In this document: piece after piece, positions 1-64,000 of the stretch
Numbering within the stretch: position 1 is the stretch's first letter
Layout of the letters: each line of letters starts with the position of its first letter
Assembly: GCA_036676295.1 (NCBI GenBank)
Contig: JAKFDE010000035.1
Span: 18,727-82,726 of the forward strand
Reading direction: 5' to 3'
Length of the DNA stretch: 64,000 nucleotides
DNA from: Bacteroidia bacterium
GTDB taxonomy: Bacteria > Bacteroidota > Bacteroidia > B-17B0 > Aurantibacillaceae
Notes under the pieces: generated by a model
Told to the model about the DNA's origin: nothing
Database searches by the model: none
The model's input: the letters and a program-made list of their open reading frames with translations, nothing else
Made by a program: the position numbers and the translations under genes

Positions 1-180
1 GTTAAGCACTAATAAAGCAACAGCATCAGGCACTAAAGGCACACGGTTTTCCTGAAAAGCCATTTCTTTAGGCATACCGATATACAGTTTCCCTTTTTTA
101 CGGGCTATTTCCAACATTTCTTCCTGAGGTGCATAAGCGCCTTTAGTCAGAGAAAACAAAACATCTTTAGTCATTACCAT
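1..180 (-). CDS. Alanine dehydrogenase/PNT-family protein, N-terminal fragment (gene runs off the window start)
   Basis: Reverse-strand ATG at 178-180. Translation is MVMTKDVLFSLTKGAYAPQEEMLEIARKKGKLYIGMPKEMAFQENRVPLVPDAVALLVLN, which carries the IG.PKE..ENRV.L.P signature of AlaDH/PNT N-terminal domains. Truncated, so absent from the ORF track. Confidence 0.5.
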   Translation of the reverse strand, partial: MVMTKDVLFSLTKGAYAPQEEMLEIARKKGKLYIGMPKEMAFQENRVPLVPDAVALLVLN

Positions 181-198
181 CTTTTTTTAGTTTTGAAA

Positions 199-912
199 TT
201 AAAAATCACTACCATGATATCGAGGCGCATTACAATCATCTAAAGATTTTTGAGGGCGATAAATTATACCAACTCTTAATTCAAAAGTTCTATTCCAAAA
301 AACAACAGGGCCGGTATGTACTTTAATTAGATCAGGATTATAATGAAACTCAGTAAAAAATTTAAAAGGACTATAGGAAGAAAATTCATAACCAATACCT
401 ACATCCGGAGTTACAGTGATTTTAGGCATTAGGCCAGCAACTGCGGGATATGCTGTAATTGATCTTGATAAATTATATTCTAATCTTCCTCCTAACATGA
501 TGTAGGGAGTTCCTCTGTAACCTTCATTTAAAAAGATCTTGGCAAAGTTATTCCATTGAATGTTAACATAAGAGTTGGCAGTTGGGCCACCTCTTTCTGC
601 AGGCCATGGAACTAACAATGGACGTTCGATTGCACCTTTGTTGCAATATTCAATTTCTGTTTGCCATCGGATATGATCATATTTCAAGAACTCACCTAAT
701 ATACCAACGCTATAGCTGAAGTATTCTGCCGAACGATGAGCAGGAGCAGGTTGAGTATGGGTGAAGTAAAAACTGTCAACCGGGGTTGGGTTAACGTAGC
801 GATGACTTGACATGGTAGCACCTACAAAGATTCCCACACCTCTAAAAAACTGTGCATTCAATTGTATAGAAAATTGAATAAGACAAACTATGATGATTGA
901 TTTTTTAAGCAT
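199..912 (-). CDS. Hypothetical secreted outer-membrane beta-barrel-like protein
   Basis: 237 aa ORF with ATG start and signal peptide MLKKSIIIVCLIQFSIQLNAQ. Alternating aromatic/Gly-rich strands. No recognisable catalytic motif. Confidence 0.5.
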   Translation of the reverse strand: MLKKSIIIVCLIQFSIQLNAQFFRGVGIFVGATMSSHRYVNPTPVDSFYFTHTQPAPAHRSAEYFSYSVGILGEFLKYDHIRWQTEIEYCNKGAIERPLLVPWPAERGGPTANSYVNIQWNNFAKIFLNEGYRGTPYIMLGGRLEYNLSRSITAYPAVAGLMPKITVTPDVGIGYEFSSYSPFKFFTEFHYNPDLIKVHTGPVVFWNRTFELRVGIIYRPQKSLDDCNAPRYHGSDF

Positions 913-915
913 AAT

Positions 916-1803
916 TTAAGCGCTAACGGTTTCCATGGTTGAACTCACTTTTTTAACTAAGCCTTGTAACACTTTACCTGGCCCAACTTCTGTAAAATGA
1001 GTAGCCCCATCCGCAATCATTTGCGTGACAGTTTGAGTCCATTTTACAGGCGCTGTTAATTGAGAGATTAAATTTTTCTTGATATCATCCGGATTAGAAA
1101 CCGCAAAAGCAGTTACGTTTTGATACACCGGACAAATGGGATTACTAAATGTGGTAGCATTGATGGCTGCTTCCAATTCTACACGAGCAGGCTCCATTAA
1201 TGGTGAATGGAAAGCGCCGCCAACAGGCAATACCAAGGCACGTTTAGCGCCGGCTGCTTTTAATTTTTCGCAGGCAATGTTTACACCTTCTATCGTTCCT
1301 GAAATTACGAGTTGTCCCGGGCAGTTATAATTTGCAGCAACAACCGTATGACCTGAATCTGTAATTTCTTTACAGATTGTTTCTATAATGGCATCATCTA
1401 AATTTAATACGGCAGCCATTGTAGAAGGATTAATTTCACAGGCTTTTTGCATAGCCATGGCACGTTTGTATACCAGTGTTAAAGCACTTTCAAAACTCAA
1501 CGTTTTATTGGATACTAAAGCTGAAAACTCACCAAGTGAGTGACCTGCTACCATATCAGGAACGAACGAATCTCCCATAGTAGCAGCTAATATGACTGAA
1601 TGTAAAAATATTGCAGGTTGAGTAATTTTTGTTTGTTTTAATTCTTCGTCAGTACCCGTAAACATGGTTTTGGTGATTTCAAATCCCAAAATATCGTTAG
1701 CCTGATGAAATAATTTTTTCGCTAGATCAGAATTGTCATATAAATCTTTCCCCATTCCGGAAAACTGAGATCCCTGACCGGGAAATATGAATGCCTTTTT
1801 CAT
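916..1803 (-). CDS. fabD: Malonyl-CoA:ACP transacylase
   Basis: 295 aa. FPGQGSQ N-terminus, GHSLGE nucleophile elbow and GGAFHSPLM motif typical of FabD. Confidence 0.95.
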   Translation of the reverse strand: MKKAFIFPGQGSQFSGMGKDLYDNSDLAKKLFHQANDILGFEITKTMFTGTDEELKQTKITQPAIFLHSVILAATMGDSFVPDMVAGHSLGEFSALVSNKTLSFESALTLVYKRAMAMQKACEINPSTMAAVLNLDDAIIETICKEITDSGHTVVAANYNCPGQLVISGTIEGVNIACEKLKAAGAKRALVLPVGGAFHSPLMEPARVELEAAINATTFSNPICPVYQNVTAFAVSNPDDIKKNLISQLTAPVKWTQTVTQMIADGATHFTEVGPGKVLQGLVKKVSSTMETVSA

Positions 1804-1973
1804 ATAAATGTTAGTTTATGTTAAGTTTGAACAGACTATAAAGTTAGTAGATTTTTGCTAAAAAACAAGTCGACTTTTTAACTAAAAAACTAACGCTGAA
1901 ATGTTAATGAAATGGCTTTAAAACGAGAAAATAATTAATGTTCTTATTTGTATCAAATAGTATTGTTGTGTGT

Positions 1974-2055
1974 TTCCCCCTCTGGAGGGGGCAGTGGGAG
2001 GATGAGTAATTAGCATATCCTCCCCCGTCCTACGGACACTCCCTCCAAAGGGGGA
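1974..2055. repeat. REP-like G/C-rich palindromic element (CCCCTC..GAGGGG family)
   Basis: ttccccctctggagggggcagtGGGAGGATgagtaattagcatATCCTCCCccgtcctacggacactccctccaaaggggga. Nested inverted repeats in the fabD-dtd intergenic region. Related to the element at 47625-47662. Confidence 0.7.
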
Positions 2056-2108
2056 TACGTACTTTTGAATTAAAACTTAAAAAATGAATTCAGATTTTAA
2101 AGAGTGAA

Positions 2109-2561
2109 TTACTCCTTATTTTTACTGTCCATTAAAATAGTCACAGGCCCATCATTCACTAAGCTGATCTTCATGTCAGCGCCAAACTGCCCTGTTTTGA
2201 TGGGGTTATTCAATAATTGAGATACTTGTTGAATACAATATTCGTAAAGAGGAATAGCTATATCAGGTTTCGCCGATTTAATAAAAGAAGGTCGGTTTCC
2301 TTTTTTTGTTGAAGCAAATAAGGTGAATTGAGACACTAAAAGAACATCGCCTTTTATGTCTTGTAACGATAAGTTTAACTTGTCTTCGGAGTCAGAAAAA
2401 ATGCGGAGGCTAATTAATTTATTACAAAGCCAATCTGCATCTTCTTTAGTATCCAATTCTTCAATACCAACTAATACCAAAAAACCTTGTTGTATTTCGG
2501 AGTAAACCGAACCATCAATTTTTACAGATGCTTCGCTAACGCGTTGAATAACAAATCGCAT
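2109..2561 (-). CDS. dtd: D-aminoacyl-tRNA deacylase
   Basis: 150 aa. MRFVIQRV start and SQFTL motif typical of Dtd. Confidence 0.9.
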   Translation of the reverse strand: MRFVIQRVSEASVKIDGSVYSEIQQGFLVLVGIEELDTKEDADWLCNKLISLRIFSDSEDKLNLSLQDIKGDVLLVSQFTLFASTKKGNRPSFIKSAKPDIAIPLYEYCIQQVSQLLNNPIKTGQFGADMKISLVNDGPVTILMDSKNKE

Positions 2562-2575
2562 AAACTATCAAACAA

Positions 2576-4696
2576 TTATTTTTTGTACTGTTTAATTCCT
2601 TCATCTAACCATTTGATGTATTCCGGAATACTAGGATCGTAACCTCTGATGGTATGTAACATTTTTTCGTTCCCGTCTACTAACACATACAAAGGTTGTG
2701 TACTTTGTCCATACAAGGATTCTTCCATGTATTTGAATTTATCGCCAATATCAGTGATCTCACGCTCTTTGCCATACCATTGCACTTTCATGTAATCTTT
2801 AGGATCCAAACTACGTTTGTCGTCTACGTATAATGAAACTAATACCACATCGTTATTTAAACGTTTTGTTACTTCTGCATCAGGCCACACATAATCTTCT
2901 GTTTTACGGCAGTTAGCGCAAGCGTGTCCGGTAAAATCAATTAATAATGGTTTACCAACTTTTTTGGCATAAGCCAAAGCATGTTCGTAATCGTTTTTAA
3001 AATGCACAATTCCATTTTTATTTTCTTCCATGTACTGGCCAAATTCCGGATCTTTAGTAACAGTTGAATTGGCTGAAGACGTTGAATGTGAACCACCAAA
3101 TCCGTGTGGAGATTCAGAGTATTCTAATGGAGGTAAAATACCACTAAATAATTTTAAAGGAGCACCCCACAATCCTGGAATTAAATAAATGGTGACAAAG
3201 AATGCGGTAATAGCCACAAACATTCTTCCAACCGAAACGTGTTTTAGATCGCTATCGTGTGAGGTTTTAAATAACCCAATTAAATACATGCTTAGTAAAC
3301 CAAAAATCACGATCCATAAACCAATAAAAACTTCGCGGGTTAAGATTCCGGCTTGTACTACCAGATCAGCATTAGAAGCGAATTTTAGAGCCAGAGCCAA
3401 TTCTAAGAAACCAAGGGTTACTTTAACTGCATTTAACCATCCTCCCGATTGAGGTAAAGAGTTTAGCCAACCTGGGAAAGCTGCAAATATACCAAAAGGT
3501 AAAGCCAGGGCTAAAGAGAAACCAAACATTCCCCAAAATGGTCCGGAAATATTTCCGGTAGAAGAGGCTTCAACTAAAAGTGTTCCGATAATTGGTCCTG
3601 TACATGAAAAAGAAACCAAGGCTAATGTAAAGGCCATAAAGAAGATACCGATGTAACCACCTCTGTCGGCTTTAGCATCAATTTTATTAACGAAAGAGCT
3701 TGGTAAGGTTATTTCGAAAGCTCCTAAGAAAGACATGGCAAATACCAATAATAAAACAAAGAATGCTAAGTTGAACCATACATTTGTAGAGAGAGAATGC
3801 AGAGCACCGGCACCAAAAATTAATGTCACGCCTAATCCTAATCCAACATATAATACAATAATTGAAACGGCATATAATAAGGCATTTCTGATTCCCTGAG
3901 CTTTAGATTTACTTTGTTTGGTAAAGAAACTCACATTCATAGGAATCATTGGGAACACACATGGTGTTAAGAGAGCAGCTAAACCACCTATAAATCCTGC
4001 AAGAAAAATACCCCACCATGATCTTTTTTCAGTAGGCATTTTTTCAGGAACGGTACGACCTTCTTTAATTTTTTCAGTTGATGAAGAAGTATCTTTAAAT
4101 TGTTCTTTAGAGATCTGATCAGGACGCACTAAATTTAAAGCTGTTAAAATAGCTGACGTATCGCAGTTACAAGAATTTTCAGCTTCTGCAGAAACAACAG
4201 TTGTATTAGAAGCTGTGGCTGATTTTAAACAATTGGTAGTACCTTGTAATTTAAATTCAAAATTATCTGCCGGAGGGAAAATACATTTTTCTTCGGTACA
4301 GGCTTGCGCTTCGTATTTCCCTTTTATACTAACAGGTTTGTCAGTTAAGAGTTTAATACGTTGAGTAAAAGTAGCATTGTGTTTAAAGTATTGAACTTTC
4401 ATTTCAAATACTTTATCAAATTCTGTTAGAGGTTTACTTTCTGTGGGTTTACCTACCAACTCATAATCTTTTGATTTTATAAAAGTAAAAGAAGTGGGGT
4501 TAGGTCCATCTTCACCGGCTTTAATTAACGAATACATATGCCAAGGTTCGTCAATACTTACATTAAAAATTAAATCATACTCACAATCAGATATTTTTTT
4601 TGAGGAAAACTTCCAATGCATGGGTTGTTCCTGAGCTGAGATGAATGAAAAACTGGTAACGAATAATAAAACGAGCAGTGATAATTTCTTTAGCAT
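2576..4696 (-). CDS. dsbD: Thiol:disulfide interchange protein DsbD-like (N-terminal DsbD-alpha domain, polytopic membrane core, C-terminal thioredoxin fold)
   Basis: 706 aa. Signal peptide, multi-TM core (LTPCVFPMIP and SCTGPI motifs), and a C-terminal thioredoxin-like CANC (CxxC) motif. Confidence 0.85.
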   Translation of the reverse strand: MLKKLSLLVLLFVTSFSFISAQEQPMHWKFSSKKISDCEYDLIFNVSIDEPWHMYSLIKAGEDGPNPTSFTFIKSKDYELVGKPTESKPLTEFDKVFEMKVQYFKHNATFTQRIKLLTDKPVSIKGKYEAQACTEEKCIFPPADNFEFKLQGTTNCLKSATASNTTVVSAEAENSCNCDTSAILTALNLVRPDQISKEQFKDTSSSTEKIKEGRTVPEKMPTEKRSWWGIFLAGFIGGLAALLTPCVFPMIPMNVSFFTKQSKSKAQGIRNALLYAVSIIVLYVGLGLGVTLIFGAGALHSLSTNVWFNLAFFVLLLVFAMSFLGAFEITLPSSFVNKIDAKADRGGYIGIFFMAFTLALVSFSCTGPIIGTLLVEASSTGNISGPFWGMFGFSLALALPFGIFAAFPGWLNSLPQSGGWLNAVKVTLGFLELALALKFASNADLVVQAGILTREVFIGLWIVIFGLLSMYLIGLFKTSHDSDLKHVSVGRMFVAITAFFVTIYLIPGLWGAPLKLFSGILPPLEYSESPHGFGGSHSTSSANSTVTKDPEFGQYMEENKNGIVHFKNDYEHALAYAKKVGKPLLIDFTGHACANCRKTEDYVWPDAEVTKRLNNDVVLVSLYVDDKRSLDPKDYMKVQWYGKEREITDIGDKFKYMEESLYGQSTQPLYVLVDGNEKMLHTIRGYDPSIPEYIKWLDEGIKQYKK

Positions 4697-4777
4697 AGTG
4701 GTATAATTGAGCGGTAAAAATATAATTAATTAAGTATTAGTTTAAGTAAAGGGGCTGTTATTATTTGATTCCTAAAT

Positions 4778-5251
4778 TTAATTTTTAGAATTTAAATTGG
4801 AAGCTGAAATATTAAGCGGTAAACTCACAATTTTAGGAGGATTGCACATTACATCATTACAGCTCATGAATTCTATATAAGAAGAAATAGAAAAGGCTTT
4901 ATTTGTTTTTCGCTTGATTTTTTGTTTAAATACGGCTTCGTGTTCAAATACATATACCTTGGCTTCAAAAGCCTTCACATATTCTTCGTGAGCACCGCTT
5001 TCTTCTACTTTACCTACCAGCTCAAAGTTATCGTTGGTTGTTATACTAAATGATGTCGGCACCGGCCCATCATTGGTTACACGTTGAGAGTATGTATGCC
5101 ATTTGTCCTGAATAGTAGCGGTATATACAATTTCGCCTTCATGGTTAGCATTTTCAATATAAGATACTTTCCATGTAACGGGTTCTAATGGATTTTGAGC
5201 AAAACCAACACTAGTAATGATGTATAAAATAAATAGAATGAGTGTTTTCAT
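4778..5251 (-). CDS. Stand-alone DsbD-alpha-like (protein-disulfide reductase N-terminal domain) secreted protein
   Basis: 157 aa with signal peptide. The TWKVSY...DKWHTYSQ and MSCNDVMCNPP segments parallel HWKFSS...EPWHMYS and CTEEKCIFPP in the N-terminus of the adjacent DsbD. Confidence 0.5.
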   Translation of the reverse strand: MKTLILFILYIITSVGFAQNPLEPVTWKVSYIENANHEGEIVYTATIQDKWHTYSQRVTNDGPVPTSFSITTNDNFELVGKVEESGAHEEYVKAFEAKVYVFEHEAVFKQKIKRKTNKAFSISSYIEFMSCNDVMCNPPKIVSLPLNISASNLNSKN

Positions 5252-5505
5252 GATAAAATATTTTGCTTGAAGTTACTTATTAAAAATGAGTGTTCTAAAT
5301 CCTAATATACAAAAAAATGTTAAGCCGAAAAGTCAGAAAAACTAATTTAAATCAGTCATTTCGTCTACTTAGATCATCTTTTCACGACTAAATTTCAGGT
5401 AATTTTGAATGGACTATCATTTGAGTTGGAAAGTTGAGAAAGTTTAAAAGTTCGAAAGGACTAAATGAACTTTCTAAACCTTCAATCATTTAAAACTTTA
5501 TAATT

Positions 5506-8100
5506 ATGAACTTTAATAATTTTACAATTAAATCACAAGAGGCTATTCAACAAGCCATGCAAATAGCCACAGCCAATGGTAATCAAGCCATTGAAAATGG
5601 GCATATTCTAAAAGCCATTTTAGAAGTGGATGAAAATGTAACCCCTTTTATCCTTAAAAAGTTGGGCGTTAAGCAAGAGGTATTTACCAAAACGGTGGAT
5701 GCTATTGTGAACTCTTACCCTAAGGTAAGCGGCGGCCAACCTTATTTATCTAACGCGGCTAATCAAACGGTAGCTAAGGCAACCAATTATTTAAAAGATT
5801 TTAAAGACGAGTACGTGTCTATAGAGCATTTATTATTAGGGATGTTGGCCAGTGGTGATTCGGTAGCTCAACTATTGAAAGATAATGGTATCAAAGAAAA
5901 AGAATTAAAAGCTGCTATAGTTGAATTGAGAAAAGGTTCTAGTGTAACCAGCCAAACTCAGGAAGACACGTATAATGCTTTAAATAAATATGCCATCAAT
6001 TTAAATACACAGGCTCGTAACGGGAAGTTAGATCCGGTGATCGGACGCGATGAAGAAATACGTAGAGTGTTACAGATCTTATCTCGTCGTACTAAAAATA
6101 ATCCGATTTTAGTAGGGGAGCCGGGTGTTGGTAAAACCGCCATTGCCGAAGGTTTAGCGCATCGTATCATTGATGGTGATGTGCCGGATAATTTAAAGAG
6201 TAAGCAAATTTATTCTTTGGACATGGGCGCTTTAATTGCCGGTGCAAAATACAAAGGTGAATTTGAAGAACGTTTAAAATCAGTGGTGAAAGAGGTGATT
6301 GCCAGCGAAGGAGATGTTGTGTTGTTTATTGATGAGATTCATACATTGGTTGGCGCCGGTGGTGGAGAAGGGGCGATGGATGCTGCTAATATTTTAAAGC
6401 CTGCTTTAGCACGTGGCGAATTAAGAGCGATAGGGGCAACGACATTGAATGAGTATCAAAAATATTTCGAAAAAGATAAAGCATTAGAAAGACGTTTTCA
6501 AAAAGTGATGGTAGATGAGCCAAGTGAAGAAGATGCAATTTCTATTTTACGTGGAATCAAGGAGAAATACGAAACTCATCATAAAGTGCGTATCAAAGAT
6601 GAAGCGATTATTGCGGCCGTAGAATTATCACAACGTTATATCAGTGATCGTTTCTTACCGGATAAAGCAATTGACTTAATGGATGAAGCGGCTTCTAAAT
6701 TGCGCATGCAAATTAATTCTATGCCAATTGAGTTGGATGAATTAGAACGTAAGATCATGCAATTGGAAATTGAGCGCGAAGCGATGAAGCGTGAAAATGA
6801 AGATGCTAAAGTTAATGCACTCAACAAAGAGTTAGCTGATCTAAACGATAAGCGCATTGATCTGAAAGCAAAATGGCAAGGTGAAAAAGAAGCCATTGAA
6901 GGTGTTCAAAAGATCAAGCTGGAAGTTGAAGACCTAAAACTACAAGCAACTAATTATGAGAAACAAGGCGACTTTGGTAAAGTGGCAGAGATCCGTTACG
7001 GAAAAATTCAGGAAGCAGAAGCAAAGTTAAAAGAGTTAGAAGCTAAATTAACCGAAGCCAAAGATAATGGTTCACAAATGGTAAAAGAGGAAGTGGATAG
7101 CGAAGATATTGCGGATGTGATCAGTGCATGGACAGGAATTCCTGTATCGCGTATGTTGCAAAGTGAAAAACAAAAATTGTTATTATTAGAAGATGAATTA
7201 CACAAACGTGTGGTTGGTCAGCACCAAGCCATTGAATCGATTGCGGATGCTGTAAGAAGAAGCAGAGCCGGGTTACAGGATGCGAAGAAACCAATTGGAT
7301 CGTTCATCTTTTTAGGAACAACCGGTGTTGGTAAAACAGAATTAGCAAAAGCCTTAGCCGACTTTTTATTCAATAACGAAAATGCAATGACGAGAATTGA
7401 TATGAGTGAATATCAGGAACGTCATTCAGTAAGTCGCTTGATCGGTGCTCCTCCGGGATATGTTGGTTTTGATGAAGGCGGACAATTAACAGAAGCAGTT
7501 CGTCGCAGACCATACAGTGTGATCTTGTTGGATGAAATTGAAAAAGCGCATCCGGATGTCTTTAATATCTTATTACAGGTATTGGATGATGGACGTTTAA
7601 CAGATAACAAAGGAAGAACCGTGAATTTTAAAAACACGATAGTCATCATGACATCGAATATTGGTTCGCATTTGATCCAGGAAAACTTTGATACGATGGA
7701 TGAGTTCAATAAAGAAGAAGTGTTAGCTAAAACTAAAACAGAGGTGTTTGAGTTGTTGAAAAAAACCATTCGTCCGGAGTTTTTAAATCGTATTGATGAA
7801 GTAATCATGTTTGAACCATTGAATAGAGAAGATGTAGCAAATATTGTGAAAATTCAATTCAAACAAATTGCTGATCGATTAGCGGAGCAACATATCACAA
7901 TATCAGCAACAGATGAAGCCATTGAATGGTTAGGAGAATTAGGCTATGATCCGCATTATGGTGCCAGACCAGTGAAACGAGTGTTGCAAAAACAAATACT
8001 CAACGAATTGTCTAAACAATTATTGGCCGATAAGATCGACAAATCAAAAGAGATAATTGTGGATGTATTTGATAAGCAGTTTGTTTTTAGAAATGCGTAA
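5506..8100 (+). CDS. clpB: ATP-dependent chaperone ClpB
   Basis: 864 aa. Two AAA+ modules (GEPGVGKT and GTTGVGKT Walker A), a long coiled-coil middle domain and a Clp N-domain. Confidence 0.97.
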
Positions 8101-8122
8101 TTAAGTTTGAGTGGTTATAAAC

Positions 8123-8156
8123 AAAAAGACTTCGTTATATTATAACGAAGTCTTTT
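8123..8156. terminator. Bidirectional intrinsic terminator between convergent clpB and esterase genes
   Basis: Near-perfect 17 bp palindrome aaaaagacttcgttata/tataacgaagtcttttt, flanked by A-run and T-run. Confidence 0.7.
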
Positions 8157-8177
8157 TGTTTAAACTCTTGTAGTTAA

Positions 8178-9320
8178 TTATTCCATAAACATTATTTTTT
8201 TAGATAGATTCACATTCTTGCTCTGTAGTTTCATTAAATAGATTCCGTTTGATATTCCTAATTCTTTTAGAGATATAGACTGTTGGTCATCATTGATTTC
8301 TTTAGATAAGATCAAATTTCCGGTGAGATCAACAACGGTTAAAGTATAATTTTTATCAGTATTGTTGTTTAAGTTTAAATGTATGATATCATTTGTAGGG
8401 TTAGGGTATAAGTTGATATTATTTTCAATGGTTGATTCTTTAATATCAGTAATCAATGTTTTATGTTTATTAAAAAATTTCCAGATCTCAACAGTATAGG
8501 AAATATCATTTGCGGCTGTGAGCCAAACATGATCGGCTCCTGTTACTTTAAAAAATTCTACTTCGCTATTGTTTTGTCCGCCTGCATATAAGTAATGATC
8601 AACCGTGTAGCCATCGCTTTTTGTATCTGGCAAACTTGTATGAATAGGTGTGGTATTACAAACATCATTACTAAACCAAAATTTCACTAAAGAGTCAGCG
8701 CCAATTCCTGAAGCATTTCCTGCATAAGGAACTGTGCCATCTGTGGTGCCGTGAAAATGGGCTATAGATAGTTTTTTATTTGGAACATAAGAAGGTAGTC
8801 CATCTCCAAAAGTTCCGGATACAGAAGCAAAAGCAGTAATTTTATTATTTAAAGCAACAGCTAAACGATTTGTCATAAAACCACCCATCGAAAAACCACA
8901 TGCATAAACTCTGTTTGGGTTAATGGCATAATTGGTTTTAATGGTATCAATCAATGCACTCATAAAAGCAACATCATCAATTGTTGAGTTTGGATAATAA
9001 CCCGAATAACCCGCTCCTGAGTTCCAGGCAGTTCCTGCAAAAGCATCAGTCATGGCTTGTGGTACTACAACAATAATGTTTGCAGTATCTGCAACGTTAT
9101 TCATGCCTATACCACTAAAATTAGTCATATTATCGCCTAGACCATGCAAGGTTAAAACAAGAGATGCCGGATTAGAAGCATTATAATTAGGGGATTTGTA
9201 TACCCGATATTGACGGGCATTTCCCTGATGAGTAAAGCCTTTGTTTTGCCATTGAGCATAGCTATTAGCTGATAGCACCATGAATAAAATAGCGCTAAGA
9301 ATCGAATTTGTTTTTTTCAT
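8178..9320 (-). CDS. Secreted alpha/beta-hydrolase esterase (PHB depolymerase/feruloyl-esterase-like) with T9SS C-terminal sorting domain
   Basis: GFSMGG nucleophile elbow. Signal peptide MKKTNSILSAILFMVLSANSYAQ. C-terminal ~80 aa (NLYPNPTNDIIHLNL...GIYLMKL...KKIMF) resembles the Por secretion tail. The ORF-track start at 9338 is TTG, so ATG at 9320 is preferred. Confidence 0.7.
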   Translation of the reverse strand: MKKTNSILSAILFMVLSANSYAQWQNKGFTHQGNARQYRVYKSPNYNASNPASLVLTLHGLGDNMTNFSGIGMNNVADTANIIVVVPQAMTDAFAGTAWNSGAGYSGYYPNSTIDDVAFMSALIDTIKTNYAINPNRVYACGFSMGGFMTNRLAVALNNKITAFASVSGTFGDGLPSYVPNKKLSIAHFHGTTDGTVPYAGNASGIGADSLVKFWFSNDVCNTTPIHTSLPDTKSDGYTVDHYLYAGGQNNSEVEFFKVTGADHVWLTAANDISYTVEIWKFFNKHKTLITDIKESTIENNINLYPNPTNDIIHLNLNNNTDKNYTLTVVDLTGNLILSKEINDDQQSISLKELGISNGIYLMKLQSKNVNLSKKIMFME

Positions 9321-9402
9321 GATCTGTTTTTTAAACAAACCTAAACCGATCGAGTAAATTTATTCTTGACCTTTATCAAAAAGGAAATTGACAAATGTCA
9401 AA

Positions 9403-10005
9403 TTATTTTTGAGAACGGATCCGACTCAAGGTTTCCTGAGTGATCCCTAAAAAGGTAGCGACAAAATTCAAGGGTAATCGAGGGATGATATCAGGGAAAC
9501 GTTCAATCAATTTTTGATAACGTACTTGTGCTGATTCAGAAACCAGATCTTCTATTCGTTGTTGTTGGATAATAATGACGTAATTATATAATAGCCTGGC
9601 AATGCGTTCGGATTCAGGAAATTTTTTATAAAAGGCTTCTAAATCATGAAAATTAATAACCCATAATACGGAAGGTTCAACTAATTTTACGGTTCGTTTA
9701 GATTCACGTCTGGTTAGAAAACTAATAATGTCTCCACCAATTCCTCCTTCTGCATAAAAACCAGCCCCTATTTCTTTTCCATCTATTAACATGGTATTAC
9801 ATAATAAGCCTTTTTCTACAATGTATACTTCGTCACAAATTCGATCAGGTGTATTCAATACATAACCTTTAGGAAATTCTTTTCTTTTCAATATAGAAAA
9901 AAAACCAAGTTTGGTTTCTTGTGATAAACTATTCACCGCTTCGGCATTTGCCTGGCCACTGGCGATGTTGATTAATTTATAGATCGAATCAAATATTTTT
10001 TCCAT
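9403..10005 (-). CDS. Crp/Fnr-family transcriptional regulator
   Basis: 200 aa. Central cNMP-binding-like beta-roll and C-terminal HTH (FLGITQETLSRIR). Confidence 0.8.
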   Translation of the reverse strand: MEKIFDSIYKLINIASGQANAEAVNSLSQETKLGFFSILKRKEFPKGYVLNTPDRICDEVYIVEKGLLCNTMLIDGKEIGAGFYAEGGIGGDIISFLTRRESKRTVKLVEPSVLWVINFHDLEAFYKKFPESERIARLLYNYVIIIQQQRIEDLVSESAQVRYQKLIERFPDIIPRLPLNFVATFLGITQETLSRIRSQK

Positions 10006-10115
10006 GTTTTATAGGACAATTTAAAATGAGTACTCAAGCATAAAACAAGTTAAAGCTAATGTTTTTTATTTCTTGTAACTATTTTGATCGACTATGGTGA
10101 GTCTAACTAAATTTA

Positions 10116-11477
10116 CTAATATTTTTGTTTTAAATAAACTTCTTCAATTATTTTCAAATCTTTGTATGCCAGCGTTTCATGTTCTTTGTGAAACAATGCA
10201 GGGTTCTCGTAATACATCAAAATTCCAATTGGATATTCTTTATCAATATAAGTCAAGCCTCGCGTTTTAGGTTTTAGTAAAAATATTTCTTTTTTGTGAT
10301 CGTCTTCGTTCCATACTTCTAATAAATACGTCACAACATCATTTTTTAAATAATATTTTTTGAGTAAGCGTGCTTCTTTTTTGTGTTGTATAACTGACTT
10401 ATCTTTATTGACAGGATAGATCAAAATGGTATCGCCCATGTATTTCAGAAATTGAAACTCTTTTTCACCTTCACCTCTGATCTTAATAGGAATCCATAGG
10501 AATTTAAAATCCTCATCGTCATTTTGTGTGAAGTAAAATGGTAGCTGAAGTTTTATAGGAAAATATTTTCGCTTACTTATTTTTAATCGACTAATTCTAA
10601 CAGAAACTATCAATACTAATAATCCTTCTTTGAAAAGATTATTTAGAACAGATTTCACTGCAAATAAAAAGTCGATATAATAAAAAGCATAAATAAATTC
10701 TAATACAATTAAGGAAGTGTACCAAAATAGTATGGTTTTATATAAGGCTGTAGCGGAAGCAATTTTTCGGTAATTAAAATAGGGCGAATAGTTAATAGCA
10801 TTATTAAACATCTGGATCCAAAAATTTATTCCTACCAAATAAACAACAGTTGCTAAAAATGGAGTGAGTATGCCAATAAATTCCTGAGTTAAAAAGAAAT
10901 CAAATAGTCCATGCGATGCAATTGCTACAGCAATTCCTATGATCGAATTAAGATATACATTTCCCTTATTGAAAATTTTATATCTATATAAACCGTATAC
11001 ACAAATACTTGTATTAATGATATGGGCCAAACAGGCAATGATCGTTCTACCGGTGATTGTTTGGGAACCATAATTATTATAATAAATAAAATTCTCCCGT
11101 ATAGAAAAACCTAAGGCTACAATGCCAGCAAATAATAAATAATCAATGGGTTCGCTAATTCGTTTTTTCAGAAGAAGAAAAGTAATGAATACACCAATTA
11201 ACTTTACAAATTCTTCGGTAACGCCAATGCCGAAAATGGAATATAGAAAATCATTCACGAATTCGCCATCAAACTTAAAGCCTAAATAATCGAGTCCTGC
11301 GTAAACCCATAAAGCCAAAGTAGGAGTGAAGTATCCTATAGAAAATGCCACACAAACATCAATCGTACGTTCTGCTTCCAGCATATCTATTTTCCGGAAA
11401 TAAGCCAGCCAAAGCATGGCGCCTATGACGGCGCCAAGAATTGGAAATATCAGATAGATATGGTAGGCAGTTATCAC
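10116..11477 (-). CDS. PrsW-family intramembrane protease-like membrane protein with extra soluble C-terminal domain
   Basis: 453 aa with GTG start. Multi-TM N-terminal part carries EEFVK, GFSIRENFIYY, AHIINT and SHGLFDF motifs matching PrsW signatures. The last ~170 aa are a hydrophilic domain of unknown type. Confidence 0.55.
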   Translation of the reverse strand: MITAYHIYLIFPILGAVIGAMLWLAYFRKIDMLEAERTIDVCVAFSIGYFTPTLALWVYAGLDYLGFKFDGEFVNDFLYSIFGIGVTEEFVKLIGVFITFLLLKKRISEPIDYLLFAGIVALGFSIRENFIYYNNYGSQTITGRTIIACLAHIINTSICVYGLYRYKIFNKGNVYLNSIIGIAVAIASHGLFDFFLTQEFIGILTPFLATVVYLVGINFWIQMFNNAINYSPYFNYRKIASATALYKTILFWYTSLIVLEFIYAFYYIDFLFAVKSVLNNLFKEGLLVLIVSVRISRLKISKRKYFPIKLQLPFYFTQNDDEDFKFLWIPIKIRGEGEKEFQFLKYMGDTILIYPVNKDKSVIQHKKEARLLKKYYLKNDVVTYLLEVWNEDDHKKEIFLLKPKTRGLTYIDKEYPIGILMYYENPALFHKEHETLAYKDLKIIEEVYLKQKY

Positions 11478-11493
11478 GGGAGGTTTTTAAATA

Positions 11494-11530
11494 AAAAATC
11501 CCTCCACCAAGCGGGGAGGGATTTTATTTT
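11494..11530. terminator. Intrinsic terminator downstream of dnaA
   Basis: aaaaaatccctcc-accaagcgg-ggagggatttt hairpin flanked by A-run and T-run, 15 nt after the dnaA stop. Confidence 0.7.
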
Positions 11531-11544
11531 TATAAAAGCATTGC

Positions 11545-12981
11545 TTAGTTATTAATGCTGATTTTTTTATCTAATTCTTCAATGTAAGCTTTGAAGCGTT
11601 TATCTGTATCCATTAAGTTATTTACCGTACGGCAAGCATGTAATACAGTAGCGTGATCTTTACCACCGCAATGCATACCAATAGTAGCTAAAGATGATTT
11701 AGTCATACTCTTTGCAAAGAACATGGCAATTTGACGAGCCTGAACTACTTCACGTTTACGAGTTTTAGATTTCATTAAATCGATGTTTAAGTCGAAATAA
11801 TCGCAAACTACTTTTTGGATATAGTCGATAGAAACTTCGCGAGCCGTTGATTTAACAAATTTGTCAATCATTTGTTTCGCTAATTCTAACGTAATTGTTT
11901 TTTTGTTTAAAGAAGATTGTGCTAATAATGAAATTAAAGCTCCTTCTAATTCACGTACGTTTGAAGTGATGCTGTATGCTAAATACTCACAAACTTCTTT
12001 AGGTAATTGAATTCCTTCGTTATACACTTTCTTTTCTAAGATCGCGATACGGGTTTCTAAACCAGGAGTTTGTAAATCTGCGCTTAAGCCCCATTTGAAA
12101 CGAGATAATAAACGTTGTTCAATTCCTTGCATTTCTACAGGTGCACGATCAGCAGTTAAGATGATTTGTTTACCTAATTGGTGTAAGTGATTGAAAATAT
12201 GGAAGAATACATCCTGAGTTTTTTCTTTTCCTGCTAAGTATTGAATATCGTCAATAATTAACGTGTCTATCATTTGGTAGAAATGAACGAAATCATTTTG
12301 GTTATTGTTTTTGATAGCATCAATGAACTGAGCAATGAATTTTTCTGATTGAACGTAAAGAACAGTTTTATTAGGAAAGTTCTTTTTGATCTCAATACCA
12401 ATAGCCTGAGCTAAGTGAGTTTTACCTAAACCAACACCACCGTATAATAATAATGGGTTAAAAGCAGTTCCTCCTGGTTTTTGAGATACAGCATATCCGG
12501 CAGAACGAGCTAAACGATTACAATCACCTTCAATAAAGTTTTCGAAAACGTAGTTAGGGTTTAATTGAGACTCTACAGATACTTTTTTTAAACCTGGTAT
12601 AATAAACGGGTTTCTGATAGCGCCATTGCTAATATCAATTGGCATTGAAACCGGATTGTTTCTTAAGTTGGTGTTAATATTCGGAACTTTAAGCATTACT
12701 GCTTTTTCAGATTTACCTGTTCCGTTATCCATTACAATGCTGTATTCAATTCTTCCTTCTGCACCTAATTCTTTACGAATTACTTTCTTTAAAATTGTAA
12801 TATAATGTTCTTCTAACCATTCATAAAAAAATTGTGATGGTACTTGTATATTTAAAACGTTATCCTGAATCTTTATTGCTTTAATCGGTTCGAACCAAGT
12901 TGCGAAATTTTGAGGGCTTACATTATCCTGAATTACTTTGAGGCAATTCTTCCACACGGTCTCTGCTGTTTTTTCCTTCAT
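11545..12981 (-). CDS. dnaA: Chromosomal replication initiator protein DnaA
   Basis: 478 aa. AAA+ core (GGVGLGKTHL Walker A, IIDDIQ Walker B) and the C-terminal DnaA-box-binding domain (VQARQIAMFF...GGKDHATVLHA). Confidence 0.97.
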   Translation of the reverse strand: MKEKTAETVWKNCLKVIQDNVSPQNFATWFEPIKAIKIQDNVLNIQVPSQFFYEWLEEHYITILKKVIRKELGAEGRIEYSIVMDNGTGKSEKAVMLKVPNINTNLRNNPVSMPIDISNGAIRNPFIIPGLKKVSVESQLNPNYVFENFIEGDCNRLARSAGYAVSQKPGGTAFNPLLLYGGVGLGKTHLAQAIGIEIKKNFPNKTVLYVQSEKFIAQFIDAIKNNNQNDFVHFYQMIDTLIIDDIQYLAGKEKTQDVFFHIFNHLHQLGKQIILTADRAPVEMQGIEQRLLSRFKWGLSADLQTPGLETRIAILEKKVYNEGIQLPKEVCEYLAYSITSNVRELEGALISLLAQSSLNKKTITLELAKQMIDKFVKSTAREVSIDYIQKVVCDYFDLNIDLMKSKTRKREVVQARQIAMFFAKSMTKSSLATIGMHCGGKDHATVLHACRTVNNLMDTDKRFKAYIEELDKKISINN

Positions 12982-13119
12982 ATTATAAAAAAGTTTTAAA
13001 GTATATAGTGTTTAGTCTTATTAACAATTCTGAGTTTGTAAATATATATCGATTATTTAATCTCGCAAGAGAAAAATGAATAAATAATTTCAAAAAATTT
13101 TCGTTTTGGGCTTGCTTTT

Positions 13120-14052
13120 TTAAATTTTTCTGTTATCTGAATTATGGGATATTTTTTTCTTACCATGAGAAAAGAACACATCTACTTTCCCTAACCAAAT
13201 TCCTGCCCATCCAACTTGCGTTACAAATACTTCTTTACCCACTCTGTTAGCCACTTTTACAGGGTGTTCCAGAAAGGTATGTGAATGCCCGCCGATGATC
13301 AGATCAATATTTTCGGTTTGTGGAGCCATGCTCATATCACTTATTTTTTTGTCGTTATACGAAAAGCCTAAATGAGATAAAGCAATTACATAATCGCAGC
13401 CTAAATCCTGTTTTAATAATTTAGCCGTAGCATTGGCAATTGGCAATGGGTTTTGGTAGACCGTTTCTTTGTACATTTTTTTGTCAACTAAACCATCTAA
13501 TTCAATTCCGTACCCTAAAATGCCAATTTTGATCCCGCTTTTTGTAAAAATCTTGTAAGGAGAGATCTTGTTATTTAAACAGGTATTTGAAAAATCATAG
13601 TTACAGTTGATGAATGAAAATTTTGCATGAGGCATTTGTTTTTCAATATTTTCAATACTCAAATCAAAATCGTGATTGCCAATTGTTGTGGCATCATAAC
13701 CCATCATGCTCATTAATGTGTATTCCAACTCACCTTGGTATAAATTGAAGTAAGGCGTGCCCTGAAAGATGTCTCCTGCGTCTAATAATAACACATTCTC
13801 ATTCTCTTTTTTTATTTGTTCTACAATGGCAGCTCTCCGAGCAAAGCCTCCCATATTGGCAAATTTAGGGTCATTGCTGGGAAAAGGTTCAATGCGACTA
13901 TGAATATCATTGGTGTATAAAATAGTCAGCTTTGTTAGGTCCTTGCTGATGAGGGCTTCTTTTGATAATGCCGGAAAACCAGCTAATACAGCTGTTGTGC
14001 CAGCAAAATATTTTAAAAAGTCACGTCTATTTTGATATTGAAATTCTGCCAT
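13120..14052 (-). CDS. Metallophosphoesterase (5'-nucleotidase/UshA N-terminal-type domain), Tat-type signal
   Basis: 310 aa. RRDFLKY twin-arginine-like N-terminus. TNDIHS, DAGD, GNHDF and GGHSH metallophosphatase motifs. Confidence 0.8.
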   Translation of the reverse strand: MAEFQYQNRRDFLKYFAGTTAVLAGFPALSKEALISKDLTKLTILYTNDIHSRIEPFPSNDPKFANMGGFARRAAIVEQIKKENENVLLLDAGDIFQGTPYFNLYQGELEYTLMSMMGYDATTIGNHDFDLSIENIEKQMPHAKFSFINCNYDFSNTCLNNKISPYKIFTKSGIKIGILGYGIELDGLVDKKMYKETVYQNPLPIANATAKLLKQDLGCDYVIALSHLGFSYNDKKISDMSMAPQTENIDLIIGGHSHTFLEHPVKVANRVGKEVFVTQVGWAGIWLGKVDVFFSHGKKKISHNSDNRKI

Positions 14053-14779
14053 CTAAATACGGTTTTAAAGTTTTTCCTTGTTTGGTCATATCATTGCAGT
14101 AGTTAATAACTACATCTCTCAGTAAGGCATTCATTGGTTTTCGTTCAATGGCATTTTTAAAGAAGGTGTAGTTATCTCCTCCATTGGCTAAATAATCAGA
14201 GGTTACTACCCAATAATTTTTTGTTTCATCAAATGCTTTTCCCCTAATAGTGATGTCAGTTGGTGTAGTTCCTTTCATCACCATTCGCATGCCACCAACC
14301 GGAATACCACCTTTTTCTACGATCTTAAAACACATATCTTTGAATTGAACGCCACTTAATTTTAGTAATACTAATTCATTATCAAAAGGCATTAACTCAA
14401 AAATATTTCCAATAGTGATATTGCCTTTTGGTAAAGAATTACGGAGCCCGCCTTTATTAAATACGGCGGCATCCAACATGGCAGAGTCTTTTCCTAATAA
14501 TAGTTTGGTTTCATAAATAACACCATCGCAAAAAAAGTTTCCTAAAGTACTTTCCACATCAGCTTTTATAAAGGCATCTTCAGCTTGTGCAATTACTTTA
14601 TGCATTTGTTCATCATGCGATTTTTTATAGGGTGCTATTACTTTGTAAATGTTGCTGTCAATGTCATTTTTGTTAATAACATAATGCGACTCTGCAACAT
14701 TAGATACAATGGCTTTGTGTTGACAGCCGGATAAACTAATAAGTGCTGAAAAAAATATAGAACAGAAGAATAATTTCAT
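14027..14779 (-). CDS. 5'-nucleotidase C-terminal (substrate-binding) domain lipoprotein
   Basis: 250 aa. Lipobox LSGC. Resembles the UshA C-terminal domain. Overlaps the downstream metallophosphatase gene by 26 nt. Confidence 0.7.
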   Translation of the reverse strand: MKLFFCSIFFSALISLSGCQHKAIVSNVAESHYVINKNDIDSNIYKVIAPYKKSHDEQMHKVIAQAEDAFIKADVESTLGNFFCDGVIYETKLLLGKDSAMLDAAVFNKGGLRNSLPKGNITIGNIFELMPFDNELVLLKLSGVQFKDMCFKIVEKGGIPVGGMRMVMKGTTPTDITIRGKAFDETKNYWVVTSDYLANGGDNYTFFKNAIERKPMNALLRDVVINYCNDMTKQGKTLKPYLDGRISISK

Positions 14780-14822
14780 GAATTTATAAAGTAAATTAGG
14801 AGTCTTAAAGATACGTTTTTTT

Positions 14823-15236
14823 ATGATAAAATCCGAGACATCAGTACGTGTAAGATATGGTGAAACTGACCAAATGGGCTTTGTATATTATGGGGTATAT
14901 GCTCAATATTATGAGGTAGGAAGAGTGGAGGCCATGCGCAGTTTAGGTTTTAGTTACCGCGAAATGGAAGAAGCGGGTGTATTGATGCCGGTGATCAATC
15001 TTAACATTAATTACAAAAAACCTGCCCTATATGATGATGAAGTAAGGATCGTAACTACTATCACAGAAATGCCATCGGTGAGAATTACATTTCACTACGA
15101 ATGTTTCAATCAAAAAAATGAACTACTCAATAATGGTTCTGTAACTCTTGTATTTATTGATAAAGTAAAAAATAAACCAATGCAACCGCCTCAATGGTTT
15201 TTAGATGGGTTTATGAAGAAGTTTAAAAAAGATTAA
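14823..15236 (+). CDS. Acyl-CoA thioesterase, YbgC/4HBT hotdog family
   Basis: 137 aa. VRVRYGETDQMGFVYYGVYAQYYEVGRVEAMR is typical of YbgC-like thioesterases. Confidence 0.8.
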   Translation: MIKSETSVRVRYGETDQMGFVYYGVYAQYYEVGRVEAMRSLGFSYREMEEAGVLMPVINLNINYKKPALYDDEVRIVTTITEMPSVRITFHYECFNQKNELLNNGSVTLVFIDKVKNKPMQPPQWFLDGFMKKFKKD

Positions 15237-15270
15237 GGACACAAGATTAAAGATTTATGATTCGTAAAAA

Positions 15271-16125
15271 TCAAAATCTAATCTCGCAACCGGGTAACAA
15301 TGCTTTTAACTCTTCAATGTATTCTTTAGAAAAATTATTGCCACGAACATCAAGCAGAGTAAGGTTTTCAAGCTGAGAGATGGAATCCGGCAATTTTTTT
15401 AGAAAATTATTTTTGACAGAAAGTAACCGTAAATTTTTGGCTAAATAAATTTGATAAGGAATTTCATTGAGTTTATTTGCATCTAAAACCAACACTTCCA
15501 ACGTATTAAAACGTTCAAAATGTTTGGTAAGGTAAAATACATTTGCATTGGTTAAGTTTAAATAATTCAAATTTGGAACTTTGAATATTTCTTTTGGAAA
15601 GCTATCTAATACACAGTTTTCAATTGTCACATCTTTTAAATTTTTTAAATAACGTAAAGACGTTGGTAAATGTAACGTATCGTTTGTAGAGGAAATTTTC
15701 AATGTTTTTAATTTACTTAAGTAAGCAATATCAGCAGGAATGCTATCGAATTTTGCTCCAAAGAATTCCAGATAATTTAAATTTGCTAACTTTTTAAAAT
15801 CGGGAGGAAAGCTTTCAAATTCATTGTTATAGCTGGCAAAATAAACCAAATTATATAGATCACTAAATCCGGGGGGAAAGGTTTTCACTTCATTACCACT
15901 CAGTTTTAAAGCCTGAAGGTCTTTGAGCTTACCTAATTTTGCATATAATTTTGGCTCCAGTTTTTGATAGCTGAGATCCATTTTAAATACATTTTTCTGA
16001 ATATCTAAAGCCACTTTTAGATCGGTGTAAACTTTAGAACCAAAAGGCCCGTATTTATCAAATTCATTATTTTGAGCAAAGCTTAAGCTTGTAATCAATA
16101 AAAATATGAAGAGGAATTTGTACAT
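15271..16125 (-). CDS. Secreted leucine-rich-repeat protein
   Basis: Repeated L..L..L.L..N.L..(F/I)P units. Signal peptide MYKFLFIFLLITSLSFAQ. The ORF-track start at 16149 is TTG, so ATG at 16125 is preferred. Confidence 0.7.
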   Translation of the reverse strand: MYKFLFIFLLITSLSFAQNNEFDKYGPFGSKVYTDLKVALDIQKNVFKMDLSYQKLEPKLYAKLGKLKDLQALKLSGNEVKTFPPGFSDLYNLVYFASYNNEFESFPPDFKKLANLNYLEFFGAKFDSIPADIAYLSKLKTLKISSTNDTLHLPTSLRYLKNLKDVTIENCVLDSFPKEIFKVPNLNYLNLTNANVFYLTKHFERFNTLEVLVLDANKLNEIPYQIYLAKNLRLLSVKNNFLKKLPDSISQLENLTLLDVRGNNFSKEYIEELKALLPGCEIRF

Positions 16126-16184
16126 ATCGGTTCTAACGAATGTACTCAATTTTTTGAAAAATAAAAGTGGGAATGAATAAATTG

Positions 16185-16598
16185 TTAGAAACCCATTTTC
16201 GTCAAAATTTCAAGCTTGTAGTGCATATCCAGCGAGTAGGATAGTGTTGCCTGAGTTTTCAAAAATGAATACAGTAAAAATGCCTTTTTATAACACTGGT
16301 CGGCTTGTTTTGAAGATGTTTCTGACTTTAAATAATATTCTGCTTTTTCAAACAAGAGATCGCCTAACATTTTTAGTTGTTCGTCGCTTAGCTTTTTGTC
16401 TTCAATTAAAGTTTGTAATAGTAGTTCGTCAGGGATCGTTTCTACAAAATTAATTTCAGTACTGGTATATTTTTGTGAGGTGGTGTTTATTAATTCTTCC
16501 AATTCCGAAAATTTGGCATCACGTTTTAATCCTAATAAAACGGCCATTACTTTTCCAAATTCTTCAAATTGTTTAACTAAATAATCACGCTTTAACAT
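16185..16598 (-). CDS. Hypothetical protein
   Basis: 137 aa ORF with ATG start. Overlaps the coaE stop by 14 nt, which suggests co-transcription. No motif recognised. Confidence 0.4.
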   Translation of the reverse strand: MLKRDYLVKQFEEFGKVMAVLLGLKRDAKFSELEELINTTSQKYTSTEINFVETIPDELLLQTLIEDKKLSDEQLKMLGDLLFEKAEYYLKSETSSKQADQCYKKAFLLYSFLKTQATLSYSLDMHYKLEILTKMGF

Positions 16599-17175
16599 GA
16601 GTTTTTAATTTGTTGATGATCTGTAATACTTGTGGAATTAAGGCATTCGAAGGATCGTTGCTAATAGTGAAATTAGCTAAAGGAATTTTTTGCTCATCGG
16701 TCCATTGGGCATGCATGCGCTTTTCAATTTCTTCTTTTGAAACAGAACTACGTTTCATTACCCGCTCTATTTTTACATCTAATGAAGCAGTCACAATGAT
16801 ATTATAATCCAGATCTTTATAGATACCGGTTTCAAATAATAAAGCGGTTTCTTTGATGATCAATTTATTTTGAGGGAATAGCGCAACAAATTGTTCAAAA
16901 TCTGTTTTTACTGCCGGATGAATAATAGCGTTTAGTTGATGTAAGAGTAACGTGTCTCCAAATACTTTTTTTGAAATATAATTCTTATCAATTTCCTGAT
17001 CTGATACATAAGCTTCTTTGCCTAATAAAGAGATGACTTGTTGTTTGACCTGAGGCTCGAAATATAATTCTTTGGCTCTTTCATCGGAATTATAGACAGC
17101 GCAACCCATTGTTTCAAACAATTTAGCTACCGTTGTTTTTCCGCTACCTATGCCGCCTGTAAGCCCAATGATCAT
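16585..17175 (-). CDS. coaE: Dephospho-CoA kinase
   Basis: 196 aa. MIIGLTGGIGSGKTT P-loop at the extreme N-terminus. Confidence 0.9.
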   Translation of the reverse strand: MIIGLTGGIGSGKTTVAKLFETMGCAVYNSDERAKELYFEPQVKQQVISLLGKEAYVSDQEIDKNYISKKVFGDTLLLHQLNAIIHPAVKTDFEQFVALFPQNKLIIKETALLFETGIYKDLDYNIIVTASLDVKIERVMKRSSVSKEEIEKRMHAQWTDEQKIPLANFTISNDPSNALIPQVLQIINKLKTHVKA

Positions 17176-18140
17176 TATTTGTAAATTAAATAAGAGATGG
17201 TTGAAGGTTCTATTTTCAATATTTTAACTTGAGACGGAGAAACGGCCAATTCAACTTTTAGATTTTTTTCTTTCTGTAAAATTTGTCGGTAATCTACTAC
17301 GGCTTTAAAAGAATTGACATCAATATTGTCATATTCCTGCATTGAAACTAAATAGGTAACATTAACAAATTCAGGGAGTAATTTAATGGTTTGTTTTCCT
17401 GTTTTATTTAAAATTTGAATAGGGATCTTTAAAGTAGCTTCTGTTACACGGTCAACTTCAAAACTGAGTTGAACGTTTTTTGTATTGTAACTAACAGTAG
17501 AAGATTTTTTTATTAACCGAACCGGTGAGGAATAGTTTTCGTGAATGTCTTTTAAGTTTAACTGTTGTGTGTAAACAGTATCTATGTTTTGAAGCGCAAT
17601 GCTATCACCACTGATAGAAATAAAGGCAGGGTTTAATACAGGCGTTGAGATCAAAGAATAGCCGGGTAAACAATGAACTGTTAAGTTTGCTTTTAAAGGA
17701 ACTAATTTTGATTTTCCTTTACTGGAAGAGAAAAATAAAGTATCGGGTCTTATTTTTAAAACATCAACATCAAAATTGATGACATTTTTTAAATTGAAAT
17801 TACCATTACTGATAGAATAAGCCTGAGATTTAGCATTGGTTTTAAGTGAATTAAAATCAATAGACAGCTCTTCAGTTCTTTTTTGCAAAGAAATAAATAA
17901 CAGTTTTAAACCACTGGTTTTTATTTCAATTTCTAATTTTTCGGGTAGTTCGCCAACAATTAATTTATTGGCCGGTAAGTTTTGAAAGGTTACCGGGATG
18001 TGAAGAGTGTACTTGTAATTTCTGTTTAAAGCACGCACCACCCAAAGTAGTGATGCGATGCCTAAACATATTAAGAATGTTACAACTTTTTTACTTAAAA
18101 GTTGACGCCGAATGCGTGTAATGGCATTTGACGATTTCAT
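17175..18140 (-). CDS. YbbR-domain-containing membrane-anchored protein
   Basis: 321 aa. One N-terminal TM helix followed by repeated YbbR-like beta modules. Tentative. Confidence 0.55.
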   Translation of the reverse strand: MKSSNAITRIRRQLLSKKVVTFLICLGIASLLWVVRALNRNYKYTLHIPVTFQNLPANKLIVGELPEKLEIEIKTSGLKLLFISLQKRTEELSIDFNSLKTNAKSQAYSISNGNFNLKNVINFDVDVLKIRPDTLFFSSSKGKSKLVPLKANLTVHCLPGYSLISTPVLNPAFISISGDSIALQNIDTVYTQQLNLKDIHENYSSPVRLIKKSSTVSYNTKNVQLSFEVDRVTEATLKIPIQILNKTGKQTIKLLPEFVNVTYLVSMQEYDNIDVNSFKAVVDYRQILQKEKNLKVELAVSPSQVKILKIEPSTISYLIYK

Positions 18141-18144
18141 TGAA

Positions 18145-18465
18145 TTATGCGTTTTGGTTTAAAGTTGAAGTAGCATCCTGAGAAACAGCATTTTTAGAAA
18201 TTTTCATTTTCGTGCCATCTTCTACAGCCATAATAATGGTGCCATCATCATTCATTTTTTGAATAGTTCCATAGATACCGCCAATAGTTAAAATTTTATC
18301 TCCGGCTTTTAATGCCTCAATGTATTTTTTAGTTTCTTTAGCTTTTTTCATCTGAGGTCTGATCATAAAGAAATAAAATACCACAATGATTAATACTAAA
18401 GGAATAATTTGTGTGATTGGGTTTCCACCTGGTGCACCTCCCATTAAAATAAATAAATTGTTCAT
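18145..18465 (-). CDS. yajC: Preprotein translocase subunit YajC
   Basis: 106 aa. Single TM, then FYFFMIRPQMKKAKE...GDKILTIGGIYG, typical of YajC. Confidence 0.85.
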   Translation of the reverse strand: MNNLFILMGGAPGGNPITQIIPLVLIIVVFYFFMIRPQMKKAKETKKYIEALKAGDKILTIGGIYGTIQKMNDDGTIIMAVEDGTKMKISKNAVSQDATSTLNQNA

Positions 18466-18518
18466 GTTTGTTTGGTTGTTATTTGATTTGTTATTGGTTA
18501 TTTTTTATTGTCGATGTA

Positions 18519-18998
18519 TTAATGTGCTGTTGGCATATTTTTAGAGTCAACAGTTGTAGGCACAATAATATTGGCTTTGATATAAATGATTTTTGTGCTT
18601 GGTTCGCAGTTTGTAACTATAGTTACTGATTTTTCAACTAAGCCTGATTTTCCTTCGCTGCTAAATACAACATTCACGGTTGCCTCTTCGCCCGGAGCAA
18701 TTGGTTTTTTGGGATATTCAGGAACAGTACAACCACAACTACCGCTAGCCGAAGAAATAATTAAATTAGTTCCTCCTGTGTTTTTAAATTTAAAACCGTA
18801 AGTTACTTTTTCACCTTGGGTAATACGCCCAAAATCATGAGTTTCCTCATCAAATTTAATATCAGGTAAGCTGGTGTTATTTTTACCATCAGCTGATTGT
18901 GTGTTCATTACATCATTTGTTGAAATTTCTTTACTTTCTTCTTTACAAGAAGTTGTAATGATTAAAACAGATGCAACCAATAAATAGATAGTTTTCAT
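18519..18998 (-). CDS. DUF1573-domain lipoprotein
   Basis: 159 aa. Lipobox TTSC. F.E..HDFG.I.QGE...F.F.NTG...L.I......CGCT pattern of DUF1573. Confidence 0.7.
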   Translation of the reverse strand: MKTIYLLVASVLIITTSCKEESKEISTNDVMNTQSADGKNNTSLPDIKFDEETHDFGRITQGEKVTYGFKFKNTGGTNLIISSASGSCGCTVPEYPKKPIAPGEEATVNVVFSSEGKSGLVEKSVTIVTNCEPSTKIIYIKANIIVPTTVDSKNMPTAH

Positions 18999-19138
18999 AT
19001 TTTATGTTTTACCGGACGTAAATTTATGATTTTATACCGATTTACAAGGTATTATATTGCATAAAAAACACTAAAAAGGGGTCTGTTTTTTAATAATAAA
19101 TCAGACTCATTTTAGCGATCATAAAATATTTAAATGCC

Positions 19139-20140
19139 TTATAGCAAGGCTTTTAACGAATTAATTTTAGAGATTAATGCTTCTGATTCAATAAAATTCA
19201 GCGTTTGCTGAGCATCGGAGAAAGCTTCTTCCGGTTTTTCGTGTACCTCATAAATTATCCCATCAGCTCCGGATATTAAGGATGATAAAGCAAGTTTAGA
19301 AACATATTCTCTGATTCCTATTCCATGAGAAGGATCGGCAATGACCGGTAAATGTGATCGGTCTTTAAGGATCTGAATGGCGTTAATATCAAATGTATTT
19401 CGGTACATGGTTTCAAATGTACGAATGCCTCTTTCGCATAACATTAAGCGTTCATTTCCTTTACTAAAAATATATTCTGCCGAGGATAATAATTCTTCGA
19501 TGGTCCCACTAACTCCGCGTTTAATTAAAACAGGTTTATCTATTTCTCCTAAGGCATCTAATAAATTAAAGTTTTGTGAGTTGCGGGCACCAACCTGAAA
19601 CACGTCTACATAATCATACATTTCTTTGATCTGTGATACCTGCATCACTTCCGTAATGATCTTAATTTTATGAGGTTTGCATTGTGCCTGCATCATTTTT
19701 AATCCATCTATTCCTAAACCACGAAACGCATAAGGCGAACTACGAGGTTTAAAAACACCACCACGGATAATGTGAATATTGTTTTGAATGAGATGCTCTA
19801 CAACTTTTTTAATTTGTTCTTCACTTTCTACAGAACATGGTCCAGCCATGACAGCAGGGGAACCACCACCAATAATGATGTCATCTCCAAGATCAATTTT
19901 GGTGTTTTCTGTTTTCCATTTGCGACTTACTAATTTGTAATTGTCTGATACACGATGAATATCTTTTACGCCTTTTAAATGGCCAATAGATCTCAAATCA
20001 ACTTCTTCCTTGCCAATGCAAATCAAATAGTTTTCGAATTGAGTGTTGACAGGTGTGATAGAATATTTATAATTTTTGAGCGTAGCATTGATCGTATCAA
20101 TGTCTGCTTGTTGACTGTTTTTATCTAATTGAATGATCAT
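19139..20140 (-). CDS. 3-deoxy-7-phosphoheptulonate (DAHP) synthase, class I-beta with N-terminal regulatory domain
   Basis: 333 aa. KDO8PS/DAHPS-like core (MAGPCSVESEEQ, VADPSHG) preceded by a ~80 aa ferredoxin-like extension. Last gene in the trp gene string. Confidence 0.8.
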   Translation of the reverse strand: MIIQLDKNSQQADIDTINATLKNYKYSITPVNTQFENYLICIGKEEVDLRSIGHLKGVKDIHRVSDNYKLVSRKWKTENTKIDLGDDIIIGGGSPAVMAGPCSVESEEQIKKVVEHLIQNNIHIIRGGVFKPRSSPYAFRGLGIDGLKMMQAQCKPHKIKIITEVMQVSQIKEMYDYVDVFQVGARNSQNFNLLDALGEIDKPVLIKRGVSGTIEELLSSAEYIFSKGNERLMLCERGIRTFETMYRNTFDINAIQILKDRSHLPVIADPSHGIGIREYVSKLALSSLISGADGIIYEVHEKPEEAFSDAQQTLNFIESEALISKINSLKALL

Positions 20141-20143
20141 ATC

Positions 20144-20935
20144 TTATGTAGTTAATGTGGTTTGTTTAATTGATGAAATAAACTCAGGGATATCTTTTTC
20201 TATATTGGATGATGCACTCAGCATTTGAATAAAGGAAGTTCCGATGATGGCGCCATTGGCTAATTTGCAGGCTTTTTCAAATTCAGATTTACCTTTTATA
20301 CCAAAACCAATTAGGATTGGATTTTTTAAATTCAATGATTTTAATTTGTCGCAAGTGGTTTTTAAAGTCTCTGACACGCCTTTATTTGCACCTGTTGTAG
20401 AGTTCGAGGATACTAAATAAATAAAACCTTTACTGGTAGCATCAATTAGTTTAATACGTGCATTAGACGTCTCCGGACTAATTAAAAATACTGTATGAAT
20501 ATTATACTTATCTGCAAATGGTTTGTGAACTTTATTAAATTCTTCAATTGGTAGGTCAGGTAAGATCAATCCATCGATTCCAACTTCGTGGCATTTTTCA
20601 TAAAAAGCCTCAATCCCAAATTGGATCACACAGTTTAAATAACCCATTAATAATATAGGTAGTTGTGTATGAGTTCTCACTGTTTTTAATTGTTCGAAAA
20701 TGTGCTTTAAAGTAATGCCATTGTCTAAAGCAATTTGACTGCTTTGTTGTATGACCGGACCATCGGCAATAGGATCGGAGTAAGGGATGCCAACTTCTAT
20801 CAAATCAATATCCGTTGAATTTAATTGCTTGATGATCTCTAACGTATCTAATGGTTTTGGATAACCGGCTGTTAAGAAAATGGATAAGATGTTTTCCTTT
20901 TTGCGTTGAAATAATTCATCAATTCTATTTTGCAT
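20144..20935 (-). CDS. trpA: Tryptophan synthase alpha chain
   Basis: 263 aa TIM-barrel TrpA-like sequence ([17 protein letters not shown]). Overlaps trpB. Confidence 0.92.
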
Positions 20936-22136
20936 GATCTTGTTCGTTTATAAAGTTTATATAAGTGGTTAAGTCTTTGTCACCTCTTCCGGAAAGGTTT
21001 ATCACAACCGTATCATCTGGCTTAAAGTTTAATTTTGCTAATGCTGCTAAAGCGTGTGCACTTTCTAAAGCTGGAATAATTCCTTCTTTACGTGTTAAAT
21101 TTAATACGGCTTCCATCGCTTCATCGTCAGTTACACTGATGTATTGTGCACGTTTCACATCGTGTAAAAATGAGTGAATAGGACCAACACCAGGATAATC
21201 CAAGCCTGCAGAAATACTATACGGTTCTGTGATTTGTCCGTCTTCGGTTTGCATTAAATACGTTTTACTACCATGAATAATTCCCGGTGTACCAATGGTT
21301 AACGTAGCTGCGGTATGTCCGGAATGAATTCCTTTTCCGGAAGCTTCTACACCAATTAATTTTACTTCTTCATTTTCTAAGAAATGATAAAAGGCTCCTG
21401 CAGCGTTACTACCACCACCTATACAAGCAATGACATAATCAGGATTTTCTTTTCCTAAAGTAGATTGTAATTGTTGTTTGATTTCTTTGCTGATGATGGA
21501 TTGAAATCTGGCTACCATATCAGGGTAGGGATGTGGCCCAACCACAGAGCCGATAATGTAATGAGTATCTTCTGCATTATTGATCCAGTCTCTGATAGCT
21601 TCATTAGTAGCATCTTTTAAAGTTTTACTTCCTGAAGTAACAGAAACAACTTTAGCTCCTAACATATTCATGCGTGATACATTAGGTGCTTGTCTTTGAA
21701 TATCAGCTTCGCCCATATATACAATGCATTCTAAGCCCATCAAAGCACATGCGGTTGCAGTGGCTACGCCATGTTGCCCTGCACCTGTTTCGGCAATGAT
21801 CCGTTTTTTACCTAAACGTTTGGCTAATAAGATTTGCCCTAAAGCATTATTGATCTTATGTGCACCGGTGTGATTAAGATCTTCACGTTTTAAAAAGATG
21901 TTAGTTTTAAATTGCTGAGATAAATTTTTAGCATGATACAAAGGTGTTGGACGTCCAACATAATTTTGTAACAAGTCGTCAAATTCTTTTTTGAAAGATT
22001 CATCAGACATGATGGCTAAATAATTATTCTTTAATTCTTCTACATTATTAAAAAGAATTTCAGGAATGTAAGCGCCGCCATATTCGCCATAGTAGCCTTG
22101 TTCGTCAACAGAATAGTTTTGTTGTAAGGTTGTCAT
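20925..22136 (-). CDS. trpB: Tryptophan synthase beta chain
   Basis: 403 aa. [19 protein letters not shown]-lysine region and GGGSNA motif. Confidence 0.96.
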
Positions 22137-22137
22137 A

Positions 22138-22755
22138 TTAGTTTAATTTTTGAATGAATGATTGGATTTTTTCTACGTCTTTTAAGCCTGGGTTTATTTC
22201 AAACTTTGAATTAATATCAATGGCATGTAACTGTTTATAGTTTAAGTTTTTAATTACTTCTGCTGACGTTTCATCAATGCCTCCGCTTAAAAAGAAAGGG
22301 ACATCGTAGTTGTAATTTTTTAAAATTTCCCAGTTAAATTTTTTTCCGCTGCCTCCGTATGATTCTGTTAAAGTGTCAAACAAAAAGAAGTTAACATGAG
22401 GGATGAATTTTTCTAGTTTACTGAAATCAAAATTGTCAACTAATTGAAAAGCTTTAATCACTTTTACATGACCCTTCAATTCTTTGCACACCTCTCTGGA
22501 TTCATCGCCGTGTAATTGAACCACATCCAAATTATAATGTGCTATTGCATTGAAAATAGAATACACCTCTTCATTGACAAACACACCGGTTTTTTTGATG
22601 TGTGATGGAATTTCTCTAACGAGATCAAAATCGATCTTGTCTTCAATGTACCTTGCCGATTTTTTATAGAAGATGAAACCCATATAATCAATTGGCAAAG
22701 TGCTTAGTTCTTTTATGTTTTTGTGGTGTTTCATGCCACATACTTTTATTTTCAT
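22138..22755 (-). CDS. trpF: Phosphoribosylanthranilate isomerase
   Basis: 205 aa. MKIKVCGM start and VQLHG motif. Confidence 0.9.
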
Positions 22756-22757
22756 GA

Positions 22758-23600
22758 CTATATATTTTTACCTAATTCGAGCATCGTTAACCGTTTATTA
22801 GAATCGTTTTCAATACGAATATTTAATTGTCTAATAAATTCTTTGCAGGCTAAATGAGGTTGTGGTTGTTTCATAAAATTGCTTCCAATTAAAAAGCCTT
22901 GATAACCGTATGACTTTAATTCTATGATCGTTTCAATATTTTCAATACCACTTTCTGAGATTTTTACCATTTCTTTTGGTAACAAGTCACTCATAATAAT
23001 GGATTGGTTCACATCAATTTTCATGGTAGTAAGATCGCGGTTATTGATACCTACTACATCTACTTTGTGATATACTTTTTCTAATTCTTCGGGGCCATGC
23101 AATTCCAATAATACTTCCATTCCTAAGGAGTGCGTAAGGTCTGTCAAGTCAATGATCTCCTGTTTGGTTAAAACTGCCGCGATTAATAAAATCGCATCTG
23201 CTCCAATTGATTTTGCTTCAATGATCTGATAGCCATTAACGGTGAAATCTTTTCTTAAAATAGGGCAGAAATTAAATTTACGGGCAGTGATCAGATCTTC
23301 GGAGGAACCATCAAAAAAAGTTTTGTCAGTTAATACAGAGATGGCACTGGCACCGGCTTGCATATAGCCAATGGATGTTTTTTCTATATCCACATATTTA
23401 TTAATAACGCCTAAGGATGGAGATTGTTTTTTGATCTCAGCAATGATGCCACTTTTATCGTCGCGTAATAAATATTTTTTTAGAGAGACGGGGACTGAGT
23501 TAAAATAATTAGAACGCTCTAACAGTTTAGTTGGATAAAGAGATTCACGTTCTTTAACTTCAACTCTTTTGTGTTCGATGATCTTGTGTAAAGTGTTCAT
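22758..23600 (-). CDS. trpC: Indole-3-glycerol-phosphate synthase
   Basis: 280 aa. IAEIKKQSPS, LRKDF and GINNRDL motifs. Confidence 0.92.
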   Translation of the reverse strand: MNTLHKIIEHKRVEVKERESLYPTKLLERSNYFNSVPVSLKKYLLRDDKSGIIAEIKKQSPSLGVINKYVDIEKTSIGYMQAGASAISVLTDKTFFDGSSEDLITARKFNFCPILRKDFTVNGYQIIEAKSIGADAILLIAAVLTKQEIIDLTDLTHSLGMEVLLELHGPEELEKVYHKVDVVGINNRDLTTMKIDVNQSIIMSDLLPKEMVKISESGIENIETIIELKSYGYQGFLIGSNFMKQPQPHLACKEFIRQLNIRIENDSNKRLTMLELGKNI

Positions 23601-23601
23601 G

Positions 23602-24588
23602 TTAGTTAGTGATTAATTGTTTAAATAATTGAAAAGTTTTTTTGGATTCAATAGTTTCTCTGCAAATTGCCAAGCAATCATTAACGCTAGTATTTGCGTT
23701 ATAGCAGTGCATAGCTAAAGCACTGTTAGCGATCACTACATTTTTTTGTTCGTTGGTGCATTCATTATTCAATACATTCACAAAAATTTCGGCAGCATCT
23801 TTGATGGTTTCGCCGCCAAAAATTGTTTCTTGTTTTAGATTTGAAAAACCAAGATCTGTTGGTTCAATAGTTTTTTCTGTTGAACGTGAAATATATCTGA
23901 AAGGGGATGTTAAGCTCACTTCATCATATCCATCTAAAGAATGCACAATGGTATACGTAGAAGTGCTTTGTTGTAAGATGTAATTGTATAATCTCGCAAT
24001 TTCCAGGTCATATACGCCAATGTAACGATACTTTACATTAGCGGGATTTACCAATGGCCCCAGCATATTAAAGAAAGTTCGGATCCCTAATTCTTTTCGC
24101 TGAGCTGCAACAGCTTTCAAAGCCGGATGAAATAAAGGAGCATGCATAAAGCAAATGTTGTGCTTATTCAAATCCAGGTTTAATTCATCCGAGTTGGATT
24201 TGAATTTGTAGCCCAGGTAATTCAGAATATCAGAAGAACCTGATACAGATGATGAGCCGTAATTGCCATGTTTTGCCACCGGGATCCCTGATGCAGCTAA
24301 TACCAATGCAGATAGAGTTGAGATGTTGAATGTGTTTTTTTGATCGCCACCTGTGCCGCAAACATCAATGGCATCTTTTTCGATAGTAACAGGAAGGCAA
24401 ACATCTAACAAGGCTTTTCTAAAACCGGTTAATTCATTTACAGTAATTGGTTTGGCAATGTAAAATGCTATGATAGCCGTTATTTGAGAAGAATTTAATT
24501 CTCCTTTGTAAATTGCCTGTAGCAATTGGTAAGCTTCGTTTTCGGATAGGTTATGTCCCTGACATAACATTTCAAATGTTGTTTTCAT
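23602..24588 (-). CDS. trpD: Anthranilate phosphoribosyltransferase
   Basis: 328 aa. DVCGTGGD and KHGN motifs. Confidence 0.92.
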   Translation of the reverse strand: MKTTFEMLCQGHNLSENEAYQLLQAIYKGELNSSQITAIIAFYIAKPITVNELTGFRKALLDVCLPVTIEKDAIDVCGTGGDQKNTFNISTLSALVLAASGIPVAKHGNYGSSSVSGSSDILNYLGYKFKSNSDELNLDLNKHNICFMHAPLFHPALKAVAAQRKELGIRTFFNMLGPLVNPANVKYRYIGVYDLEIARLYNYILQQSTSTYTIVHSLDGYDEVSLTSPFRYISRSTEKTIEPTDLGFSNLKQETIFGGETIKDAAEIFVNVLNNECTNEQKNVVIANSALAMHCYNANTSVNDCLAICRETIESKKTFQLFKQLITN

Positions 24589-24618
24589 TGTGATTTATTT
24601 TAAAATATTGTGAGAACT

Positions 24619-24673
24619 GTCACATCGAGCTCGTCGAGAACGATTGCATACATCTCGACGAGCTCGATGTGAC
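24619..24673. repeat. REP-like perfect palindrome (GTCAC..GAGC..TCGAGA family) between trpG and trpD
   Basis: gtcacatcgagctcgtcgaga-N13-tctcgacgagctcgatgtgac, with perfect 21 nt arms. Related copies at 44462, 48745, 50436 and 51249. Confidence 0.85.
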
Positions 24674-24697
24674 GAAAGATTATGGAAGAATAATTAA

Positions 24698-25264
24698 CTA
24701 GGCTTTAAGCCAATTGTGGATCATGGTTTCACCATGTTCAGACAAAATAGATTCAGGATGAAATTGTACACCGCGCACATCATACTTGGTATGTTTGAGT
24801 GCCATGATATTTCCATCTGCGTCTGTTGCCGTAACTTTTAAATCAGTTGGCAATTGATGGGTATTAATTACCCACGAGTGGTAACGCCCAACTGTAAAGC
24901 TTGCCGGGCAGTTTTTAAAGATGTTATCTTCGGAAACAATACTAATAGGAGTTGCTAAACCATGAAATACCGTATCTAAGTTTTTAAGTGAGGCGCCATA
25001 AGCTTCGCCAATGGCTTGCAAACCTAAACACACACCTAAAATACTTTTTGATGAACCGTAGTGTTTGATGAGTTCCGGCATAATGCCTGCGTCCTTTGGT
25101 AAACCCGGGCCAGGAGATAACAAGATCTTATCGTAAGATTTTACTTCTTCGATAGAAATTTTATTATTTCTGATTACATCAAAGGGAATGTCACTCACTT
25201 TTTCAATTAAGTGAACCAGGTTGTACGTAAAACTGTCGTAATTATCGAGTACTAATAATTTCAT
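24698..25264 (-). CDS. trpG: Anthranilate synthase component II (glutamine amidotransferase)
   Basis: 188 aa. GVCLG nucleophile and FHPES motifs of class-I GATase. Confidence 0.92.
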   Translation of the reverse strand: MKLLVLDNYDSFTYNLVHLIEKVSDIPFDVIRNNKISIEEVKSYDKILLSPGPGLPKDAGIMPELIKHYGSSKSILGVCLGLQAIGEAYGASLKNLDTVFHGLATPISIVSEDNIFKNCPASFTVGRYHSWVINTHQLPTDLKVTATDADGNIMALKHTKYDVRGVQFHPESILSEHGETMIHNWLKA

Positions 25265-26685
25265 TTGTTTGAGATTGTAATGTTATTAAATTTTTCGGCT
25301 TGTTGGATAGCTTTTTTTAAAGCAGATACTTTATTGTTGATCTCGTTTAATTCACTTTCTTCATTGGATGTTACCACAATTCCAGCTCCGGCCTGATAAT
25401 GAAGCGTATTATCTTTACTTAAAAAGGTACGGATCATAATGGCGTGATTCAATTGATTATCGTGGCTTATAAAGCCAATACAGCCTCCATAAAACTCACG
25501 AGCTTCGACTTCGTATAGATCAATTAATTCTAAGGCTTTGTATTTAGGCGCTCCTGATAAAGTTCCTGCAGGAAATGTTCCTAATAAAACTTCAAACGGG
25601 TGAAATTGAGTTTTCTTTTTACCGATCACTTTGCTTACCAAATGGATCACGTGTGAGTAAAATTGTGTTTGTTTAGAAAATTTTACTTCAACTTCAGAGC
25701 AGTATTTGCTTAGGTCGTTTCTTGCCAAGTCAACCAACATGTTATGTTCTGCATTTTCTTTTGGATCGTTCAGTAATTCTTTTGCTTTTTCCAGATCATG
25801 TTCATCATTACCGGTTCTTTTGTAAGTGCCTGCAATTGGATGAATCTCAGCAGTTGATTTGTTGACGATCAATTGAGCTTCGGGCGAAGAACCAAATAAT
25901 TTGAAATTACCTAAGTCAAAATAAAATAAATAAGGAGAAGGGTTAATGTTTTTTAAAGCTCTGTAAACATAAAAATCATCACCTACGTATTTCTGTGAGA
26001 ATCTTCTGGATAATACTAATTGAAACACATCACCTTGCTGGCAGTGTTCTTTGGCTTTAGTCACCAGATTTTTGTAGTCTTCATCGGTAATAGAAGATTG
26101 CGTTTCGTTGATGGTAGAGAAACTATACTCGCTAAAAGCAGCGAATTGTATTTTCTCTGAAACCCTTTCCAGTTGCTGTTTTGCAGCTTCATCCGTAAAA
26201 TGGTGACTGATGATGTGTAGATTATTGGTGTTGTGATTGAACACTAAAATGATGCCGTACACATGGTATAATAACTCAGGTATATCCAAATTTTTATTGT
26301 TTGAGTTTAGCTCAATGTCTTCGGCATAGCTAATGATATCATAAGCGGTGTAACCAAATAAACCGGCATAAGAAAACGGTAAGGCTTGTGTTTCAAATTG
26401 AAATTGATCTTTAAAAGCAATTAATTTGCTTAATAAAGATTGTCCATCATAACTGATCTCAGTACTTGTGGTTGCACCATCAATATTTGTTTTCAGTTGT
26501 TTGTTCTTTAACGAGATGGATGCTAAAGGGTTTAAACAGATATAAGAGTAGTGTCCATCTTTACTGTTATAATCCGAGCTTTCCAGTAATAAAGGATTTT
26601 GAAAATGATCCCTTAATGCCAGATATAACGCTACCGGTGTTTTGGTATCGGCTAAGAAGTGGTTGATGTGTGTGTGTATTTTCAT
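25261..26685 (-). CDS. trpE: Anthranilate synthase component I
   Basis: 474 aa chorismate-binding enzyme (GAPK, YGG.IG motifs). 4-nt overlap with trpG. Confidence 0.93.
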   Translation of the reverse strand: MKIHTHINHFLADTKTPVALYLALRDHFQNPLLLESSDYNSKDGHYSYICLNPLASISLKNKQLKTNIDGATTSTEISYDGQSLLSKLIAFKDQFQFETQALPFSYAGLFGYTAYDIISYAEDIELNSNNKNLDIPELLYHVYGIILVFNHNTNNLHIISHHFTDEAAKQQLERVSEKIQFAAFSEYSFSTINETQSSITDEDYKNLVTKAKEHCQQGDVFQLVLSRRFSQKYVGDDFYVYRALKNINPSPYLFYFDLGNFKLFGSSPEAQLIVNKSTAEIHPIAGTYKRTGNDEHDLEKAKELLNDPKENAEHNMLVDLARNDLSKYCSEVEVKFSKQTQFYSHVIHLVSKVIGKKKTQFHPFEVLLGTFPAGTLSGAPKYKALELIDLYEVEAREFYGGCIGFISHDNQLNHAIMIRTFLSKDNTLHYQAGAGIVVTSNEESELNEINNKVSALKKAIQQAEKFNNITISNK

Positions 26686-26711
26686 TTTGATAATTTTTTT
26701 GTGAATTGGTT

Positions 26712-26753
26712 GAAAAACAAAAAGCCCGCTGTTGTATGAACAGCGGGCTTGGG
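26712..26753 (-). terminator. trp attenuator: intrinsic terminator 26 nt upstream of the trpE start
   Basis: On the minus strand, AAGCCCGCUGUU-CAUAC-AACAGCGGGCUU is followed by UUUGUUUUU. It lies between the leader ORF and trpE. Confidence 0.8.
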
Positions 26754-26779
26754 ATATGCCTTATAAGTATATAATAAAC

Positions 26780-26839
26780 TTAGCTATTCATGTGTATACA
26801 TGAAGGCCACCAAAATTTATTTACTAAAATATTTCTCAT
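26780..26839 (-). CDS. trpL: trp operon leader peptide (19 aa, tandem Trp codons)
   Basis: atg aga aat att tta gta aat aaa ttt TGG TGG cct tca tgt ata cac atg aat agc taa = MRNILVNKFWWPSCIHMNS. The Trp codons are at 26807-26812. A UUCAUG/CAUGAA hairpin (26787-26804) sits inside its 3' end. Confidence 0.75.
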   Translation of the reverse strand: MRNILVNKFWWPSCIHMNS

Positions 26840-26848
26840 TATGTGTTG

Positions 26849-26881
26849 CAAATGTACGTTAACTTTTTTTTAATCTCCAAA
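26849..26881 (-). promoter_or_regulatory. Putative Bacteroidetes-type promoter of the trp leader/operon
   Basis: Minus strand: TTTG (26878-26881), N21, TACATTTG (26849-26856), 9 nt before the leader ATG. Matches the TTTG(-33)/TAnnTTTG(-7) consensus. Confidence 0.5.
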
Positions 26882-27013
26882 TTAATTTTATGATTTAACA
26901 AAAGCGAGCATGAACTTTATCTGATTTATGATGGTGTTATGAGGTATAAAACTAATGTTGTTATTCAATCAACATTACGTCTAATAGCCCATCTCTCAAA
27001 ACTTATAACTCGT

Positions 27014-27955
27014 TTAGTTTCCTTCCATTAAACCTCGTCCGGTTTTTTGGATCTTGTTATCACGTTTTAGATCGGCAATAATTTTATCCAGTACACCATT
27101 GATAAAGGTTTTACTGTTTGGGGTGCTATATTCTTTAGAAATATCAATATACTCGTTCAAGGATACTTTTACAGGAACATTGCTGATGTGCATGAACTCG
27201 GCAATGGCCATTTTCATTAATAACACATCCATTGCTGCAATACGGTCCAATTCCCAGTTCTTTGTTTTTTCGTCAATTAATTTTTCGTAGTCCTTATCAC
27301 CCGAAATGGTTTTGCGGAAAAGAGTAGAGATAAAAGACTTATCATCTTCTGCATCTTTATATAAAGGCAATAAGGTTAAGTAACCGGTAAAGTTTTCAAA
27401 GGTTTTAGATACCATGGAGAAAGCTCCGTATGTATCATCTGCCCAGTGAATATTTTTTTCTTCAAAGTAGTGATTCAACAGATCGTGATTGTATAAGAAA
27501 TCTGTCGCTACCGAAATTAAGAATTGTTTGTCTTCTTTTGCTGATTGTGTTGGCGAAGCCATGTATTCTTTGTAAAGGTCAGTAGCTCTTAATTCTGAAT
27601 ATAATTTACGAACTAAGTCAAAATCACTTTGCCATGAAATTTTACGGTTGATCACTTCTTTTTTTAAATCGGAGCTATGAGCAATGGCTTCTAATACAGA
27701 GTTCTGAATAAACTTTAAGTTTGGTTCCAGATCTTCTTTAGAGGGTAAACGTTTGTTTTTGTTTTCTTCGAGAACTAAATGTGCCGTGTGGTGCATATCT
27801 CCAATTAACACTAACACATAAATATAGAGGTCGTAAATTTTATCTAAACTTTTAAATAATTCTTTTTCATAAAAGGCAATCTCCGGTTTATCTTGCTGGA
27901 AGTAAGAATACAAAGTTTGCATTGTTTTGATTCGTAGGTAACGTCTGTTTAGCAT
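27014..27955 (-). CDS. nusB: Transcription antitermination factor NusB (long Bacteroidetes form)
   Basis: 313 aa. MLNRRYLRIKTMQTLY N-terminus and C-terminal NusB fold (WELDRIA..D..LLKMAIAE). Confidence 0.8.
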   Translation of the reverse strand: MLNRRYLRIKTMQTLYSYFQQDKPEIAFYEKELFKSLDKIYDLYIYVLVLIGDMHHTAHLVLEENKNKRLPSKEDLEPNLKFIQNSVLEAIAHSSDLKKEVINRKISWQSDFDLVRKLYSELRATDLYKEYMASPTQSAKEDKQFLISVATDFLYNHDLLNHYFEEKNIHWADDTYGAFSMVSKTFENFTGYLTLLPLYKDAEDDKSFISTLFRKTISGDKDYEKLIDEKTKNWELDRIAAMDVLLMKMAIAEFMHISNVPVKVSLNEYIDISKEYSTPNSKTFINGVLDKIIADLKRDNKIQKTGRGLMEGN

Positions 27956-28072
27956 AAAGAACGATGTTTAATTAGTCAATTTGATAATTAGATAATGGGA
28001 CAATTGAAGTGCAAAAGTATGGAAAGTTTATGAGAATCCTTTCTAAACTTTCCAAACCTTTTAACTTTAAAC

Positions 28073-29176
28073 TTATAGTACGGCATTTATTCTTGCAATA
28101 CTTTCAATACGTTGTTCTGCAATTTTATTTGCCGCAATGTATGTAGGTATGTTTTGTGTTTTCGCAGTTTGGATAATATTCCAGGTAGTGTCGTATATTT
28201 TTTCGGCATGAGCCATAGCTCGCTCTCTGTTATAACCTTCTAATTCATAAAACACGTTAATGATACCACCGGCATTTACAACAAAGTCCGGGGCATATAA
28301 AATGCCTTTAGATGTTACTGCTTCACCATGTTTTTTCTCATCAGCTAATTGGTTATTGGCAGCGCCGCAAATTACTTTACATTTTAATTTTGATAATGTA
28401 TTGTCGTTTACTGTTGCTCCTAAGGCACATGGCGCGTAAATGTCAATATCCAGATCAAACATTTTATCAGCGGCTACAAATTCGGCCTTATAAGTATCTA
28501 CCGCGTGTTTCACACGCTCTTCCGTAATATCGTACACATATACTTTAGCGCCTTCTTTGGTTAAGTGTTCTACTAAATGCATCCCTACATTACCAATTCC
28601 TTGCACCAATACTTTTTTGCCGCTTAAGTTATCGCTTCCAAAAGCTTCTTTAGCAGATGCTTTCATACTCACATAAACGCCATAAGCTGTTACCGGAGAA
28701 GGATCGCCGCTACCACCCATATTTACAGGCAAACCACTTACATAGTCGGTTTCCATTTTAATGATCTCCATATCGCGGCTGCTCATGGCAACATCTTCCG
28801 CAGTAATGTATTTACCACCAAGGCTGTTTACAAATTTTCCGAAACGACGCAATAAAGCTTCTGTTTTAATTTTTTTAGGGTCACCAATAATTACTGCTTT
28901 TCCACCACCAAGGTTTAAGCCGGCAACAGATGATTTATAGGTCATACCACGAGATAAACGCAATACATCCGTTAAGGCTTCCATTTCGTTATTGTAATTC
29001 CACATACGGGTACCACCTAAAGATGGACCTAAAACGGTATTGTGAATGGCAATAATAGCTTTTAAGCCGGTTGCATTATCGTTACAAAATAGGATCTGTT
29101 CGTGGTTATTAATTAACATTTGTCCAATAACCGGATTTTGAGCTAAGCTCGAGTCTTTAATATCTTTTACCTCCAT
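28073..29176 (-). CDS. Leucine (Glu/Leu/Phe/Val family) dehydrogenase
   Basis: 367 aa. GPSLGGTRMW, GLNLGGGKAVIIGDP and GIGNVG Rossmann motifs. Confidence 0.85.
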   Translation of the reverse strand: MEVKDIKDSSLAQNPVIGQMLINNHEQILFCNDNATGLKAIIAIHNTVLGPSLGGTRMWNYNNEMEALTDVLRLSRGMTYKSSVAGLNLGGGKAVIIGDPKKIKTEALLRRFGKFVNSLGGKYITAEDVAMSSRDMEIIKMETDYVSGLPVNMGGSGDPSPVTAYGVYVSMKASAKEAFGSDNLSGKKVLVQGIGNVGMHLVEHLTKEGAKVYVYDITEERVKHAVDTYKAEFVAADKMFDLDIDIYAPCALGATVNDNTLSKLKCKVICGAANNQLADEKKHGEAVTSKGILYAPDFVVNAGGIINVFYELEGYNRERAMAHAEKIYDTTWNIIQTAKTQNIPTYIAANKIAEQRIESIARINAVL

Positions 29177-29373
29177 GGTATGTTTAATTTTTCGCCGCTA
29201 ATTTAGGGTTTATTTGTATAGAAAAAACAAAGATTTGACTGGCATTGGTTCCTGAATAAAAAAATGGAATAAAACGACTAAAATTTGTGATATAAATTAG
29301 CATTATTAATGCTCCTTTTTAGACGGATTTTGTCAGTTCTATCGTTATATGTCTTATTTTTGTTCTGCAAATT

Positions 29374-30501
29374 TTGAAACTGATTTTAAAATATTTTTTT
29401 ACGGTATTTCCCTTGCTTGCGTTTTCGCAAAAGCAAATGACCGGCTCCAAGGATTTCTATATTAAAGTAGCGCCTACTTATGGCTATATTATGGAACACC
29501 GAAGTACCATTGGTAATTTAGTGAAAGGCTACATACCGGGTGTGGAAGTGGATTTTGTGAAACCAACCCGTGGTAGTAAACTGTGGCATCACGAAAATAA
29601 TTTTCCGGATATAGGATTGTCCTTTAACTTTATTGATTTTGGAAATCCCAAGCAATTGGGTCAGTGCTATGGTTTATCGCCTTTTATAGAAATTCCACTG
29701 AATAAAAAAGTAAGAGCCACGCGAGTGATCATGCGAGTGTGTTGGGGAGTCTCTTATTTAACCAAGCGTTTTGATATTGGCGAAAATCATAAAAACATTG
29801 CCATAGGAAGTAATTGGAACACCTTTGTGCAATGGAAATGGTTTTGGCATTTAAACTTAAGCGAAAAATGGAGACTCGAACCAGGCTTTTCATTTGCCCA
29901 TGCATCTAACGGAAGATCGCAAGTACCTAATTTAGGATTGAATGTAGTTTCCTTGAATTTAGGCTTGACGTATAAGATCAGAAATAATGACAAGTCCGTG
30001 CCTTTACAAGATTCAACTTCTATTTGGCCTAGTAAACATGAAATTATTGCCTGGGATGCAGTAGGCTTTAATGAACATGAACCACCAACCGGACCAAAAT
30101 ATTTTGCCAATACCTTTGGATTGAACTATTACTATAATTTACGTAATACTCACAAATGGGGCGGCGGAGTGGAAGTAAGTTATGATACTCAAAACGCCTA
30201 TCATTTAGAACAATCTGGAGTTACAGTAAATGGTTGGACGGATCTGGTACAAATAGGTGTGAAAGGTTGTTATGCCTACAATGTAGGTAGAATTAGCTTT
30301 CCTATTGAAATGGGTTATTATGCAGTTTCAAAACCTAAAGAAGATGGCCCTATTTTTCACCGTATTGGTATCCGACATTATTGTAAAAATGGTTTAATTA
30401 TTAACTTCACCATGAAATCACATTGGGCTGTTGCCAGTCATTTTGATTATGGTTTAGGTTATCGATTTAGCATTAAAAAGAAAAAAGTAAATGAACTATA
30501 A
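29374..30501 (+). CDS. Acyloxyacyl hydrolase / PagL-like lipid A deacylase family outer-membrane protein
   Basis: 375 aa. A TTG start is needed to keep the signal peptide MKLILKYFFTVFPLLAFSQ. FAHASNG...NLGLNVVSLNLGLTY resembles the PagL H.SNG catalytic region. Confidence 0.55.
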   Translation: MKLILKYFFTVFPLLAFSQKQMTGSKDFYIKVAPTYGYIMEHRSTIGNLVKGYIPGVEVDFVKPTRGSKLWHHENNFPDIGLSFNFIDFGNPKQLGQCYGLSPFIEIPLNKKVRATRVIMRVCWGVSYLTKRFDIGENHKNIAIGSNWNTFVQWKWFWHLNLSEKWRLEPGFSFAHASNGRSQVPNLGLNVVSLNLGLTYKIRNNDKSVPLQDSTSIWPSKHEIIAWDAVGFNEHEPPTGPKYFANTFGLNYYYNLRNTHKWGGGVEVSYDTQNAYHLEQSGVTVNGWTDLVQIGVKGCYAYNVGRISFPIEMGYYAVSKPKEDGPIFHRIGIRHYCKNGLIINFTMKSHWAVASHFDYGLGYRFSIKKKKVNEL

Positions 30502-31228
30502 ATTTTACATCATCTTATGTTTTGTTGTAGGAATGCTTTCCTGCAAAAAAGAAAACTGGTGTGATTGTGTAACATCTACCGGTAAAGAAAATACCATCTA
30601 TCATAATATGTCTGATTTTACATGTATATCAGCCAAAGATAAAATGGATGTGTATTTAACCCAAGGACCAAACTTTGAAGTAAAGGTGGAAGCCGGTGCA
30701 AACCTGCAACGATTGATCAAAACAGAATTGGATGGCGAAACACTGAAAGTGTTTAATAACAATCGCTGTAATTGGGTGAGAGGCTATAAACATAAGATCA
30801 AAGTATATATTACGGCTCCTTATTTTAAACATATTAAAAATATGGGAGTAGGTACCATTCAAAGTGTTGGCACCATTACTCAGGATGATATTTCGGTAAG
30901 AATTGAAAATTCAGGAGATGTTAATCTGAGTTTAAATACTAAATCTTTTTCAGGGAGTACTCATGGTAATGGCGATCTGTATTTGTCGGGTACAACCGAA
31001 AATTTTGCTTACAATTTCACAGGTACTAATTATTTATATACTTCTGATTTGAAAGTAAGCAATTATTTGTATTTACATAGCGCCTCAATTGGTAGCGCTT
31101 ATGTGAATGCACCGGATAATGGCTTAATGGACGTGGTATTGGATAAAGCAGGCAATGCCTATTATTCAGGTAATCCAAAAACAATTAATTTAACAAGAAA
31201 TAACAAGGGCGATTTAATTAAGGATTAA
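30491..31228 (+). CDS. DUF2807-like (GIN/adhesin-head) lipoprotein
   Basis: 245 aa. Lipobox MLSC. Repeated GSGD.../GNGDLYLSG beta-helix-like units. Confidence 0.55.
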   Translation: MNYKFYIILCFVVGMLSCKKENWCDCVTSTGKENTIYHNMSDFTCISAKDKMDVYLTQGPNFEVKVEAGANLQRLIKTELDGETLKVFNNNRCNWVRGYKHKIKVYITAPYFKHIKNMGVGTIQSVGTITQDDISVRIENSGDVNLSLNTKSFSGSTHGNGDLYLSGTTENFAYNFTGTNYLYTSDLKVSNYLYLHSASIGSAYVNAPDNGLMDVVLDKAGNAYYSGNPKTINLTRNNKGDLIKD

Positions 31229-31260
31229 GCTTTGTAATAAATACAAATTAAAATCGTTTT

Positions 31261-32574
31261 ATGTTTATGAATTTCAAGAACTCTTTTCTTTTACTTTTTA
31301 TAGCTTGCTTTGCTACTTCATTTTCTGCTTTTTCGCAAGATGAGTATGTGAACGATAATCAAATGCGTTATGAAGATTGGAGCTATAAATCGTATATCAA
31401 AACAGTTCAGTTGCACGAATCCAGTTTTGATGCCAATCCCGCAATACTTCCTTTTAACGGCACCGAACTATTGGAGTTAAGTTTTGATGATATGGAAGCC
31501 GATAAGAAATCGTATTCCATCAGTTTTGTGCATTGCAATGCTGATTGGGAACCATCTGATTTGATGAGTTCTGAATATATGACCGGTTTTTTTGAAGCCA
31601 ATATTTTAAACTTCAGCTATTCAAGTAACACCATTCAAAAGTACACACATTATTCTATTTTATTTCCTCAGGCTAATATGCAATTTTCTAAATCAGGAAA
31701 TTACATTGTGTATGTGTATCAGGATAACGACAAAGAAAAATTGGTATTAACCAAACGTTTTATGTTGTACGAAAATAAAGTAACAGTAATGGCTAATATT
31801 CGCCAGGCTATTGGTAATGATGAGCAGTATTCAAAACAACACATTGATTTTTCGATCATCAATAGTTTATATGAACTCACTAATCCTTTTACCGATCTAA
31901 AAGTAGTGATCACACAAAACAACCGTTGGGATAATGCTGTGAGGAATATTAAACCAACCTTTGTAGAGCCTAAGCAGCTAACTTATTCTTTAGACGATAA
32001 ATCAACATTTAGCGGAGGCAACGAGTTTCGTTATTTTGATTCACGTTCCTTAAGAACGTATACCGAACGAGTGAGTGATATTACAAGAGACAGTTCTAAA
32101 ATTTATCATATCGAATTAAAAACAGATGAGTTACGTACTTTTAAAAATTATAGTTTTTACAATGACCTCAATGGTGGGTTTTTAATTAAGAATCAGGACA
32201 TGGTTGGTAGCCCTGATACAGAATCGGATTATGCCTGGGTACATTTCTTTTTACCTTATGATAATGCAGAAGGAGCAGGTAATTTTTATGTGTTAGGTAA
32301 ATTAACCGAGTGGCGCTTGAATAAAACAAACCGCATGACTTATAATTATAAAAAATTTGGTTATGAGTGCGATCTGTTTATCAAACAAGGTTATTATAAT
32401 TACACCTATGTGTATTTAAAAGACGATAAAAAAGGTGGTGATGAAACCATGACCGAAGGCGATCATTGGGAAACAGAAAACGATTATACTATTTACGTGT
32501 ATCACCGTCAGCGTGGTACATACTACGATCAGTTAGTAGCAGTGAAGAGATTGAATTCTTTGAGGAAGAATTAA
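31261..32574 (+). CDS. DUF5103-like protein (T9SS plug-protein-like), tentative
   Basis: 437 aa. Signal peptide and Tyr/Asn-rich C-terminal half (QGYYNYTYVY). Family assignment is from memory only. Confidence 0.45.
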   Translation: MFMNFKNSFLLLFIACFATSFSAFSQDEYVNDNQMRYEDWSYKSYIKTVQLHESSFDANPAILPFNGTELLELSFDDMEADKKSYSISFVHCNADWEPSDLMSSEYMTGFFEANILNFSYSSNTIQKYTHYSILFPQANMQFSKSGNYIVYVYQDNDKEKLVLTKRFMLYENKVTVMANIRQAIGNDEQYSKQHIDFSIINSLYELTNPFTDLKVVITQNNRWDNAVRNIKPTFVEPKQLTYSLDDKSTFSGGNEFRYFDSRSLRTYTERVSDITRDSSKIYHIELKTDELRTFKNYSFYNDLNGGFLIKNQDMVGSPDTESDYAWVHFFLPYDNAEGAGNFYVLGKLTEWRLNKTNRMTYNYKKFGYECDLFIKQGYYNYTYVYLKDDKKGGDETMTEGDHWETENDYTIYVYHRQRGTYYDQLVAVKRLNSLRKN

Positions 32575-32641
32575 ATTTTTTTGTAGACTGAGCTGAGCCT
32601 TTTGTTTTATCTTACTTTTTAACTAAGAAAAAAGTAAAATT

Positions 32642-33997
32642 CTAAAGTGCCCCATACAACAACCTACCTACTAAAAAGTAAATGGTGATGCCGATGATAT
32701 CATTAAGGGTAGTTACGAAAGGACCGGTTGCTAAAGCAGGATTGATCTTAAAACGACTCATCATCAAGGGCACAAAAGTTCCTAAAAATGAAGCACATAA
32801 TATCACGGTCATTAAGGCAATACTAACGGTTGCTGCTAAGGTCCATGATTCGCTGATCAATAAATTATAACCTAAAATTAAACCGGAACAAATGATCCCG
32901 TTGATCAAACCCACACTTAATTCCTTAATTAATTTGGGAGCAATTTTATCAATGATCAAGGTGTTATTCGCTAAGCCTTGTACAATGATGGCAGATGATT
33001 GAACGCCAACATTTCCACCGGTTGCACCAATCAATGGAATAAAGAAAGCCATCTCCGGATGAATTTTTATCTGAGCTTCGTATCCGCCAATAATTCTTGA
33101 TCCTACAATACCACCACACATACCAACTAACAACCAAGGAATTCGTGCTCTTGATAATCGCCACAAACTATCATTACTATCAACATCATCGGTGATACCA
33201 CTCATTAACTGAATGTCTTTTTCAGCTTCTTCGCGCATCACGTCTACTACGTCATCAATGGTAATTCGGCCCACTAAGCGACCTAATTGATCAACAACGG
33301 GTAATACAACCAAGTCATATTTCTGAATTAACTCAGCGACTTCTTCGCTGGATGCCGATGTTCTAACAGAGATCACATCTCCATCGTAAATTTCTTCAAC
33401 TAAGGCTAAAGGATGTGAGATGATCAATTTTTTTAAGGACAACATACCGATCAACTTCTCATTATCATCTACCACATAAATGGCATACATCACATCCACA
33501 CTTTCAGTCTGTCGTCTGATCTCATCAATACAGGCACTTACCGTTTCATGAGCATATACGCTCACTAACTCTTTTGCCATCAAAGATCCTGCAGTACCTT
33601 CTTCAAAGCTCATCAAATCAGCAATGTCGCTGGCTTGTTCTATATCTTCAATTTGAGATAATACCTCTTCCTGAATTTCTTCCGGTAATTGGTTGATAAC
33701 GTCAGCCGCATCATCCGACTCCATGTTATCCAACTGCTCGGCAATTTCTTTGGTAGAGAATGTGGCTAATAATTCTTCACGTTTCTCTTCATCCATTTCA
33801 AGAAGTACATCCGCAGATTGTTCTTCCTCTAATAGATCATAGATATAATTAGCATCTTCAAGTTCGAGCTGATTTAAAATTAAGGCAATATCCACCGGAT
33901 ACAACTCACTGAGCTGTTCCTTAATATACTCATCCTCTTGCTGAGCGATGGCATTTTTAAGTCGGTCTAAATACTCTATGCTTAGTTCAAATTGCAC
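32642..33997 (-). CDS. mgtE: Magnesium transporter MgtE
   Basis: 451 aa. Acidic N-domain, tandem CBS domains and a C-terminal 5-TM MgtE channel (GNVG.QS, PF.TT..D). Confidence 0.92.
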   Translation of the reverse strand: MQFELSIEYLDRLKNAIAQQEDEYIKEQLSELYPVDIALILNQLELEDANYIYDLLEEEQSADVLLEMDEEKREELLATFSTKEIAEQLDNMESDDAADVINQLPEEIQEEVLSQIEDIEQASDIADLMSFEEGTAGSLMAKELVSVYAHETVSACIDEIRRQTESVDVMYAIYVVDDNEKLIGMLSLKKLIISHPLALVEEIYDGDVISVRTSASSEEVAELIQKYDLVVLPVVDQLGRLVGRITIDDVVDVMREEAEKDIQLMSGITDDVDSNDSLWRLSRARIPWLLVGMCGGIVGSRIIGGYEAQIKIHPEMAFFIPLIGATGGNVGVQSSAIIVQGLANNTLIIDKIAPKLIKELSVGLINGIICSGLILGYNLLISESWTLAATVSIALMTVILCASFLGTFVPLMMSRFKINPALATGPFVTTLNDIIGITIYFLVGRLLYGAL

Positions 33998-34044
33998 AAC
34001 CTTAATTTAATTGTGGCAAATGTAGGCTTTTATGATTTAAAATC

Positions 34045-34965
34045 TTATCCTTTATGAAACTTTTGTTTCAAAAAAGCATTCAGGAAAATGGCCGCTAAAA
34101 TGATAGCAAAGCCAACATAAAAGGTAAGTGAGAGTTCCTGATTTTCATGAAATAAAATGCTCGCTAAAATGATCCCATAAACTCCTTCCAGATTAACCGT
34201 TAAGTTAATGGTATAAGGTGTTAAATATTTCATCAAATTAACACTGGCGATGAATGGATACACTGTGCACACACCGGCCAGAATAAATAATAAGAAAGTG
34301 TTTTGTTGACCAATTGCAAAAAAGTTTTCCGAAAAATTACCACTTAATCCTATATAAATACTTAAGGCAATTAAAGCCGTGGTTAATTCAATAAAAGATA
34401 AAACCGGAGAAGTGATAGGTTCTTTTTGGTCCTGAATTAAAACGCCATTAAACACGCTAAATATAGAAGCGGTTAAAGCAGCTAAGGCGCCTAATAAAAT
34501 CCCTAATCCAAATTCTATTTCTGCAGAAAAGATCAAACAAATGGCTGCAATGATAATAAGACCGATAAGTAATTCATACCAAACAACTCTTCGTTTATAT
34601 ACTAATGGCTCAACAATGGCGGTAAAAAAAGTGCCCGTACTAAAAGCCGCCATAGTAACCGATACATTGGAAACTTTGATGGCTCCATAAAAACATAACC
34701 AATGCACACAAATGATAATGCCAACAATAGTAAGTTGTAATAATTTTTTTGCTGAAACTAAAATACTGGCCTTGCTGTAAACCAAATAAATTCCCATCAT
34801 CACGATCGTCATCGCAATTCGAAACCAAACTAATTGCATGGCATCGGTAGTAATACCTTTTCCTAATATGGGCGACCAGCCCCAAATAAAAACAATAAGG
34901 TGAAGAAGGATATGATGTTTGGAGATGTTTTTTAGCACGTGCAAATGTAAGGTTTGTATTCTCAA
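34045..34965 (-). CDS. EamA/DMT-family transporter
   Basis: 306 aa, ~10 TM helices in two EamA-like halves. Start codon uncertain (TTG at 34965). Confidence 0.65.
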   Translation of the reverse strand: MRIQTLHLHVLKNISKHHILLHLIVFIWGWSPILGKGITTDAMQLVWFRIAMTIVMMGIYLVYSKASILVSAKKLLQLTIVGIIICVHWLCFYGAIKVSNVSVTMAAFSTGTFFTAIVEPLVYKRRVVWYELLIGLIIIAAICLIFSAEIEFGLGILLGALAALTASIFSVFNGVLIQDQKEPITSPVLSFIELTTALIALSIYIGLSGNFSENFFAIGQQNTFLLFILAGVCTVYPFIASVNLMKYLTPYTINLTVNLEGVYGIILASILFHENQELSLTFYVGFAIILAAIFLNAFLKQKFHKG

Positions 34966-35106
34966 TATGAGAATTGTTTCTTCAAAACAGGAATTTTTGA
35001 TCTTCTATTTAATTTTAAAATAATTGATTTTCAGTAGTTTAAGATTTTGAATGTATAGGCTTAATGTTTGCGATCGTTACAGCGTAACCGTTAAAAATAT
35101 AAAGCC

Positions 35107-35547
35107 ATGAAAAAATCAATTTTAGCATTGGCAGCAAGCACATTTATAACAGGCGCTATTTTAACAAGCTGTAAATCGCCTGAAGAAAAGGTAGTAAATG
35201 CAAAAGACAATGTTATAGAAGCGAGTGAAGATTTAGATAAGGCTAAAGAAGAGTACCTTATAGAGATTGAAAACTATAAGCTTGAAACAGCACAAGAACT
35301 TGAAGCTAATGATAAAATAATCGCCGATTTGGAAGCAAAAATTGCGCGTGAAAAAGCGGTAGCGAAAGAAGCTGATAAAAAAAAATTAGCTGAGCTCAAG
35401 CAGAAAAATCAGGAAATGAAAGAGAAAATCGATCAATACAAAGCTGAAGGAAAAGAAAAGTGGGATTCATTTAAAGCAGAGTTCAAACATGATATGGAAG
35501 AGTTAGGAAAAGCTTTTAAAGATATCGGTAAGGATAATGTGAATTAA
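35107..35547 (+). CDS. Coiled-coil lipoprotein, hypothetical
   Basis: 146 aa. Lipobox LTSC. Lys/Glu-rich heptad-like sequence. Confidence 0.5.
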   Translation: MKKSILALAASTFITGAILTSCKSPEEKVVNAKDNVIEASEDLDKAKEEYLIEIENYKLETAQELEANDKIIADLEAKIAREKAVAKEADKKKLAELKQKNQEMKEKIDQYKAEGKEKWDSFKAEFKHDMEELGKAFKDIGKDNVN

Positions 35548-35597
35548 GCATTACTCGCAACTTACAGAGTAAGAGTTATAATAGTAATCTTTAAAAT

Positions 35598-36227
35598 ATG
35601 GAAATCATGAAAAAGATAGTTTTTATAATTGCCGCTATTTTCTGTCTTACAAATAATAGTAATGCGCAGCAAGATGATTATCGTACAAAATTATTGTTTG
35701 GTGTAAAAGCAGGTGCAAATTACTCAAATATTTATGATGAACAGAGCCAGGATTTTAATACTGATCCAAAATATGGGTTAGCTGCTGGTGCCTTTTTGTC
35801 GATCCCAATAGGAAGGTATTTAGGTGTTCAGCCGGAAGTCTTGTTTTCTCAAAAAGGATTTCATGCAAGCGGAAGTAATTATAGTTTTACCCGAACAACT
35901 GATTACCTCGATGTACCCTTGTTAGTTGCTTTTAAACCGGCTGAGTTCTTGACTATACTTGGTGGCCCGCAATATTCATATTTAATGAAACAAAACGATA
36001 GGTTTGATAGCCCGCTTATTAATTATGAGCAACAGCAAGAATTTGAAAACGATAATATTCGAAAAAATATTCTATGTTTTGTAGGAGGTGTCGATTTTAA
36101 TTTAAGACGATTTGTATTTGGTGCAAGAGCCGGTTGGGATGTTCAACACAACAATGGAGATGGGACTTCGTCTAACCCTCGTTACAAAAATGTTTGGTAT
36201 CAGGGCACAATAGGACTTAGATTTTAA
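35598..36227 (+). CDS. Porin-family outer-membrane beta-barrel protein
   Basis: 209 aa with signal peptide. FGVKAGANYSN start and C-terminal ...GTIGLRF, typical of small OMP beta-barrels. Confidence 0.65.
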   Translation: MEIMKKIVFIIAAIFCLTNNSNAQQDDYRTKLLFGVKAGANYSNIYDEQSQDFNTDPKYGLAAGAFLSIPIGRYLGVQPEVLFSQKGFHASGSNYSFTRTTDYLDVPLLVAFKPAEFLTILGGPQYSYLMKQNDRFDSPLINYEQQQEFENDNIRKNILCFVGGVDFNLRRFVFGARAGWDVQHNNGDGTSSNPRYKNVWYQGTIGLRF

Positions 36228-36291
36228 ATGAAAAGATAACAACAAATGAATACGTTTTTAAATAATTTAATCATTATAAAAAATAGAAATC

Positions 36292-36447
36292 ATGAGCAAT
36301 TTCCTTTATATCGTAGCCGTGGCATTAGTTATACTTTGGGTAATAGGATTTGTTGGATATCATATTGGTGGGTTAATACATATTCTTTTAGTGATTGCAC
36401 TTATCGCAATTTTATTAAGACTTATTAAAGGTGATAAAATCTTGTAG
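36292..36447 (+). CDS. lmo0937-like small membrane protein (51 aa), missed by the ORF track
   Basis: atg at 36292. MSNFLYIVAVALVILWVIGFVGYHIGGLIHILLVIALIAILLRLIKGDKIL has two TM helices with the G.HIGG.IH.LLVIA..A....L pattern of this family. It replaces the overlapping 60 aa frame 36246-36428. Confidence 0.65.
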   Translation: MSNFLYIVAVALVILWVIGFVGYHIGGLIHILLVIALIAILLRLIKGDKIL

Positions 36448-36477
36448 ATCTATTTATAAATTATAAAATTTTAGAAA

Positions 36478-36732
36478 ATGGAAAATTCAATTCATATCGG
36501 AAAGCTGGTTGGTGGCCTATTATTAGGCGCTGCTATTGGCGGAACTCTTGGGCTTTTATATGCTCCTGATAAAGGAAATAAAACCAGAAAAAAGTTGTTA
36601 AGTAAAGGAGAAGATTTGACGGATGGCTTGAAAGAAAAATTCAATGCTTTTCTTGATAATACAAAAAAAGAAGTTGAGACCGTAAAAGTTAAAACAAATG
36701 GAGCTATAGAAAAGGCTAAAGTTAAAACTTGA
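36478..36732 (+). CDS. YtxH-domain protein
   Basis: 84 aa. GLLLGAAIGGTLGLLYAPDKGNKTRKKL is the YtxH signature. Confidence 0.75.
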   Translation: MENSIHIGKLVGGLLLGAAIGGTLGLLYAPDKGNKTRKKLLSKGEDLTDGLKEKFNAFLDNTKKEVETVKVKTNGAIEKAKVKT

Positions 36733-36788
36733 GTTTTTAAATAAGAACATTGTTTCCTTGAATACGATCTCTAAAATTAGCAGTTGAG

Positions 36789-37163
36789 ATGATCTCATTT
36801 CAACTGTTATTTAAAAAAATGACGATGGAAACTAAAGAACATGTGTTTGAACCACTTTTAGAAAGGGCCGAACAGTTTAGTAAAACTAAATTTCAATTAC
36901 TAAAATTAAAGTCTGTAGATAAAACGGCAGACGTTAGTTCTACAGCGGTGTCGTATTTACTGTTAGTAGTTGTTTTTATATTTTCTGTTATTGCTTTAAA
37001 CATTGCCATTGCTCTTTGGATCGGTGATATGCTAGGAAAGAGTTATTATGGTTTTTTTACTGTTTCTGCATTTTACGCCCTACTCGGAATTGTTTTGTAT
37101 ATTATTCATTCTAAAATAAAAAGACACTTACAAAACTTAATTATTGATCAATTACTTAATTAG
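36789..37163 (+). CDS. Holin-X/DUF1469-like small membrane protein
   Basis: 124 aa with two TM helices. Commonly found next to YtxH genes. Start could be any of M1/M11/M13. Confidence 0.45.
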   Translation: MISFQLLFKKMTMETKEHVFEPLLERAEQFSKTKFQLLKLKSVDKTADVSSTAVSYLLLVVVFIFSVIALNIAIALWIGDMLGKSYYGFFTVSAFYALLGIVLYIIHSKIKRHLQNLIIDQLLN

Positions 37164-37169
37164 TAGGTT

Positions 37170-37613
37170 ATGCAAAAGATCACAAATAGACATGAATTAA
37201 AAAGTGCCATACAGCAATTGGAACAGCAGCAAATGGAAGAGTGGGCGTTGTTAAAAGACGAATATAGTGATGCCTGTAAAAATCTGAGAGCTGAAACTAA
37301 AATTCAAAACCATAATGAAAGTACAAGTGTTACAACTGAATTAATAGGCACCGGATTAAGTATTGCAGCAGGTTATTTTTCAAGAAAAATTGTCCCGGAT
37401 TTTTTACCCGGCACTTTAAAAGGATTGTTAAAAACATTCATGCAAATGAGTGTTACAAATTTTGTTTCAAAACATACGGATGAAATGAAATTAGCAGGAC
37501 AGTATTTTGCTCATCGGATACTTACTAAAAAAAATCCACCATCATTAGTTCCTGAAAAAACACTGAATCAGGAAAATAATTATCAGGGACAGGATGATGC
37601 CATTGTGTATTAA
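37170..37613 (+). CDS. Hypothetical protein
   Basis: 147 aa ORF immediately following the YtxH/holin-like genes. No motif recognised. Confidence 0.4.
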   Translation: MQKITNRHELKSAIQQLEQQQMEEWALLKDEYSDACKNLRAETKIQNHNESTSVTTELIGTGLSIAAGYFSRKIVPDFLPGTLKGLLKTFMQMSVTNFVSKHTDEMKLAGQYFAHRILTKKNPPSLVPEKTLNQENNYQGQDDAIVY

Positions 37614-37680
37614 TAATTCAAAAAAAAATGCCTCTGAAAGCCCAATAAAATCAGCTATTTTTAAATTATTTTTAATTTTA

Positions 37681-37713
37681 TTTGGAACTAATGATTTTTA
37701 TGCTTTAAATTTG
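37681..37713 (+). promoter_or_regulatory. Putative promoter of the SAM-riboswitch/met leader transcript
   Basis: TTTG (37681-37684), N21, TAAATTTG (37706-37713), ~30 nt upstream of the riboswitch P1 stem. Confidence 0.45.
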
Positions 37714-37745
37714 CAACGAATTATTACCCACCCATTGTGTGTATT

Positions 37746-37877
37746 AATTTATAAAGAAGTGGCGAGAGAATAGGCTCATTGACCCACTGGCAACCAACTC
37801 AAAGTACAGATGTTACAATCAGTATTGGAAAACAGGTGCCAATTCCTACTCCGATGAAAAGCGGAGGAAAATAAATT
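37746..37877 (+). promoter_or_regulatory. SAM-I (S-box) riboswitch aptamer
   Basis: P1 AAUUUAU (37746-52) pairs with AUAAAUU (37871-77). ...GUGGCGAGAGAAUAGGCUCAUUGACCCACUGGCAACC...GGUGCCAAUUCC UACUCCGAUGAAAAGCGGAGGA reproduces the conserved GGCAACC / GGUGCCAAUUCC junctions and the P4 hairpin (CUCCG/CGGAG). Lies upstream of metX-hom. Confidence 0.8.
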
Positions 37878-37889
37878 AAAAACAAAAAA

Positions 37890-38006
37890 ATGAAACACAC
37901 AAAATCAAAAACAAACAACAAATTCAGTGTTCAAGGTGTAACCTGTAATTCAATTTCTGCTTTCTTCATGATGGCCTGTATGTGTTGCTATTGCTGCATG
38001 TGCTAA
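37890..38006 (+). CDS. Cys/Met-rich short ORF (38 aa), candidate met/cys leader peptide
   Basis: ATG is 13 nt after the riboswitch P1. MKHTKSKTNNKFSVQGVTCNSISAFFMMACMCCYCCMC*; 10 of the last 12 codons are Met or Cys. Below the ORF-track size cutoff. Confidence 0.55.
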   Translation: MKHTKSKTNNKFSVQGVTCNSISAFFMMACMCCYCCMC

Positions 38007-38132
38007 GCTAGTTTTCCCTATTGATCTTATCGGAAAATTTAACCTTGGCAAATCCAAGGCAGGTTTGATGTATTCTTTATTCAAGAATTAGTCAACCTCA
38101 ATTTTTTCAATCATCACTTAATTCAAATCATC

Positions 38133-38369
38133 ATGAAAACAAATAGAAATTTTAATACAACAGATATAACTACAAATAACTTGATCGGAGAAATTGGTCA
38201 CCGTCATTTTTTAGAATTGCAAGCTAATTTTGGTTTTGCACAAAGAGGAGGCGTTAAATTCCCGTTAGGTAATACAAATCATAATAAACGCTTGGCCAGT
38301 GATATCAATATTTTGAATTCACAAGAGCATAAACAATTAATTTTTTCGGAAGTTATTTTTAGTAATTAA
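38133..38369 (+). CDS. Hypothetical 78 aa protein (orphan ORF upstream of metX)
   Basis: ATG-initiated ORF ending 7 nt before metX. No recognisable motif, so it may not be coding. Confidence 0.3.
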   Translation: MKTNRNFNTTDITTNNLIGEIGHRHFLELQANFGFAQRGGVKFPLGNTNHNKRLASDINILNSQEHKQLIFSEVIFSN

Positions 38370-38376
38370 ACAGATC

Positions 38377-39432
38377 ATGAGTCAATATAAATATCATTAT
38401 AAAAAAAGATTTCTTCTTGAGAGTGGTTTGTCATTACCTCATTTAGAAATTGCCTATCATACTTACGGTACATTAAATGCCGATAAGAGCAATGTGATTT
38501 GGGTGTGTCATGCGCTTACAGCTAATAGCGATGTGTTTGATTGGTGGAATGGTTTGTTTGGAGAAAATGATCTGTTTAATCCAAAGGAACATTTTATTGT
38601 ATGTGCTAATAATTTAGGTTCTTGTTATGGTACTACCGGTCCTTTTAGTATTAATCCGGATACAAAACAACGCTGGTACAGTTATTTCCCAAGTATTACC
38701 ATCAGAGATATTGCTAATGGGTTGCAATTGTTAAAACAACATCTAGGTATTGAAAAAATCCATACACTGATAGGTGGTTCGCAAGGAGGACAAATTGCAC
38801 AAGAGTGGGTATTACATGATAAGAGTGTGACTAGTAATTTAATATTGATCGCTACCAATGCACAACATTCTCCCTGGGGTATTGCTTTTAACGAATCGCA
38901 ACGCTTAGCTATTAAAGCAGATCGTACTTATTTTTCGAATTTGGATAATGGCGGAGAGAAAGGATTGCAAGCAGCGCGTAGTATTGCATTGTTGAGTTAT
39001 AGGAATTATCACACCTATAAAGAAACTCAAACCGATATTAAGCCACAGGTAGGCAATCATGCCGCAGCATCCTACCAACGTTATCAGGGAGAGAAATTGG
39101 TAAAACGTTTCAATGCCTATTCTTACGTGAGATTATCAGAAGCAATGGATTCTCATGATGTTATCCGTGACAGATGTTTTAGTGTAGAATCTGCTTTAAA
39201 TGAGATTACTTCTAATACACTGGTTATTGGAGTGACGACAGATGTGCTGTTTCCAATAGAAGAGCAAAAGCTGTTAGCTAAATGCATCAAAAGATCGGTT
39301 TATAAAGAAATTGAGTCTTTATATGGTCATGATGGATTTTTAATAGAAACAAAACAACTGTCAAAACACATCACTGAATTTTTTGAAACTAACAATAAAC
39401 AAATAAAACAACTAACCACTTTAAACAAATAA
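38377..39432 (+). CDS. metX: Homoserine O-acetyltransferase
   Basis: 351 aa. LESG..LPHLEIAYHTYGTLN...NVIWVCHALT N-terminus and GGSQGG nucleophile elbow. Confidence 0.9.
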   Translation: MSQYKYHYKKRFLLESGLSLPHLEIAYHTYGTLNADKSNVIWVCHALTANSDVFDWWNGLFGENDLFNPKEHFIVCANNLGSCYGTTGPFSINPDTKQRWYSYFPSITIRDIANGLQLLKQHLGIEKIHTLIGGSQGGQIAQEWVLHDKSVTSNLILIATNAQHSPWGIAFNESQRLAIKADRTYFSNLDNGGEKGLQAARSIALLSYRNYHTYKETQTDIKPQVGNHAAASYQRYQGEKLVKRFNAYSYVRLSEAMDSHDVIRDRCFSVESALNEITSNTLVIGVTTDVLFPIEEQKLLAKCIKRSVYKEIESLYGHDGFLIETKQLSKHITEFFETNNKQIKQLTTLNK

Positions 39433-39434
39433 AA

Positions 39435-40682
39435 ATGAGCAAAGAATTAAAAATAGGATTATTCGGATTTGGATGTGTAGGCCAGGGACTTTACCATGTG
39501 TTAAACAATAGTACCGGCTTTAAAGCTGATATTGTAAAGATAGGCGTTAAGAATAAAAATAAGGAACGAACGGTTGCTAAAGAACTGATCACTTTTGATA
39601 AAGGAGACATTCTTAACAACCCTGAAATAGACGTTGTGGTGGAATTAATTGATGACGCTACAGAAGCTTTTTTGATCGTGAGCGAAGCGCTGAAAAAAGG
39701 CAAACATGTTGTAACAGCTAATAAAAAATTATTGGCTCTACATTTACAGGAATTATTAGATCTGGCACAGCAAAGCAACGTATCCTTGTTGTATGAGGCT
39801 TCTGCTTGCGGAAGCATCCCTATCATCAGAACTTTAGAAGAATACTTTGATAACGAAGAGTTAGAAAAAGTGTCGGGTATTTTTAACGGTACCACTAATT
39901 ATATTTTAACAAAGACGATCAGCGAAAAACTATCTTATGCTGAAGCATTAAAACAAGCACAGGAAAAAGGTTTTGCCGAATCAGACCCAACTAATGATGT
40001 TGAAGGTTTTGATGCAAAGTTTAAAGCTGTTATTCTGGCATTGCACGCTTTTGGTGTCATTATTAAATCTGAGGATGTGTTAAATTTAGGTATTACCACA
40101 TTGCATGATAATGACATTAAATATGCTTCAGAAAAAGGGTATAAAATTAAGTTGACCCCAATTATTCAGCGTTTGGAAGATGATAAAGTAAGTGTGTTTG
40201 TCGCTCCAAGATTTATTAAAACCAGTAATCATTTGTTTAATGTAGATAATGAGTTTAATGGTGTGATCGTAGAAGGTAAGTTTTCGGGCGAACAATTTTT
40301 GCAAGGAAGAGGAGCGGGAAGTTACCCAACCGGAGCGGCTGTATTATCAGATATCTCAGCTTTATCGCATGGTTATAAATATGAGTTTAAAAAATATACT
40401 CAAAAACATAAACCACAGTTTACCAATGATGTATTGTTAGATGTTTATTTCAGATATAGCTCTGTTTTAGATCTAGAAAAGATAGAATTCACAGAGATCA
40501 AAGAAAAATATACAGGAAGTGATTACAATTACGTAGTTGGAAAGGTGAAGCTTCAAACCCTGATCAAAGAAAGAGGTTATATTTTGAGTAATAATTTATT
40601 CATTTCATTAGTAAATGATAGCGTTAGTTTAGATAAAACAGTAATTAAAACAGAACTTAAAAAAGAGAAACAGTTGGCTTAA
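39435..40682 (+). CDS. hom: Homoserine dehydrogenase
   Basis: 415 aa. GLFGFGCVGQG NAD-binding site, GSIPII, GIFNGTTNYILT and FAESDPTNDVEGFDAKFK motifs. Confidence 0.9.
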   Translation: MSKELKIGLFGFGCVGQGLYHVLNNSTGFKADIVKIGVKNKNKERTVAKELITFDKGDILNNPEIDVVVELIDDATEAFLIVSEALKKGKHVVTANKKLLALHLQELLDLAQQSNVSLLYEASACGSIPIIRTLEEYFDNEELEKVSGIFNGTTNYILTKTISEKLSYAEALKQAQEKGFAESDPTNDVEGFDAKFKAVILALHAFGVIIKSEDVLNLGITTLHDNDIKYASEKGYKIKLTPIIQRLEDDKVSVFVAPRFIKTSNHLFNVDNEFNGVIVEGKFSGEQFLQGRGAGSYPTGAAVLSDISALSHGYKYEFKKYTQKHKPQFTNDVLLDVYFRYSSVLDLEKIEFTEIKEKYTGSDYNYVVGKVKLQTLIKERGYILSNNLFISLVNDSVSLDKTVIKTELKKEKQLA

Positions 40683-40748
40683 TTATTTTGTTTTAATTCC
40701 TACTGAATTAGTAGTATATTTGTTACATAATTGAAAAACGAATTGATT

Positions 40749-41210
40749 ATGTTACAAAAGAAAACAAAATATGCGATAAAAGCCTTACTGGCACTGGCAA
40801 AACAATACAAGGATAATAAACCTATGAGGATCTCAGAAATAGCGGAGACCGAAGGGATTCCCAGAAAATTCCTAGAAGCGATTATGCTAGATTTAAAACA
40901 TAATGGCATAGTAGGGAGTAAAATGGGATCAACGGGCGGTTATTATTTAACCAAACACCCGGAGGAAATTATGCTAAGTAATGTGATCCGGTTAACCGGA
41001 GGGCCAATAGCACTGCTGCCTTGTGTGAGTTTGAATTTTTATGAGCCCTGTGTTGAATGTGTGAGTGAGGAGATCTGTGGATTAAGAAATGTGATATTGG
41101 AAGTGAGGGAAGCGAGTATTAAGATCCTTTCAAAGACAAGTTTGTTGGATATTTTATTAAGAGAAAAAAAGTTAGAAAAAAAAGTTAAACCATTGAAAAC
41201 AAAAGGATAG
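40749..41210 (+). CDS. Rrf2-family transcriptional regulator with four-Cys cluster
   Basis: MLQKKTKYAIKALLALA wHTH N-terminus. C-x8-C-x2-C-x5-C (LPCVSLNFYEPCVECVSEEICG), as in Fe-S-binding Rrf2 proteins. The ORF-track start at 40731 is TTG, so ATG at 40749 is preferred. Confidence 0.8.
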   Translation: MLQKKTKYAIKALLALAKQYKDNKPMRISEIAETEGIPRKFLEAIMLDLKHNGIVGSKMGSTGGYYLTKHPEEIMLSNVIRLTGGPIALLPCVSLNFYEPCVECVSEEICGLRNVILEVREASIKILSKTSLLDILLREKKLEKKVKPLKTKG

Positions 41211-41265
41211 AATGATTTAATTCCTATTACTCCTATAGGATATATGTAAAATAAATCATTTTTTG

Positions 41266-41297
41266 TTTGGATAATAAAAAAACAATGCATTATTTTG
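41266..41297 (+). promoter_or_regulatory. Putative promoter of the sulfate-assimilation leader transcript
   Basis: TTTG (41266-41269), N20, TTATTTTG (41290-41297; one mismatch to TAnnTTTG), 13 nt before the leader ATG. Confidence 0.45.
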
Positions 41298-41310
41298 CAC
41301 ACGAAAAAAA

Positions 41311-41385
41311 ATGAAAAAGACGCCATTACATAAATTATTTTCTACAAAGCACATGATGTATTGTTGGATGCAACGTTGTTGTTAA
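41311..41385 (+). CDS. Met/Cys-rich leader peptide (24 aa) of the AKR-sir operon
   Basis: MKKTPLHKLFSTKHMMYCWMQRCC*; 6 of the last 10 codons are Met/Cys. An antiterminator/terminator pair follows directly. Confidence 0.65.
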   Translation: MKKTPLHKLFSTKHMMYCWMQRCC

Positions 41386-41412
41386 CGGAAGGATATTGTG
41401 TACAATATAAAA

Positions 41413-41441
41413 CCCCTCCGTTTGCACGGTGGGGTTTTTTT
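41413..41441 (+). terminator. Attenuator terminator upstream of the AKR-sir operon
   Basis: CCCCTCCG (41413-20), loop TTTGCA, CGGTGGGG (41427-34), then T7 (41435-41), 37 nt before the AKR ATG. The upstream CGGAAGG (41386-92) can instead pair with CCCTCCG (41414-20), enclosing an ATATT/AATAT mini-hairpin. That pairing is the candidate antiterminator. Confidence 0.8.
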
Positions 41442-41477
41442 ATAATCAAAAATTAGAAAATAGTTAAAACAGAAAAA

Positions 41478-42356
41478 ATGGAAAAAATTTATATCAGCGA
41501 AACAGGACCAGAAGTGTCCGCAGCCATCTACGGTTTTTGGAGATGGAACACTGTAGCTTTAGCAACAGAAAAAAAAGTTGAAGACATTATCAATTATAAT
41601 TTGGAATTAGGTGTAAACACCTTTGATCATAGCAATAATTACAGTAGTGGAAAAATCGAAGAATTATTTGGTAAGGTCATTTCAAAAAGTAACATTAACC
41701 GTGAGGATATTATTATTTCTACGAAATCAGGGATCAGAAACTTTTCGAACAAAAGTTCTAAAGGTGTTTATTACGATCTAAGCCCTGAACACATTACCAA
41801 AAGTATTGAAGAATCATTACAGCATTTAAAAACAGATTACATTGATATCTTTTTGTTAGAACATTACGATCCTTTGTATCAGGTTGAGGAAACTGCTTCG
41901 GCATTAATTAAATTATTACGCAGTGGCAAAGTAAAGCACATCGGTGTTTCTAACTTTAATGTCTTTCAACACCGTTTATTAGCCTCTCATTTAAATCAGC
42001 CAATTGTTACCAATCATATCGAATTGAATTTGTTGCAAAGTAGTGCTATTGATGATGGACGTTTGGATTTTATCAAAGAGCAATACAGTAAACCAATGGC
42101 CTTTGCTCCTTTAGCCGGTGGTCGTATTTTAAATGGTAAAGACAAGAAAGCGATCTCTGTTAGAAAAGCATTAACTGAAATTGCTAAAAATCATTCGATC
42201 AATGTAGAGCAAGCGGCGGTTGCATGGTTGTATAAACTAGGTGCTTTGCCAATTATTGGCAGTACGGATAAAAAACGTATTAAGAATGCGGCGAGCGCTT
42301 ACTCGGTTAATTTAAGTAAAGAAGAATGGTATCAATTGTATAACGCTGCAAAATAA
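41478..42356 (+). CDS. Aldo/keto reductase family oxidoreductase
   Basis: 292 aa. AKR (YdhF-like) pattern FDHSNNY, STKSG, DIFLLEH and HIGVSNF. Confidence 0.8.
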   Translation: MEKIYISETGPEVSAAIYGFWRWNTVALATEKKVEDIINYNLELGVNTFDHSNNYSSGKIEELFGKVISKSNINREDIIISTKSGIRNFSNKSSKGVYYDLSPEHITKSIEESLQHLKTDYIDIFLLEHYDPLYQVEETASALIKLLRSGKVKHIGVSNFNVFQHRLLASHLNQPIVTNHIELNLLQSSAIDDGRLDFIKEQYSKPMAFAPLAGGRILNGKDKKAISVRKALTEIAKNHSINVEQAAVAWLYKLGALPIIGSTDKKRIKNAASAYSVNLSKEEWYQLYNAAK

Positions 42357-42361
42357 TTTAT

Positions 42362-44488
42362 ATGCAAAGTTTTAGATCAGAATTAGAATTAGTCAATCAC
42401 TCAGGCAAAGCCTTGGTAGAAAAAGATATCATTGATCTGGATAAAAAGATCCGTGAATTTCGTGAAGGAAAAATTCATGAAGAAAAATTCAGAAGTCTTC
42501 GTTTAGCTCGTGGCGTTTATGGGCAAAGACAACAAGGTGTTCAGATGATCCGTATTAAATTACCATTTGGTAAAGTGAGTACTCAACAATTGTTGCGTAT
42601 TGCAGATATTAGTGATGAATATTCTAATGGAAATTTGCATTTAACCACTCGTCAGGATATTCAAATCCATCATGTGAGTTTGGATAGAACACCTGAGTTA
42701 TGGGCTAAGTTGGAACAAGAGGATATTACTTTACGTGAAGCTTGTGGTAATACGGTTCGTAATATAACGGCTTCTGCCGAAGCAGGTATCGACCCACATG
42801 AAGTATTTGATGTATCGCCTTATGCACATGCATTGTTTACTTATTTTTTGCGTAAACCATTTTGTCAGGAAATGGGAAGAAAGATCAAGATGGCTTTTTC
42901 TAATAATGATCAGGACACTGCTTTTACTTATATCCATGATTTGGGATTTATTCCAAAAATAAAAAATGGCGAAAGAGGATTTAAAGTTTTAGTGGGAGGT
43001 GGTTTAGGCGCTCAGCCATTTTTGGCGCAAACTGCTTTTGAATTTTTACATGAAGATAAACTAATTCCTTTTGTGGAAGCAACACTCAGAGTGTTTGATA
43101 GACATGGGGAAAGAGCCAGCAGACATAAAGCTCGCATCAAATATCTGATCAATAAAATTGGAATAGAAGAGTTTTTGAAATTGGTGAAAGAAGAAGAAAA
43201 AGCGTTGTTGGTAAAAGAATTTGAAATTGATACACGTTTAGAAAATGGTATAACCACTCTAAAAACAGTTTTACCAAAGGACTTGCCTGTTGTTAATGAA
43301 GATGATTATAAATTGTGGTTACAGACAAACACGTTTGAACAAAAACAAGCAGGGTTGTTTGGTGTGTATGTAAAAGTACAATTAGGAAATATTTCATCTG
43401 ATAAAACACGCAAGTTCGTAAAAGCGATTGCTAAGTACGCAGATACTGAAGATATACGTATTACGATCAATCAGGGCTTTTTATTAAAAAATATTGCTAA
43501 AGAAGAATTGCCATTTCTTTACAATGAATTGAATCGAATTAAGTTAGCTACACCTGGGTTTGATTCGGTAGCGGATATAACGGCTTGTCCTGGAACTGAT
43601 ACCTGTAATTTAGCTATTTCAAACAGCACCCATATTTCGGTGGCTTTAGAAAATGTGATCACGGAAGAATTCCCTGAATTGGTTCATAATCATGATATTA
43701 AAATCAAGATCAGTGGTTGTATGAATTCTTGCGGGCAACATGGGTTAGCTCAAATTGGCTTTCATGGCAGTTCTTTTAAAGTTGGTACAACTGTAGTTCC
43801 TGCTTTGCAAGTGTTATTGGGTGGTGGAACAGTAGGTAATGGTAAAGGTAGAATTTCGGAGAAAGTAATTAAAGTGGCCAGTAAACGTGCTCCGGATGTG
43901 TTAAGAAAATTATTTAATGATTTTGAAGCGAATGCGGTTGAAGGAGAATATTTTAATTCGTACTACGATAAAAAAGGGAAAGATTATTTCTATCAGTTAT
44001 TAAAACCAATAGGAGATAATAGTTCTTTAACTCCTGAAGAGTTAATTGATTGGGGACAGGAAGAGAAATTTGCGACAGCAATTGGAGTAGGAGAGTGTGC
44101 CGGTGTGGTGATCGATTTGGTAGCGACCTTGTTTTTTGAAGCGGAAGAAAAATTAGCCTGGAGTGCAGAAGCCTTTGAAAATAAACAATGGGGTGACAGT
44201 ATTTATTATTCTTATGCCGCTTTTATAAATGCTGCTAAGGGATTATTGTTAGATAAGCAAGTGCATGTGAATACACAACATGGAGTAATTAATGATTTTG
44301 ATAAAACATTTGTAGAATCAGGATTGATAAAATTAAAAGGTGAGTTTAAAGAATTGATCTTACAAATTAATAAACATGAGCCATCTATAGAGTTTGCTGA
44401 ATACTATTTCAACCAAGCAGAGCAGTTTTTAAATACCGTTAAAGTTTATAGGAATACTAATGTCACCCTGAGCGAAGTTGAAAGTTAA
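42362..44488 (+). CDS. sir: Assimilatory sulfite reductase (ferredoxin-type nitrite/sulfite reductase hemoprotein) with ~140 aa C-terminal extension
   Basis: 708 aa. Siroheme/4Fe-4S Cys motifs (ACPGTDTCNLA, SGCMNSCGQH) and duplicated NIR_SIR ferredoxin-like halves. Extra helical C-terminal domain. The last codons (NVTLSEVES) lie in a REP half-unit. Confidence 0.88.
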   Translation: MQSFRSELELVNHSGKALVEKDIIDLDKKIREFREGKIHEEKFRSLRLARGVYGQRQQGVQMIRIKLPFGKVSTQQLLRIADISDEYSNGNLHLTTRQDIQIHHVSLDRTPELWAKLEQEDITLREACGNTVRNITASAEAGIDPHEVFDVSPYAHALFTYFLRKPFCQEMGRKIKMAFSNNDQDTAFTYIHDLGFIPKIKNGERGFKVLVGGGLGAQPFLAQTAFEFLHEDKLIPFVEATLRVFDRHGERASRHKARIKYLINKIGIEEFLKLVKEEEKALLVKEFEIDTRLENGITTLKTVLPKDLPVVNEDDYKLWLQTNTFEQKQAGLFGVYVKVQLGNISSDKTRKFVKAIAKYADTEDIRITINQGFLLKNIAKEELPFLYNELNRIKLATPGFDSVADITACPGTDTCNLAISNSTHISVALENVITEEFPELVHNHDIKIKISGCMNSCGQHGLAQIGFHGSSFKVGTTVVPALQVLLGGGTVGNGKGRISEKVIKVASKRAPDVLRKLFNDFEANAVEGEYFNSYYDKKGKDYFYQLLKPIGDNSSLTPEELIDWGQEEKFATAIGVGECAGVVIDLVATLFFEAEEKLAWSAEAFENKQWGDSIYYSYAAFINAAKGLLLDKQVHVNTQHGVINDFDKTFVESGLIKLKGEFKELILQINKHEPSIEFAEYYFNQAEQFLNTVKVYRNTNVTLSEVES
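44462..44484. repeat. REP half-unit embedded in the 3' end of sir
   Basis: gtcaccctgagcgaagttgaaag closely matches gtcaccctgagcggagtcgaagg at 50468-50490. Confidence 0.6.
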
Positions 44489-44497
44489 TTATAAGTC

Positions 44498-44569
44498 ATG
44501 AAAAAAAGTAAATATATCTATATCAAGTTTGACAGTTGTTGTTGCTGTTGTGCTATCATAATATTTTAA
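44498..44569 (+). CDS. Penta-cysteine short ORF (23 aa), candidate cysteine-sensing leader peptide
   Basis: ATG is 9 nt after the sir stop. MKKSKYIYIKFDSCCCCCAIIIF*, with five consecutive Cys codons tgt tgt tgc tgt tgt at 44537-44551. Confidence 0.6.
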   Translation: MKKSKYIYIKFDSCCCCCAIIIF

Positions 44570-44618
44570 CTGTATGTGATGTTTCGGCTAATACAGTTGT
44601 ACTTAAAACCGAAACACC
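44570..44618 (+). promoter_or_regulatory. Mutually exclusive hairpins downstream of the poly-Cys sORF
   Basis: Hairpin A is CTGTAT (44570-75) with ATACAG (44591-96). Hairpin B is GTGATGTTTCGG (44576-87) with CCGAAACACC (44609-18). B's 5' arm lies in A's loop. No U-tract follows. The cobA ATG is at 44644. Confidence 0.4.
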
Positions 44619-44643
44619 AATAATAAATTAAACAAAAGAAATC

Positions 44644-45432
44644 ATGAGTAAAAAAATATATCCAAAATTAACCTTAGTAGGCGCGGGTCCTGGTGATCCT
44701 GATTTGATTACTGTTAAAGGAATTAAAGCCTTAAATACAGCAGATGTCATTTTATATGATGCTTTAGTAAATCCTGAAATTTTAAAACACGCTTCGTCTG
44801 AAGCCTTAACCATTTATGTAGGGAAACGTAATCACGAACATATTTATACTCAAGAACAAATAAATACCTTGATTGTTAATTACGCATACACTCACGGACA
44901 TGTAGTTCGTTTAAAAGGCGGAGACTCATTTGTCTTTGGTCGTGGTCAGGAAGAGATCAATTACATACAATCCTTTAATATTGAAACAGCTGTTGTCCCC
45001 GGTATATCCAGTTCTATTGGTGTTCCTGCATTGAGTGGTATTCCTGTTACACACCGTGGTGTGAGTGAAAGCTTTTGGGTAATTACAGGAACAACCAGAA
45101 CTAACCAGTTATCGGATGATGTGAAATTGGCAGCTGAAACCAATGCAACCGTTGTTATTTTAATGGGAATTTCAAAATTGAAAGAGATCGTAGAAATTTA
45201 TAAGAAAGAAAGAAAGTATGATACTGCTATTGCTTTGATCCAAAATGGTTCTTTAGAAACTGAAAAAATTGCTTTAGGAACGATTGATACAATTTTAAAA
45301 ACGGCTAAAAAAGAAAAGATTGAAGCACCTGCTGTTATTGTGATTGGTGACGTTGTGAAGCAACATATTAAATTTCCAGTAGAATTCTCAAATCTTAATT
45401 CATTATTAACTAAGATAGGAGGAGTGTCATGA
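44644..45432 (+). CDS. cobA: Uroporphyrinogen-III C-methyltransferase
   Basis: 262 aa. LVGAGPGDPDLITVKG SAM-binding N-terminus and RLKGGDSFVFGRG motif. Confidence 0.9.
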   Translation: MSKKIYPKLTLVGAGPGDPDLITVKGIKALNTADVILYDALVNPEILKHASSEALTIYVGKRNHEHIYTQEQINTLIVNYAYTHGHVVRLKGGDSFVFGRGQEEINYIQSFNIETAVVPGISSSIGVPALSGIPVTHRGVSESFWVITGTTRTNQLSDDVKLAAETNATVVILMGISKLKEIVEIYKKERKYDTAIALIQNGSLETEKIALGTIDTILKTAKKEKIEAPAVIVIGDVVKQHIKFPVEFSNLNSLLTKIGGVS

Positions 45433-46157
45433 AATTAAAATTATTTTTTGTTGTGATCATTGTGTTATTCGTTCTTAAGGCTTCGTCACAAGAAAATCAG
45501 GTTCATAATTATTATAACAATATGCTATGGGGAGGTTATTATAATACGATCGAAATAAATCCAAAATGGAGTATTGCTTCTGACGCACAAATAAGAACCA
45601 ATAATTGGCAGGAGAGTTTGTCTCAGGGCTTTGTTCGTTCTGGGTTAAATTATAAGTTTAATGATAAGATCAATGCTACAGCCGGATTCGCTTATTTTAA
45701 TTATATTATTACAAATTCTATTTGCAGAAATGAATACCGTCCCTGGCAAGAAGTTGCCATTAATGATAAATGGTGGAAGTTAAAAGTAACTCATCGTTAC
45801 AGGCTGGAAGAACGATTTAATCAAAAAATAAAAAATAGTTCTTCTATAAATGATTATACATTTAATTACCGCTTCAGGTATAAATTGGATTTTAAAATTC
45901 CTTTTAAAAAAGAATCTGAGAAAGGATCGAATGTGTATGTGATAGTAGGAAACGAATTGATGGTAAATATTGGCGATAAAGTAAGTCTTAATTTTTTTGA
46001 TCAAAATAGATCTTATATCGGTATTCATTATGAGTTAAATAGTAAACTTGGTCTGCAAATTCAATACATGAGAATATGGCAGCAATTGGCAGGAGGAACT
46101 TCTATGAATAATATTAATGTTTTACGTTTTAATATTTATCACACGATTACATTATGA
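45429..46157 (+). CDS. DUF2490-like secreted beta-barrel protein
   Basis: 242 aa. Signal peptide MKLKLFFVVIIVLFVLKASSQ. Aromatic-rich strands and an R.R.E.RF-type motif (HRYRLEERF). ATGA overlaps on both sides, with cobA and with sirC::TSUP. Confidence 0.5.
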   Translation: MKLKLFFVVIIVLFVLKASSQENQVHNYYNNMLWGGYYNTIEINPKWSIASDAQIRTNNWQESLSQGFVRSGLNYKFNDKINATAGFAYFNYIITNSICRNEYRPWQEVAINDKWWKLKVTHRYRLEERFNQKIKNSSSINDYTFNYRFRYKLDFKIPFKKESEKGSNVYVIVGNELMVNIGDKVSLNFFDQNRSYIGIHYELNSKLGLQIQYMRIWQQLAGGTSMNNINVLRFNIYHTITL

Positions 46158-47620
46158 TATCAGAAACAACAAATCAATTATTCCCGGTTTTTTTAAAACT
46201 AGAGAACTTCCGCGTGCTTATTGTAGGCGGTGGTAAAGTAGGTTTAGAAAAAGTGAGTGCTATTTTAAATAATAGTCCTCAAACGAGAATTACGTTAGTT
46301 GCTTCTAATGTGAGCGATGATATTAGAACGTTGAGTTTAAAACATGATAATTTAAAAATTCAGGAACGTGCTTTTTCAGAAAGTGATTTGAATGAAATTG
46401 ATCTGGTGATTTCTGCAGTTAATAATAAAGAAACGAGTTTAAAGATTAAAAATTTATCTAAGGAAAGAAACATTATTGCCAATGTGGCTGATACACCTGA
46501 GCAATGTGATTTTTACTTAGGATCTATTGTGCAAAAAGGGCAGGTGAAGATCGCTATATCTACTAATGGAAAATCGCCTACCATTGCCAAACGTATTCGT
46601 GAAACACTGGAAGATTCTTTTCCTTTAGAGATCAATGAATCTTTAGATAATTTGACTAATGTGAGAAAACACTTGAGTGGAAATTTTACTGATAAAGTAA
46701 AACAATTGAATAAGATTACTGCTGTGCTTTCTTCTGATCCTTCACAACTGACAAAAATCAGTAAAAAAAGAAGATTGATCTACAGTTTGTCAATCCCGGC
46801 TTTATTGATCCTGGGATATTTGTTATGTTATTATTTACCACCTGTTGTTATTGGCGGTTATAGCATTCAAATAGCAGAAAGCATTGATTCGAATATCCTC
46901 TATTATATTTTAGCAGGATTTGTAGCTCAGATGATTGATGGCGCGTTGGGCATGGCTTATGGTGTAACGGCAACCACATTTTTATTATCAGGTGGTATTT
47001 CGCCGGCAGCATCAAGTGCCAGTGTTCATGCTTCTGAAATTTTCACGAGTGGTGTGTCGGGTTTAATGCATTTGAAATTTGGAAACGTGAATACTAAACT
47101 GTTTCGTTCTTTATTAATTCCAGGAGTGATCGGTGCAATTTTAGGTGCGTATGTTTTAACCTCGCTCGAAGATTATAATTACATCATCAAACCATTGGTT
47201 TCAGGATACACTTTGTTTTTAGGAGTAGTGATTATTTTTAAGGCACTCAAAAAAGATAGTATTCGTAAACGTATCAAGCGAATTTTTCCTTTGGCATTTA
47301 CCGGCGGCTTGCTGGATTCAATTGGTGGTGGTGGTTGGGGACCAATTGTTTCATCAACCTTAATAGCAAGAGGTAGGAATGCACGTTACACCATTGGTTC
47401 TGTTAACCTGGCTGAATTTTTTGTAGCACTTGCTAGTTCTTTAACATTTGTCACCATCATTGGTTTAACACATTGGGTCATAATTGTAGGGTTAATTATA
47501 GGTGGAGTGATTGCAGCACCAATTGCGGCATATTTAGCTAATAAAATTCCTACTAAAACAATTATGATTTTGGTAGGTGTAGTAGTAATTATTGTAAGCT
47601 TAAAACGAATATTTTTTTAA
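46154..47620 (+). CDS. Fusion protein: precorrin-2 dehydrogenase/sirohydrochlorin ferrochelatase (SirC/CysG-N-like) + TauE/SafE (TSUP) family permease
   Basis: 488 aa. The N-terminal ~195 aa carry a VGGGKVG Rossmann site and the NVAD..E.CDF, ISTNGKSP motifs of siroheme synthase N-domains. The C-terminal ~280 aa have ~8 TM helices with GMAYGV and GGGGWGP motifs typical of DUF81/TSUP. Confidence 0.75.
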   Translation: MISETTNQLFPVFLKLENFRVLIVGGGKVGLEKVSAILNNSPQTRITLVASNVSDDIRTLSLKHDNLKIQERAFSESDLNEIDLVISAVNNKETSLKIKNLSKERNIIANVADTPEQCDFYLGSIVQKGQVKIAISTNGKSPTIAKRIRETLEDSFPLEINESLDNLTNVRKHLSGNFTDKVKQLNKITAVLSSDPSQLTKISKKRRLIYSLSIPALLILGYLLCYYLPPVVIGGYSIQIAESIDSNILYYILAGFVAQMIDGALGMAYGVTATTFLLSGGISPAASSASVHASEIFTSGVSGLMHLKFGNVNTKLFRSLLIPGVIGAILGAYVLTSLEDYNYIIKPLVSGYTLFLGVVIIFKALKKDSIRKRIKRIFPLAFTGGLLDSIGGGGWGPIVSSTLIARGRNARYTIGSVNLAEFFVALASSLTFVTIIGLTHWVIIVGLIIGGVIAAPIAAYLANKIPTKTIMILVGVVVIIVSLKRIFF

Positions 47621-47624
47621 AATT

Positions 47625-47662
47625 CCCCTCTCCTCAAAGGAGAGGGGCCAGGGGTGAGGTCG
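47625..47662. repeat. REP-like G/C-rich palindromic element (CCCCTC..GAGGGG family)
   Basis: CCCCTCTCC-tcaaa-GGAGAGGGG ccaggggtgaggtcg, immediately after the sirC::TSUP stop. A likely terminator-like hairpin. Confidence 0.7.
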
Positions 47663-47731
47663 TTATGAGTAACCGCACTTTTGTTCAAGCAAAAAGAAAA
47701 GATAAATAATAATAAAATAAAAAAAACAAAT

Positions 47732-48742
47732 ATGATAACAACAGACATAGCTATTGTAGGCGCAGGACCGGTAGCATTATTTGCCATTTTTGAAGCAGGG
47801 CTTTTGAAAATGAGATGTCATTTAATTGATTACTTGCCACAAGTTGGCGGACAATTATCAGAGATCTATCCTAAGAAACCAATTTATGATATTCCCGGGT
47901 ATCCTACAGTGTTAGCGCAGGAATTGATCGATAATTTAGTGAAGCAAGCTGAGCCGTTTGGCCCAACTTATACCTTAGGTGAGCGTATTGAATCATTGGA
48001 AAAAATTGGCGACCGTGATTTTATTTTAACCACCAATATGGGTACAAAGATCAATGCAAGTGCTGTAGTAATTGCAGGTGGATTGGGCTGTTTTGAACCT
48101 CGTAAACCGGAAGTAGAAGGCTTACATCGTTTTGAAAATGGGAAAGGAATTAGTTACATGATACTGGATCCTGAAACATATCGTGATAAAAAATTAGTAA
48201 TTGCCGGTGGTGGAGATAGTGCTTTGGATTGGAGTATTTTTTTAGCAGATATTGCTAAAGAAGTGACCTTGGTTCATAGAAGTGAATCGTTCCGTGGAGC
48301 ACCTGATAGCGTGAATAAAGTAATGACATTAGCACAGCAGGGAAAAATTAATTTATTATTGAATTCTAATTTATCTAACGTGGGTGGTAATGGTGTTTTA
48401 AAAAGTGTGGGTGTTGTAAATATTAAAACAAAAGAAGAACAAATTATTGAAGCCGATAATTTAATTCCGTTGTTCGGTTTAAGTCCTAAGTTAGGGCCAA
48501 TTGAAGGCTGGGGATTAAATATTGATAAAAATGCCATTGAAGTAAATACGGATGATTATTCAACCAACATCGAAGGGGTGTATGCCATTGGTGATATCAA
48601 TACGTATAAAAATAAATTAAAACTGATCTTGTGTGGTTTTCATGAGGCGGCATTAATGAGTCATAGCGCTTATAAATACATTAATCCGGGCGTTAAGTAT
48701 ACTATGAAATATACAACGGTGAATGGTGTTAATTCTTTTTAG
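47732..48742 (+). CDS. Ferredoxin-NADP+ reductase, thioredoxin-reductase-like (YumC type)
   Basis: IAIVGAGPVALFA FAD site, LPQVGGQLSEIYPKKPIYDIPGYP, GGGDSALDW and AIGDI motifs match TrxR-type FNR. The ORF-track start at 47681 is TTG, so ATG at 47732 is preferred. Confidence 0.8.
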   Translation: MITTDIAIVGAGPVALFAIFEAGLLKMRCHLIDYLPQVGGQLSEIYPKKPIYDIPGYPTVLAQELIDNLVKQAEPFGPTYTLGERIESLEKIGDRDFILTTNMGTKINASAVVIAGGLGCFEPRKPEVEGLHRFENGKGISYMILDPETYRDKKLVIAGGGDSALDWSIFLADIAKEVTLVHRSESFRGAPDSVNKVMTLAQQGKINLLLNSNLSNVGGNGVLKSVGVVNIKTKEEQIIEADNLIPLFGLSPKLGPIEGWGLNIDKNAIEVNTDDYSTNIEGVYAIGDINTYKNKLKLILCGFHEAALMSHSAYKYINPGVKYTMKYTTVNGVNSF

Positions 48743-48744
48743 TG

Positions 48745-48786
48745 GTCACTTCGAGTACCGACGAAGGAGGTGTATCGAGAAGTGAT
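48745..48786. repeat. REP-like palindromic element (GTCAC..GAG..TCGAG family)
   Basis: gtcacttcgagtaccgacgaaggaggtgtatcgagaagtgat, between the FNR and osmC genes. Confidence 0.6.
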
Positions 48787-48843
48787 TGAAATTAAAATAG
48801 ATTAATAGAATAAAGTATATTTAAATAAATAAATTTTAAGAAT

Positions 48844-49257
48844 ATGAAAATTAATTTAAAACGACTGGATAATGATTTTAACATCGAAGCTACCAATGAA
48901 GATGGAAATACTTTATTAATGGATGGTTCAGCCGAGATCGGTGGACATGGAAAAGGAATGCGTCCAATGCAACTATTGTTAGCTGCTGTTGGAGGATGCA
49001 GTGCTATTGATGTGATCCTGATCTTGAAAAAACAAAAACAAGTCATCGACTCTTTTGAGATCGAAGTGGATGGTGAGCGAGAGAAGATCGAAGATTATTC
49101 TTTGTTCAGAGATATTGTTCTGCATTTTAAAATCAAAGGACAAGTGGATTATGATAAAGCAGAGCGAGCTATTAAATTATCTATGGATAAATATTGTTCT
49201 GTTTCTAAAACATTGGAATCAACCGCAAAGATCACTTATAAATTAACGATTAACTAG
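48844..49257 (+). CDS. OsmC-family protein
   Basis: 137 aa. GMRPMQLLLAAVGGCSAIDV and KYCSVSKTL contain the two conserved OsmC cysteines. Confidence 0.8.
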   Translation: MKINLKRLDNDFNIEATNEDGNTLLMDGSAEIGGHGKGMRPMQLLLAAVGGCSAIDVILILKKQKQVIDSFEIEVDGEREKIEDYSLFRDIVLHFKIKGQVDYDKAERAIKLSMDKYCSVSKTLESTAKITYKLTIN

Positions 49258-49262
49258 AACCA

Positions 49263-50432
49263 ATGAAAGATAAACATTTTGAAACCCAGGCCATTCGTGC
49301 TCAATTTGAGCGTAGCGATAATAACGAACATTCTGTTCCATTATATTTAACATCTAGTTTTGTATTTGATACAGCGGAAGAAATGCGCGCGGCTTTTAAC
49401 GAAGAGTCGGATGATTTTATTTATTCGCGCTACATCAATCCAAACACGAATGAGTTCATTAACAAAGTATGTTTACTGGAAGGGGCTGAATCTGGTTTGG
49501 CAACAGCTTCAGGTATGGCCGCTATTTTTACTACGTTCATGACGATCTTAAAATCCGGTGACCATGTGGTGTCCTGTTCTTCGGTATTTGGCGCAACACA
49601 TGCCGTCTTTACCAAGTATTTTCCTAAATGGAATATTTCTTATTCTTATTTTAATACAGGTAATGTTGAAGAGATCGAAAAACTGATCAAGCCCGAAACT
49701 AAATTTATTTATTTAGAAACACCTACTAATCCTGCTATCGAATTAATTGATCTGGAATTAGTTGCTAAAGTGGCTAAGAAACATAATATCCTATTGATCG
49801 TAGATAATTGTTTTGCAACACCTTATTTACAACAACCAATTAAGTTTGGTGCTGATCTGGTAATTCACTCAGCTACTAAATACATGGATGGACAAGGTCG
49901 TGTGTTGGGTGGAATTGTAGTTGGTAAGAAAGAGTTGATACACGATATTTATTTATTTGGCAGATTAACAGGACCGTCTATGAGTCCGTTTAATGCCTGG
50001 GTGTTAAGTAAGAGTTTAGAAACCTTGGCATTACGTATGGACAGGCATTGTGAGAACGCATTACATGTAGCACAAAAATTAGAGGGACATACCAAATTAG
50101 AAAATGTGTCTTATCCGTTTTTGCCTTCTCATCCGCATCATGCTATTGCTAAAAAACAAATGAAAGCAGGTGGAGGGATCATTACTATTACGGTGAAAGG
50201 TGGTTACGAAGCAGCTAAAACATTTTTGGATAAATTACAAATGATAAAAATTTCTCCAAACTTAGGTGATGCACGAAGTATTGTTACACATCCTGCTTCT
50301 TCAACACATTGTAAATTAAGTGAGGAAGAACGATTAAAGGTTGGTATCACGCCGGGATTAATTCGCGTATCTATTGGATTAGAAAATAAAGAGGATATTT
50401 TAAATGATATTTTACAAGCATTGAAAGATTAA
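49263..50432 (+). CDS. Cys/Met-metabolism PLP enzyme (cystathionine gamma-synthase / O-acylhomoserine sulfhydrylase family)
   Basis: 389 aa. Trans-sulfuration family pattern including HSATKYMDGQG (PLP-lysine). Confidence 0.85.
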   Translation: MKDKHFETQAIRAQFERSDNNEHSVPLYLTSSFVFDTAEEMRAAFNEESDDFIYSRYINPNTNEFINKVCLLEGAESGLATASGMAAIFTTFMTILKSGDHVVSCSSVFGATHAVFTKYFPKWNISYSYFNTGNVEEIEKLIKPETKFIYLETPTNPAIELIDLELVAKVAKKHNILLIVDNCFATPYLQQPIKFGADLVIHSATKYMDGQGRVLGGIVVGKKELIHDIYLFGRLTGPSMSPFNAWVLSKSLETLALRMDRHCENALHVAQKLEGHTKLENVSYPFLPSHPHHAIAKKQMKAGGGIITITVKGGYEAAKTFLDKLQMIKISPNLGDARSIVTHPASSTHCKLSEEERLKVGITPGLIRVSIGLENKEDILNDILQALKD

Positions 50433-50435
50433 AGA

Positions 50436-50490
50436 GTTCTCGACTTCGCTCGAACTGACATTATTGTCACCCTGAGCGGAGTCGAAGGGC
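50436..50490. repeat. REP-like palindromic element, two half-units
   Basis: gttctcgacttcgctcgaactgac-attatt-gtcaccctgagcggagtcgaagggc, between the PLP enzyme gene and cysH. Confidence 0.7.
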
Positions 50491-50500
50491 GTAAACAAAC

Positions 50501-51199
50501 ATGAAAGAATTAAACAAAATACAAGAACTACTAAAAAACAAATCACCCGAAGCCTCACTCGCTTCACTGGCGGAGCTATTACCTGGAGAGATCGTGTTTT
50601 CTACGAGCTTAGGATATGAAGATCAGGTGATCACACATCAGATCTTTGCAAATAATTTGAATATAGAAATATTCACGTTAGATACGGGAAGGTTGTTTTC
50701 TGAAACTTATTCGGTATGGAACAGTACGTTGGATCGTTACAAAAAACAGATCAAAGTATATTATCCAAACACAGAGGCAGTAGAAAAGTTGGTTTCAGAA
50801 AAAGGTCCATCTTGTTTTTATGAGTCGGTAGATAATAGAAAAGAATGTTGCCATATTCGTAAAGTAGAGCCATTGAAGCGTGCGTTGAAAGGAAAGAAAA
50901 TATGGATCACCGGTATTCGTGCCGAGCAATCAGGTAACAGAAGTGATATGCCTCAGCTAGAATGGGATGAGGCGAATCAAATTATCAAGTTTCATCCGAT
51001 ATTGAATTGGACATTTGAAGAGGTGAAAAGTTTTATCAATAAGCACAATATTCCTTATAACCCTTTGCATGATAAAGGTTTTGTAAGCATAGGCTGCGCT
51101 CCTTGTACCAGAGCTATTCGCGAAGGTGAAGATTTTAGAGCAGGTCGCTGGTGGTGGGAAGATAAAAGTAAAAAAGAATGCGGGTTGCACAGTAAGTAG
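50501..51199 (+). CDS. cysH: Assimilatory adenylyl-sulfate (APS)/PAPS reductase, Fe-S (APS) type
   Basis: 232 aa. C-terminal KKECGLH. Extra Cys pairs KECCHIRKVEPL and SIGCAPCT are characteristic of 4Fe-4S APS reductases. Confidence 0.88.
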   Translation: MKELNKIQELLKNKSPEASLASLAELLPGEIVFSTSLGYEDQVITHQIFANNLNIEIFTLDTGRLFSETYSVWNSTLDRYKKQIKVYYPNTEAVEKLVSEKGPSCFYESVDNRKECCHIRKVEPLKRALKGKKIWITGIRAEQSGNRSDMPQLEWDEANQIIKFHPILNWTFEEVKSFINKHNIPYNPLHDKGFVSIGCAPCTRAIREGEDFRAGRWWWEDKSKKECGLHSK

Positions 51200-51248
51200 T
51201 TTGCAGTAGCGTAAGAAGTCTAAAAAATAACATTAAAATTAAAGTATT

Positions 51249-51302
51249 GTCAGTTCGAGCCTATCGAGAACTAGACACACATCTCGACAAGCTCGATGTG
51301 AC
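51249..51302. repeat. REP-like palindromic element
   Basis: gtcagttcgagcctatcgagaa-ctagacacaca-tctcgacaagctcgatgtgac, between cysH and cysD. The right arm differs by 1 nt from the trpG-trpD copy. Confidence 0.8.
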
Positions 51303-51317
51303 AAAAAAATAAACAAA

Positions 51318-52229
51318 ATGAACAAATACTATTTAAATTATTTAGATCAATTAGAATCCGAAGCGATTCATATCTTAAGAGAAGTTGCAGGGCAATTCGA
51401 ACGTCCTGCCTTATTATTCAGTGGAGGAAAAGATTCGATCACCTTGGTACGTTTGGCAGAAAAAGCTTTTCGTCCGGGCAAGTTTCCTTTCCCTTTAGTG
51501 CATATTGATACGGGTCATAACTTTCCGGAAGCAATTGCCTACCGCGATAATTTAGCTAAGCAGTTAGATGAAAAATTAATTGTACGCTATGTAGCCGATA
51601 CTATTAAAGAAAAAAAGTTAACCGAAACCAAAGGTAAATTTGCAAGTCGTAATGCTTTGCAAACGTATACGTTGTTGGATGTCATCGAAGAATTCAAATT
51701 TGATGTATGTATTGGTGGAGCTCGCAGAGATGAAGAAAAAGCGAGAGCCAAAGAGCGTATTTTTTCGGTAAGAGATGAGTTTGGACAATGGGATCCTAAA
51801 CGTCAACGTCCCGAATTATGGAATACCTACAATGGTAAAATTCACAAAGGAGAAAACGTGAGAGCGTTCCCTATCAGTAACTGGACAGAGTTAGATGTTT
51901 GGAATTATATCAAAAAAGAAAACATCGACTTGCCAAGTATTTATTTTTCACATGAGCGAGAGTGTGTGGTAACACAAGATAGTCAGTTGGTAGCAATGTC
52001 GGATTTTGTGCAACTTGAAGCAAGTGATGTGATCGTAAAAAAACAAGTACGTTACAGAACCGTTGGTGATATGACTTGTACGGCAGCTGTAGAATCAGAA
52101 GCATCGCATATTGATGATATCATTCGCGAAATTTCAGCATCACGTATGAGCGAACGTGGAGAAACCCGCATTGATGATCAGGTATCAGAAGCAGCGATGG
52201 AAGACAGAAAAAAAGGAGGATATTTTTAA
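51318..52229 (+). CDS. cysD: Sulfate adenylyltransferase subunit 2
   Basis: 303 aa. LFSGGKDS PP-loop and typical CysD C-terminus (...RKKGGYF). Confidence 0.95.
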   Translation: MNKYYLNYLDQLESEAIHILREVAGQFERPALLFSGGKDSITLVRLAEKAFRPGKFPFPLVHIDTGHNFPEAIAYRDNLAKQLDEKLIVRYVADTIKEKKLTETKGKFASRNALQTYTLLDVIEEFKFDVCIGGARRDEEKARAKERIFSVRDEFGQWDPKRQRPELWNTYNGKIHKGENVRAFPISNWTELDVWNYIKKENIDLPSIYFSHERECVVTQDSQLVAMSDFVQLEASDVIVKKQVRYRTVGDMTCTAAVESEASHIDDIIREISASRMSERGETRIDDQVSEAAMEDRKKGGYF

Positions 52230-52244
52230 TAAGAACAGACGAAG

Positions 52245-52291
52245 GATAAATGATGAAGGATTAAAGAAGATCCTGTCATGAATCATTTATC
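52245..52291 (+). promoter_or_regulatory. Long hairpin in the cysD-cysN spacer
   Basis: GATAAATGAT (52245-54) pairs with ATCATTTATC (52282-91), with an inner GGAT/ATCC pair. Function unknown. Confidence 0.35.
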
Positions 52292-52314
52292 TTTTATCAT
52301 TAATCAAATAAGAA

Positions 52315-53556
52315 ATGGATATTTTAAGATTTATAACAGCAGGAAGTGTAGACGATGGTAAAAGTACATTGATCGGAAGACTATTGTACGATAGCAAATC
52401 AATATTGGTTGATCAGTTAGCAGCTATCGAAAAACAAAGTAAGAACAAAGAGAATGGTGAAATTGATTTGGCAATTTTAACCGATGGTTTGCGTGCCGAA
52501 CGTGAGCAAGGTATTACTATTGATGTAGCCTATAAATATTTCTCTACACCAAACCGTAAATTCATTATTGCGGATGCTCCAGGGCATATTCAATACACAC
52601 GTAACATGGTAACAGGTGCGAGTAATGCTGATCTGGCGGTTATTTTAGTAGATGCCCGTAAAGGAGTTATTGAACAAACACGTCGTCATTCTATCATTAC
52701 ATCATTGCTTGGTATTAAGCATGTGGTGGTAGCCATTAATAAAATGGACCTAGTTGAGTTTAGCGAAGTTCGTTATAATGAGATCGTGAACGATTACAAA
52801 AATATCCAGAAGCAATTAGGCTTATCTGATATTGTATTTATTCCTATTAGTGCTTTGATCGGTGATAATATTGTAGATGCTTCTTCAAACATGAATTGGT
52901 ATAAAGGAAAACCCTTATTGGATATTTTAGAAAAGGTTGAATTGAATAACGATATCAATTTAACGGATGTGCGTTTTCCGGTGCAGTATGTGATTCGCCC
53001 GCAAACAGACGAACTGCACGATTACAGAGGCTACGCCGGTAAATTATCAAGTGGTATTATTAAAAAAGGTGATAAAGTGGTGATAGCTCCATCAGGAATT
53101 TCATCAACCGTTAAAGCCATTGAAGTAGGAGGGAAGGAAGTGGAAGAAGCATTTGCTCCGCAAAGTATTGTGTTACATTTAGCGGATGATGTGGATGTAA
53201 GTCGCGGAGATATGATCGTAAAACACGATTCACAGCCAACAGTTACTCAGGATCTGGAAGTACTCTTATGTTGGATGGATAGCAAACAATTGGAGATTGG
53301 TTCTAAGTATTTAATTCAGCACAATACCAAACAAGTGCGTTGTGTGGTTAAAGAGATCGATTACAAGCTGAATGTAAATACCCTTGAAAAAGAAACCAAC
53401 ATTGAGTCAGCTCAGTTAAATGATGTGTGCCGTGTGGTTTTAAAAACCGCTGTACCTTTAGCTATTGATAAATACAAAACTATCAGAAACAATGGAAGTG
53501 CTATTTTAATTGATGAAACGAGCTGTGTCACGGTTGGCGCCTGTATCATTCAATAA
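52315..53556 (+). CDS. cysN: Sulfate adenylyltransferase subunit 1 (GTPase), no APS-kinase domain
   Basis: 413 aa. GSVDDGKST G1, DAPGH G3 and NKMD G4 motifs. Ends without a CysC extension. Confidence 0.93.
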   Translation: MDILRFITAGSVDDGKSTLIGRLLYDSKSILVDQLAAIEKQSKNKENGEIDLAILTDGLRAEREQGITIDVAYKYFSTPNRKFIIADAPGHIQYTRNMVTGASNADLAVILVDARKGVIEQTRRHSIITSLLGIKHVVVAINKMDLVEFSEVRYNEIVNDYKNIQKQLGLSDIVFIPISALIGDNIVDASSNMNWYKGKPLLDILEKVELNNDINLTDVRFPVQYVIRPQTDELHDYRGYAGKLSSGIIKKGDKVVIAPSGISSTVKAIEVGGKEVEEAFAPQSIVLHLADDVDVSRGDMIVKHDSQPTVTQDLEVLLCWMDSKQLEIGSKYLIQHNTKQVRCVVKEIDYKLNVNTLEKETNIESAQLNDVCRVVLKTAVPLAIDKYKTIRNNGSAILIDETSCVTVGACIIQ

Positions 53557-53643
53557 ATTTTTACTCGTATCGATGTTAAAATAAGATATCGACTATTAAT
53601 TATAAAGCTTTCACTAATTTTGTACTCAATAAAAAATAAAAAA

Positions 53644-54111
53644 ATGGAATTAATCACAACCTACATTTGTAAAGAGTTTGATATTGGTGTTCACAGTAAC
53701 ATGTTTGGCGGCAAAATAATGTCGCTCATAGATGACGCTGCAGCCTCGTATGCCGCGCAGTTATGTGATACTCCACGTATGGTAACGATCAAATTTGATG
53801 AGCTGGTATTTAAGAAAGGTGTGAAAGTTGGAAGTATTTTAAAAATTTACGGCAAGGTCATTAAGTTTGGAAATAGCTCTTTGCAATTGTACACCGAAAT
53901 GCGTAAGCACAATGTATATACCGGCGAGCAGGAAATTGTAACACATACCAATGTAACTTTTGTACGTATTGACGAAGAAGGAAATGCCATTCCTATTTCT
54001 GAAAGAGTGAAAGTGCGTTATGCTGAGAGATTTAAAAATTTCGGTAAAGGACTTTTAAATAATGAAGAAACCGATAAAGAAAGAGAATTACAGGTAAGTC
54101 AGAAGAATTAA
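53644..54111 (+). CDS. Acyl-CoA thioesterase (hotdog fold, YciA-like)
   Basis: NMFGGKIMSLIDDAAASYA is typical of acyl-CoA hydrolases. The ORF-track start at 53620 is TTG, so ATG at 53644 is preferred. Confidence 0.7.
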   Translation: MELITTYICKEFDIGVHSNMFGGKIMSLIDDAAASYAAQLCDTPRMVTIKFDELVFKKGVKVGSILKIYGKVIKFGNSSLQLYTEMRKHNVYTGEQEIVTHTNVTFVRIDEEGNAIPISERVKVRYAERFKNFGKGLLNNEETDKERELQVSQKN

Positions 54112-54138
54112 GTTTTTGTTGTTTAGTTAGTTATGGAG

Positions 54139-54168
54139 CCACGGGTTATAATGATCCGTGGTTTTTTT
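54139..54168 (+). terminator. Intrinsic terminator after the thioesterase gene
   Basis: CCACGG-gttataatgat-CCGTGG followed by T7. Confidence 0.7.
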
Positions 54169-54173
54169 ATTTC

Positions 54174-54335
54174 AGAACCTGTTAAATTTTATCTTTTAGA
54201 ATTGTTATAGTGTATTTTTAGCCGAAACGTGGCAATTTTTGCAGTCGAAATCGGGTATATTCGGCGAAAAAATTAACGAAGTTGGAGGCAAAAAGACGCC
54301 TAATAAAATAATTAGATAAAATTTAAACAGGTTCT
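54174..54335. repeat. 162 bp element bounded by ~20 bp terminal inverted repeats (MITE-like or structured RNA)
   Basis: Left agaacctgttaaattttatc (54174-93) and right gataaaatttaaacaggttct (54315-35) are reverse complements apart from one extra base. The interior is non-coding with small GCCGAA/TTCGGC hairpins. Confidence 0.5.
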
Positions 54336-54374
54336 AAGACTTTAATTAACTTAGTATGATTCAATTTGTGAGAT

Positions 54375-54845
54375 ATGGAAAAAAACGAGTTTATGGCAGA
54401 AGCCATTAAGTTATCGATAGAGAATGTAACGATCAGAGGAGGAGGACCTTTTGGTTGTGTTGTTGTAAAGGATGGAAAAATTATTGCACGTGGTTATAAC
54501 CAGGTAACGGCTAATAATGATCCAACAGCACATGCCGAAGTAATGGCTATTCGCGAAGCTTGTAAAGTGTTAAATTCATTTCAGTTGAATGATTGCGAAC
54601 TTTATACCAGTTGCGAACCCTGCCCCATGTGTTTAGGTGCCATTTATTGGGCACGCCCGGCAAAAGTATATTATGCCAATACTAAAAAAGATGCGGCGGA
54701 TATTAATTTTGATGATGATTTTATTTATCAGGAATTGGAACTCCCTATGCCTGATCGTAAATTACCTTTTATACAAATAATGCGAACCGAAGCATTAGAA
54801 GCTTTTAAAGCCTGGCAAAACAAAACAGATAAAGATCTGTATTAA
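54375..54845 (+). CDS. guaD: Guanine deaminase (CDA-fold, Bacillus GuaD type) / nucleoside deaminase
   Basis: 156 aa. GGPFGCVVVKDGKIIARGYNQVT..NDPTAHAEV.AIR and YTSCEPCPMCLGAIYWARP closely follow my recollection of B. subtilis GuaD. Confidence 0.75.
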   Translation: MEKNEFMAEAIKLSIENVTIRGGGPFGCVVVKDGKIIARGYNQVTANNDPTAHAEVMAIREACKVLNSFQLNDCELYTSCEPCPMCLGAIYWARPAKVYYANTKKDAADINFDDDFIYQELELPMPDRKLPFIQIMRTEALEAFKAWQNKTDKDLY

Positions 54846-55050
54846 TTGTTTTAAGGCTTATCTCTTTAAATAAAGTGTTATTTATTCAATAATAAATGAA
54901 TGCGCTGATTCCATTATGATCCGGGCTTTCTTATATTCCTTTTGAATTCTCTTTTCATATAATGATCAACCATTAGCCATTTATTGAAGCAACTTTATTT
55001 TTGAGTTGTTTAATGTGATCAAATTTTTTGTTTGGATGTATTAATGTTCT

Positions 55051-57552
55051 CTATTGATATTGGCTGTTTTTTCTGTTTTTAAAATATTTTACGGTTTCAA
55101 GAATTATCAAAACAGAACTTGCTCCAATTAGTGATGATACAAAATGTTTATAGCCCGGAAATTCAAAGCTGAAAATTTGTTGCATGAACGGAACAGAAAT
55201 CACAACGAGCAACACAACAATTGCAACTGTAAGAATGATCCACGCGGCCCAGTTTTTTTCGGTTATGATTTTAATAAAGTTTCTTGTTTTAGAAAGATTA
55301 GTGAGTATAAGAAATACATTTCCAATGATCAAGGAAGAAAATGCAATTGCTCTCACCTCTTCATTAGTATGGCCTTCGTGAATGGAAAGAAAATAAATTG
55401 TCATGGTCATACCAAGTAGGAGTAACCCTTGTAGTACGCTGGCTAAAATTTTATTTCCTCCAAAAAACTTTTCTTTTGAGTCTCTTGGTTTTCTGCTCAT
55501 AATATTTTCTTCTTCTTGTTCATGTTCAAAAGCAATTGAACAAATAGGATCAATTATCAGTTCCAGAAGCACGATATGTAATGGCATTAATAAGATTGGT
55601 AAAGAAGAGAAAAAAGCAGGTAATAACGTCAACCCAATTATTGGAATGTGGATAGCTATAATGTATGACATTGCTTTTTGTAGATTGTCAAATATTTTTC
55701 TTCCTAAACGAATGGCAGATACAATGGAAGCAAAGTTATCGTCTAATAAGACTAGTGAAGAAGCCTCTCTTGCAACATCGGTTCCTTTGTTCCCCATTGC
55801 TATACCAATATCGGATGCTTTTAATGCAGGAGCATCATTTACGCCATCGCCCGTCATGGCTACAATTTCATTATTAGCCTGCAGTGCCCGTACAATTCGC
55901 AGTTTTTGTTCGGGTACAACGCGTGCAAAAACAGTTATACCGGATATTATATGTTTTAGTTCATCATCATTTAATTTGTTTAATTCACTACCGGTCATTA
56001 ATTTTCCTTCACGCTTCATGCCTATTTGTTGTGCAATACTTTTAGCGGTTGCCGGAAAATCACCGGTGATCATAATTACTTTTACACCGGCATCTTGACA
56101 TTCTTTAATAGCAATTGGCACTTCAGGTCGTATAGGATCTTCCAGACCAATTAGACCCTTAAATTTAAATTCAAACTCAATTTGCGAATCCGGTAAAGTG
56201 CCCGATGTTGGTGTGGAGTCTGCAACAGCAATTACCCTGTATCCTTTTTCTGCAAAAGATTCAACAATATTCAAATATTTTTCAGTGTCTTGGTTATTTA
56301 ATTTACATAATTTAAAAATAGTTTCCGGTGCTCCTTTAGTTGCTACTACAACCGCATTGGATGTAGTATCTTTTAACACCCTTGTCATTGCCAATAATGA
56401 TTTGCTTAAAGGATATTCTTTAAGTAGTTCTGAAGAATCGTCGGCATTGTTATTTACTAATTGATCAGCTGTTTGAAAAGCTTTCTCCATTGGATCTACT
56501 GAGTTTTTTTGAGAAGCCAAATGAGCCAATTTTATAATTTCAGAAATATGATCTCGTGTGTCTAAAAATGTATTTTTTTCGAAAGTGTCATGGCCATTAT
56601 ATACAATGCCAACTTCCATTTTATTTTGTGTAATGGTTCCTGTTTTATCACTGCATAAAACTGTTGCAGAGCCAAGTGTTTCAATAGCTGATGGTTTTCT
56701 TGTTAAAACATTTTTTTTTGACAAGCGCCATGCACCTAAGGCTAAAAAAACGGTAAGAACTACTGGAAATTCTTCAGGAAGTATAGCCATTGCCGAAGCA
56801 AGACCATTTAATAGAGATTGAATAAAATTACCCCTTACAAAATAAAAAGTTAAAACTACAACCGTACTAATAATTGCGCCAAATATAAATAAATTGCGAA
56901 TAAGGGATTTCATCTCTTTTTGCATACTGGTTTCATGTTGTTCGATACTTAATAAGGAACTTCCAATTTTTCCAAACTCAGTATGTATACCTGTAGCAAT
57001 TATCTTGATATATCCTTTACCCTGTATTACCAGTGTTCCGCTGTAAACAAGTCCGTTTTTGTTGGTAGGATCTTTCTGAACAGATTTTAATACAGGGACA
57101 GATTCTCCGGTCAAAATAGATTCGTCTACAGTAAGGTTTAATGAGTCAATTAAAATTCCATCAGCAGAAACTCTGTCTCCTTCGTTTAAAATAACAACAT
57201 CATCAGGTACAACTTCTCTTCCTGAAATTCTTATTTCTTTTCCGTTTCGGATCACTAATGATCTGGGAGAAGAAAGATTTTTAAGAGCGTTTAACGCTTT
57301 TTCGGTTTTTTGATATTGGTAAAACGTAATAAAAATAATAATAAAAATTGTTGACAGGAGTATTATTCCTTCATTTATATCTCCTAATAAAATGTATAAA
57401 CAACCACAAGTTATAAGAAGTAAAAACATAGGTTCTTTGATCACTTCAATGGCAATACCAATAATATTCTTTGGCTTTTCTGAAGGCAATTCGTTGTATC
57501 CAAAAGAGCTAAGTCTTTTTTGCACTTCACTTGTATTTAAGCCATTTATCAT
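55051..57552 (-). CDS. Cation-transporting P-type ATPase (type II, Ca2+/Mg2+-like)
   Basis: 833 aa. TGES, CSDKTGTIT phosphorylation site, MITGD and TGDGVNDAPAL motifs. ~10 TM helices. Confidence 0.92.
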   Translation of the reverse strand: MINGLNTSEVQKRLSSFGYNELPSEKPKNIIGIAIEVIKEPMFLLLITCGCLYILLGDINEGIILLSTIFIIIFITFYQYQKTEKALNALKNLSSPRSLVIRNGKEIRISGREVVPDDVVILNEGDRVSADGILIDSLNLTVDESILTGESVPVLKSVQKDPTNKNGLVYSGTLVIQGKGYIKIIATGIHTEFGKIGSSLLSIEQHETSMQKEMKSLIRNLFIFGAIISTVVVLTFYFVRGNFIQSLLNGLASAMAILPEEFPVVLTVFLALGAWRLSKKNVLTRKPSAIETLGSATVLCSDKTGTITQNKMEVGIVYNGHDTFEKNTFLDTRDHISEIIKLAHLASQKNSVDPMEKAFQTADQLVNNNADDSSELLKEYPLSKSLLAMTRVLKDTTSNAVVVATKGAPETIFKLCKLNNQDTEKYLNIVESFAEKGYRVIAVADSTPTSGTLPDSQIEFEFKFKGLIGLEDPIRPEVPIAIKECQDAGVKVIMITGDFPATAKSIAQQIGMKREGKLMTGSELNKLNDDELKHIISGITVFARVVPEQKLRIVRALQANNEIVAMTGDGVNDAPALKASDIGIAMGNKGTDVAREASSLVLLDDNFASIVSAIRLGRKIFDNLQKAMSYIIAIHIPIIGLTLLPAFFSSLPILLMPLHIVLLELIIDPICSIAFEHEQEEENIMSRKPRDSKEKFFGGNKILASVLQGLLLLGMTMTIYFLSIHEGHTNEEVRAIAFSSLIIGNVFLILTNLSKTRNFIKIITEKNWAAWIILTVAIVVLLVVISVPFMQQIFSFEFPGYKHFVSSLIGASSVLIILETVKYFKNRKNSQYQ

Positions 57553-57603
57553 TATTGCATTTTATGTTTTATTGTGATTGTTGGCTTTTATTTTCCGTGT
57601 TTT

Positions 57604-57690
57604 GTGCCAATAGCAACAAATCTGATAGTTAGTTGGAGTTTAGCGCTTTTGTATATGCCGAAGCTGGATGTCCAAATTTAATTTAGGTGA
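57604..57690 (-). repeat. Junction repeat copy E0 (truncated)
   Basis: caatagcaacaaatctgatagttagttgg...gcgcttttgtatatgccgaagctggatgtccaaatttaatttaggtga aligns with both ends of E3 (61867-62000) and lacks the central part. Lies between the SRPBCC gene and the ATPase gene. Confidence 0.65.
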
Positions 57691-57740
57691 GTTATTGGCT
57701 GTGTTTATATCTTTGTATTTTAAAGATATTCTTGAAATTG

Positions 57741-58226
57741 TTATTTTTCACAAATTTCTTTCAACTTATCGAGTGCTTTTGGGTAGGTCTGGTTCATATA
57801 ATCTAAAAAATCTTCATTGGTGTCTAAGTCAACAGTAACGGTTGCCGTTCCCTGTCCGACTGGATCGCCCGTACGGGCATTGTTTTCTTCGAAGGTATAG
57901 TTTTCAAATCCGTTTGCCCATTTTTCCACTTCTGGTCCTTCTGTAATTTCTTTATCCGCTTTAAAAAGACCATAATGTTGAATCGACACAAATCGGTTGG
58001 GAATGTTTTCAACTATCTTGGAAACCATACCTCCCTTTTCTCCTTTTTCATCTACTCCAATAAATAGAATTTTATTTTCCTTGTCCCAATTTCCTTCATA
58101 GGTCGATGTCGGATTAAACAAAGAAGTCCATTGCTCATAAGTTGATTTACTGTTGATGCCAAGCATAAAATCATAAATCTTGGTCACAGGTGCATTGATG
58201 CTTATTTTGAATTGTAATTTTTTCAT
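57741..58226 (-). CDS. SRPBCC/AHSA1-like domain protein
   Basis: 161 aa, size and pattern of Aha1/BPI-like START-fold proteins. Tentative. Confidence 0.55.
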   Translation of the reverse strand: MKKLQFKISINAPVTKIYDFMLGINSKSTYEQWTSLFNPTSTYEGNWDKENKILFIGVDEKGEKGGMVSKIVENIPNRFVSIQHYGLFKADKEITEGPEVEKWANGFENYTFEENNARTGDPVGQGTATVTVDLDTNEDFLDYMNQTYPKALDKLKEICEK

Positions 58227-58336
58227 ACTATTAATGTTTGTTTAAATGATCCCGATAAACTTGAGCCTGAGATTAGTTGAACGCTATCGTGATCGGGTTG
58301 TTGTTTTTAGTTATACTTAATAGTTGTTTAACTTAG

Positions 58337-58510
58337 CCTATAACGTTTTGGAGCTAAATTTTAGTTTGGGCTTTGAAACCGTTTCTATCAAACTGCTTAA
58401 TAACAAAGTTAAATGTTTATTAGCCATTTGCAAAGTGAAAATTAAAAACTTGTCTACCGCTTTTGCAAATGCTTTGATGTCGCCTAAATAATACAACCCG
58501 TGTGTTGGTG
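58337..58510 (-). repeat. Junction repeat copy E1 (promoter-bearing)
   Basis: Minus strand: CACCAAC end box, TTTGCAAA palindromes at 58462-69 and 58427-34, and promoter CTTTG (58431-35)-N19-TAACTTTG (58404-11). Ends AAAACGTTATAGG (58337-49). Its 52 nt core is 51/52 identical to E5. Confidence 0.85.
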
Positions 58511-58572
58511 TCTGGTGTTCTATCTGTCTTTATTATTTGTTAAAGATAATTTGTTAATCCACGGCCATGTTA

Positions 58573-59001
58573 CTAAAAATTAGATCTTTGGATTCTTAAC
58601 ATATTTGCTACTCTTAACTCTACATATATTATCAATACTATAATAAAAATTTCAACCAAAAAATATATCAATCCTATTCGTGTTAAGTCGTTGTAATAAG
58701 TATATAAAAACGTCATTGTCAAAATACAATACAAAAAATTACTAATACCTATTATTCTTAAATAGGGTGTCCAATAGTCTTTAAGAAAAAGGTAACAAGA
58801 CATAGAATAAGCACAATAAACCAAACCAATTATTGATAAGAATGTCAAAATGTTTGCAGGCATACCGAAGTAATCGTAGTAATGTCTTAAAACAAAAAAC
58901 AAGGAACACGTTGTCAATGCTGCACCCAAACCGTCAAGTAGAAAAAGTTTCTTTGGTTTTCTTGAAAAATAATCTATTGTGCTTTTGATATTAATCTTCA
59001 T
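58573..59001 (-). CDS. Hypothetical 4-TM membrane protein
   Basis: ORF-track ORF 58573-59058 starts at TTG. The ATG at 59001 gives MKINIKSTIDYFSRKPKK followed by 4 hydrophobic helices. Confidence 0.5.
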   Translation of the reverse strand: MKINIKSTIDYFSRKPKKLFLLDGLGAALTTCSLFFVLRHYYDYFGMPANILTFLSIIGLVYCAYSMSCYLFLKDYWTPYLRIIGISNFLYCILTMTFLYTYYNDLTRIGLIYFLVEIFIIVLIIYVELRVANMLRIQRSNF

Positions 59002-59093
59002 ATGGTTTTCTCTGAAAAGAATTTGTCTGTCATGTTTTTTTTGGTCAATAGTTAACAATATTTTTATTCATACAATTTTTCGTTCATATAACT

Positions 59094-59525
59094 TTATGCT
59101 TCGATACGAGGCCATTTCCATGCGTAACGGATGATTAGACAAAGAAGAACGGCTTCTACAACAGCGCCAAACACCATGTGCATCCAAGCTTCTCCTGCTA
59201 AATTAAACAATGTAAAGGGAATATACACCGCGGCAATAATGATATTTACCCAGCGATTTATAATAGCCGGTAGGGCAGCAGAAAGGAAAATCATCAGTGC
59301 CGGAATGGTTACTGAGGCGAGTGCTGCCAACAGAAATCCTTGCGTAATATCAAATTCAAACACCCTCCCTGTTTGAATATCTACAAGCTTACTCGGCATA
59401 TATAAGTGGAAATAATCAACATAGATATAGAGAAACATAAAACTCGCCCAAAGCATAGCAAGCTTCAGTTTCATACTAACTTTGATATCTTCCAGTGCAT
59501 TTTGTGATGATTTTTGTGTATCCAT
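59094..59525 (-). CDS. Small polytopic membrane protein (DUF6326-like)
   Basis: 143 aa. KLKLAMLWASFMFLYIYVDYF... and C-terminal YAWKWP resemble DUF6326 members as I recall them. Confidence 0.5.
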   Translation of the reverse strand: MDTQKSSQNALEDIKVSMKLKLAMLWASFMFLYIYVDYFHLYMPSKLVDIQTGRVFEFDITQGFLLAALASVTIPALMIFLSAALPAIINRWVNIIIAAVYIPFTLFNLAGEAWMHMVFGAVVEAVLLCLIIRYAWKWPRIEA

Positions 59526-59535
59526 AAATTTTCAA

Positions 59536-60165
59536 TTAAAAGTTATAACCAACATTAAGGCCTGGTTCCGGAAAGATGAATTTAGACCATTTATCATCTA
59601 GCTGTTTAAATCCATCAGGTAATTTTGTGTGATAAGCACGATGGGTCATACATACTGATGGTTGAAAGAAAAATTTATCTTTAAAGAGTTTGATGTGATA
59701 ACCAACACGGTATGAATTGAAAATCTGAAAACCATCGTCAATTTTCTTACCATTGTCATTCACAAAAATTTGCCAGGTAGGCATTACATCAAGTTGGGCA
59801 TACAAACCTTTCCATAAAAATCGTGTGTAAGAAGTTGTTGCGCCATACTCACGAATATACCCCGGAAATCTTTCTTCCGGTTTTTTGTAGGCTTTGTTTA
59901 AAAATGGATGAATACCATTTGGCCAGGCATATTTCCAGGTTTTTGGAGCTAATGTAATTACATCTTTTCCTGTGATCCGATAACCTATATTGAGTTGAGC
60001 GAAGTTGGGTGGGTTTTCTGTATCAAGATTACCCAATAGAACAAATAAAGAAGTCCCAACGAACCACTGTTTGTAAGTACTGTCTTGTTTGGCATATTGT
60101 GCATTCACCTGTAAGCTGCTTGTCAACACTAGGGCAAGTCCAAAGCATAAAATTTTCTTTTGCAT
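59536..60165 (-). CDS. Hypothetical secreted beta-barrel-like protein
   Basis: 209 aa. Signal peptide ...SSLQVNAQ and C-terminal ...GLNVGYNF, typical of OMP barrels. Confidence 0.5.
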   Translation of the reverse strand: MQKKILCFGLALVLTSSLQVNAQYAKQDSTYKQWFVGTSLFVLLGNLDTENPPNFAQLNIGYRITGKDVITLAPKTWKYAWPNGIHPFLNKAYKKPEERFPGYIREYGATTSYTRFLWKGLYAQLDVMPTWQIFVNDNGKKIDDGFQIFNSYRVGYHIKLFKDKFFFQPSVCMTHRAYHTKLPDGFKQLDDKWSKFIFPEPGLNVGYNF

Positions 60166-60249
60166 ATCTTTTTTTTATTGATAAATGATATTGCAAAAGT
60201 AGATTGGCGAGACACCATAACTTGTTCACTTAAGTTAAGAAATACGTTT

Positions 60250-60828
60250 TTAGCTCTTTTTTTCAAGAATTCTTGCTCTTAATCTGCTTAATGATTGAGG
60301 TTTGATCCCTAAATAGCTCGCTAATTGGTGTTGTGGCACACGCTGAACAAGGTCTGGTCTTTTTTGTAATAAATTAAGGTATCGTTGTTCAGGCGAAGAA
60401 GTTTTAAACTCGTCAAAGTCTAGTTGCCGTTTAGCTAACAATTCTTCCGACAACATTCTGCACATGATTTCAAACTTTGGAAATTTACTGTTTATTTCTA
60501 CTCCCATATCAGAATTTGAAATTAGAAGAATACTGTCTTCAACACAACTTATGAAATAATCAGAAGGAGATTTGTTTATTACACAATGAGGTGTTAAGGC
60601 GTCCTGTTCTGTGTAGAAAGCTGTTGTTTTTTCTTCTCCGTCTATGATATAATAAACCCGAATACAGCCTTTTAAAACAAAATAGCTCTCTGGAGATTTT
60701 TGTCCTTCTTTGAGTAAAACCGTCCCTTTCTTTACTGAGTGAAACAGGTCTAAAGAAAGTAATGCGTTCTTCTCATCATCTGTCAGAGAAACGTATTTTG
60801 AAATAAAGTCAAATAGTAAGTCTTGCAT
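60250..60828 (-). CDS. Crp/Fnr-family transcriptional regulator
   Basis: 192 aa. cNMP-binding-like domain and C-terminal HTH (LASYLGIKPQSLSRLR). Confidence 0.8.
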   Translation of the reverse strand: MQDLLFDFISKYVSLTDDEKNALLSLDLFHSVKKGTVLLKEGQKSPESYFVLKGCIRVYYIIDGEEKTTAFYTEQDALTPHCVINKSPSDYFISCVEDSILLISNSDMGVEINSKFPKFEIMCRMLSEELLAKRQLDFDEFKTSSPEQRYLNLLQKRPDLVQRVPQHQLASYLGIKPQSLSRLRARILEKKS

Positions 60829-60865
60829 TATTTTTACGTGTTGTTAATGTCGTCTGTTACACTTG

Positions 60866-61029
60866 CCACCAACGCCTTTCAGCTACCAGTTTACAGCTCA
60901 AGGCCGTCTTCTACCTAAAAGCTTACTAACAAAGCTAAATATTTCTTAGCCATTTGCAAAACTAAAAAATTCTACGCCTTAAATTTTTGTAAATGCTTAT
61001 ACTTCTGCCCGCATTAGGCAAAGGTGCGG
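60866..61029 (-). repeat. Junction repeat copy E2 (promoter-bearing)
   Basis: Starts directly after the MBL stop codon. Minus-strand promoter TTTG (60957-60)-N19-TAGCTTTG (60930-37). TTTGCAAA at 60953-60 and TTTGTAAA at 60986-93. End box GGCGTTGGTGG (60866-76). Confidence 0.8.
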
Positions 61030-61767
61030 TTAGCGGTAGTTTTTCTTTTTCAGTTTTTTTGCCAACTTTATTGAATGTTTTAATGAGTTTATATTATTCC
61101 AGTCGTGATGTGAAACGATTATAAAGTTTGGATCAGGATATTTTTTCTGCACATTTTTAAGAGTAGTTTCGTATTCAATAACATTGCCATCTCCCAAGTA
61201 ACCTAAATTTTCAGCATCTCCGCCTTTAATAAGACAACCACCGTATAGTATTTTCTCTTTGTTAAACCAAACAATAATGTTGTCTGCTGTATGTCCTTCT
61301 CCGGGGTAATAAGTTTCAAATGAATATTGGCCAATACTGAAAACTGTGTCCTTTGTCATTAAAAACTCAGCCCTTTTCTTGTTATGTTTTTTACTTAGTT
61401 CATCAGTTAGAAAAGTTGTGTAAGTTTTAATTCCTTTTTGTTTGTAATATTCAAGTCCTTCAGTTCTGTCGCTATGCCAATGCGTTGCAATACACAAAGT
61501 CACACTTTTGTTGTGTTTTAATTTTATACTGTCAATCAACGGTTGAAATTGTGTTGTGTCCCAAGGTGTGTCAAACAATACAACGCCATTATTTGTGAGA
61601 AGATACATTCCATTTGAAGGTATTAGGCTTCCTTCGTAAGTATTGTATGTTGTATAAATGTAAAAGTTGTCTGTTAAGTATGAGATTTTAAGTTTCGCTT
61701 CTTCTGTCTGTCCAAAAATATTGGTTAGTGAAAAAATGAATGTTATTGTCAATATAATTGTTTGCAT
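61030..61767 (-). CDS. Subclass B1 metallo-beta-lactamase
   Basis: 245 aa with signal peptide. HWHSD (H116-x-H118-x-D120), GEGHTADNIIVW (H196), GGCLIK (C221) and SHHD (H263) are in B1 order and spacing. Confidence 0.85.
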   Translation of the reverse strand: MQTIILTITFIFSLTNIFGQTEEAKLKISYLTDNFYIYTTYNTYEGSLIPSNGMYLLTNNGVVLFDTPWDTTQFQPLIDSIKLKHNKSVTLCIATHWHSDRTEGLEYYKQKGIKTYTTFLTDELSKKHNKKRAEFLMTKDTVFSIGQYSFETYYPGEGHTADNIIVWFNKEKILYGGCLIKGGDAENLGYLGDGNVIEYETTLKNVQKKYPDPNFIIVSHHDWNNINSLKHSIKLAKKLKKKNYR

Positions 61768-61812
61768 TTATTTCTTGTCTTTTTTGATTGGATTATGTTG
61801 TCTTTAAAACTA

Positions 61813-62014
61813 CCACTAGCGTTTTTAAGCTACCAGTAGTGCTGTTTGAAATCGTTTTCTACCGAACTGCTAATAACAAATCTAAATGTTTATTGGCTAT
61901 TTGTAAGACAGCGCTCCGATTTTTTTATCGGAGGTGAATTAACTAATTGCCTGCCGCTTTTGCAAATGCCGAAGCATAATGCCCAAATGGGATTTAGGTT
62001 GTGTTAGGCGCTGG
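61813..62014 (-). repeat. Junction repeat copy E3 (promoter-bearing, longest)
   Basis: Minus strand begins GCCTAAC (62003-09 on plus as gttaggc), 5 nt after the upstream stop. TTTGCAAA at 61959-66. -7 box TAGATTTG (61877-84) with a degenerate -33. Inner CTCCGAT/ATCGGAG hairpin. End box AACGCTAGTGG. Confidence 0.8.
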
Positions 62015-62020
62015 TTAATT

Positions 62021-62488
62021 TTAATTCATTTGTCTAATAAAAGTATATTGTTTTGTGTCATTTGTTATTTGTCTAACAAATTTAAGTTGGTATATATGTT
62101 TAATATTGCATTTATTTTTAATAAGCATTTTGTTGCCTTGTAGCGTTTTATATTTGAAAGTGCTGCAAGGAAAGTCATAGGTGTATACTGGTGGCTTTTT
62201 GCAAATTAGCTCTGTAGTCAACCACAAATGTTTTTTTGATTTGAATGTCAAAACAGTTATTTCACAAATAGATGAGTCTTTTATATAAGCACTATTGTCA
62301 TAGAATACAATAGTATCGTTATTAAAAATGTCTTCATAATGCTTTAAGCAAATCAAATTTTTTGTGCTAATTTCTTTGTCTGATAAAAATTTGATTATAA
62401 TTTCATCCAGTTTGAAATTAGTTATTGGCTGTCCGTATGCAGAAACAAACATTGTCATTAAGAAATATATAATTACGAGTCTATTCAT
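62021..62488 (-). CDS. Hypothetical small secreted protein
   Basis: 155 aa. Signal peptide MNRLVIIYFLMTMFVSAYGQ. Several Cys. No motif recognised. Confidence 0.5.
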   Translation of the reverse strand: MNRLVIIYFLMTMFVSAYGQPITNFKLDEIIIKFLSDKEISTKNLICLKHYEDIFNNDTIVFYDNSAYIKDSSICEITVLTFKSKKHLWLTTELICKKPPVYTYDFPCSTFKYKTLQGNKMLIKNKCNIKHIYQLKFVRQITNDTKQYTFIRQMN

Positions 62489-62664
62489 AACGGAAAGCGG
62501 CTAAATTTTAGTTTGGGCTTTGAAACTCTTTCTACCGAAACATTACTGACAAAGATAACTGCTTAATGGACATTTGCAAAGCACAAATAAACTACTTTCA
62601 CGCAGCGACAGCTTTTGCAAATGCTGTACTCGAATACCCAAATAGAACCGAGAATTTGTAATTG
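62486..62664 (-). repeat. Junction repeat copy E4 (promoter-bearing)
   Basis: Promoter CTTTG (62577-81)-N19-TATCTTTG (62550-57). TTTGCAAA at 62573-80 and 62614-21. The 5' UTR module ggtttcaaagcccaaactaaaatttagc is shared with E1. End box CCGTTATG overlaps the next gene's ATG. Confidence 0.8.
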
Positions 62665-63201
62665 TTATTTTATTGATTTTTCGTTCGACCATACAATTGT
62701 TTGTTTGTCCTTTGGTCTATTGAAAATATTTATGTCCCCTAAATTTTTATTTGTTAAGTCGAAAGTTTTTTCAACCGAATAAAAGTCAAACCCTAAGTTA
62801 ATTTTTGTCTCCTTACTACTACACCTGAAATGTGCTTGAAAATCATACTGTCCTTTTGGCGCTATTTTCATAAGTCTCGGATAACTGGCGTTGCAATTTA
62901 TAAAAGGTGTCAATACAAATTTCGCTGTGTCGTAACGTAACGAATATTGTTCTCCGTCACATGAAGAAGATAGAAAATAAACAGTGTCAGTATTGTCGTT
63001 GAAGAGCGAAGCTTTGATTTCTATTGTCTCTTTAAAAGTGTTAATTCGTTCTGCAGTAAAGTCAAAGCGTATATTTTCTTTTACTTTTCCCTGTGTCTTG
63101 TCAGAACCTACAACACTTAGTTCGGGTTGGTTTGGTTCTCTGCCCGCAATACAAGAAAGTCCTAAAGTAAGAATTATCAAAAATAGAGTTTGTCTTGTCA
63201 T
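62665..63201 (-). CDS. Hypothetical lipoprotein
   Basis: 178 aa. MTRQTLFLIILTLGLSC lipobox. No motif recognised. Confidence 0.5.
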   Translation of the reverse strand: MTRQTLFLIILTLGLSCIAGREPNQPELSVVGSDKTQGKVKENIRFDFTAERINTFKETIEIKASLFNDNTDTVYFLSSSCDGEQYSLRYDTAKFVLTPFINCNASYPRLMKIAPKGQYDFQAHFRCSSKETKINLGFDFYSVEKTFDLTNKNLGDINIFNRPKDKQTIVWSNEKSIK

Positions 63202-63231
63202 TTTATTGTCGTTTTACAATTACACTTAACT

Positions 63232-63400
63232 TGCACCTAACGTTTTCGCGGTTTACTTCGGCCGTTTTGGAACCATTGTCTACCGAAATGTTTCCTAACA
63301 AAGCTAAATGTTAATTGGCCATTTGCAAAGTAAAAATTAAAAACTTGTCTACCGCTTTTGCAAATGCCAAAGTTCAATGCCCGTATTTTTTATAGGTGCA
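63232..63400 (-). repeat. Junction repeat copy E5 (promoter-bearing)
   Basis: Minus strand: TGCACCTA...TAGGTGCA terminal 8 bp inverted repeats. TTTGCAAA at 63357-64 and 63322-29. Promoter CTTTG (63326-30)-N19-TAGCTTTG (63299-306). End box AAAACGTTAGGTG (GTTAGGT fits GTTRRRY). Confidence 0.85.
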
Positions 63401-63435
63401 GTTATATGCTGTAAGCGTCACCCATTTAATACTAG

Positions 63436-63927
63436 TTAATTATTGTATTGTTCTTTAATATAAATATGTTTTATATTACCATCATCCCAATTTACAATTA
63501 AAGAGTCGTTTTTAACAACACCTTTTAGTACTTTTCTTTCGTACTTTTTGTTTGGAGCTTGTTGAGGATAAAATTGTTCTATTTTTATCTCGTTGCCAGA
63601 TACGATAAAACGTCCACGCCATACGGAACTATTTTCAACGCTCAGGTCATTTTTCAAGAATAGTTCTTTTTTATAAACATTTAAAAATGTTCCATTAGCA
63701 TAAAACTTAATGTAGTCGTTGTAGTCATAATTTTGCGCCTTAATCTTTTTATAAATTGCCCCAGTGTCAATAACACTAAAGTCGTTCGATTTCATCGGCT
63801 GGTTGAATTTGAAGTAGGCCTGATTTATCGAAGCTTTCCCGTCAGCAGATCTTGTCACGTGATAACCACAAGAGTAAAGCAAAACGAAAGTTAAAATGAA
63901 AAGAAATATGTCAATTCGCCTTGTCAT
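63436..63927 (-). CDS. Hypothetical lipoprotein
   Basis: 163 aa. MTRRIDIFLFILTFVLLYSC lipobox. The N-terminus resembles that of the 62665-63201 product. Confidence 0.5.
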   Translation of the reverse strand: MTRRIDIFLFILTFVLLYSCGYHVTRSADGKASINQAYFKFNQPMKSNDFSVIDTGAIYKKIKAQNYDYNDYIKFYANGTFLNVYKKELFLKNDLSVENSSVWRGRFIVSGNEIKIEQFYPQQAPNKKYERKVLKGVVKNDSLIVNWDDGNIKHIYIKEQYNN

Positions 63928-64000
63928 TCTGATTATTTTATCGTGAATAACTCTTCTATGTGTGACTTATAATGTTTCAGTAACATTTTGTTTTTATCTG

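Follow-up and report, generated by a model that had tools for sequence, protein, structure and literature searches.

The leader of the ORF78-metX-hom operon in this stretch of 64,000 nucleotides (the window) appears to be a composite regulatory leader, in which a SAM-I riboswitch would control translation of a Cys/Met-rich leader peptide, and this translation would in turn control ORF78, metX and hom. Comparative and folding evidence makes this reading fairly likely, and SAM and charged-tRNA supply are probably read on one transcript. That a riboswitch gates a Met/Cys-sensing leader peptide had been proposed from a sequence-only reading, and the proposal is favoured here because the short ORF (sORF) is conserved, its TGT and TGC codons flip freely, a covarying helix (P0) surrounds its start, its stop codon is part of a predicted antiterminator, and a second Cys/Met sORF with an attenuator is found in the window. 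To our knowledge, little is understood of how riboswitches act on gene expression in Bacteroidota, as these bacteria offer no Shine-Dalgarno (SD) sequence for sequestration and the aptamer is often not followed by a terminator. As a general statement for the phylum, that the platform of SAM-I methionine operons is a sensory leader ORF, with its start clamped by the aptamer through P0 or a P1 extension, with a dual antiterminator and anti-start output, and acting as a graded two-input gate for SAM and charged tRNA-Met/Cys, has in our estimate about an even chance of being correct.

The elements from the promoter to the leader ORF are the following:
37681 to 37713, + strand: candidate promoter of the Bacteroidota type, with TTTG (37681-84), a spacer of 21 nt and TAAATTTG (37706-13)
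37735 to 37742, + strand: 5' strand of P0 (TTGTGTGT) in the 5' flank of the aptamer, pairing with 37895-37902 in the minimum free energy (MFE) fold
37746 to 37877, + strand: SAM-I (S-box) aptamer (Rfam RF00162), with the same aptamer in 64 related loci
37878 to 37894, + strand: A-rich unpaired loop between P1 and P0 with the sORF ATG (37890-92), from folding
37890 to 38006, + strand: leader ORF of 38 codons, MKHTKSKTNNKFSVQGVTCNSISAFFMMACMCCYCCMC, with a G-poor body and a tail formed by a Cys/Met run
37895 to 37902, + strand: 3' strand of P0 (ACACACAA), sORF codons 2-5, from folding and covarying variants

The SAM-I aptamer that had been read ahead of metX-hom at 37746-37877 was recovered by RF00162 with 66.1 bits (gathering score 44.4, E = 3.5e-13). 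The match was full-length (model positions 1-108 of the four-way junction P1-P4 covariance model) and was the sole Rfam match within the 64-kb window. The aptamers of the related loci were also scored with Rfam, as the aptamers of the clade were too alike for a custom covariance model, and reached 55-82 bits in 64 loci. P1 consists of A-U pairs throughout (AATTTAT/ATAAATT), and an extension by 2 bp is possible. An RNA of this class would bind SAM and alter the expression of the genes downstream. The Bacteroidota promoter consensus is established knowledge, and from the candidate promoter transcription would likely start at about 37720; TAnnTTTG is located 28-38 nt 5' of the aptamer throughout the window clade, and the promoter motif occurs within 80 nt of the aptamer in 56 of 65 loci.

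The ORF at 37890-38006 encodes the peptide MKHTKSKTNNKFSVQGVTCNSISAFFMMACMCCYCCMC that had been read from the sequence; its ATG starts 13 nt past the last P1 base (12 nt between), ten of its final 12 codons are Met or Cys, as was also stated before, and the 38-aa peptide contains 7 Cys. When the SAM-I leaders of related genomes were compared, the Cys/Met-rich sORF was found to recur. The comparison covered 65 SAM-I leaders preceding metX operons in Bacteroidota, and an ORF with its ATG 4-23 nt past P1 was present in 64 (7-15 nt in 61/64 loci). In 57 of these 64 loci, the frame opened by the first post-P1 ATG ends in a tail whose final 12 residues include five or more Cys/Met; nearly all loci have stop codons in both other frames. 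Across the phylum the ORF keeps its position, its frame and its Cys/Met tail, and its middle varies in sequence and in length, giving 31-50 codons among the loci. Cultured carriers include Pedobacter yulinensis, Parapedobacter lycopersici, Ancylomarina and Marinifilum flexuosum. To evaluate chance occurrence, the window and ~640 kb from related loci were searched in all six frames for ORFs whose final 12 residues include seven or more Cys/Met. Fifty such ORFs were obtained, every one on the metX strand; 45 were the first ORF of a metX leader and 4 belonged to a second leader-ORF type. Directly 3' of a SAM-I aptamer were 44 of the 45, the exception being L019, where the contig stops short of the aptamer. 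By these counts, a Cys/Met-tailed sORF after the aptamer is not a product of chance.

The Cys codons interchange freely (TGT 131 versus TGC 137 overall), and wherever the antiterminator strand includes the last one, this is always TGC. The conserved trait is Cys/Met richness without a conserved Cys spacing; it is reached by different nucleotide sequences in different clades, and the Marinilabiliales versions contain Met only (e.g. MMRMRMMMRMI). As expected of an attenuator, the sORF has a conserved position, an ATG with A-rich upstream context, and an enrichment of pathway codons. The A residues at -3, -6 and -12 suit the initiation context of SD-less Bacteroidetes, in which initiation relies on unstructured, A-rich leaders (PMC6847099). 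The leader body is composed of 44% A, 19% C and 11% G, with C exceeding G in 60/61 loci; such a G-poor body is rut-like, but it is equally expected of an unstructured Bacteroidetes initiation region. Nothing meaningful was found for the sORF in Pfam or NCBIfam, and a protein-database search with a 41-aa homologue gave 3 matches, unnamed or 'hypothetical protein'.

Between aptamer and ATG, neither a terminator nor another platform was found by folding and terminator scan. The sORF AUG is predicted to lie in a 15-nt A-rich loop flanked by P1 and P0, with P0 prolonging P1, and the peptide start MKHT is conserved because codons 2-5 form the 3' strand of P0. Since MAFFT put the post-AUG strand in differing registers, P0 was tested by the duplex energies of cognate and non-cognate strands, and cognate strand pairs outdid non-cognate ones. 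In 32 of 40 loci of the clade, the duplex energy was about -10 kcal/mol, versus about -5 kcal/mol for shuffled sequences. Covarying variants were found as GUGCG/CGCAC in locus L029 and as UGUGC/GCACA in L027, L028 and L042, and a pre-AUG version (CGUAAUU/AAUUACG) in L014, L022, L030 and L031. P0 was without statistical support in clades with the ATG 7-10 nt from P1; the start region is in all cases overlapped or directly adjoined by P0 or an extension of P1. The nearest-neighbour energy model predicts no cooperativity between P1 and P0, and P0 was predicted with or without P1. A conserved ACCCACC located 5' of P0 was considered as a competitor of the P2 3' strand and ruled out, as it does not covary with P2.

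Further downstream, the end of the sORF, the hairpins and the operon are arranged as follows:
37965 to 37974, + strand: 5' strand of the anti-start (AS) helix, TTCATGATGG (F26-M27-M28), MFE pairing with 38128-38137
37978 to 38003, + strand: hairpin in the Cys/Met run ('1:2'), which in folding hides the last Cys codon without a ribosome
38001 to 38007, + strand: 5' strand of the antiterminator (AT), TGC-TAA-G, i.e. last Cys codon, stop codon and a G (RNAalifold)
38010 to 38039, + strand: hairpin H1 (AGTTTTCC ... GGAAAATT), stacked inside the antiterminator (folding, RNAalifold)
38043 to 38059, + strand: hairpin H2, a terminator-like stem of CCTTGG and CCAAGG around CAAAT (folding, alignment)
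38044 to 38050, + strand: 3' strand of the antiterminator, CTTGGCA, shared with H2 and pairing with UGCUAAG
38060 to 38082, + strand: T-rich tail of H2, imperfect (sequence)
38061 to 38098, + strand: hairpin H3, conserved and present in all modelled states (folding)
38100 to 38108, + strand: T-run (AATTTTTTC) that nearly repeats the 5' arm of H1 (folding)
38128 to 38137, + strand: 3' strand of the AS helix, TCATCATGAA, over the ORF78 start codon (38133-35), from folding and covariation
38133 to 38369, + strand: ORF78, a conserved 78-aa protein with homologues, first long cistron, 7 nt before metX
38377 to 39432, + strand: metX, regulated gene
39435 to 40682, + strand: hom, regulated gene

The earlier view that the leader shows neither a terminator nor an SD-sequestering platform had overlooked three predicted structures, namely the start-region helix P0, the stop-codon antiterminator with its terminator-like alternative, and the anti-start helix. 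The small hairpins TTTTCC/GGAAAA and CCTTGG/CCAAGG that had been noticed are present as H1 (38010-17/38032-39) and H2 (38043-48/38054-59). RNAalifold independently selected the antiterminator and H1. The antiterminator helix is paired in 97% of alignment cells in a register-specific manner, and 6 of its 7 pairs never vary, so that column-wise covariation is uninformative for this almost invariant helix and speaks neither for nor against it. H1 contains one pair with compensatory changes (CG 8, UA 6, UG 4), and H2 is 94% paired, also with one compensatory pair (UA 6, UG 6, CG 4).

Three states were predicted by folding of the window leader. The run hairpin, H1 and H2 form when no ribosome is present; when a ribosome is stalled at M27-C33, early in the run, the antiterminator forms and H2 is lost, and only then does the antiterminator appear; and with the ribosome at the stop codon H2 returns. 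With a ribosome on the stop codon, pairing of the T-run at 38100-38108 with the 3' arm of H1 is possible. In a crude MFE test the same three-state switch was found in 25 of 61 loci, nearly all close relatives included, and it failed in over half of the distant loci. The U-tract of H2 in the window is poor (4 U in 10). A consensus terminator scan of 37300-38700 gave no terminator on the + strand, and H2 was called solely on the minus strand, owing to its upstream A-tract. Locus L024 has the same design with a canonical terminator and a T7 tract, and the end of its sORF repeats the sequence of the hairpin 3' arm; several further loci have a good U-tract after the H2-equivalent hairpin. Terminators of Bacteroidota are usually near-canonical (PMC13613805).

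ORF78, metX and hom follow the hairpins in the order that had been read from the sequence and are spaced 7 and 2 nt apart. ORF78 is not an orphan, as had been supposed, since 26 related loci carry it and 25 counterparts exist among database proteins. No match was found for it in Pfam, NCBIfam or PDB (the PDB profile search was empty), and its AlphaFold model was poor (pLDDT 51), which ruled out a fold search. Its AUG has a predicted pairing probability of 1.0 both without a ribosome and with one at the stop codon, and of 0.6 in the stalled state. The AS helix gave -10.4 kcal/mol for cognate versus -7.8 kcal/mol for non-cognate strands (p = 0.001 on non-independent data), with type-specific compensations in L008/L011, L014 and L039, and it is missing in some clades. 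In the predicted folds, as in translational attenuation, the leader ORF pairs with the initiation region of the cistron that follows, and the stall frees this region.

Combined, these elements suggest the following course of regulation. With SAM bound, the P1-P0 stack would hold the 30S subunit off the SD-less start site, and we infer that SAM thereby blocks initiation at the sORF. In the untranslated leader, the terminator-like H2 and the sequestered ORF78 start would turn the operon off, and the untranslated G-poor body would also be accessible to Rho. At low SAM the sORF would be translated. With ample Met-tRNA and Cys-tRNA, the ribosome would reach the stop codon and cover the 5' strand of the antiterminator, H2 would form again together with the anti-start helix, and expression would remain low. 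With Met or Cys short, the ribosome would stall at M27-C32, whereupon the antiterminator would displace H2, the ORF78 start codon would be freed and the operon would be turned on. The reason for an induction of metX-hom by Cys shortage is not obvious.

Gating of the sORF by the aptamer has to be weighed against two serial sensors without gating, in which the sORF is a constitutive Cys/Met attenuator, the aptamer acts via Rho access, RNA stability or an unrecognised structure, and P0 merely closes the aptamer. This is unlikely in view of the tight and conserved P1-ATG spacing of 7-15 nt, the start region that is always abutted or covered by P0 or a P1 extension, and an aptamer-ATG interval without terminator or other platform, even though the energy model gives P0 regardless of P1, P0 lacks significance in clades where the spacing is 7-10 nt, the G-poor, C-over-G body is rut-like, and coupling of Rho to riboswitches is established elsewhere (PMC12360218). 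A possible but still doubtful alternative concerns the output, which may not be intrinsic termination; H2 would then be structural only and control would be translational, with the ORF78 start masked by the anti-start helix in the manner of erm leaders or the Cys sORFs of mycobacteria, and/or would work by Rho-dependent polarity. The weak U-tract after H2 in the window, the type-specific compensations of the anti-start helix, the close packing of ORF78, metX and hom (7 and 2 nt), which permits coupling, and the mycobacterial precedent that operates without termination (bioRxiv 10.1101/834739) point in this direction, but the good U-tract at the equivalent hairpin of L024 and several other loci, the precise register of the RNAalifold-selected antiterminator and the canonical terminator of the sister sORF in the window argue for termination. 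Such an output is a variant of the gated-leader model, not an exclusive alternative to it.

It had also been considered from the sequence that the peptide itself is a stable Cys-rich product, i.e. a metal- or sulfur-binding peptide or a RiPP precursor, with the riboswitch position only setting its expression. Its 38 residues with 7 Cys could bind metals, and the adjoining ORF78 is without assigned function, but no conserved core or Cys pattern was found, the middle varies freely (31-50 aa), Met-only versions exist in Marinilabiliales, family matches are absent and only the 3 'hypothetical' database entries were retrieved, the stop codon belongs to a predicted RNA switch, and the operon and its vicinity contain no maturation or modification enzymes, the neighbours being ORF78, metX and hom; this makes a functional peptide very improbable. 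Hardly any probability can be given to the view that the UG-rich tail serves RNA structure alone with the ORF as a by-product: in 57/64 loci the tail shares the frame of the first post-P1 ATG despite variable length and with the other frames closed, third positions switch between T and C freely save in the last codon, and clades attain Cys/Met richness by differing nucleotide sequences. The run does form a G-U-rich hairpin and joins two alternative helices, as this view would have it.

The proposed composite leader shares parts with several known systems. The S-box/SAM-I leaders of Firmicutes (RF00162, terminator/antiterminator platform) have the same aptamer class and Met/Cys-biosynthesis targets and, like the leader described here, are presumably off at high SAM; in contrast to them, no terminator directly follows P1 here, the helix prolonging P1 brackets the start of a leader ORF in an SD-less host, and the terminator-like hairpin is located 165 nt downstream and is predicted to respond to the ribosome instead of the aptamer. 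A tandem riboswitch logic gate is formed by the SAM and AdoCbl riboswitches on metE of Bacillus clausii. That leader likewise places two serial sensors for related metabolites before a methionine gene, whereas the second sensor here would be a ribosome on Met/Cys codons instead of an aptamer. As in the trp, his and leu attenuators, segments 1:2, 2:3 (antiterminator) and 3:4 (terminator) are predicted, and the stop codon lets the terminating ribosome mask segment 2; different from these, the regulatory codons are the last 12 of a long ORF, the U-tract in the window is weak, and the leader also contains an upstream riboswitch and a further helix formed with the start of the following cistron.

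For Salmonella, the mgtA leader with mgtL was reportedly described by Park et al. in 2010. It combines a Mg2+-sensing RNA and the proline-codon uORF mgtL, with involvement of Rho (PMC12360218). Both leaders thus hold a ligand-sensing RNA and a sensory uORF whose translation sets the downstream fold, but ligand, aptamer and codons differ, the mgtA uORF lies inside the sensing RNA, and the aptamer here is upstream, appears to gate uORF initiation, and belongs to a leader in which both inputs report the same pathway (SAM, Met, Cys). Cys-codon attenuators are known from the leaderless polycysteine sORFs of mycobacteria (bioRxiv 10.1101/834739), from cys leaders of Actinobacteria (PMC1262725) and from uORFC-8-2 of cysS in Rhodobacterales (PMC8632094). 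These are also short Cys-run ORFs upstream of sulfur/Cys genes, in which stalling upon Cys-tRNA shortage lifts repression, whereas the sORF described here occurs in another phylum, carries mixed Met and Cys at the extreme C-terminus, is much longer (31-50 codons), and lies behind a riboswitch with a predicted dual output of antiterminator and anti-start helix.

No description of a SAM riboswitch combined with a Cys/Met leader ORF was found in the searched literature, which left most subscription journals outside, and this absence is not proof. If true, the leader would represent a phylum-wide, so far undescribed regulatory architecture and a concrete proposal for one of the most common riboswitch classes, with the leader-ORF start clamped and the output delivered by the ribosome. 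It would be a natural two-input device, in which a single RNA senses both the cofactor SAM and how far two tRNAs are charged, and could serve as a compact SAM/Met/Cys-responsive part for the engineering of Bacteroidota, gut and environmental species included. The analysis also points to sORFs and a conserved protein of 78 aa that are passed over in genome annotation.

Two further Cys-rich sORFs are located within the 64-kb window. For the third one (44498-44569), no ribosome-dependent switch was predicted. With three candidates in the window, Cys/Met-codon attenuators, known from Actinobacteria and alpha-proteobacteria, appear to be widespread in the sulfur metabolism of Bacteroidota. The second Cys/Met sORF has the form of a textbook attenuator with a canonical terminator upstream of a sulfite-reductase operon, and it is conserved in L002, L006, L010 and L025.

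The Rfam scan of the whole window returned a single match, the SAM-I-class aptamer upstream of metX and hom, with 66.1 bits against a gathering score of 44.4. This bore out the sequence-only reading, which had also located the aptamer, the short ORF behind it (leader ORF), the hairpins, ORF78, metX and hom correctly and given the right Met/Cys composition of the ORF. The leader ORF ATG begins 13 nt past the final base of P1, the aptamer closing helix, and Met or Cys make up 10 of its final 12 codons. The elements of the locus are as follows.

37681-37713, + strand: candidate Bacteroidota-type promoter, TTTG ... TAAATTTG, at a conserved upstream distance
37735-42, + strand: 5' strand of helix P0, TTGTGTGT, complementary to ACACACAA
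37746-37877, + strand: SAM-I aptamer (Rfam SAM-I model)
37890-38006, + strand: 38-codon leader ORF, product MKHTKSKTNNKFSVQGVTCNSISAFFMMACMCCYCCMC
37895-902, + strand: 3' strand of P0, ACACACAA, leader ORF codons 2-5
37965-74, + strand: 5' strand of the anti-start helix, UUCAUGAUGG, codons F26-M27-M28, complementary to UCAUCAUGAA
38128-37, + strand: 3' strand of the anti-start helix, UCAUCAUGAA, including the ORF78 start codon
38133-38369, + strand: ORF78, 78 codons, downstream of two small hairpins
38377-39432, + strand: metX (MetX models)
39435-40682, + strand: hom (Pfam Homoserine_dh)

From the promoter position, the transcript would start about 15 nt before the 5' strand of P0. Between this predicted start and P0, most of the window clade carries a conserved TTACCCACC(C) element (37724-37733); it resembles the P2 3' strand (ACCCAC), and a link to P2 was rejected as the two do not covary.

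The comparison set consisted of 80 loci with a gene for a MetX relative (55-79% identity), almost all from Bacteroidota and in many cases from uncultured members; they are designated by L-numbers. Rfam scanning of every locus showed a SAM-I aptamer upstream of the metX operon in 64. With the window counted, 64 of the 65 SAM-I leaders contain an ORF that has its ATG 4-23 nt past P1 and is 12 codons or more in length, and 57 of these 64 ORFs have a Cys/Met-rich tail (at least 5 in the final 12 residues). The P1-to-ATG distance is 7-15 nt in 61 of the 64, lengths concentrate at 31-50 codons, and the remaining two frames are interrupted by stop codons in nearly all loci. Cultured carriers include Pedobacter, Parapedobacter, Ancylomarina and Marinifilum. 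All loci and the window were also searched blind, in six frames, for ORFs with 7 or more Cys/Met among their final 12 residues; 50 passed, all on the metX strand, of which 45 were leader ORFs and 4 belonged to a second leader type. Judged by sequence comparison, the Cys/Met leader ORF behind the SAM-I aptamer is a genuine feature and not a chance one, and its conservation spans a phylum.

The minimum free energy (MFE) structure of 37722-37925 comprised the aptamer, P1 lengthened by 2 bp, and P0 (z = -3.1), with the leader ORF AUG inside a 15-nt A-rich loop between lengthened P1 and P0. In 32 of 40 clade loci, P0 pairing amounted to about -10 kcal/mol, whereas shuffled sequences reached about -5, and the duplex energy was -10.4 kcal/mol for cognate and -5.8 for non-cognate strands. 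Both sides change together by type (GUGUGU/ACACAC; GUGCG/CGCAC in L029; UGUGC/GCACA in L027, L028 and L042), and in L014, L022, L030 and L031 P0 takes the form of an uninterrupted prolongation of P1, CGUAAUU/AAUUACG, whose end lies 4-5 nt upstream of the AUG. The predicted pairing accounts for the nucleotide-level conservation of the peptide start 'MKHT'. Initiation in F. johnsoniae needs a weakly structured region between -20 and +20 and upstream adenines (PMC6847099); by these rules, P1 (at -13 and further upstream) and P0 (+6 to +13) would jointly make a plausible SD-less sequestering platform, and the calculated cost of opening -13..+16 was about 6.8 kcal/mol. In clades with the ATG 7-10 nt from P1, just short P1 extensions reaching the AUG were predicted, none individually significant.

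The window leader was also folded with a ribosome set at different codons. Without a ribosome, a run-internal hairpin (37978-38003), H1 (38010-39) and H2 (38043-59) were predicted. With a ribosome stalled from M27 to about C33, UGCUAAG (38001-07; the last Cys codon, the stop codon and G) paired with CUUGGCA (38044-50), yielding a putative antiterminator helix that stacks on H1 at the expense of H2; once the ribosome had moved on to the final codons or the stop, H2 re-formed. In these models, this is the classical three-state pattern. RNAalifold on 18 relatives independently chose the same antiterminator and H1. H2 was 94% paired with one compensatory pair, and the antiterminator 97% paired, register-specific and nearly invariant, so that covariation is silent on it. 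A crude automatic MFE test recovered this three-state behaviour in 25 of 61 loci, chiefly close relatives of the window. The conserved hairpin H3 (38061-98) was present in all modelled states, and a T-run, AATTTTTTC (38100-08), nearly copies the H1 5' arm and was able, with the ribosome over the stop codon, to pair with the H1 3' arm, enclosing H2 and H3.

A further predicted pairing, the anti-start helix, closes the entire leader domain in the MFE structure. According to sequence comparison it covaries by type: L008 and L011 have three Met codons and an additional CAT upstream of ORF78, where AUCAUGAUGAUGG pairs with CCAUCAUCAUGA (-19.9 kcal/mol); in L014 CAUUAUUUC..UGUGUU pairs with AACACAGAAAUAAUG, and in L039 CCAUCUGUU with AACAGAUGG. 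Over 33 loci, which are not independent data, mean duplex energy was -10.4 kcal/mol for cognate versus -7.8 for non-cognate strands (Wilcoxon p = 0.001); certain clades are without the helix. Folding with a realistic footprint predicted the ORF78 AUG to be wholly base-paired both without a ribosome and with one at the stop codon, and to be partly freed upon a stall at M27-C32. Since ORF78 and metX lie 7 nt and metX and hom 2 nt apart, control of ORF78 initiation could spread through coupling. With P0, the antiterminator/H2 alternative and the anti-start helix predicted, the former statement that no obvious platform is visible in the leader appears to be wrong. Nor is ORF78 an orphan: tblastn placed it between leader and metX in 26 loci, and 25 database proteins match it (52-95% identity), with the pattern NLIGE..H..F..LQ...G.AQRGG...........RL.S..N.L...E...L.F.E.IFSN and invariant residues including Gly19, Gln30, Arg38-Gly39-Gly40, Arg53, Glu65 and the C-terminal Asn78. 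Throughout the window clade, the first long cistron to follow the leader, ahead of metX, is ORF78. Searches of Pfam, NCBIfam and PDB returned no relatives, and the AlphaFold model was poor and unreliable.

A riboswitch-gated, Met/Cys-sensing leader peptide, as the sequence-only reading had put forward, best accommodates what was observed in the sequence and its conservation together with the alternative folds that were predicted, and on balance we favour a model in which SAM gates its translation and an early stall switches the operon on. Ligand-dependent initiation, stalling, termination and coupling would act as follows. At high SAM, the P1-P0 stack would block initiation at the leader ORF, and the default fold (H2 and the anti-start helix, possibly with Rho) would hold the operon off. 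At low SAM the leader ORF would be translated; with plentiful Met-tRNA and Cys-tRNA, translation would run to its stop and let the off structures fold again, some basal expression probably arising from ribosomes that pass through. A shortage of Met or Cys would cause an early stall in the run, leading to the antiterminator, an open ORF78 start and expression. Whether such a gated sensory ORF serves as the expression platform phylum-wide appears evenly balanced.

Two independent sensors operating without gating are an unlikely arrangement; the energy calculation that gave the opening cost predicted P0 both with and without P1, and for that reason the SAM dependence of initiation is something we infer. 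A purely translational or Rho-dependent output, a variant of the favoured model and not exclusive of it, is possible though somewhat doubtful. The terminator-like H2 has a weak U-tract (4 U in 10) and was not called by a consensus terminator scan of the + strand of the window leader; terminators in Bacteroidota are mostly near-canonical (PMC13613805). In L024 the equivalent hairpin, CUUAGC..GCUAAG with U7 behind it, is a canonical terminator, and its 3' arm is identical in sequence to the end of the leader ORF. G makes up just 11% of the leader ORF body (A 44%, C 19%), and C outnumbers G there in 60 of 61 loci; this composition fits Rho loading as well as initiation in an unstructured region.

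That the product is a functional Cys-rich peptide is highly improbable, and we give as little credence to a tail kept for the RNA alone. Protein databases hold just three entries for the peptide, unnamed or 'hypothetical'. Its middle varies freely both in sequence and in length, and Cys is encoded by TGT 131 times and by TGC 137 times, with the final codon fixed as TGC in 20 of 20 clade members. Such a pattern is what a translated ORF should show if its tail codons are important and RNA structure additionally constrains the last of them. Two further ORFs in the window support a sensing role for the metX leader ORF:

41311-41385: second Cys/Met leader ORF, product MKKTPLHKLFSTKHMMYCWMQRCC
44498-44569: third Cys-rich ORF, MKKSKYIYIKFDSCCCCCAIIIF, ending ..DSCCCCCAIIIF

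The second is directly followed by a canonical antiterminator/terminator, ACGGAAGG.../CCCCUCCG...GGUGGGG + U7 (as DNA ACGGAAGG.. / AACCCCTCCG..CGGTGGGGTT + T7; feature span 41311-41442), and then by genes for an aldo-keto reductase (41478-42356) and a sulfite-reductase-like protein (42362-44488). It is kept in L002, L006, L010 and L025, and the window Rfam scan found no riboswitch there. The third comes immediately behind the sulfite-reductase-like gene, and a cobA/sirohaem-type methyltransferase gene (44644-45432) begins 75 nt further on; it has hairpins downstream, with no U-tract and no predicted ribosome-dependent switch.

The leader ORF may be likened to the Cys-codon attenuators of mycobacteria (10.1101/834739), Actinobacteria (PMC1262725) and Rhodobacterales cysS (PMC8632094), and in uniting a ligand-sensing RNA with a sensory uORF, the leader recalls Salmonella mgtA/mgtL (PMC12360218). 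A flavobacterial transcriptome paper mentions leader-peptide attenuation of amino-acid operons in general terms only (PMC9723704). In the full-text literature, with most subscription journals outside reach, no description was found of a Cys/Met leader ORF behind a SAM riboswitch, or of Cys/Met leader peptides in Bacteroidota. Each kind of component is already known; the combination appears to be new.

Leaders of other groups differ in detail. Marinilabiliales leader ORFs (Ancylomarina, Marinifilum; L073 2143-2256, L075 2204-2323, L080) end in Met/Arg repeats without Cys (MMRMRMMMRMI, MMRMQMMMRML, MMRMQRMMRML), which suggests a Met-only sensor, the Arg codons possibly taking part. Arsenicibacter (L068), Spirosoma (L070) and Fibrisoma (L074) have just 13-18-codon ORFs after the aptamer (MIYSQQRMPRAWLPIWAC, MLYIHCCMPLAGR) and Flammeovirga (L057) has none; these four may use a different platform. 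In Sphingobacteriales-type leaders (L044, L046, L052, L053, L064, L067, L069, L076, L077) a small conserved hairpin, TTTGGTAGCAATACCAA, which is not present in the window clade, lies between promoter and aptamer. Three relatives, L007 (101-181, -), L011 (2974-3064, +) and L028 (1897-1972, -), gave Flavo-1 RNA (RF01705) hits at distances from the SAM leader of a few hundred bases up to 3 kb; the Rfam scan found none in the window. Far upstream of the metX leader, L051 (Pelobium MAG) carries a further Cys/Met-rich ORF at 478-537, MVCSSFCCMMCCIATACLM, possibly the leader of another operon. Between hom and the second attenuator, the window holds an Rrf2-family regulator gene (40731-41210; Pfam Rrf2, 114 bits), which may be an additional sulfur or Fe-S regulator of the cluster; in L002 hom is directly followed by the short ORF, so that the regulator represents an insertion or loss differing between relatives.

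Follow-up and report, generated by a model that had tools for sequence, protein, structure and literature searches.

Cys/Met-rich short ORFs as probable leader peptides in a sulfur gene cluster of a Bacteroidia bacterium

Introduction

The DNA analysed here, a 64,000 nt stretch of contig JAKFDE010000035.1 from a Bacteroidia bacterium (hereafter, the window), carries a cluster of 15 genes related to sulfur metabolism, among which lie three short, hitherto unannotated ORFs (sORF1–3) dense in Cys and Met codons. The locus raises the question of whether these encode leader peptides, by which ribosome-mediated attenuation would be extended to sulfur amino acids, as the initial annotation proposed, or serve some other function. 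Judged from sequence comparisons, it is likely that they are leader peptides and not protein products, and that the position of a stalled ribosome sets the fold of the RNA downstream. Each begins with an A-rich, Lys-rich stretch that would favour initiation and has, a few codons before the stop, a run of Met and/or Cys codons on which a ribosome would stall if too little charged Cys-tRNA or Met-tRNA were available.

The sulfur gene cluster

Pfam and NCBIfam models gave the gene order ORF78, MetX, Hom, Rrf2, AKR, Sir, CobA, DUF2490, SirC::TauE, a TrxR-type flavoprotein (previously 'FNR'), OsmC, a PLP enzyme, CysH, CysD and CysN. The positions first given for this 15-gene cluster, the three sORFs, the SAM-I riboswitch and the Rrf2 gene were all confirmed (Table 1). 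From cobA to cysN the order is identical in loci L001, L003, L005 and L011. CysH is of the APS-reductase type, as proposed (TIGR02055, 255.7 vs a cut-off of 235.3), with the CC and CxxC motifs present. The PLP enzyme, previously read as a trans-sulfuration enzyme, is closest to the O-succinylhomoserine sulfhydrylase model (510.9 bits, just under the cut-off of 522); it looks like an O-acylhomoserine sulfhydrylase, which would imply direct sulfhydrylation and not trans-sulfuration.

Table 1. Features of the sulfur gene cluster and its leaders, with the trp leader of the same window
Feature	Position (nt)	Strand	Remarks
trp leader	26780-26839	-	MRNILVNKFWWPSCIHMNS
Promoter-like signals, riboswitch/sORF1	37683-37713	+	TTG 37683-37685; TAAATTTG 37706-37713; predicted from sequence
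P0 5' arm	37736-37742	+	UGUGUGU; immediately 5' of aptamer P1 helix
SAM-I riboswitch aptamer	37746-37877	+	RF00162, 66.1 bits vs gathering score 44.4
sORF1	37890-38006	+	predicted leader peptide, 38 codons, MKHTKSKTNNKFSVQGVTCNSISAFFMMACMCCYCCMC
P0 3' arm	37895-37901	+	ACACACA; sORF1 codons 2-4 (Lys-His-Thr)
Long-range helix, 5' arm	37965-37973	+	UUCAUGAUG; sORF1 Phe-Met-Met codons
sORF1 regulatory codons	37968-38003	+	MMACMCCYCCMC; inside sORF1
Hairpins H1, H2, H3	38012-38088	+	sORF1-ORF78 spacer; alignment A4
H1	38012-38037	+	UUUUCC/GGAAAA; varies CC/GG, CG/CG, CA/UG (by eye, MAFFT alignment)
H2	38043-38059	+	CCUUGG/CCAAGG; outer pair C-G to U-A (by eye, MAFFT alignment)
H3	38072-38088	+	AUUCUU/AAGAAU; alignment A4
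Long-range helix, 3' arm	38129-38137	+	CAUCAUGAA; contains ORF78 start codon; 9 bp with 37965-37973
ORF78	38133-38369	+	conserved hypothetical
metX	38377-39432	+	Pfam, NCBIfam
hom	39435-40682	+	Pfam, NCBIfam
Candidate Rrf2 operator	40698-40716	+	TCCTACTGAATTAGTAGTA; overlaps -7 box of Rrf2 promoter
Rrf2 promoter -7 box	40715-40722	+	TATATTTG; read from sequence
Rrf2-family regulator	40749-41210	+	PF02082, 114 bits
Candidate Rrf2 operator	41222-41240	+	TCCTATTACTCCTATAGGA; upstream of sORF2 promoter; kept in relatives
Promoter-like signals, sORF2	41267-41297	+	TTG 41267-41269; TATTTTG 41291-41297; predicted from sequence
sORF2	41311-41385	+	predicted leader peptide, 24 codons, MKKTPLHKLFSTKHMMYCWMQRCC, end MMYCWMQRCC
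sORF2 attenuator, whole	41384-41441	+	antiterminator strand, small hairpin, terminator, seven U
Antiterminator strand	41384-41392	+	AACGGAAGG; overlaps sORF2 stop codon
Small hairpin	41393-41408	+	between antiterminator strand and terminator
Terminator	41413-41434	+	CCCCUCCGUUUGCACGGUGGGG; then seven U, 41435-41441
AKR	41478-42356	+	Pfam, NCBIfam
sir	42362-44488	+	ferredoxin-type sulfite reductase; Pfam, NCBIfam
sORF3	44498-44569	+	intra-operon sORF, 23 codons, MKKSKYIYIKFDSCCCCCAIIIF
sORF3 five-Cys codon run	44537-44551	+	inside sORF3
S1/S2 RNA element	44568-44615	+	begins at sORF3 stop codon; topology fits H-type pseudoknot
S1 arms	44568-44575 / 44591-44598	+	AACUGUAU / AUACAGUU
S2 arms	44581-44587 / 44609-44615	+	GUUUCGG / CCGAAAC; core invariant
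cobA, DUF2490, sirC::TauE, TrxR-type flavoprotein, OsmC, PLP enzyme, cysH, cysD, cysN	44644-53556	+	

Short ORFs rich in Cys and Met codons

A six-frame search of the 64-kb window for ATG-initiated ORFs of 12–60 codons gave 570, of which the three sORFs occupy the first three ranks for Cys+Met codons per 10-codon window, with scores of 8, 6 and 5 (the runner-up scores 4); all three are intergenic and on the coding strand. Of 265 intergenic regions lying before sulfur genes, 43 contain a poly-Cys sORF, as against 11 of 534 other intergenic regions (odds ratio 9.2, p = 5e-13). All three are kept in related Bacteroidota, the carriers being unclassified Bacteroidia, Pedobacter, Pontibacter, Botryobacter and Mucilaginibacter, and across these the Cys/Met run is preserved while the N-terminal part differs in sequence and length. 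In many relatives (most Mucilaginibacter, Emticicia, Chitinophaga) the Rrf2-sir arrangement is present with no detectable poly-Cys sORF. The Trp-Trp leader previously noted before the trp operon is also present, and matches Bacteroid-trp and Trp_leader, both below gathering score; at gathering scores the SAM aptamer was the only Rfam match in the window. Two observations named in the initial annotation as refuting its proposal, a similar frequency of such sORFs in random intergenic DNA and a lack of phylogenetic conservation, were thus not made. Comparative evidence strongly supports the sORFs as leader peptides that would extend ribosome-mediated attenuation to sulfur amino acids. Only sORF2 is followed by a terminator, so sORF1 and sORF3 must work differently.

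The predicted attenuator before AKR-sir

The most secure assignment is that of sORF2 to a predicted attenuator of the classical trp type. Every part known from the trp, his, leu, thr, phe and ilv attenuators, including Bacteroid-trp (RF01692), can be recognised: promoter-like signals, a leader ORF with regulatory codons in tandem, an antiterminator strand placed at its stop, and an intrinsic terminator ahead of the first structural gene. The locus differs from these systems in that the regulatory codons are Cys and Met, and in that sORF1 and sORF3 have no terminator. Relatives carry equivalent TAATTTG boxes at the sORF2 promoter. The attenuator placed after sORF2 in the initial annotation is borne out: its terminator proved real, the hairpin being followed by seven T, and each of the 23 homologous leaders examined has an intrinsic terminator 20–47 nt past the sORF2 stop. 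In the window, the distance from terminator to AKR start is about 35 nt, which is too short for a promoter. The best complement of the terminator 5' arm lies at or near the sORF2 stop (mean z of -0.91 relative to shuffles), with a combined p of ~1e-4 that is optimistic because the 23 leaders are related; complementarity is individually significant in only four of them.

A ribosome at the sORF2 stop would cover AACGGAAGG, allowing the terminator to form and ending transcription before AKR-sir, while one stalled on MMYCWM would free AACGGAAGG to pair with the terminator 5' arm, giving readthrough. The last two Cys codons in the window are very near the stop, so a ribosome stalled there would still cover AACGGAAGG.

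The SAM-I riboswitch and sORF1

Upstream of the riboswitch, TAAATTTG agrees with the Bacteroidota -7 consensus TAnnTTTG (PMC9723704). The aptamer was found in 15 of 15 related leaders scanned as well as in the window, and in all 15 the distance from aptamer to sORF1 AUG is 12–14 nt. In the window, no terminator follows the aptamer and no intrinsic terminator lies 3' of sORF1. Homologs of sORF1 occur at all 19 metagenome ORF78 loci with enough upstream sequence and at 4 genome loci. No stop interrupts the frame at any of the 17 loci compared, whereas about 20% of shuffled sequences keep it open; frame +1 has 2–5 stops, and an indel within the Cys/Met run is exactly 3 nt. The conserved residues are MKHTxSK and F[FL]MMAC; the middle varies freely in sequence and length (18–32 codons), and in the Cys/Met region nucleotide conservation extends to third codon positions.

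In the minimum-energy fold, UGUGUGU pairs with ACACACA as a putative extension helix, P0 (97.6% of cells paired in 18 sequences), and 15 of the 18 encode His-Thr with the codons CAC-ACA, unchanged even at the third positions. Since the sORF1 AUG lies shortly after P1 and between P1 and the putative P0, the riboswitch would gate sORF1 translation directly: with SAM bound, P1 and P0 would close and the trapped start codon would remain untranslated.

A predicted long-range helix connects sORF1 to the ORF78 start. It comprises 8–13 bp across loci and falls into three sequence classes, among them that of L098, where G>A is compensated by C>U (UUCAUAAU::AUUAUGAA); minimum-energy folding of the window, L001 and L003 sequences also predicts it. 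At most correctly parsed loci the duplex is within the top 1–6% of 241 background start regions, with the caveat that it relies on AUCAUG-type start contexts, which are frequent in these genomes. The formal covariation count is zero for P0 and most of the long-range helix because these are invariant. When sORF1 is untranslated, UUCAUGAUG would stay paired with CAUCAUGAA and ORF78-metX-hom would be off; at low SAM, sORF1 would be translated, and a ribosome stalled on its Met/Cys run would melt the helix and open the ORF78 start. The arrangement suggests SAM-gated translational attenuation, a switch with two inputs.

The ermC and cat leaders, in which a ribosome stalled in the leader ORF melts a helix hiding the start region of the next gene, provide the model for this helix. 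Here, however, stalling would come from a shortage of charged tRNA and not from an antibiotic, and what is hidden, as there is no Shine-Dalgarno sequence, would be the start codon with the A-rich sequence around it. The mgtA leader of Salmonella and E. coli, with its Mg2+ riboswitch and proline-codon sORF mgtL, likewise combines a metabolite- or ion-sensing RNA with an amino-acid-reporting short ORF in one mRNA leader. It differs from the present case, where the aptamer is SAM-I, the sORF1 start lies between P1 and the putative P0, and both signals would report on one pathway (SAM, Met, Cys).

sORF3 and the S1/S2 element

The initial annotation placed a short ORF at every major transcriptional junction of the left half of the cluster, which does not hold for sORF3: it starts 9 nt past the sir stop, with no promoter or terminator there, and is therefore an element within the operon. 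In L007, L009 and L012 its start overlaps the upstream stop codon as ATGA. Among the homologs, the Cys run is always three to five codons from the stop, and in many of them Met codons appear again after the run. Ahead of the Cys run the peptides keep YIxIKY(D/E), whose codons vary synonymously, a hint that the sORF3 peptide itself may have a role. At all seven loci compared, the S1 hairpin directly adjoins the stop codon although its arms are unrelated in sequence, and it is significant in each (p <= 0.009; combined 1e-11). The cobA start is hidden by neither S1 nor S2. In the window, the Cys codons do not pair significantly with the start region of cobA (background fraction 0.35) and no intrinsic terminator lies 3' of sORF3; a relaxed-threshold Rfam scan, made for this leader alone among the three, matched no family.

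Ribosomes leaving sir would translate sORF3 and so sense Cys inside the operon. In the clade of the window, their position would set whether S1 and the pseudoknot-compatible fold form; in other clades the Cys codons would pair with the start region of cobA, or sORF3 is followed by a terminator. This proposed role as an intra-operon Cys sensor is the least secure of the assignments.

The Rrf2 regulator

The regulator had been described as an Fe-S-type Rrf2 protein. The family is correct; the Fe-S type was a guess, as the spacing of the four cysteines (C-X9-C-X2-C-X5-C, invariant in 36 homologs) is, to our knowledge, not the pattern of IscR or NsrR. The superfamily model alone passes its NCBIfam cut-off, and the protein scores far under every equivalog cut-off, the best being CymR (66.6 vs 195). 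While it differs in these respects from CymR, IscR and NsrR, it shares with them and with RirA the winged-helix domain, a gene position beside genes for sulfur assimilation, and AT-rich palindromes as candidate operators, one of them at its own promoter. It probably senses through its four cysteines. Relatives (L081, L082, L001, L005, L008, L009) have the first operator as CCTACTAAATTAGTAG, adjoining a -7 box that reads TATATTTG, or TATATTTA in two; TCCTATTACTCCTATAGGA is the sole exact TCCTA-N9-TAGGA in the window. As repressor or activator, Rrf2 would add protein-level control via such sites at its own promoter and upstream of that of sORF2.

Alternative explanations

Residues are kept beyond the Cys/Met run in both sORF1 and sORF3, as would be expected if the sORFs encoded functional cysteine-rich micropeptides (metal- or sulfur-binding, lipid-modified or RiPP-like) that are co-expressed with the sulfur genes and are not regulators. 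The conserved MKHT and FMM codons of sORF1 are, however, explained by RNA pairing in P0 and the long-range helix, while its middle part varies freely; terminators or structured RNA start exactly at the stop codons; no gene for a modifying enzyme or exporter lies beside the sORFs; the hydrophobic Cys-run ends have no recognisable fold; and the peptides are absent from a collection of 15 billion proteins. Functional micropeptides are thus very unlikely. An improbable reading is also that the U/G-rich tracts UGUUGUUGCUGUUG are translation-independent RNA elements (a protein or sRNA site, or a structure strand) in incidental reading frames, with control exerted by the riboswitch and Rrf2 alone. 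(UGU)n does complement start regions rich in A and C, as are typical of Bacteroidota, significant pairing of the tract with the cobA start region is seen at about half of the sORF3 loci, and the third-position conservation in sORF1 fits such a role. Against this, every tract shares its frame with an AUG in A-rich context and ends 0–5 codons before a stop, and the sORF1 frame is preserved, including across its indel. Met codons join the Cys codons in sORF1 and sORF2, and follow the run in many sORF3 homologs, and the succession of run, three to five codons, stop and structure has a geometry matching the ribosome footprint.

For sORF1 and sORF3, neither of which is followed by an intrinsic terminator, polarity or termination by Rho, known from the tna operon and proposed for mycobacterial cys leaders, might operate in place of start-region hiding: where translation fails or the ribosome is released early, Rho would gain access to C-rich, G-poor RNA, whereas a stalled ribosome would keep it out. 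The first 40 nt of sORF1 are A/C-rich, almost G-free and rut-like, but loading sites are not reliably recognisable from sequence, and the 74-nt spacer past sORF3 is short for Rho. Rho has been proposed for actinobacterial cys leaders (PMC1262725). In the present case it would leave the conserved long-range helix and its compensatory change unexplained, and we regard it as an unlikely substitute, although the two mechanisms could act together.

Relation to known poly-Cys leaders

To call this a previously undescribed regulatory system was too strong, as leader sORFs with Cys codons had been predicted before actinobacterial cys operons as early as 2005 (PMC1262725), and the polycysteine sORFs of mycobacteria have been shown to work as attenuators that respond to cysteine (Canestrari et al., bioRxiv 10.1101/834739). 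What stands of that claim is that our literature search found no report of a Cys or Met attenuator for Bacteroidota, nor any of a SAM riboswitch feeding a leader peptide. As in the actinobacterial and mycobacterial systems, short ORFs ending in a Cys run lie directly upstream of cysteine or sulfate-assimilation genes and ribosome stalling is taken as the cysteine sensor; in at least one of those cases, as proposed for sORF1, the leader acts on translation and not via a terminator. The present sORFs belong to a different phylum, have no sequence homology to those leaders and mix Met with Cys codons. They have leaders of their own or sit inside an operon, unlike the leaderless mycobacterial sORFs; one has the canonical intrinsic terminator that actinobacterial leaders lack, and one lies behind a SAM riboswitch. 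The three sORFs are most likely ribosome-stalling sensors of sulfur amino acid supply, of which one would be gated by that riboswitch.

Gene content of the sulfur cluster

Every gene between 37.7 and 53.6 kb lies on the + strand, in a window with a G+C content of about 34%. The initial annotation had listed a supercluster of sulfur genes here, led by a SAM-I riboswitch and including three Cys/Met-rich short ORFs (sORF1–3) and an Rrf2 regulator. This gene list was borne out by Pfam and NCBIfam, the positions of all three sORFs were exact, and the riboswitch was recovered as Rfam family RF00162 at 66.1 bits, against a gathering threshold of 44.4. The thioredoxin-reductase-like flavoprotein is plausibly a ferredoxin-NADP reductase. 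By Sir sequence, the nearest relatives are MAGs of uncultured Bacteroidia/Bacteroidota (about 80% identity), followed at 60–65% by Pedobacter, Mucilaginibacter, Pontibacter, Chitinophaga and Emticicia. The gene order of the cluster is repeated in four related loci (L001, L003, L005 and L011).

Several genes show features of their own. ORF78, a conserved protein of 71–79 aa with the motifs AQRGG and RLxSDxNxLxSxE, keeps a constant position between the sORF1 leader and metX in 24 loci; it has no match in Pfam, NCBIfam or PDB and is annotated as hypothetical only. At its C-terminus, Sir is extended by about 130 residues, a feature conserved within this family of Bacteroidota Sir proteins. Residues ~590–676 match the HEPN domain weakly (E = 2e-5), and some database entries of the family carry the name 'HEPN domain-containing protein'. 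The DUF2490 gene, whose product is predicted to be outer-membrane-like, lies between cobA and sirC::TauE, as it also does in L003 and L014.

No Cys sORF turned up in a scan of the cluster's right half, which yielded only repeat hairpins; these are GC-rich, belong to the REP or MITE type (e.g. CCCCTCTCCTCAAAGGAGAGGGG, GTCACCCTGAGCGGAGTCGAAGGG) and occupy several of the intergenic gaps. One such hairpin has apparently become part of the final codons of sir, and in seven relatives (L004, L007, L008, L009, L012, L015 and L082) repeat hairpins have been inserted between sORF3 and cobA.

Features of the sulfur cluster, of the trp leader and of related loci (coordinates refer to the window unless a locus is named)
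Feature	Position	Strand	Remarks
trpE	25261–26685	-	first gene of trpEGDCFBA
WW leader sORF, MRNILVNKFWWPSCIHMNS	26780–26839	-	before trpE
P0 helix, UGUGUGU / ACACACA	37736–37742 / 37895–37901	+	putative; 5' arm abuts P1, 3' arm spans Lys-His-Thr codons
SAM-I aptamer	37746–37877		RF00162
sORF1	37890–38006	+	
Long-range helix, UUCAUGAUG / CAUCAUGAA	37965–37973 / 38129–38137	+	Phe-Met-Met codons / holds ORF78 start codon
ORF78	38133–38369	+	no family match
MetX, homoserine dehydrogenase		+	Pfam/NCBIfam
Candidate operator, one mismatch	40698–40716		overlaps -7 box of Rrf2 gene's own promoter
Rrf2 regulator		+	Pfam/NCBIfam
Candidate operator, exact TCCTA-N9-TAGGA palindrome	41222–41240		upstream of sORF2 promoter
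Candidate sORF2 promoter signals, TTG; TATTTTG	41267–41269; 41291–41297	+	read from sequence
sORF2	41311–41385	+	AUG at 41311; peptide end MMYCWMQRCC
Candidate antiterminator strand, AACGGAAGG	41384–41392	+	overlaps sORF2 stop codon
Small hairpin after sORF2	41393–41408	+	
Terminator, CCCCUCCGUUUGCACGGUGGGG + seven U	41413–41441	+	intrinsic terminator
Aldo-keto reductase (AKR)		+	Pfam/NCBIfam
Sir, ferredoxin type	42362–44488	+	sulfite reductase; Pfam/NCBIfam
sORF3	44498–44569	+	
S1/S2 RNA	44568–44615	+	pseudoknot-compatible; also L001 (12165–12222), L002, L003, L009, L014, L081
CobA		+	Pfam/NCBIfam
DUF2490	45429–46157	+	Pfam/NCBIfam
SirC::TauE fusion		+	Pfam/NCBIfam
Thioredoxin-reductase-like flavoprotein, OsmC		+	Pfam/NCBIfam
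Cys/Met PLP enzyme		+	nearest O-succinylhomoserine sulfhydrylase; Pfam/NCBIfam
CysH, APS type		+	TIGR02055 over cut-off; CC and CxxC motifs
CysD, CysN		+	after CysH; Pfam/NCBIfam
GC-rich repeat hairpins	44461–44488, 47625–47660, 50436–50490, 51247–51305		first at sir 3' end
Second poly-Cys sORFs in related loci	L019 20557–20682, L020 20113–20229, L023 19774–19887, L024 19260–19382	-	Pontibacter, Botryobacter

Conservation and enrichment of the Cys/Met-rich sORFs

Among the 570 ATG-initiated ORFs of 12–60 codons in the six frames of the window, the three sORFs hold ranks 1, 2 and 3 in Cys+Met density. Each clusters codons for an end product upstream of biosynthetic genes, as is typical of leader peptides, and consecutive Cys codons precede Cys/sulfur genes. 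In 80 related loci retrieved by Sir alignment, poly-Cys sORFs (at least 3 Cys within 6 codons) were found in 43/265 intergenic regions of sulfur genes vs 11/534 others (odds ratio 9.2, p = 5e-13), and in several of the 11 the gene that follows is actually the first of the sir operon, left unlabelled. The expectation that such sORFs would be enriched before sulfur genes was thus confirmed, as was their conservation, which extends to all three. From sequence, they would probably function as leader peptides.

In Pontibacter and Botryobacter, where cysH-cysD-cysN is divergently oriented, these genes are preceded by a second poly-Cys sORF (e.g. ...SACCCCCCCMQR), and the sir-proximal sORF lies 250–400 nt from sir. 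In L023, the one locus of these genera that was searched, the sir-proximal sORF is followed by a weak hairpin (-9.7 kcal/mol) and a T-run. Many related genomes have no detectable sORFs, so the system is patchy. The sORFs escape current gene callers, since an exact look-up of seven sORF peptides in 15 billion predicted proteins returned none, and a second contig with an identical Sir has no gene call at the positions of sORF2 or sORF3.

The SAM-I riboswitch and sORF1

Across the window, the SAM-I aptamer is the sole Rfam family to exceed its gathering score, and it was found in 15/15 related leaders scanned (57.9–71.2 bits). No terminator follows it in the window. The sORF1 AUG lies 12–14 nt beyond the end of the aptamer, both in the window and in the 15 related leaders. 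Metagenomes were also scanned by ORF78 alignment, and a homolog of sORF1 (MKHTxSK...F[FL]MMAC(C)MCCCCxMC) was present in all 19 ORF78 loci with sufficient upstream sequence. Its variable middle part (18–32 codons) keeps an open frame in 17/17 loci vs about 20% of shuffles, and has 2–5 stops in frame +1.

Two complementarities are conserved in this leader, and these explain the invariant parts of the sORF1 peptide. One is P0, a putative extension helix of the aptamer. In the predicted fold, the start codon of sORF1 falls in an asymmetric loop between P1 and P0. P0 is 97.6% paired in 18 sequences, with a covariation count of zero because the helix is invariant. The other is a long-range helix between the Phe-Met-Met codons of sORF1 and the start region of ORF78. 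In the window, L001 and L003 this helix forms part of the minimum-energy fold. In most correctly parsed loci the duplex falls in the top 1–6% of 241 background start regions (3 of the 19 loci were mis-parsed, with a wrong ORF78 start). In a second class of sequences, UUUUUAAUGAU pairs with AUCAUUAAAAA, slightly upstream of the ORF78 start, and in the related locus L098 both arms are altered (UUCAUAAU with AUUAUGAA). Three hairpins, H1–H3, are located between the arms of the long-range helix; they are given from inspection only, since MAFFT sets them in differing registers, and RNAalifold returned a weak consensus (-3.4 kcal/mol) for the sORF1 leader alignment A4. Covariation support is thin, since there is little divergence among the related leaders and the helices are mostly invariant.

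Binding of SAM would close P1 and P0 and so block initiation at sORF1. As long as no ribosome occupies the Met/Cys run, the ORF78 start would then be hidden by the long-range helix, and the closely spaced ORF78-metX-hom would be switched off. At low SAM, sORF1 would be translated, and stalling at its Met or Cys codons would keep the long-range helix open. A further contribution may come from Rho-dependent polarity on the leader, which is A/C-rich, when it is untranslated.

The probable sORF2 attenuator and the Rrf2 regulator

An intrinsic terminator between leader ORF and first gene is found in the window after sORF2 only, with none after sORF1 or sORF3. It ends about 35 nt before the AKR start, so that transcription of AKR-sir must pass through it. 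All 23 homologous leaders, which range from close MAGs to Pedobacter and Mucilaginibacter, have a hairpin followed by at least 5 T, 20–47 nt past the sORF stop. At the stop codon of sORF2, the candidate antiterminator strand AACGGAAGG pairs with CCCCUCCGUU, and across the 23 leaders the strongest complement to the 5' arm of the terminator sits at or just around the sORF stop codon. The statistics of this complementarity relative to shuffles are modest, with the terminator arm taken from the last hairpin only: the mean z is -0.91, 4/23 leaders are individually significant, and the combined p of ~1e-4 is optimistic because the leaders are related. As predicted, the arrangement matches a classical attenuator and follows the trp paradigm: the antiterminator strand would be masked by a ribosome at the stop codon and left free by one stalled a few codons upstream.

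The candidate promoter box before sORF2 (41291–41298; likewise in L001, L004, L082 and others) resembles the motif 'SM5', TAnnTTGY, of Flavobacterium psychrophilum (PMC9723704), and may reflect the use of a different sigma factor. The sORF2 promoter is also probably controlled by Rrf2, by way of two candidate TCCTA-N9-TAGGA operators, both of which are conserved in relatives; other operator spacings gave chance matches only. The Rrf2 domain is well supported (PF02082 at 114 bits; TIGR00738 at 101.3 vs a cut-off of 73.3), and the equivalog models all scored below cut-off: CymR (66.6/195), RirA (62.3/193), IscR (56.2/207.6) and NsrR (41.8/182). Its four cysteines, candidate ligands of an Fe-S cluster, are invariant in 36 homologs but have an unusual spacing, C-X9-C-X2-C-X5-C. 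In many genomes, including some with no detected sORF, the Rrf2 gene lies directly 5' of sir.

sORF3 and the RNA at its stop codon

sORF3 starts 9 nt past the sir stop, inside the operon, and in L007, L009 and L012 it overlaps the preceding stop codon as ATGA. Its homologs have a run of 3–7 Cys codons followed by 3–5 further codons. Directly before the Cys run there is often the motif K-Y-I-(Y/H)-I-K-(Y/F)-(D/E), noted in the window, L001, L004, L007–L010, L012, L081 and L082. That this motif is kept despite synonymous codon changes suggests that the nascent chain itself may matter, for example as an arrest-enhancing sequence. sORF3 would be a cysteine sensor within the operon.

In the clade of the window, an RNA helix (S1) begins 0–3 nt from the sORF3 stop codon. 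The S1 arms are wholly different among loci yet complementary in 7/7 (each p <= 0.009, combined 1e-11). An invariant UUUCGG in the S1 loop can pair with a downstream CCGAAA across a short A-rich linker to form a second helix, S2, a topology compatible with an H-type pseudoknot. Further TTTCGG...CCGAAA matches in the loci have no bearing on this; they fall within the coding sequence of cysD or in unrelated DNA. Of the pseudoknot families in Rfam, none, SAM-II, SAM-V and preQ1 included, matches the sORF3 region, and a search relaxed to E <= 10 gave nothing beyond noise from snoRNA and miRNA models (E > 4).

Which structure would carry the output of sORF3 differs between loci. Pairing of the Cys codons with the cobA start region is significant in roughly half of the loci (L004, L007, L009, L012, L014 and L082), and fails in the window, L081, L002 and L003, so that it was rejected as the mechanism of the window. 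L012 has a true terminator after sORF3. With platforms as different as S1/S2, a terminator and pairing at the cobA start, the sensor appears conserved and its output module changes. For the window, the position of the ribosome would decide whether S1 can fold.

Comparison with known leader-peptide systems

Leader-peptide attenuation is already known in Bacteroidota for trp (Bacteroid-trp, RF01692), and has been described in general terms only, upstream of amino-acid operons, in the transcriptome of F. psychrophilum (PMC9723704). The trp operon of the window does carry the WW leader attributed to it, as a sORF before trpE. This leader lies below the Rfam gathering scores (Bacteroid-trp 38.4 vs 49, E = 0.004; Trp_leader 32.1 vs 41), and automatic Rfam annotation would therefore miss it.

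The sulfur leaders had been put forward as a previously undescribed regulatory system. For the Bacteroidota, searches of the full-text literature turned up neither Cys/Met leader peptides nor a riboswitch feeding a leader peptide. The leaders are not categorically new, as Cys leader sORFs without terminators have been predicted upstream of actinobacterial cys operons (PMC1262725), and polycysteine leaderless sORFs of mycobacteria are proven cysteine-responsive translational attenuators (10.1101/834739). Unlike the latter, sORF1 is preceded by a 132-nt riboswitch and sORF3 is intra-operonic, so neither is leaderless, and for sORF2 a leader of about 15 nt is predicted. Translational attenuation of the mycobacterial type is consistent with sORF1, where the long-range helix would cover the ORF78 start, and is contradicted for sORF2 by its terminator. 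Among known leaders, that of mgtA, with mgtL, comes closest to the sORF1 arrangement.

The leaders can be combined into one joint proposal, a composite sensor particular to the Bacteroidota, which is tentative and to which we give somewhat less than an even chance. It holds that the SAM-I riboswitch traps the sORF1 start codon between P1 and the extension helix, that the regulatory codons of sORF1 pair with the start region of the gene that follows, that levels of SAM, Met-tRNA and Cys-tRNA are thereby combined on one leader RNA, and that a hitherto unseen pseudoknot-type RNA at the sORF3 stop relays the cysteine signal to cobA and beyond. We know of no RNA-level cysteine sensor (riboswitch). 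Cys-tRNA charging is the main route for reading cysteine supply on mRNA, one that to our knowledge has so far been documented in mycobacteria only. Conserved Cys/Met leaders across several Bacteroidota orders would mean that this route arose independently and is widely spread.

In Bacteroidota there is no Shine-Dalgarno sequence available for hiding, and the layout around sORF1 is relevant to the working of riboswitches and attenuators in bacteria where initiation is not led by such a sequence. Serial action of a riboswitch and a leader peptide, as it would occur here, is rare in nature. The sORF1 leader, the sORF2 attenuator and the S1/S2 element are candidates for new Rfam families, and the system would offer a first handle on sulfur regulation in the Bacteroidota, a phylum almost unstudied in this respect.

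Follow-up and report, generated by a model that had tools for sequence, protein, structure and literature searches.

The leader that precedes the aldo/keto reductase (AKR) and sulfite reductase (sir) genes in this stretch of Bacteroidia DNA (the window, analysed at its full length of 64 kb) is probably a ribosome-mediated transcription attenuator: judged from its anatomy and from modelled RNA folds, a short open reading frame (sORF) at 41311 would report the charging of tRNA-Cys and elongator tRNA-Met and so gate the AKR-sulfite reductase operon. Promoter, Met/Cys-rich leader ORF, antiterminator arm and intrinsic terminator follow one another on the forward strand, and a sequence-only reading of the same DNA had placed all four elements correctly to the base. 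The module formed by sORF, antiterminator arm and terminator lies 5' of AKR-sir, or of sir alone, in 24 other species-level Bacteroidia genomes.

The promoter is of the Bacteroidota type and spans 41265-41297 on the + strand, with both boxes where they had been claimed: a -33 TTTG at 41266-41269 and, after a 20-nt spacer, the -7 box TTATTTTG at 41290-41297. Both boxes are conserved in relatives, where they read TTTTTTCTTG ... TTAnTTTG; the -7 box of the window ends 13 nt 5' of the sORF AUG, and in most relatives the distance is 8-13 nt (30 nt in L008 and L011). Transcription would begin near 41301-41305, with a predicted 5' UTR of ~5-10 nt on which we assume that initiation is efficient. The leader ORF itself (41311-41385, + strand) is a short frame that opens at a credible ATG in an A-rich context (AAAATGAAAAA); it lies 3' of the promoter and 92 nt 5' of the AKR start, where the first structural gene begins; its 24 codons read MKKTPLHKLFSTKHMMYCWMQRCC before the stop, and 6 of the last 10 encode Met or Cys, as had been counted. 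Conserved-core composition and ribosome masks point to M15 M16 Y17 C18 W19 M20 (ATG ATG TAT TGT TGG ATG, 41353-41370) as the proposed sensing codons. The terminal Cys23-Cys24 codons (41377-41382) coincide with the part of the sORF over which the antiterminator stem is extended in L001, L002 and L016, where GUUAACGGAA pairs with CUCCGUUAA.

The intrinsic terminator (41410-41441, + strand) consists of a 5' arm AAACCCCTCCGT at 41410-41421, a TTGC loop, a 3' arm ACGGTGGGGTTT and a run of seven T at 41435-41441, with a predicted energy of about -16 kcal/mol; in the core of its stem, CCCCTCCG (41413-41420) pairs with CGGTGGGG (41427-41434). This agrees with the terminator described earlier, save that it ends 36 nt rather than 37 nt before the AKR start at 41478. 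The competing pairing of CGGAAGG with CCCTCCG needs more revision: the arm is indeed at 41386-41392, but the seven straight pairs do not hold up, owing to an A-C mismatch, and the folded antiterminator instead joins AACGGA-(A)-GG to CC-(C)-UCCGUU, that is, 41384-41392 to 41414-41422. Its 5' arm, AACGGAAGG (41384-41392), begins within the stop codon. In the comparison of the two alternative folds that had been proposed as a check, the nascent RNA adopts the antiterminator at -10.8 kcal/mol and the terminator reaches about -16 kcal/mol; because the antiterminator is the weaker of the two, the switch must be kinetic. Between the competing arms, an inner hairpin, AUAUUG-UGUA-CAAUAU (41393-41408, with 41393-41398 paired to 41403-41408), is present in both folds and has two pairs with compensatory changes; its use as a pause hairpin is speculative. 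We draw nothing from a generic terminator scan, which was not discriminating (5 sites against 4.9 expected in 10 kb).

Constrained folds with an assumed ribosome footprint of 29 nt reproduce for the window the attenuation logic that had been proposed from the sequence. With the A site at codons 15-18 the antiterminator is free to form, whereas at codon 20 or beyond, or at the stop codon, the terminator forms. Masks at codons 23 and 24 also yield the terminator fold; these two codons lie so near the antiterminator arm that stalling there would favour termination, and in this model productive stalling at them is improbable. A ribosome meets its first Cys and Met codons farther upstream, at a productive distance. 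We found no convincing trp-like 1:2 protector helix that would sequester the antiterminator arm in the window folds; the Met/Cys codons fold into a hairpin of their own, and untranslated nascent RNA takes the antiterminator fold. Without such a helix, an untranslated leader would default to read-through.

From this anatomy, a sequence of events can be proposed. Transcription would begin a few bases past the -7 box, near 41301-41305, probably subject to an Rrf2-family repressor bound to the palindrome at 41222-41240, and a ribosome would initiate at the AUG at 41311, in its A-rich context and close behind the 5' end of the transcript. As long as Cys and Met are plentiful, the ribosome would reach the UAA at 41383-41385, its footprint would cover AACGGAAGG (41384-41392), the emerging CCCCUCCGU would pair with ACGGUGGGG, and the hairpin with its U7 tract would release RNA polymerase near 41441. 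A shortage of Cys-tRNA or Met-tRNA would instead stall the lead ribosome at M15, M16 or C18 (41353-41364); the free arm would then capture CCUCCGUU (41414-41422) around the inner hairpin, block the terminator and let the polymerase enter AKR-sir.

Met/Cys-rich sORFs are more frequent in the window than chance would predict. Both strands of the 64 kb were scanned for ATG-initiated sORFs, 8-70 aa long, in which a run of 10 residues includes at least 6 Met/Cys, and the counts were compared with 100 dinucleotide shuffles: 2 were observed against 0.01 expected, and 3 against 0.6 when the threshold was lowered to 5. The three occupy intergenic gaps of the sulfur cluster, each on the + strand, within a window whose long ORFs contain 1.0% Cys and 1.9% Met. 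Across genomes L001-L031, sORFs of this kind number 51 on the operon strand and 5 on the opposite strand. Within the family peptides, Met and Cys make up 153 of 205 residues (75%) in the core block and 13 of 410 (3%) outside it; the core holds 77 M, 76 C and 15 W, and the rest of the peptides 9 M and 4 C. Both Cys codons are used (TGT 43 times, TGC 33), M and C follow one another in variable order, the N-terminus drifts freely, and block length and Cys spacing differ among peptides of 17-38 aa. What is conserved is thus a group of codons that specify end products of the pathway, retained as codons, and selection on the core block appears, from these sequence comparisons, to act on codons and not on nucleotides. 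The core is enriched in Trp codons too (7% against 1%), a feature that the attenuation model does not account for.

The conservation that had been proposed as a check, a Met/Cys sORF followed by a terminator with drift elsewhere, is present in those 24 other genomes, whose sORFs are homologous or analogous to that of the window. The module occurs both free-standing with its own promoter and operon-internal without one, and L043 adds a tandem pair. All 25 family members have a terminator 3' of the sORF (22 by a strict T-run search, and L003, L017 and L029 by a laxer one); it is a G+C-rich hairpin with a T-run that begins, in the 22 members recovered strictly, 45-59 nt past the stop codon. Beyond the closer genomes, in L032-L080 (Pedobacter, Arcicella, Emticicia and others, with 60-65% Sir identity), the element is absent within 4 kb of sir except in L043. 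Short MQMWCCMM ORFs in Arcicella were dismissed as members because they are located inside cobA.

The pairing potential of the leader is conserved along with its coding potential. A G-rich arm at or just 5' of the stop codon is complementary to the terminator 5' arm in all 15 subfamily representatives, and in each of the 15 this complementarity exceeds that of dinucleotide shuffles (p<0.05 in 9; Stouffer Z about -8, a value that overstates independence because the genomes are related). This final test, with the inner arm as target, took the place of a mononucleotide-shuffle version whose target included the A-run and whose signal was weak (mean z -1.26, p<0.05 in 5 of 25). Cognate arms pair better than non-cognate ones (permutation p=0.018), a modest result because most subfamilies share CCYTYCCG arms. 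Where the terminator arms differ, matching antiterminator arms are found, as in L022 (GUGUAUGGAC with GUCCCUACAU) and L003 (UGCGAA with UUCGCA). RNAalifold recovers the antiterminator pairing ACGGA/UCCGU in 9 close relatives; these pairs are invariant in the closest subgroup and therefore carry no covariation signal there. A MAFFT alignment of the 25 leaders is unusable for a formal covariation count because only the closest subgroup and the terminator aligned.

Several other explanations for this leader have to be weighed against attenuation. The least credible, to which we assign next to no probability, is that an sORF was paired by chance with a terminator that belongs to the upstream Rrf2 gene. 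Its appeal is that the sequence from the Rrf2 stop at 41210 to the promoter shows no terminator of its own, so that Rrf2 transcripts may also end at 41441; however, the shuffle expectation of 0.01 per window and conservation in 24 species, including the persistence of the module in genomes that have no Rrf2 gene upstream (L012, L015, L022, L023 and L031), effectively refute chance co-occurrence. It is also very improbable that a functional micropeptide, rich in Cys/Met and perhaps metal- or redox-active, is the product of the sORF, with the hairpin ending a small transcript and AKR-sir expressed from another promoter. Bacteria do have small Cys-rich peptides, and this sORF, itself conserved, starts in a favourable context, but it is conserved in Met/Cys content alone while its N-terminus, length and Cys spacing vary; sulfur-assimilation genes always follow the module directly and share its strand, even where the copy is operon-internal and promoterless; no -7/-33 motif was seen in the window sequence between the T-run and the AKR start; and the arm complementary to the terminator would be left without a role.

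Two further readings retain the terminator or the sensor and dispense with the coupling between them, and we regard both as unlikely, to a similar degree. The terminator might be a regulated or leaky stop under control other than by the ribosome, for example by a protein, small RNA or metabolite that acts on the transcript, with the Met/Cys codons a by-product of a conserved RNA. The sequence conservation of the CCYTYCCG terminator arm and of the G-rich arm across most subfamilies, and the limited covariation, would fit such control. Against it, the conserved feature is codon identity in a single frame, given that TGT and TGC are both common, M/C order is shuffled and block length varies; an A-rich ATG always opens that frame, which runs uninterrupted to a stop beside the arm; and there is neither an Rfam family match nor a conserved aptamer-like structure 5' of the arm. 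Alternatively, the leader ORF could be a sensor with another output (Rho, mRNA stability, or termination promoted by stalling at the terminal Cys codons), the competition between terminator and antiterminator not being decisive. A ribosome stalled at Cys23-24 would mask the arm, two sister sORFs of the cluster (at 37890 and 44498) have no T-run terminators and must therefore work in another way, and mycobacterial polycysteine sORFs act translationally (bioRxiv 10.1101/834739). By contrast, a strong terminator follows the stop codon in every member of the 41311 family, with the T-run at 45-59 nt in 22 of 25, its complementarity to the arm is conserved, and the first Cys/Met codons are upstream at a productive distance. 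We therefore favour ribosome-mediated attenuation of the AKR-sir operon.

An attenuator of this design has close parallels among known systems. As in the enterobacterial trp, his, leu, thr, phe and ilv attenuators, a promoter-proximal sORF rich in codons for products of the pathway is separated from the first structural gene by an intrinsic terminator, an alternative helix uses the terminator 5' arm, the stop codon adjoins the antiterminator arm, and several amino acids would be sensed, as in thr and ilv. The leader described here differs in its Met and Cys codons, in having sulfite reduction as its target, in the lack of a detectable 1:2 protector helix, in its very short predicted 5' UTR and in that no Shine-Dalgarno sequence is expected; Bacteroidota largely initiate translation without Shine-Dalgarno guidance. 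Within the phylum, the trp, his and ilv genes are subject to leader-peptide attenuation (PMC9723704 and its supplement), as exemplified by Bacteroid-trp (RF01692) and by the His-rich hisG and Ile-rich ilvE leaders of Flavobacterium psychrophilum (PMC9723704 supplement; PMC2864571). These share with the 41311 leader the mechanism class and the A-rich start context, and differ from it in amino acids and operons; a further likeness is that the 5' transcribed region of F. psychrophilum hisG starts ~14 nt before its leader ATG (PMC9723704 supplement).

Precedents for Cys codons come from other phyla. The sequence-only reading had named mycobacterial polycysteine sORFs as the sole prior art for sulfur amino acids; its list was incomplete, as Cys leader ORFs are predicted in Actinobacteria beyond mycobacteria (PMC1262725) and in Rhodobacterales (PMC8632094). 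The mycobacterial leaderless sORFs, such as Ms5788A, act translationally by sequestering a downstream Shine-Dalgarno sequence, and have no intrinsic terminators (bioRxiv 10.1101/834739; Mol Microbiol 2020). They resemble the 41311 leader in the clustering of Cys codons near the sORF 3' end and in the control, proposed for the 41311 leader, of sulfur or cysteine genes according to Cys supply; unlike them, the 41311 leader has a strong terminator and an antiterminator, uses Met as frequently as Cys, and precedes an AKR start region that is A-rich and unpaired in the folds, not a sequestered ribosome-binding site. The uORFC-8-2 motif 5' of Rhodobacterales cysS, a computational prediction of ribosome-mediated attenuation (PMC8632094), likewise places tandem Cys codons before a terminator; it differs in regulating a tRNA synthetase gene, in having two Cys codons and no Met block, and in belonging to another phylum. 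The S-box (SAM-I), Cys/Met T-boxes and CymR-type Rrf2 proteins of Firmicutes are functional analogues that combine terminator/antiterminator control of sulfur genes with Rrf2 repression of cysteine metabolism, but the S-box and T-box sense RNA-ligand or RNA-tRNA contact and not a translating ribosome. Consistent with the earlier statement that nothing of the kind had been described for Bacteroidota, a Met/Cys leader from this phylum was not found in the literature open to full-text search, and neither that literature nor Rfam contains a Met-codon leader.

At Rfam gathering thresholds, the only match is a SAM-I aptamer at 37746. No T-box or SAM match was found in the 41311 leader; SAM-I (RF00162) is absent from 41200-41480, its sole match in the window being 37746-37877. 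Bacteroid-trp (RF01692) gave no match to the leader region even at E up to 10. Phe_leader (RF01859) scored 25.5 bits (E=1.1) against a gathering threshold of 55, too low to indicate homology; together with BSnc120 and rnk_pseudo, it was rejected as one of the sub-threshold matches (E up to 10, 38-50 kb) that reflect the ATGAAAAA start and the terminator. No other Rfam leader family matched 38-50 kb at E up to 10.

A second layer of control is suggested by the region 5' of the promoter. The palindrome AATTCCTA-N9-TAGGATAT (41219-41243, core 41222-41240) contains an exact TCCTA-N9-TAGGA match just 5' of the -33 box and is found at the same place in most promoter-bearing relatives; on sequence grounds it is probably an Rrf2 operator. 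Its probable partner is the Rrf2-family regulator encoded directly upstream (40731-41210, + strand; Pfam Rrf2 7.2e-33, NCBIfam rrf2_super above cutoff), a protein that falls below the NCBIfam cutoffs for CymR (66.6 against 195 bits), IscR and NsrR. A pattern search located a further copy of the palindrome, with one mismatch, at 40698-40716 (+ strand) just 5' of the Rrf2 gene, and this copy is possibly an autoregulatory operator. The first genes under the proposed control (41478-44488, + strand) encode an aldo/keto reductase (41478-42356; Pfam Aldo_ket_red 4.8e-51) and a sulfite reductase hemoprotein (42362-44488; NIR_SIR and NIR_SIR_ferr), 5 nt apart, and the cluster around them comprises sulfite reductase, siroheme synthesis, cysHDN, metX and hom genes, a SAM riboswitch and the Rrf2 gene.

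The other two Met/Cys-rich sORFs of the window belong to elements that are related to the 41311 leader and yet distinct from it. One (44498-44569 within an element at 44498-44615, + strand) is the poly-Cys sORF MKKSKYIYIKFDSCCCCCAIIIF, 5' of cobA (44644), and is followed by mutually exclusive helices, CTGTAT/ATACAG (44570-44575/44591-44596) and GTTTCGG/CCGAAAC (44581-44587/44609-44615); it resembles the mycobacterial polycysteine sORFs more closely than the 41311 leader does. The other (37890-38006, within 37746-38059, + strand), MKHTKSKTNNKFSVQGVTCNSISAFFMMACMCCYCCMC, begins 13 nt after the SAM-I aptamer (37746-37877), lies 5' of a 78-aa ORF and a metX-like gene, and is followed by two conserved hairpins (38012-38017/38032-38037 and 38043-38048/38054-38059). 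The Salmonella mgtA leader joins a Mg2+ riboswitch to a proline-codon sORF, mgtL. By analogy, the leader at 37746-38006 would also unite a riboswitch and a codon-sensing leader ORF in one mRNA leader; the ligand and codons differ, and here aptamer and sORF would both report the same pathway. Across genomes, the terminator-coupled module (41311 type) and the SAM-I-linked module (37890 type) replace each other 5' of AKR-sir. We tentatively propose, with somewhat less than even confidence, that the leader ORFs of AKR-sir, cobA and the SAM-I element form a lineage-wide sulfur codon-sensing network over three transcription units of a single cluster. In such a network, the stop codon of sORF 44498 would abut a conserved two-state RNA switch before cobA, and the SAM-I riboswitch would gate translation of sORF 37890, which would itself read Met/Cys-tRNA charging. 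If this is true, the network includes the first attenuator to sense elongator Met codons and a serial riboswitch-to-leader-peptide device.

With the AKR-sir leader, classical leader-peptide attenuation by terminator and antiterminator would reach the sulfur amino acids; known Cys-codon leaders are so far either translational, in mycobacteria, or purely predicted, in other Actinobacteria and for Rhodobacterales cysS. The module is small, and it is portable in that copies occur with and without a promoter of their own; it might find use as a genetic part that responds to Cys/Met, in a phylum that has few such tools. One cluster brings together a probable Rrf2 operator, the proposed attenuator, a SAM riboswitch and two further Cys-rich sORFs, and so offers a compact system in which to study how cells separate sulfide-supply, Cys, Met and SAM signals. 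The leader would also show that Bacteroidota apply ribosome-sensed attenuation to sulfur assimilation as well as to trp, his and ilv.

All the elements that the sequence-only reading had placed in and around module A, the leader unit at 41311-41441 upstream of the aldo/keto reductase (AKR) and sulfite reductase (sir) genes, were recovered at their positions. A promoter, read from the sequence as TTTG (41266-69), a 20-nt spacer and TTATTTTG (41290-97), precedes a plus-strand leader ORF of 24 codons (41311-41385) with the product MKKTPLHKLFSTKHMMYCWMQRCC. Next come CGGAAGG (41386-92, likewise read from the sequence), a small inner hairpin (41393-98 paired with 41403-08) and a terminator at 41413-41441 composed of CCCCTCCG, a loop, CGGTGGGG and T7, which lies 36 nt before the AKR ATG and is the dominant structure in a fold of the whole leader. 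The surrounding sulfur cluster comprises a SAM-I riboswitch (37746-37877) and genes for a metX-like hydrolase, homoserine dehydrogenase, an Rrf2-family regulator (40731-41210), AKR (41478), sulfite reductase (42362), uroporphyrinogen methylase (cobA, 44644), DUF2490, a siroheme-synthase/TauE fusion, a TrxR-like flavoprotein, OsmC, sulfhydrylase, cysH, cysD and cysN. The sulfite reductase (42362-44488) has a C-terminal extension of ~150 aa, unusual for Sir, and residues about 590-676 of its product give a weak HEPN match (PF05168, E 2.2e-5).

A sulfite reductase search with one genome per species yielded 80 loci (L001-L080), on each of which hom, Rrf2, AKR, sir and cobA were mapped before the upstream regions were inspected. 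Besides the window, 24 further genomes carry a Met/Cys-rich small ORF (sORF) with a downstream terminator, located immediately before AKR-sir, before sir alone, or before a peroxiredoxin-like gene and then sir (L018 and L019); the conservation that the sequence-only reading had proposed to look for, with drift outside the Met/Cys residues, is therefore real. Examples of the leader peptides are MKKYSNHKTKFSNNMMCCWMMQRCC (L001), MKLNKLYTMCCCMHRCC (L015), MKTFKMYMCCMPYRFWRME (L008), MIGVVINIKLSKHMMCCMMCDPQRMW (L012), MKNNLNTVSFFVHTMMMWMCCCKYNNLLKGKLIRV (L014) and MKTKTMTKKAMCCVWCCMHPRR (L022). Among L001-L031, uncultured Bacteroidia MAGs with 69-82% Sir identity, Met/Cys sORFs occur 51 times on the operon strand versus 5 on the opposite strand. 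Loci beyond L031 belong to Pedobacter, Arcicella, Emticicia and similar genera (Sir identity 60-65%), and no such sORFs were found in L032-L080 except in L043. This more distant genome (Sir identity 65%) has tandem Met/Cys sORFs before sir (3512-3980; MKTTNHNINNICGCCCMMCI and MKSKIQIQKSTMCYMCCCCMRMRKGYVDR), each with its own strong terminator. The records of five MAGs with a Bacteroidia-type locus (L005, L012, L021, L022 and L023), with titles including Chitinophaga pinensis, Akkermansia sp., Flavobacterium sp. and Hydrocarboniphaga daqingensis, are probably automated mislabels. Operon-internal copies of module A, with no promoter of their own, occur in L015, L022, L023 and L031, where the sORF begins right behind the preceding gene's stop codon; this argues that sORF, antiterminator arm and terminator form a portable module. 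These same copies rule out that the terminator is simply that of the Rrf2 gene.

Chance co-occurrence of such sORFs can be judged within the window itself. Both strands were scanned for ATG-initiated ORFs, 8-70 aa long, in which some stretch of 10 residues holds 5 or more Met/Cys. Exactly three were returned, all on the plus strand and all in intergenic gaps of the sulfur cluster, versus 0.6 expected from 100 shuffles that preserve the window's dinucleotides; raising the threshold to 6 leaves two, versus 0.01 expected from 100 such shuffles. Their occurrence exceeds chance. In the 25 family members taken together, 77 Met and 76 Cys fall among the 205 residues of the Met/Cys core, versus 9 Met and 4 Cys among the 410 residues outside it, a remainder otherwise rich in Lys, Asn and Thr and not conserved; Cys makes up 1.0% and Met 1.9% of the window's long ORFs. 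The core is also enriched in Trp (TGG; window 41365-41367), at 15/205 residues versus 4/410 elsewhere and 0.9% in long ORFs, an enrichment for which the attenuation model does not account.

Cys is encoded by TGT 43 times and by TGC 33 times, the order of Met and Cys varies among subfamilies, and the peptides range from 17 to 38 aa. If the terminator were controlled by RNA alone, through a sequence motif, then a conserved codon identity with mixed TGT and TGC and shuffled residue order would fit poorly, and the variable order and length and the unconserved remainder fit poorly with a functional micropeptide that folds. A leader with some other output logic is a further, unlikely alternative. 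The conserved property of the leader sORF is codon identity, and this Met/Cys pattern is what a tRNA-charging sensor would be predicted to show.

Behind 25/25 sORFs there is a G+C-rich hairpin and then a T-run, with onset 45-59 nt past the stop codon in the 22 matched by a strict T-run search. Each sORF also has, at or shortly before its stop codon, a G-rich segment complementary to the inner terminator 5' arm: ACGGAAGG with CC-UCCGU in the window's subgroup, GGCGGAUGG with CCUUUCCGC in L008, GCUGAAGGG with CCCUUCCGC in L014, GCGGAAG with CUUCCGC in L030, UGCGAA with UUCGCA in L003, and GUGUAUGGAC with GUCCCUACAU in L022. Set against 1000 dinucleotide-shuffled versions of the upstream segment, this pairing was better than the shuffle mean in all 15 subfamily representatives and significantly so (p<0.05) in 9, with a Stouffer Z of about -8 that overstates independence because the genomes are related. 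Cognate arm/terminator pairs also outscored non-cognate ones (permutation test, p=0.018), a modest effect because the CCYTYCCG arm is common to most subfamilies. When nine close relatives were cut before the terminator 3' arm, RNAalifold returned an ACGGA/UCCGU helix enclosing the inner hairpin; the outer pairs do not vary in this subgroup, and the inner hairpin has compensatory changes in two pairs. The nascent RNA at 41383-41424 folds as AACGGA.GG[AUAUUG-UGUA-CAAUAU]...CC.UCCGUU at -10.8 kcal/mol, and once the 3' arm is included the minimum-energy fold is the terminator (alone about -16 kcal/mol). The 2:3 and 3:4 helices of the trp attenuator are of like magnitudes. Both the alternative folds and the complementarity in all representatives uphold the earlier proposal that antiterminator and terminator compete for one 5' arm.

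Folding with a 29-nt ribosome footprint set unpairable kept the antiterminator in the minimum-energy structure when the A site was at codon 15, 16 or 18, and gave the terminator at codon 20, 23, 24 or the stop codon. M15, M16 and C18 would be the productive stall sites because masks at these codons keep the antiterminator; the earlier suggestion that a ribosome at the stop codon masks the arm and permits termination agrees with the model. The terminal Cys23-Cys24 are, by the same folding, too near the arm for productive stalling. In relatives the terminal Cys codons and stop codon take part in a longer antiterminator stem, in which GUUAACGGAA pairs with CUCCGUUAA, and this may explain their conservation. 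A search of the window leader for a protector helix sequestering the arm when untranslated found none, a difference from the trp attenuator that could be tolerable or even useful, as Met starvation also limits initiation.

We computed the anatomy, conservation and statistics, and infer translation of the sORF, stalling and the response. With charged tRNA-Cys and tRNA-Met, a ribosome at the stop codon would cover the arm, the terminator would form and transcription would stop near 41441. If either tRNA is uncharged, ribosomes would stall at codons 15-18, the arm would capture the terminator 5' strand and polymerase would continue into AKR-sir. We consider it likely, with good confidence, that module A is a classical ribosome-mediated attenuator sensing both sulfur amino acids.

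In relatives whose module is free-standing, four features recur in the order palindrome, T-rich tract with TTG at its end, spacer of ~20 nt and TTAnTTTG, which stops 8-13 nt short of the sORF ATG (in L008 and L011, 30 nt short). This shared arrangement backs the earlier promoter assignment and points to a very short 5' UTR; the His-rich hisG leader of Flavobacterium psychrophilum has a mapped 5' region that begins ~14 nt ahead of its ATG (PMC9723704 supplement). The palindrome, an exact TCCTA-N9-TAGGA at 41222-41240 (within 41219-41243) upstream of the leader promoter, is conserved at the corresponding position in relatives. Because a second copy with one mismatch (40698-40716) immediately precedes the Rrf2 gene, the palindrome is a plausible Rrf2 operator with autoregulation.

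The other two sORFs of the window have their own conserved contexts. The poly-Cys sORF B (44498-44569, plus strand; MKKSKYIYIKFDSCCCCCAIIIF) starts 10 nt past the sir stop codon, before cobA, and is conserved at the same position in most close relatives as MKK..YIYIK..CCCC(C)MIM-type peptides (e.g. MKNYTQIKYCCCCCMIML and MKIIMCLHKACCCCCCCWLIHN). Downstream of it, to 44615, are two conserved, mutually exclusive RNA structures. One, a local hairpin, has compensatory changes in three pairs; the other is a long-range helix whose 3' strand in relatives ends just before the cobA ATG and which is 90% paired across 11 sequences versus 24-50% with the partner slid. No T-run was found downstream of sORF B, which appears to be a Cys attenuator that acts on translation, as the mycobacterial ones do. 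The Met/Cys sORF C (37890-38006, plus strand; C-terminal end FFMMACMCCYCCMC) begins 13 nt past the SAM-I aptamer. This composite, which adds interest to the module A locus, occurs at 37746-38059 in the window and in L006 (146-406), L007 (143-397), L028 (142-397) and L024 (2711-2975), with aptamer-to-ATG gaps of 13-14 nt, 38-40 codons, a terminal Met/Cys run and then two conserved hairpins without a T-run; sORF C and a matching upstream flank also lie at the edge of the L015 locus, with no aptamer called there by Rfam. The SAM-I riboswitch may gate translation of a codon-sensing sORF C. A 78-aa ORF (38133-38369) that separates sORF C from the metX-like gene has no Pfam or NCBIfam match, and an ORF is visible at the equivalent position in L006, L007 and L028. 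The composite stands immediately before AKR-sir in L024, replacing module A, and in L006, L007 and L028 (AKR at 3120) AKR-sir lies directly behind metX-hom under the SAM/sORF-C leader, module A being absent. Judged by these arrangements, leader modules are interchangeable before AKR-sir.

Module A would work like the enterobacterial trp, his, leu, thr, phe and ilv attenuators. By its Rfam scores it is homologous to no curated leader family (Phe_leader 25.5 bits versus a gathering score of 55; Bacteroid-trp no match). Leaders predicted in Bacteroidota, whose transcribed 5' regions have been mapped in F. psychrophilum, concern other amino acids and operons, namely trp, his, ilv and aromatic (PMC2864571, PMC9723704). 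The sequence-only reading named sulfur leaders only from mycobacteria, where polycysteine sORFs are experimentally shown (bioRxiv 10.1101/834739) but affect translation, whereas module A has an intrinsic terminator; Cys leaders are also predicted in Actinobacteria, where the leader ORFs lack terminators (PMC1262725), and in Rhodobacterales, where a uORF containing two Cys codons and followed by a terminator would control the tRNA synthetase gene cysS (PMC8632094) rather than AKR-sir. In the freely searchable full-text literature we found no report of a Met-codon leader, nor of any Cys/Met leader in Bacteroidota, in keeping with the earlier impression for this phylum, and attenuation that senses Met/Cys and uses an intrinsic terminator seems not to have been described. 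Module A would take classical attenuation to an amino-acid specificity, a target and a phylum that are all new, and is directly testable. Taken together, the conserved sORFs B and C and the exchange of modules suggest a codon-sensing network across the sulfur cluster.
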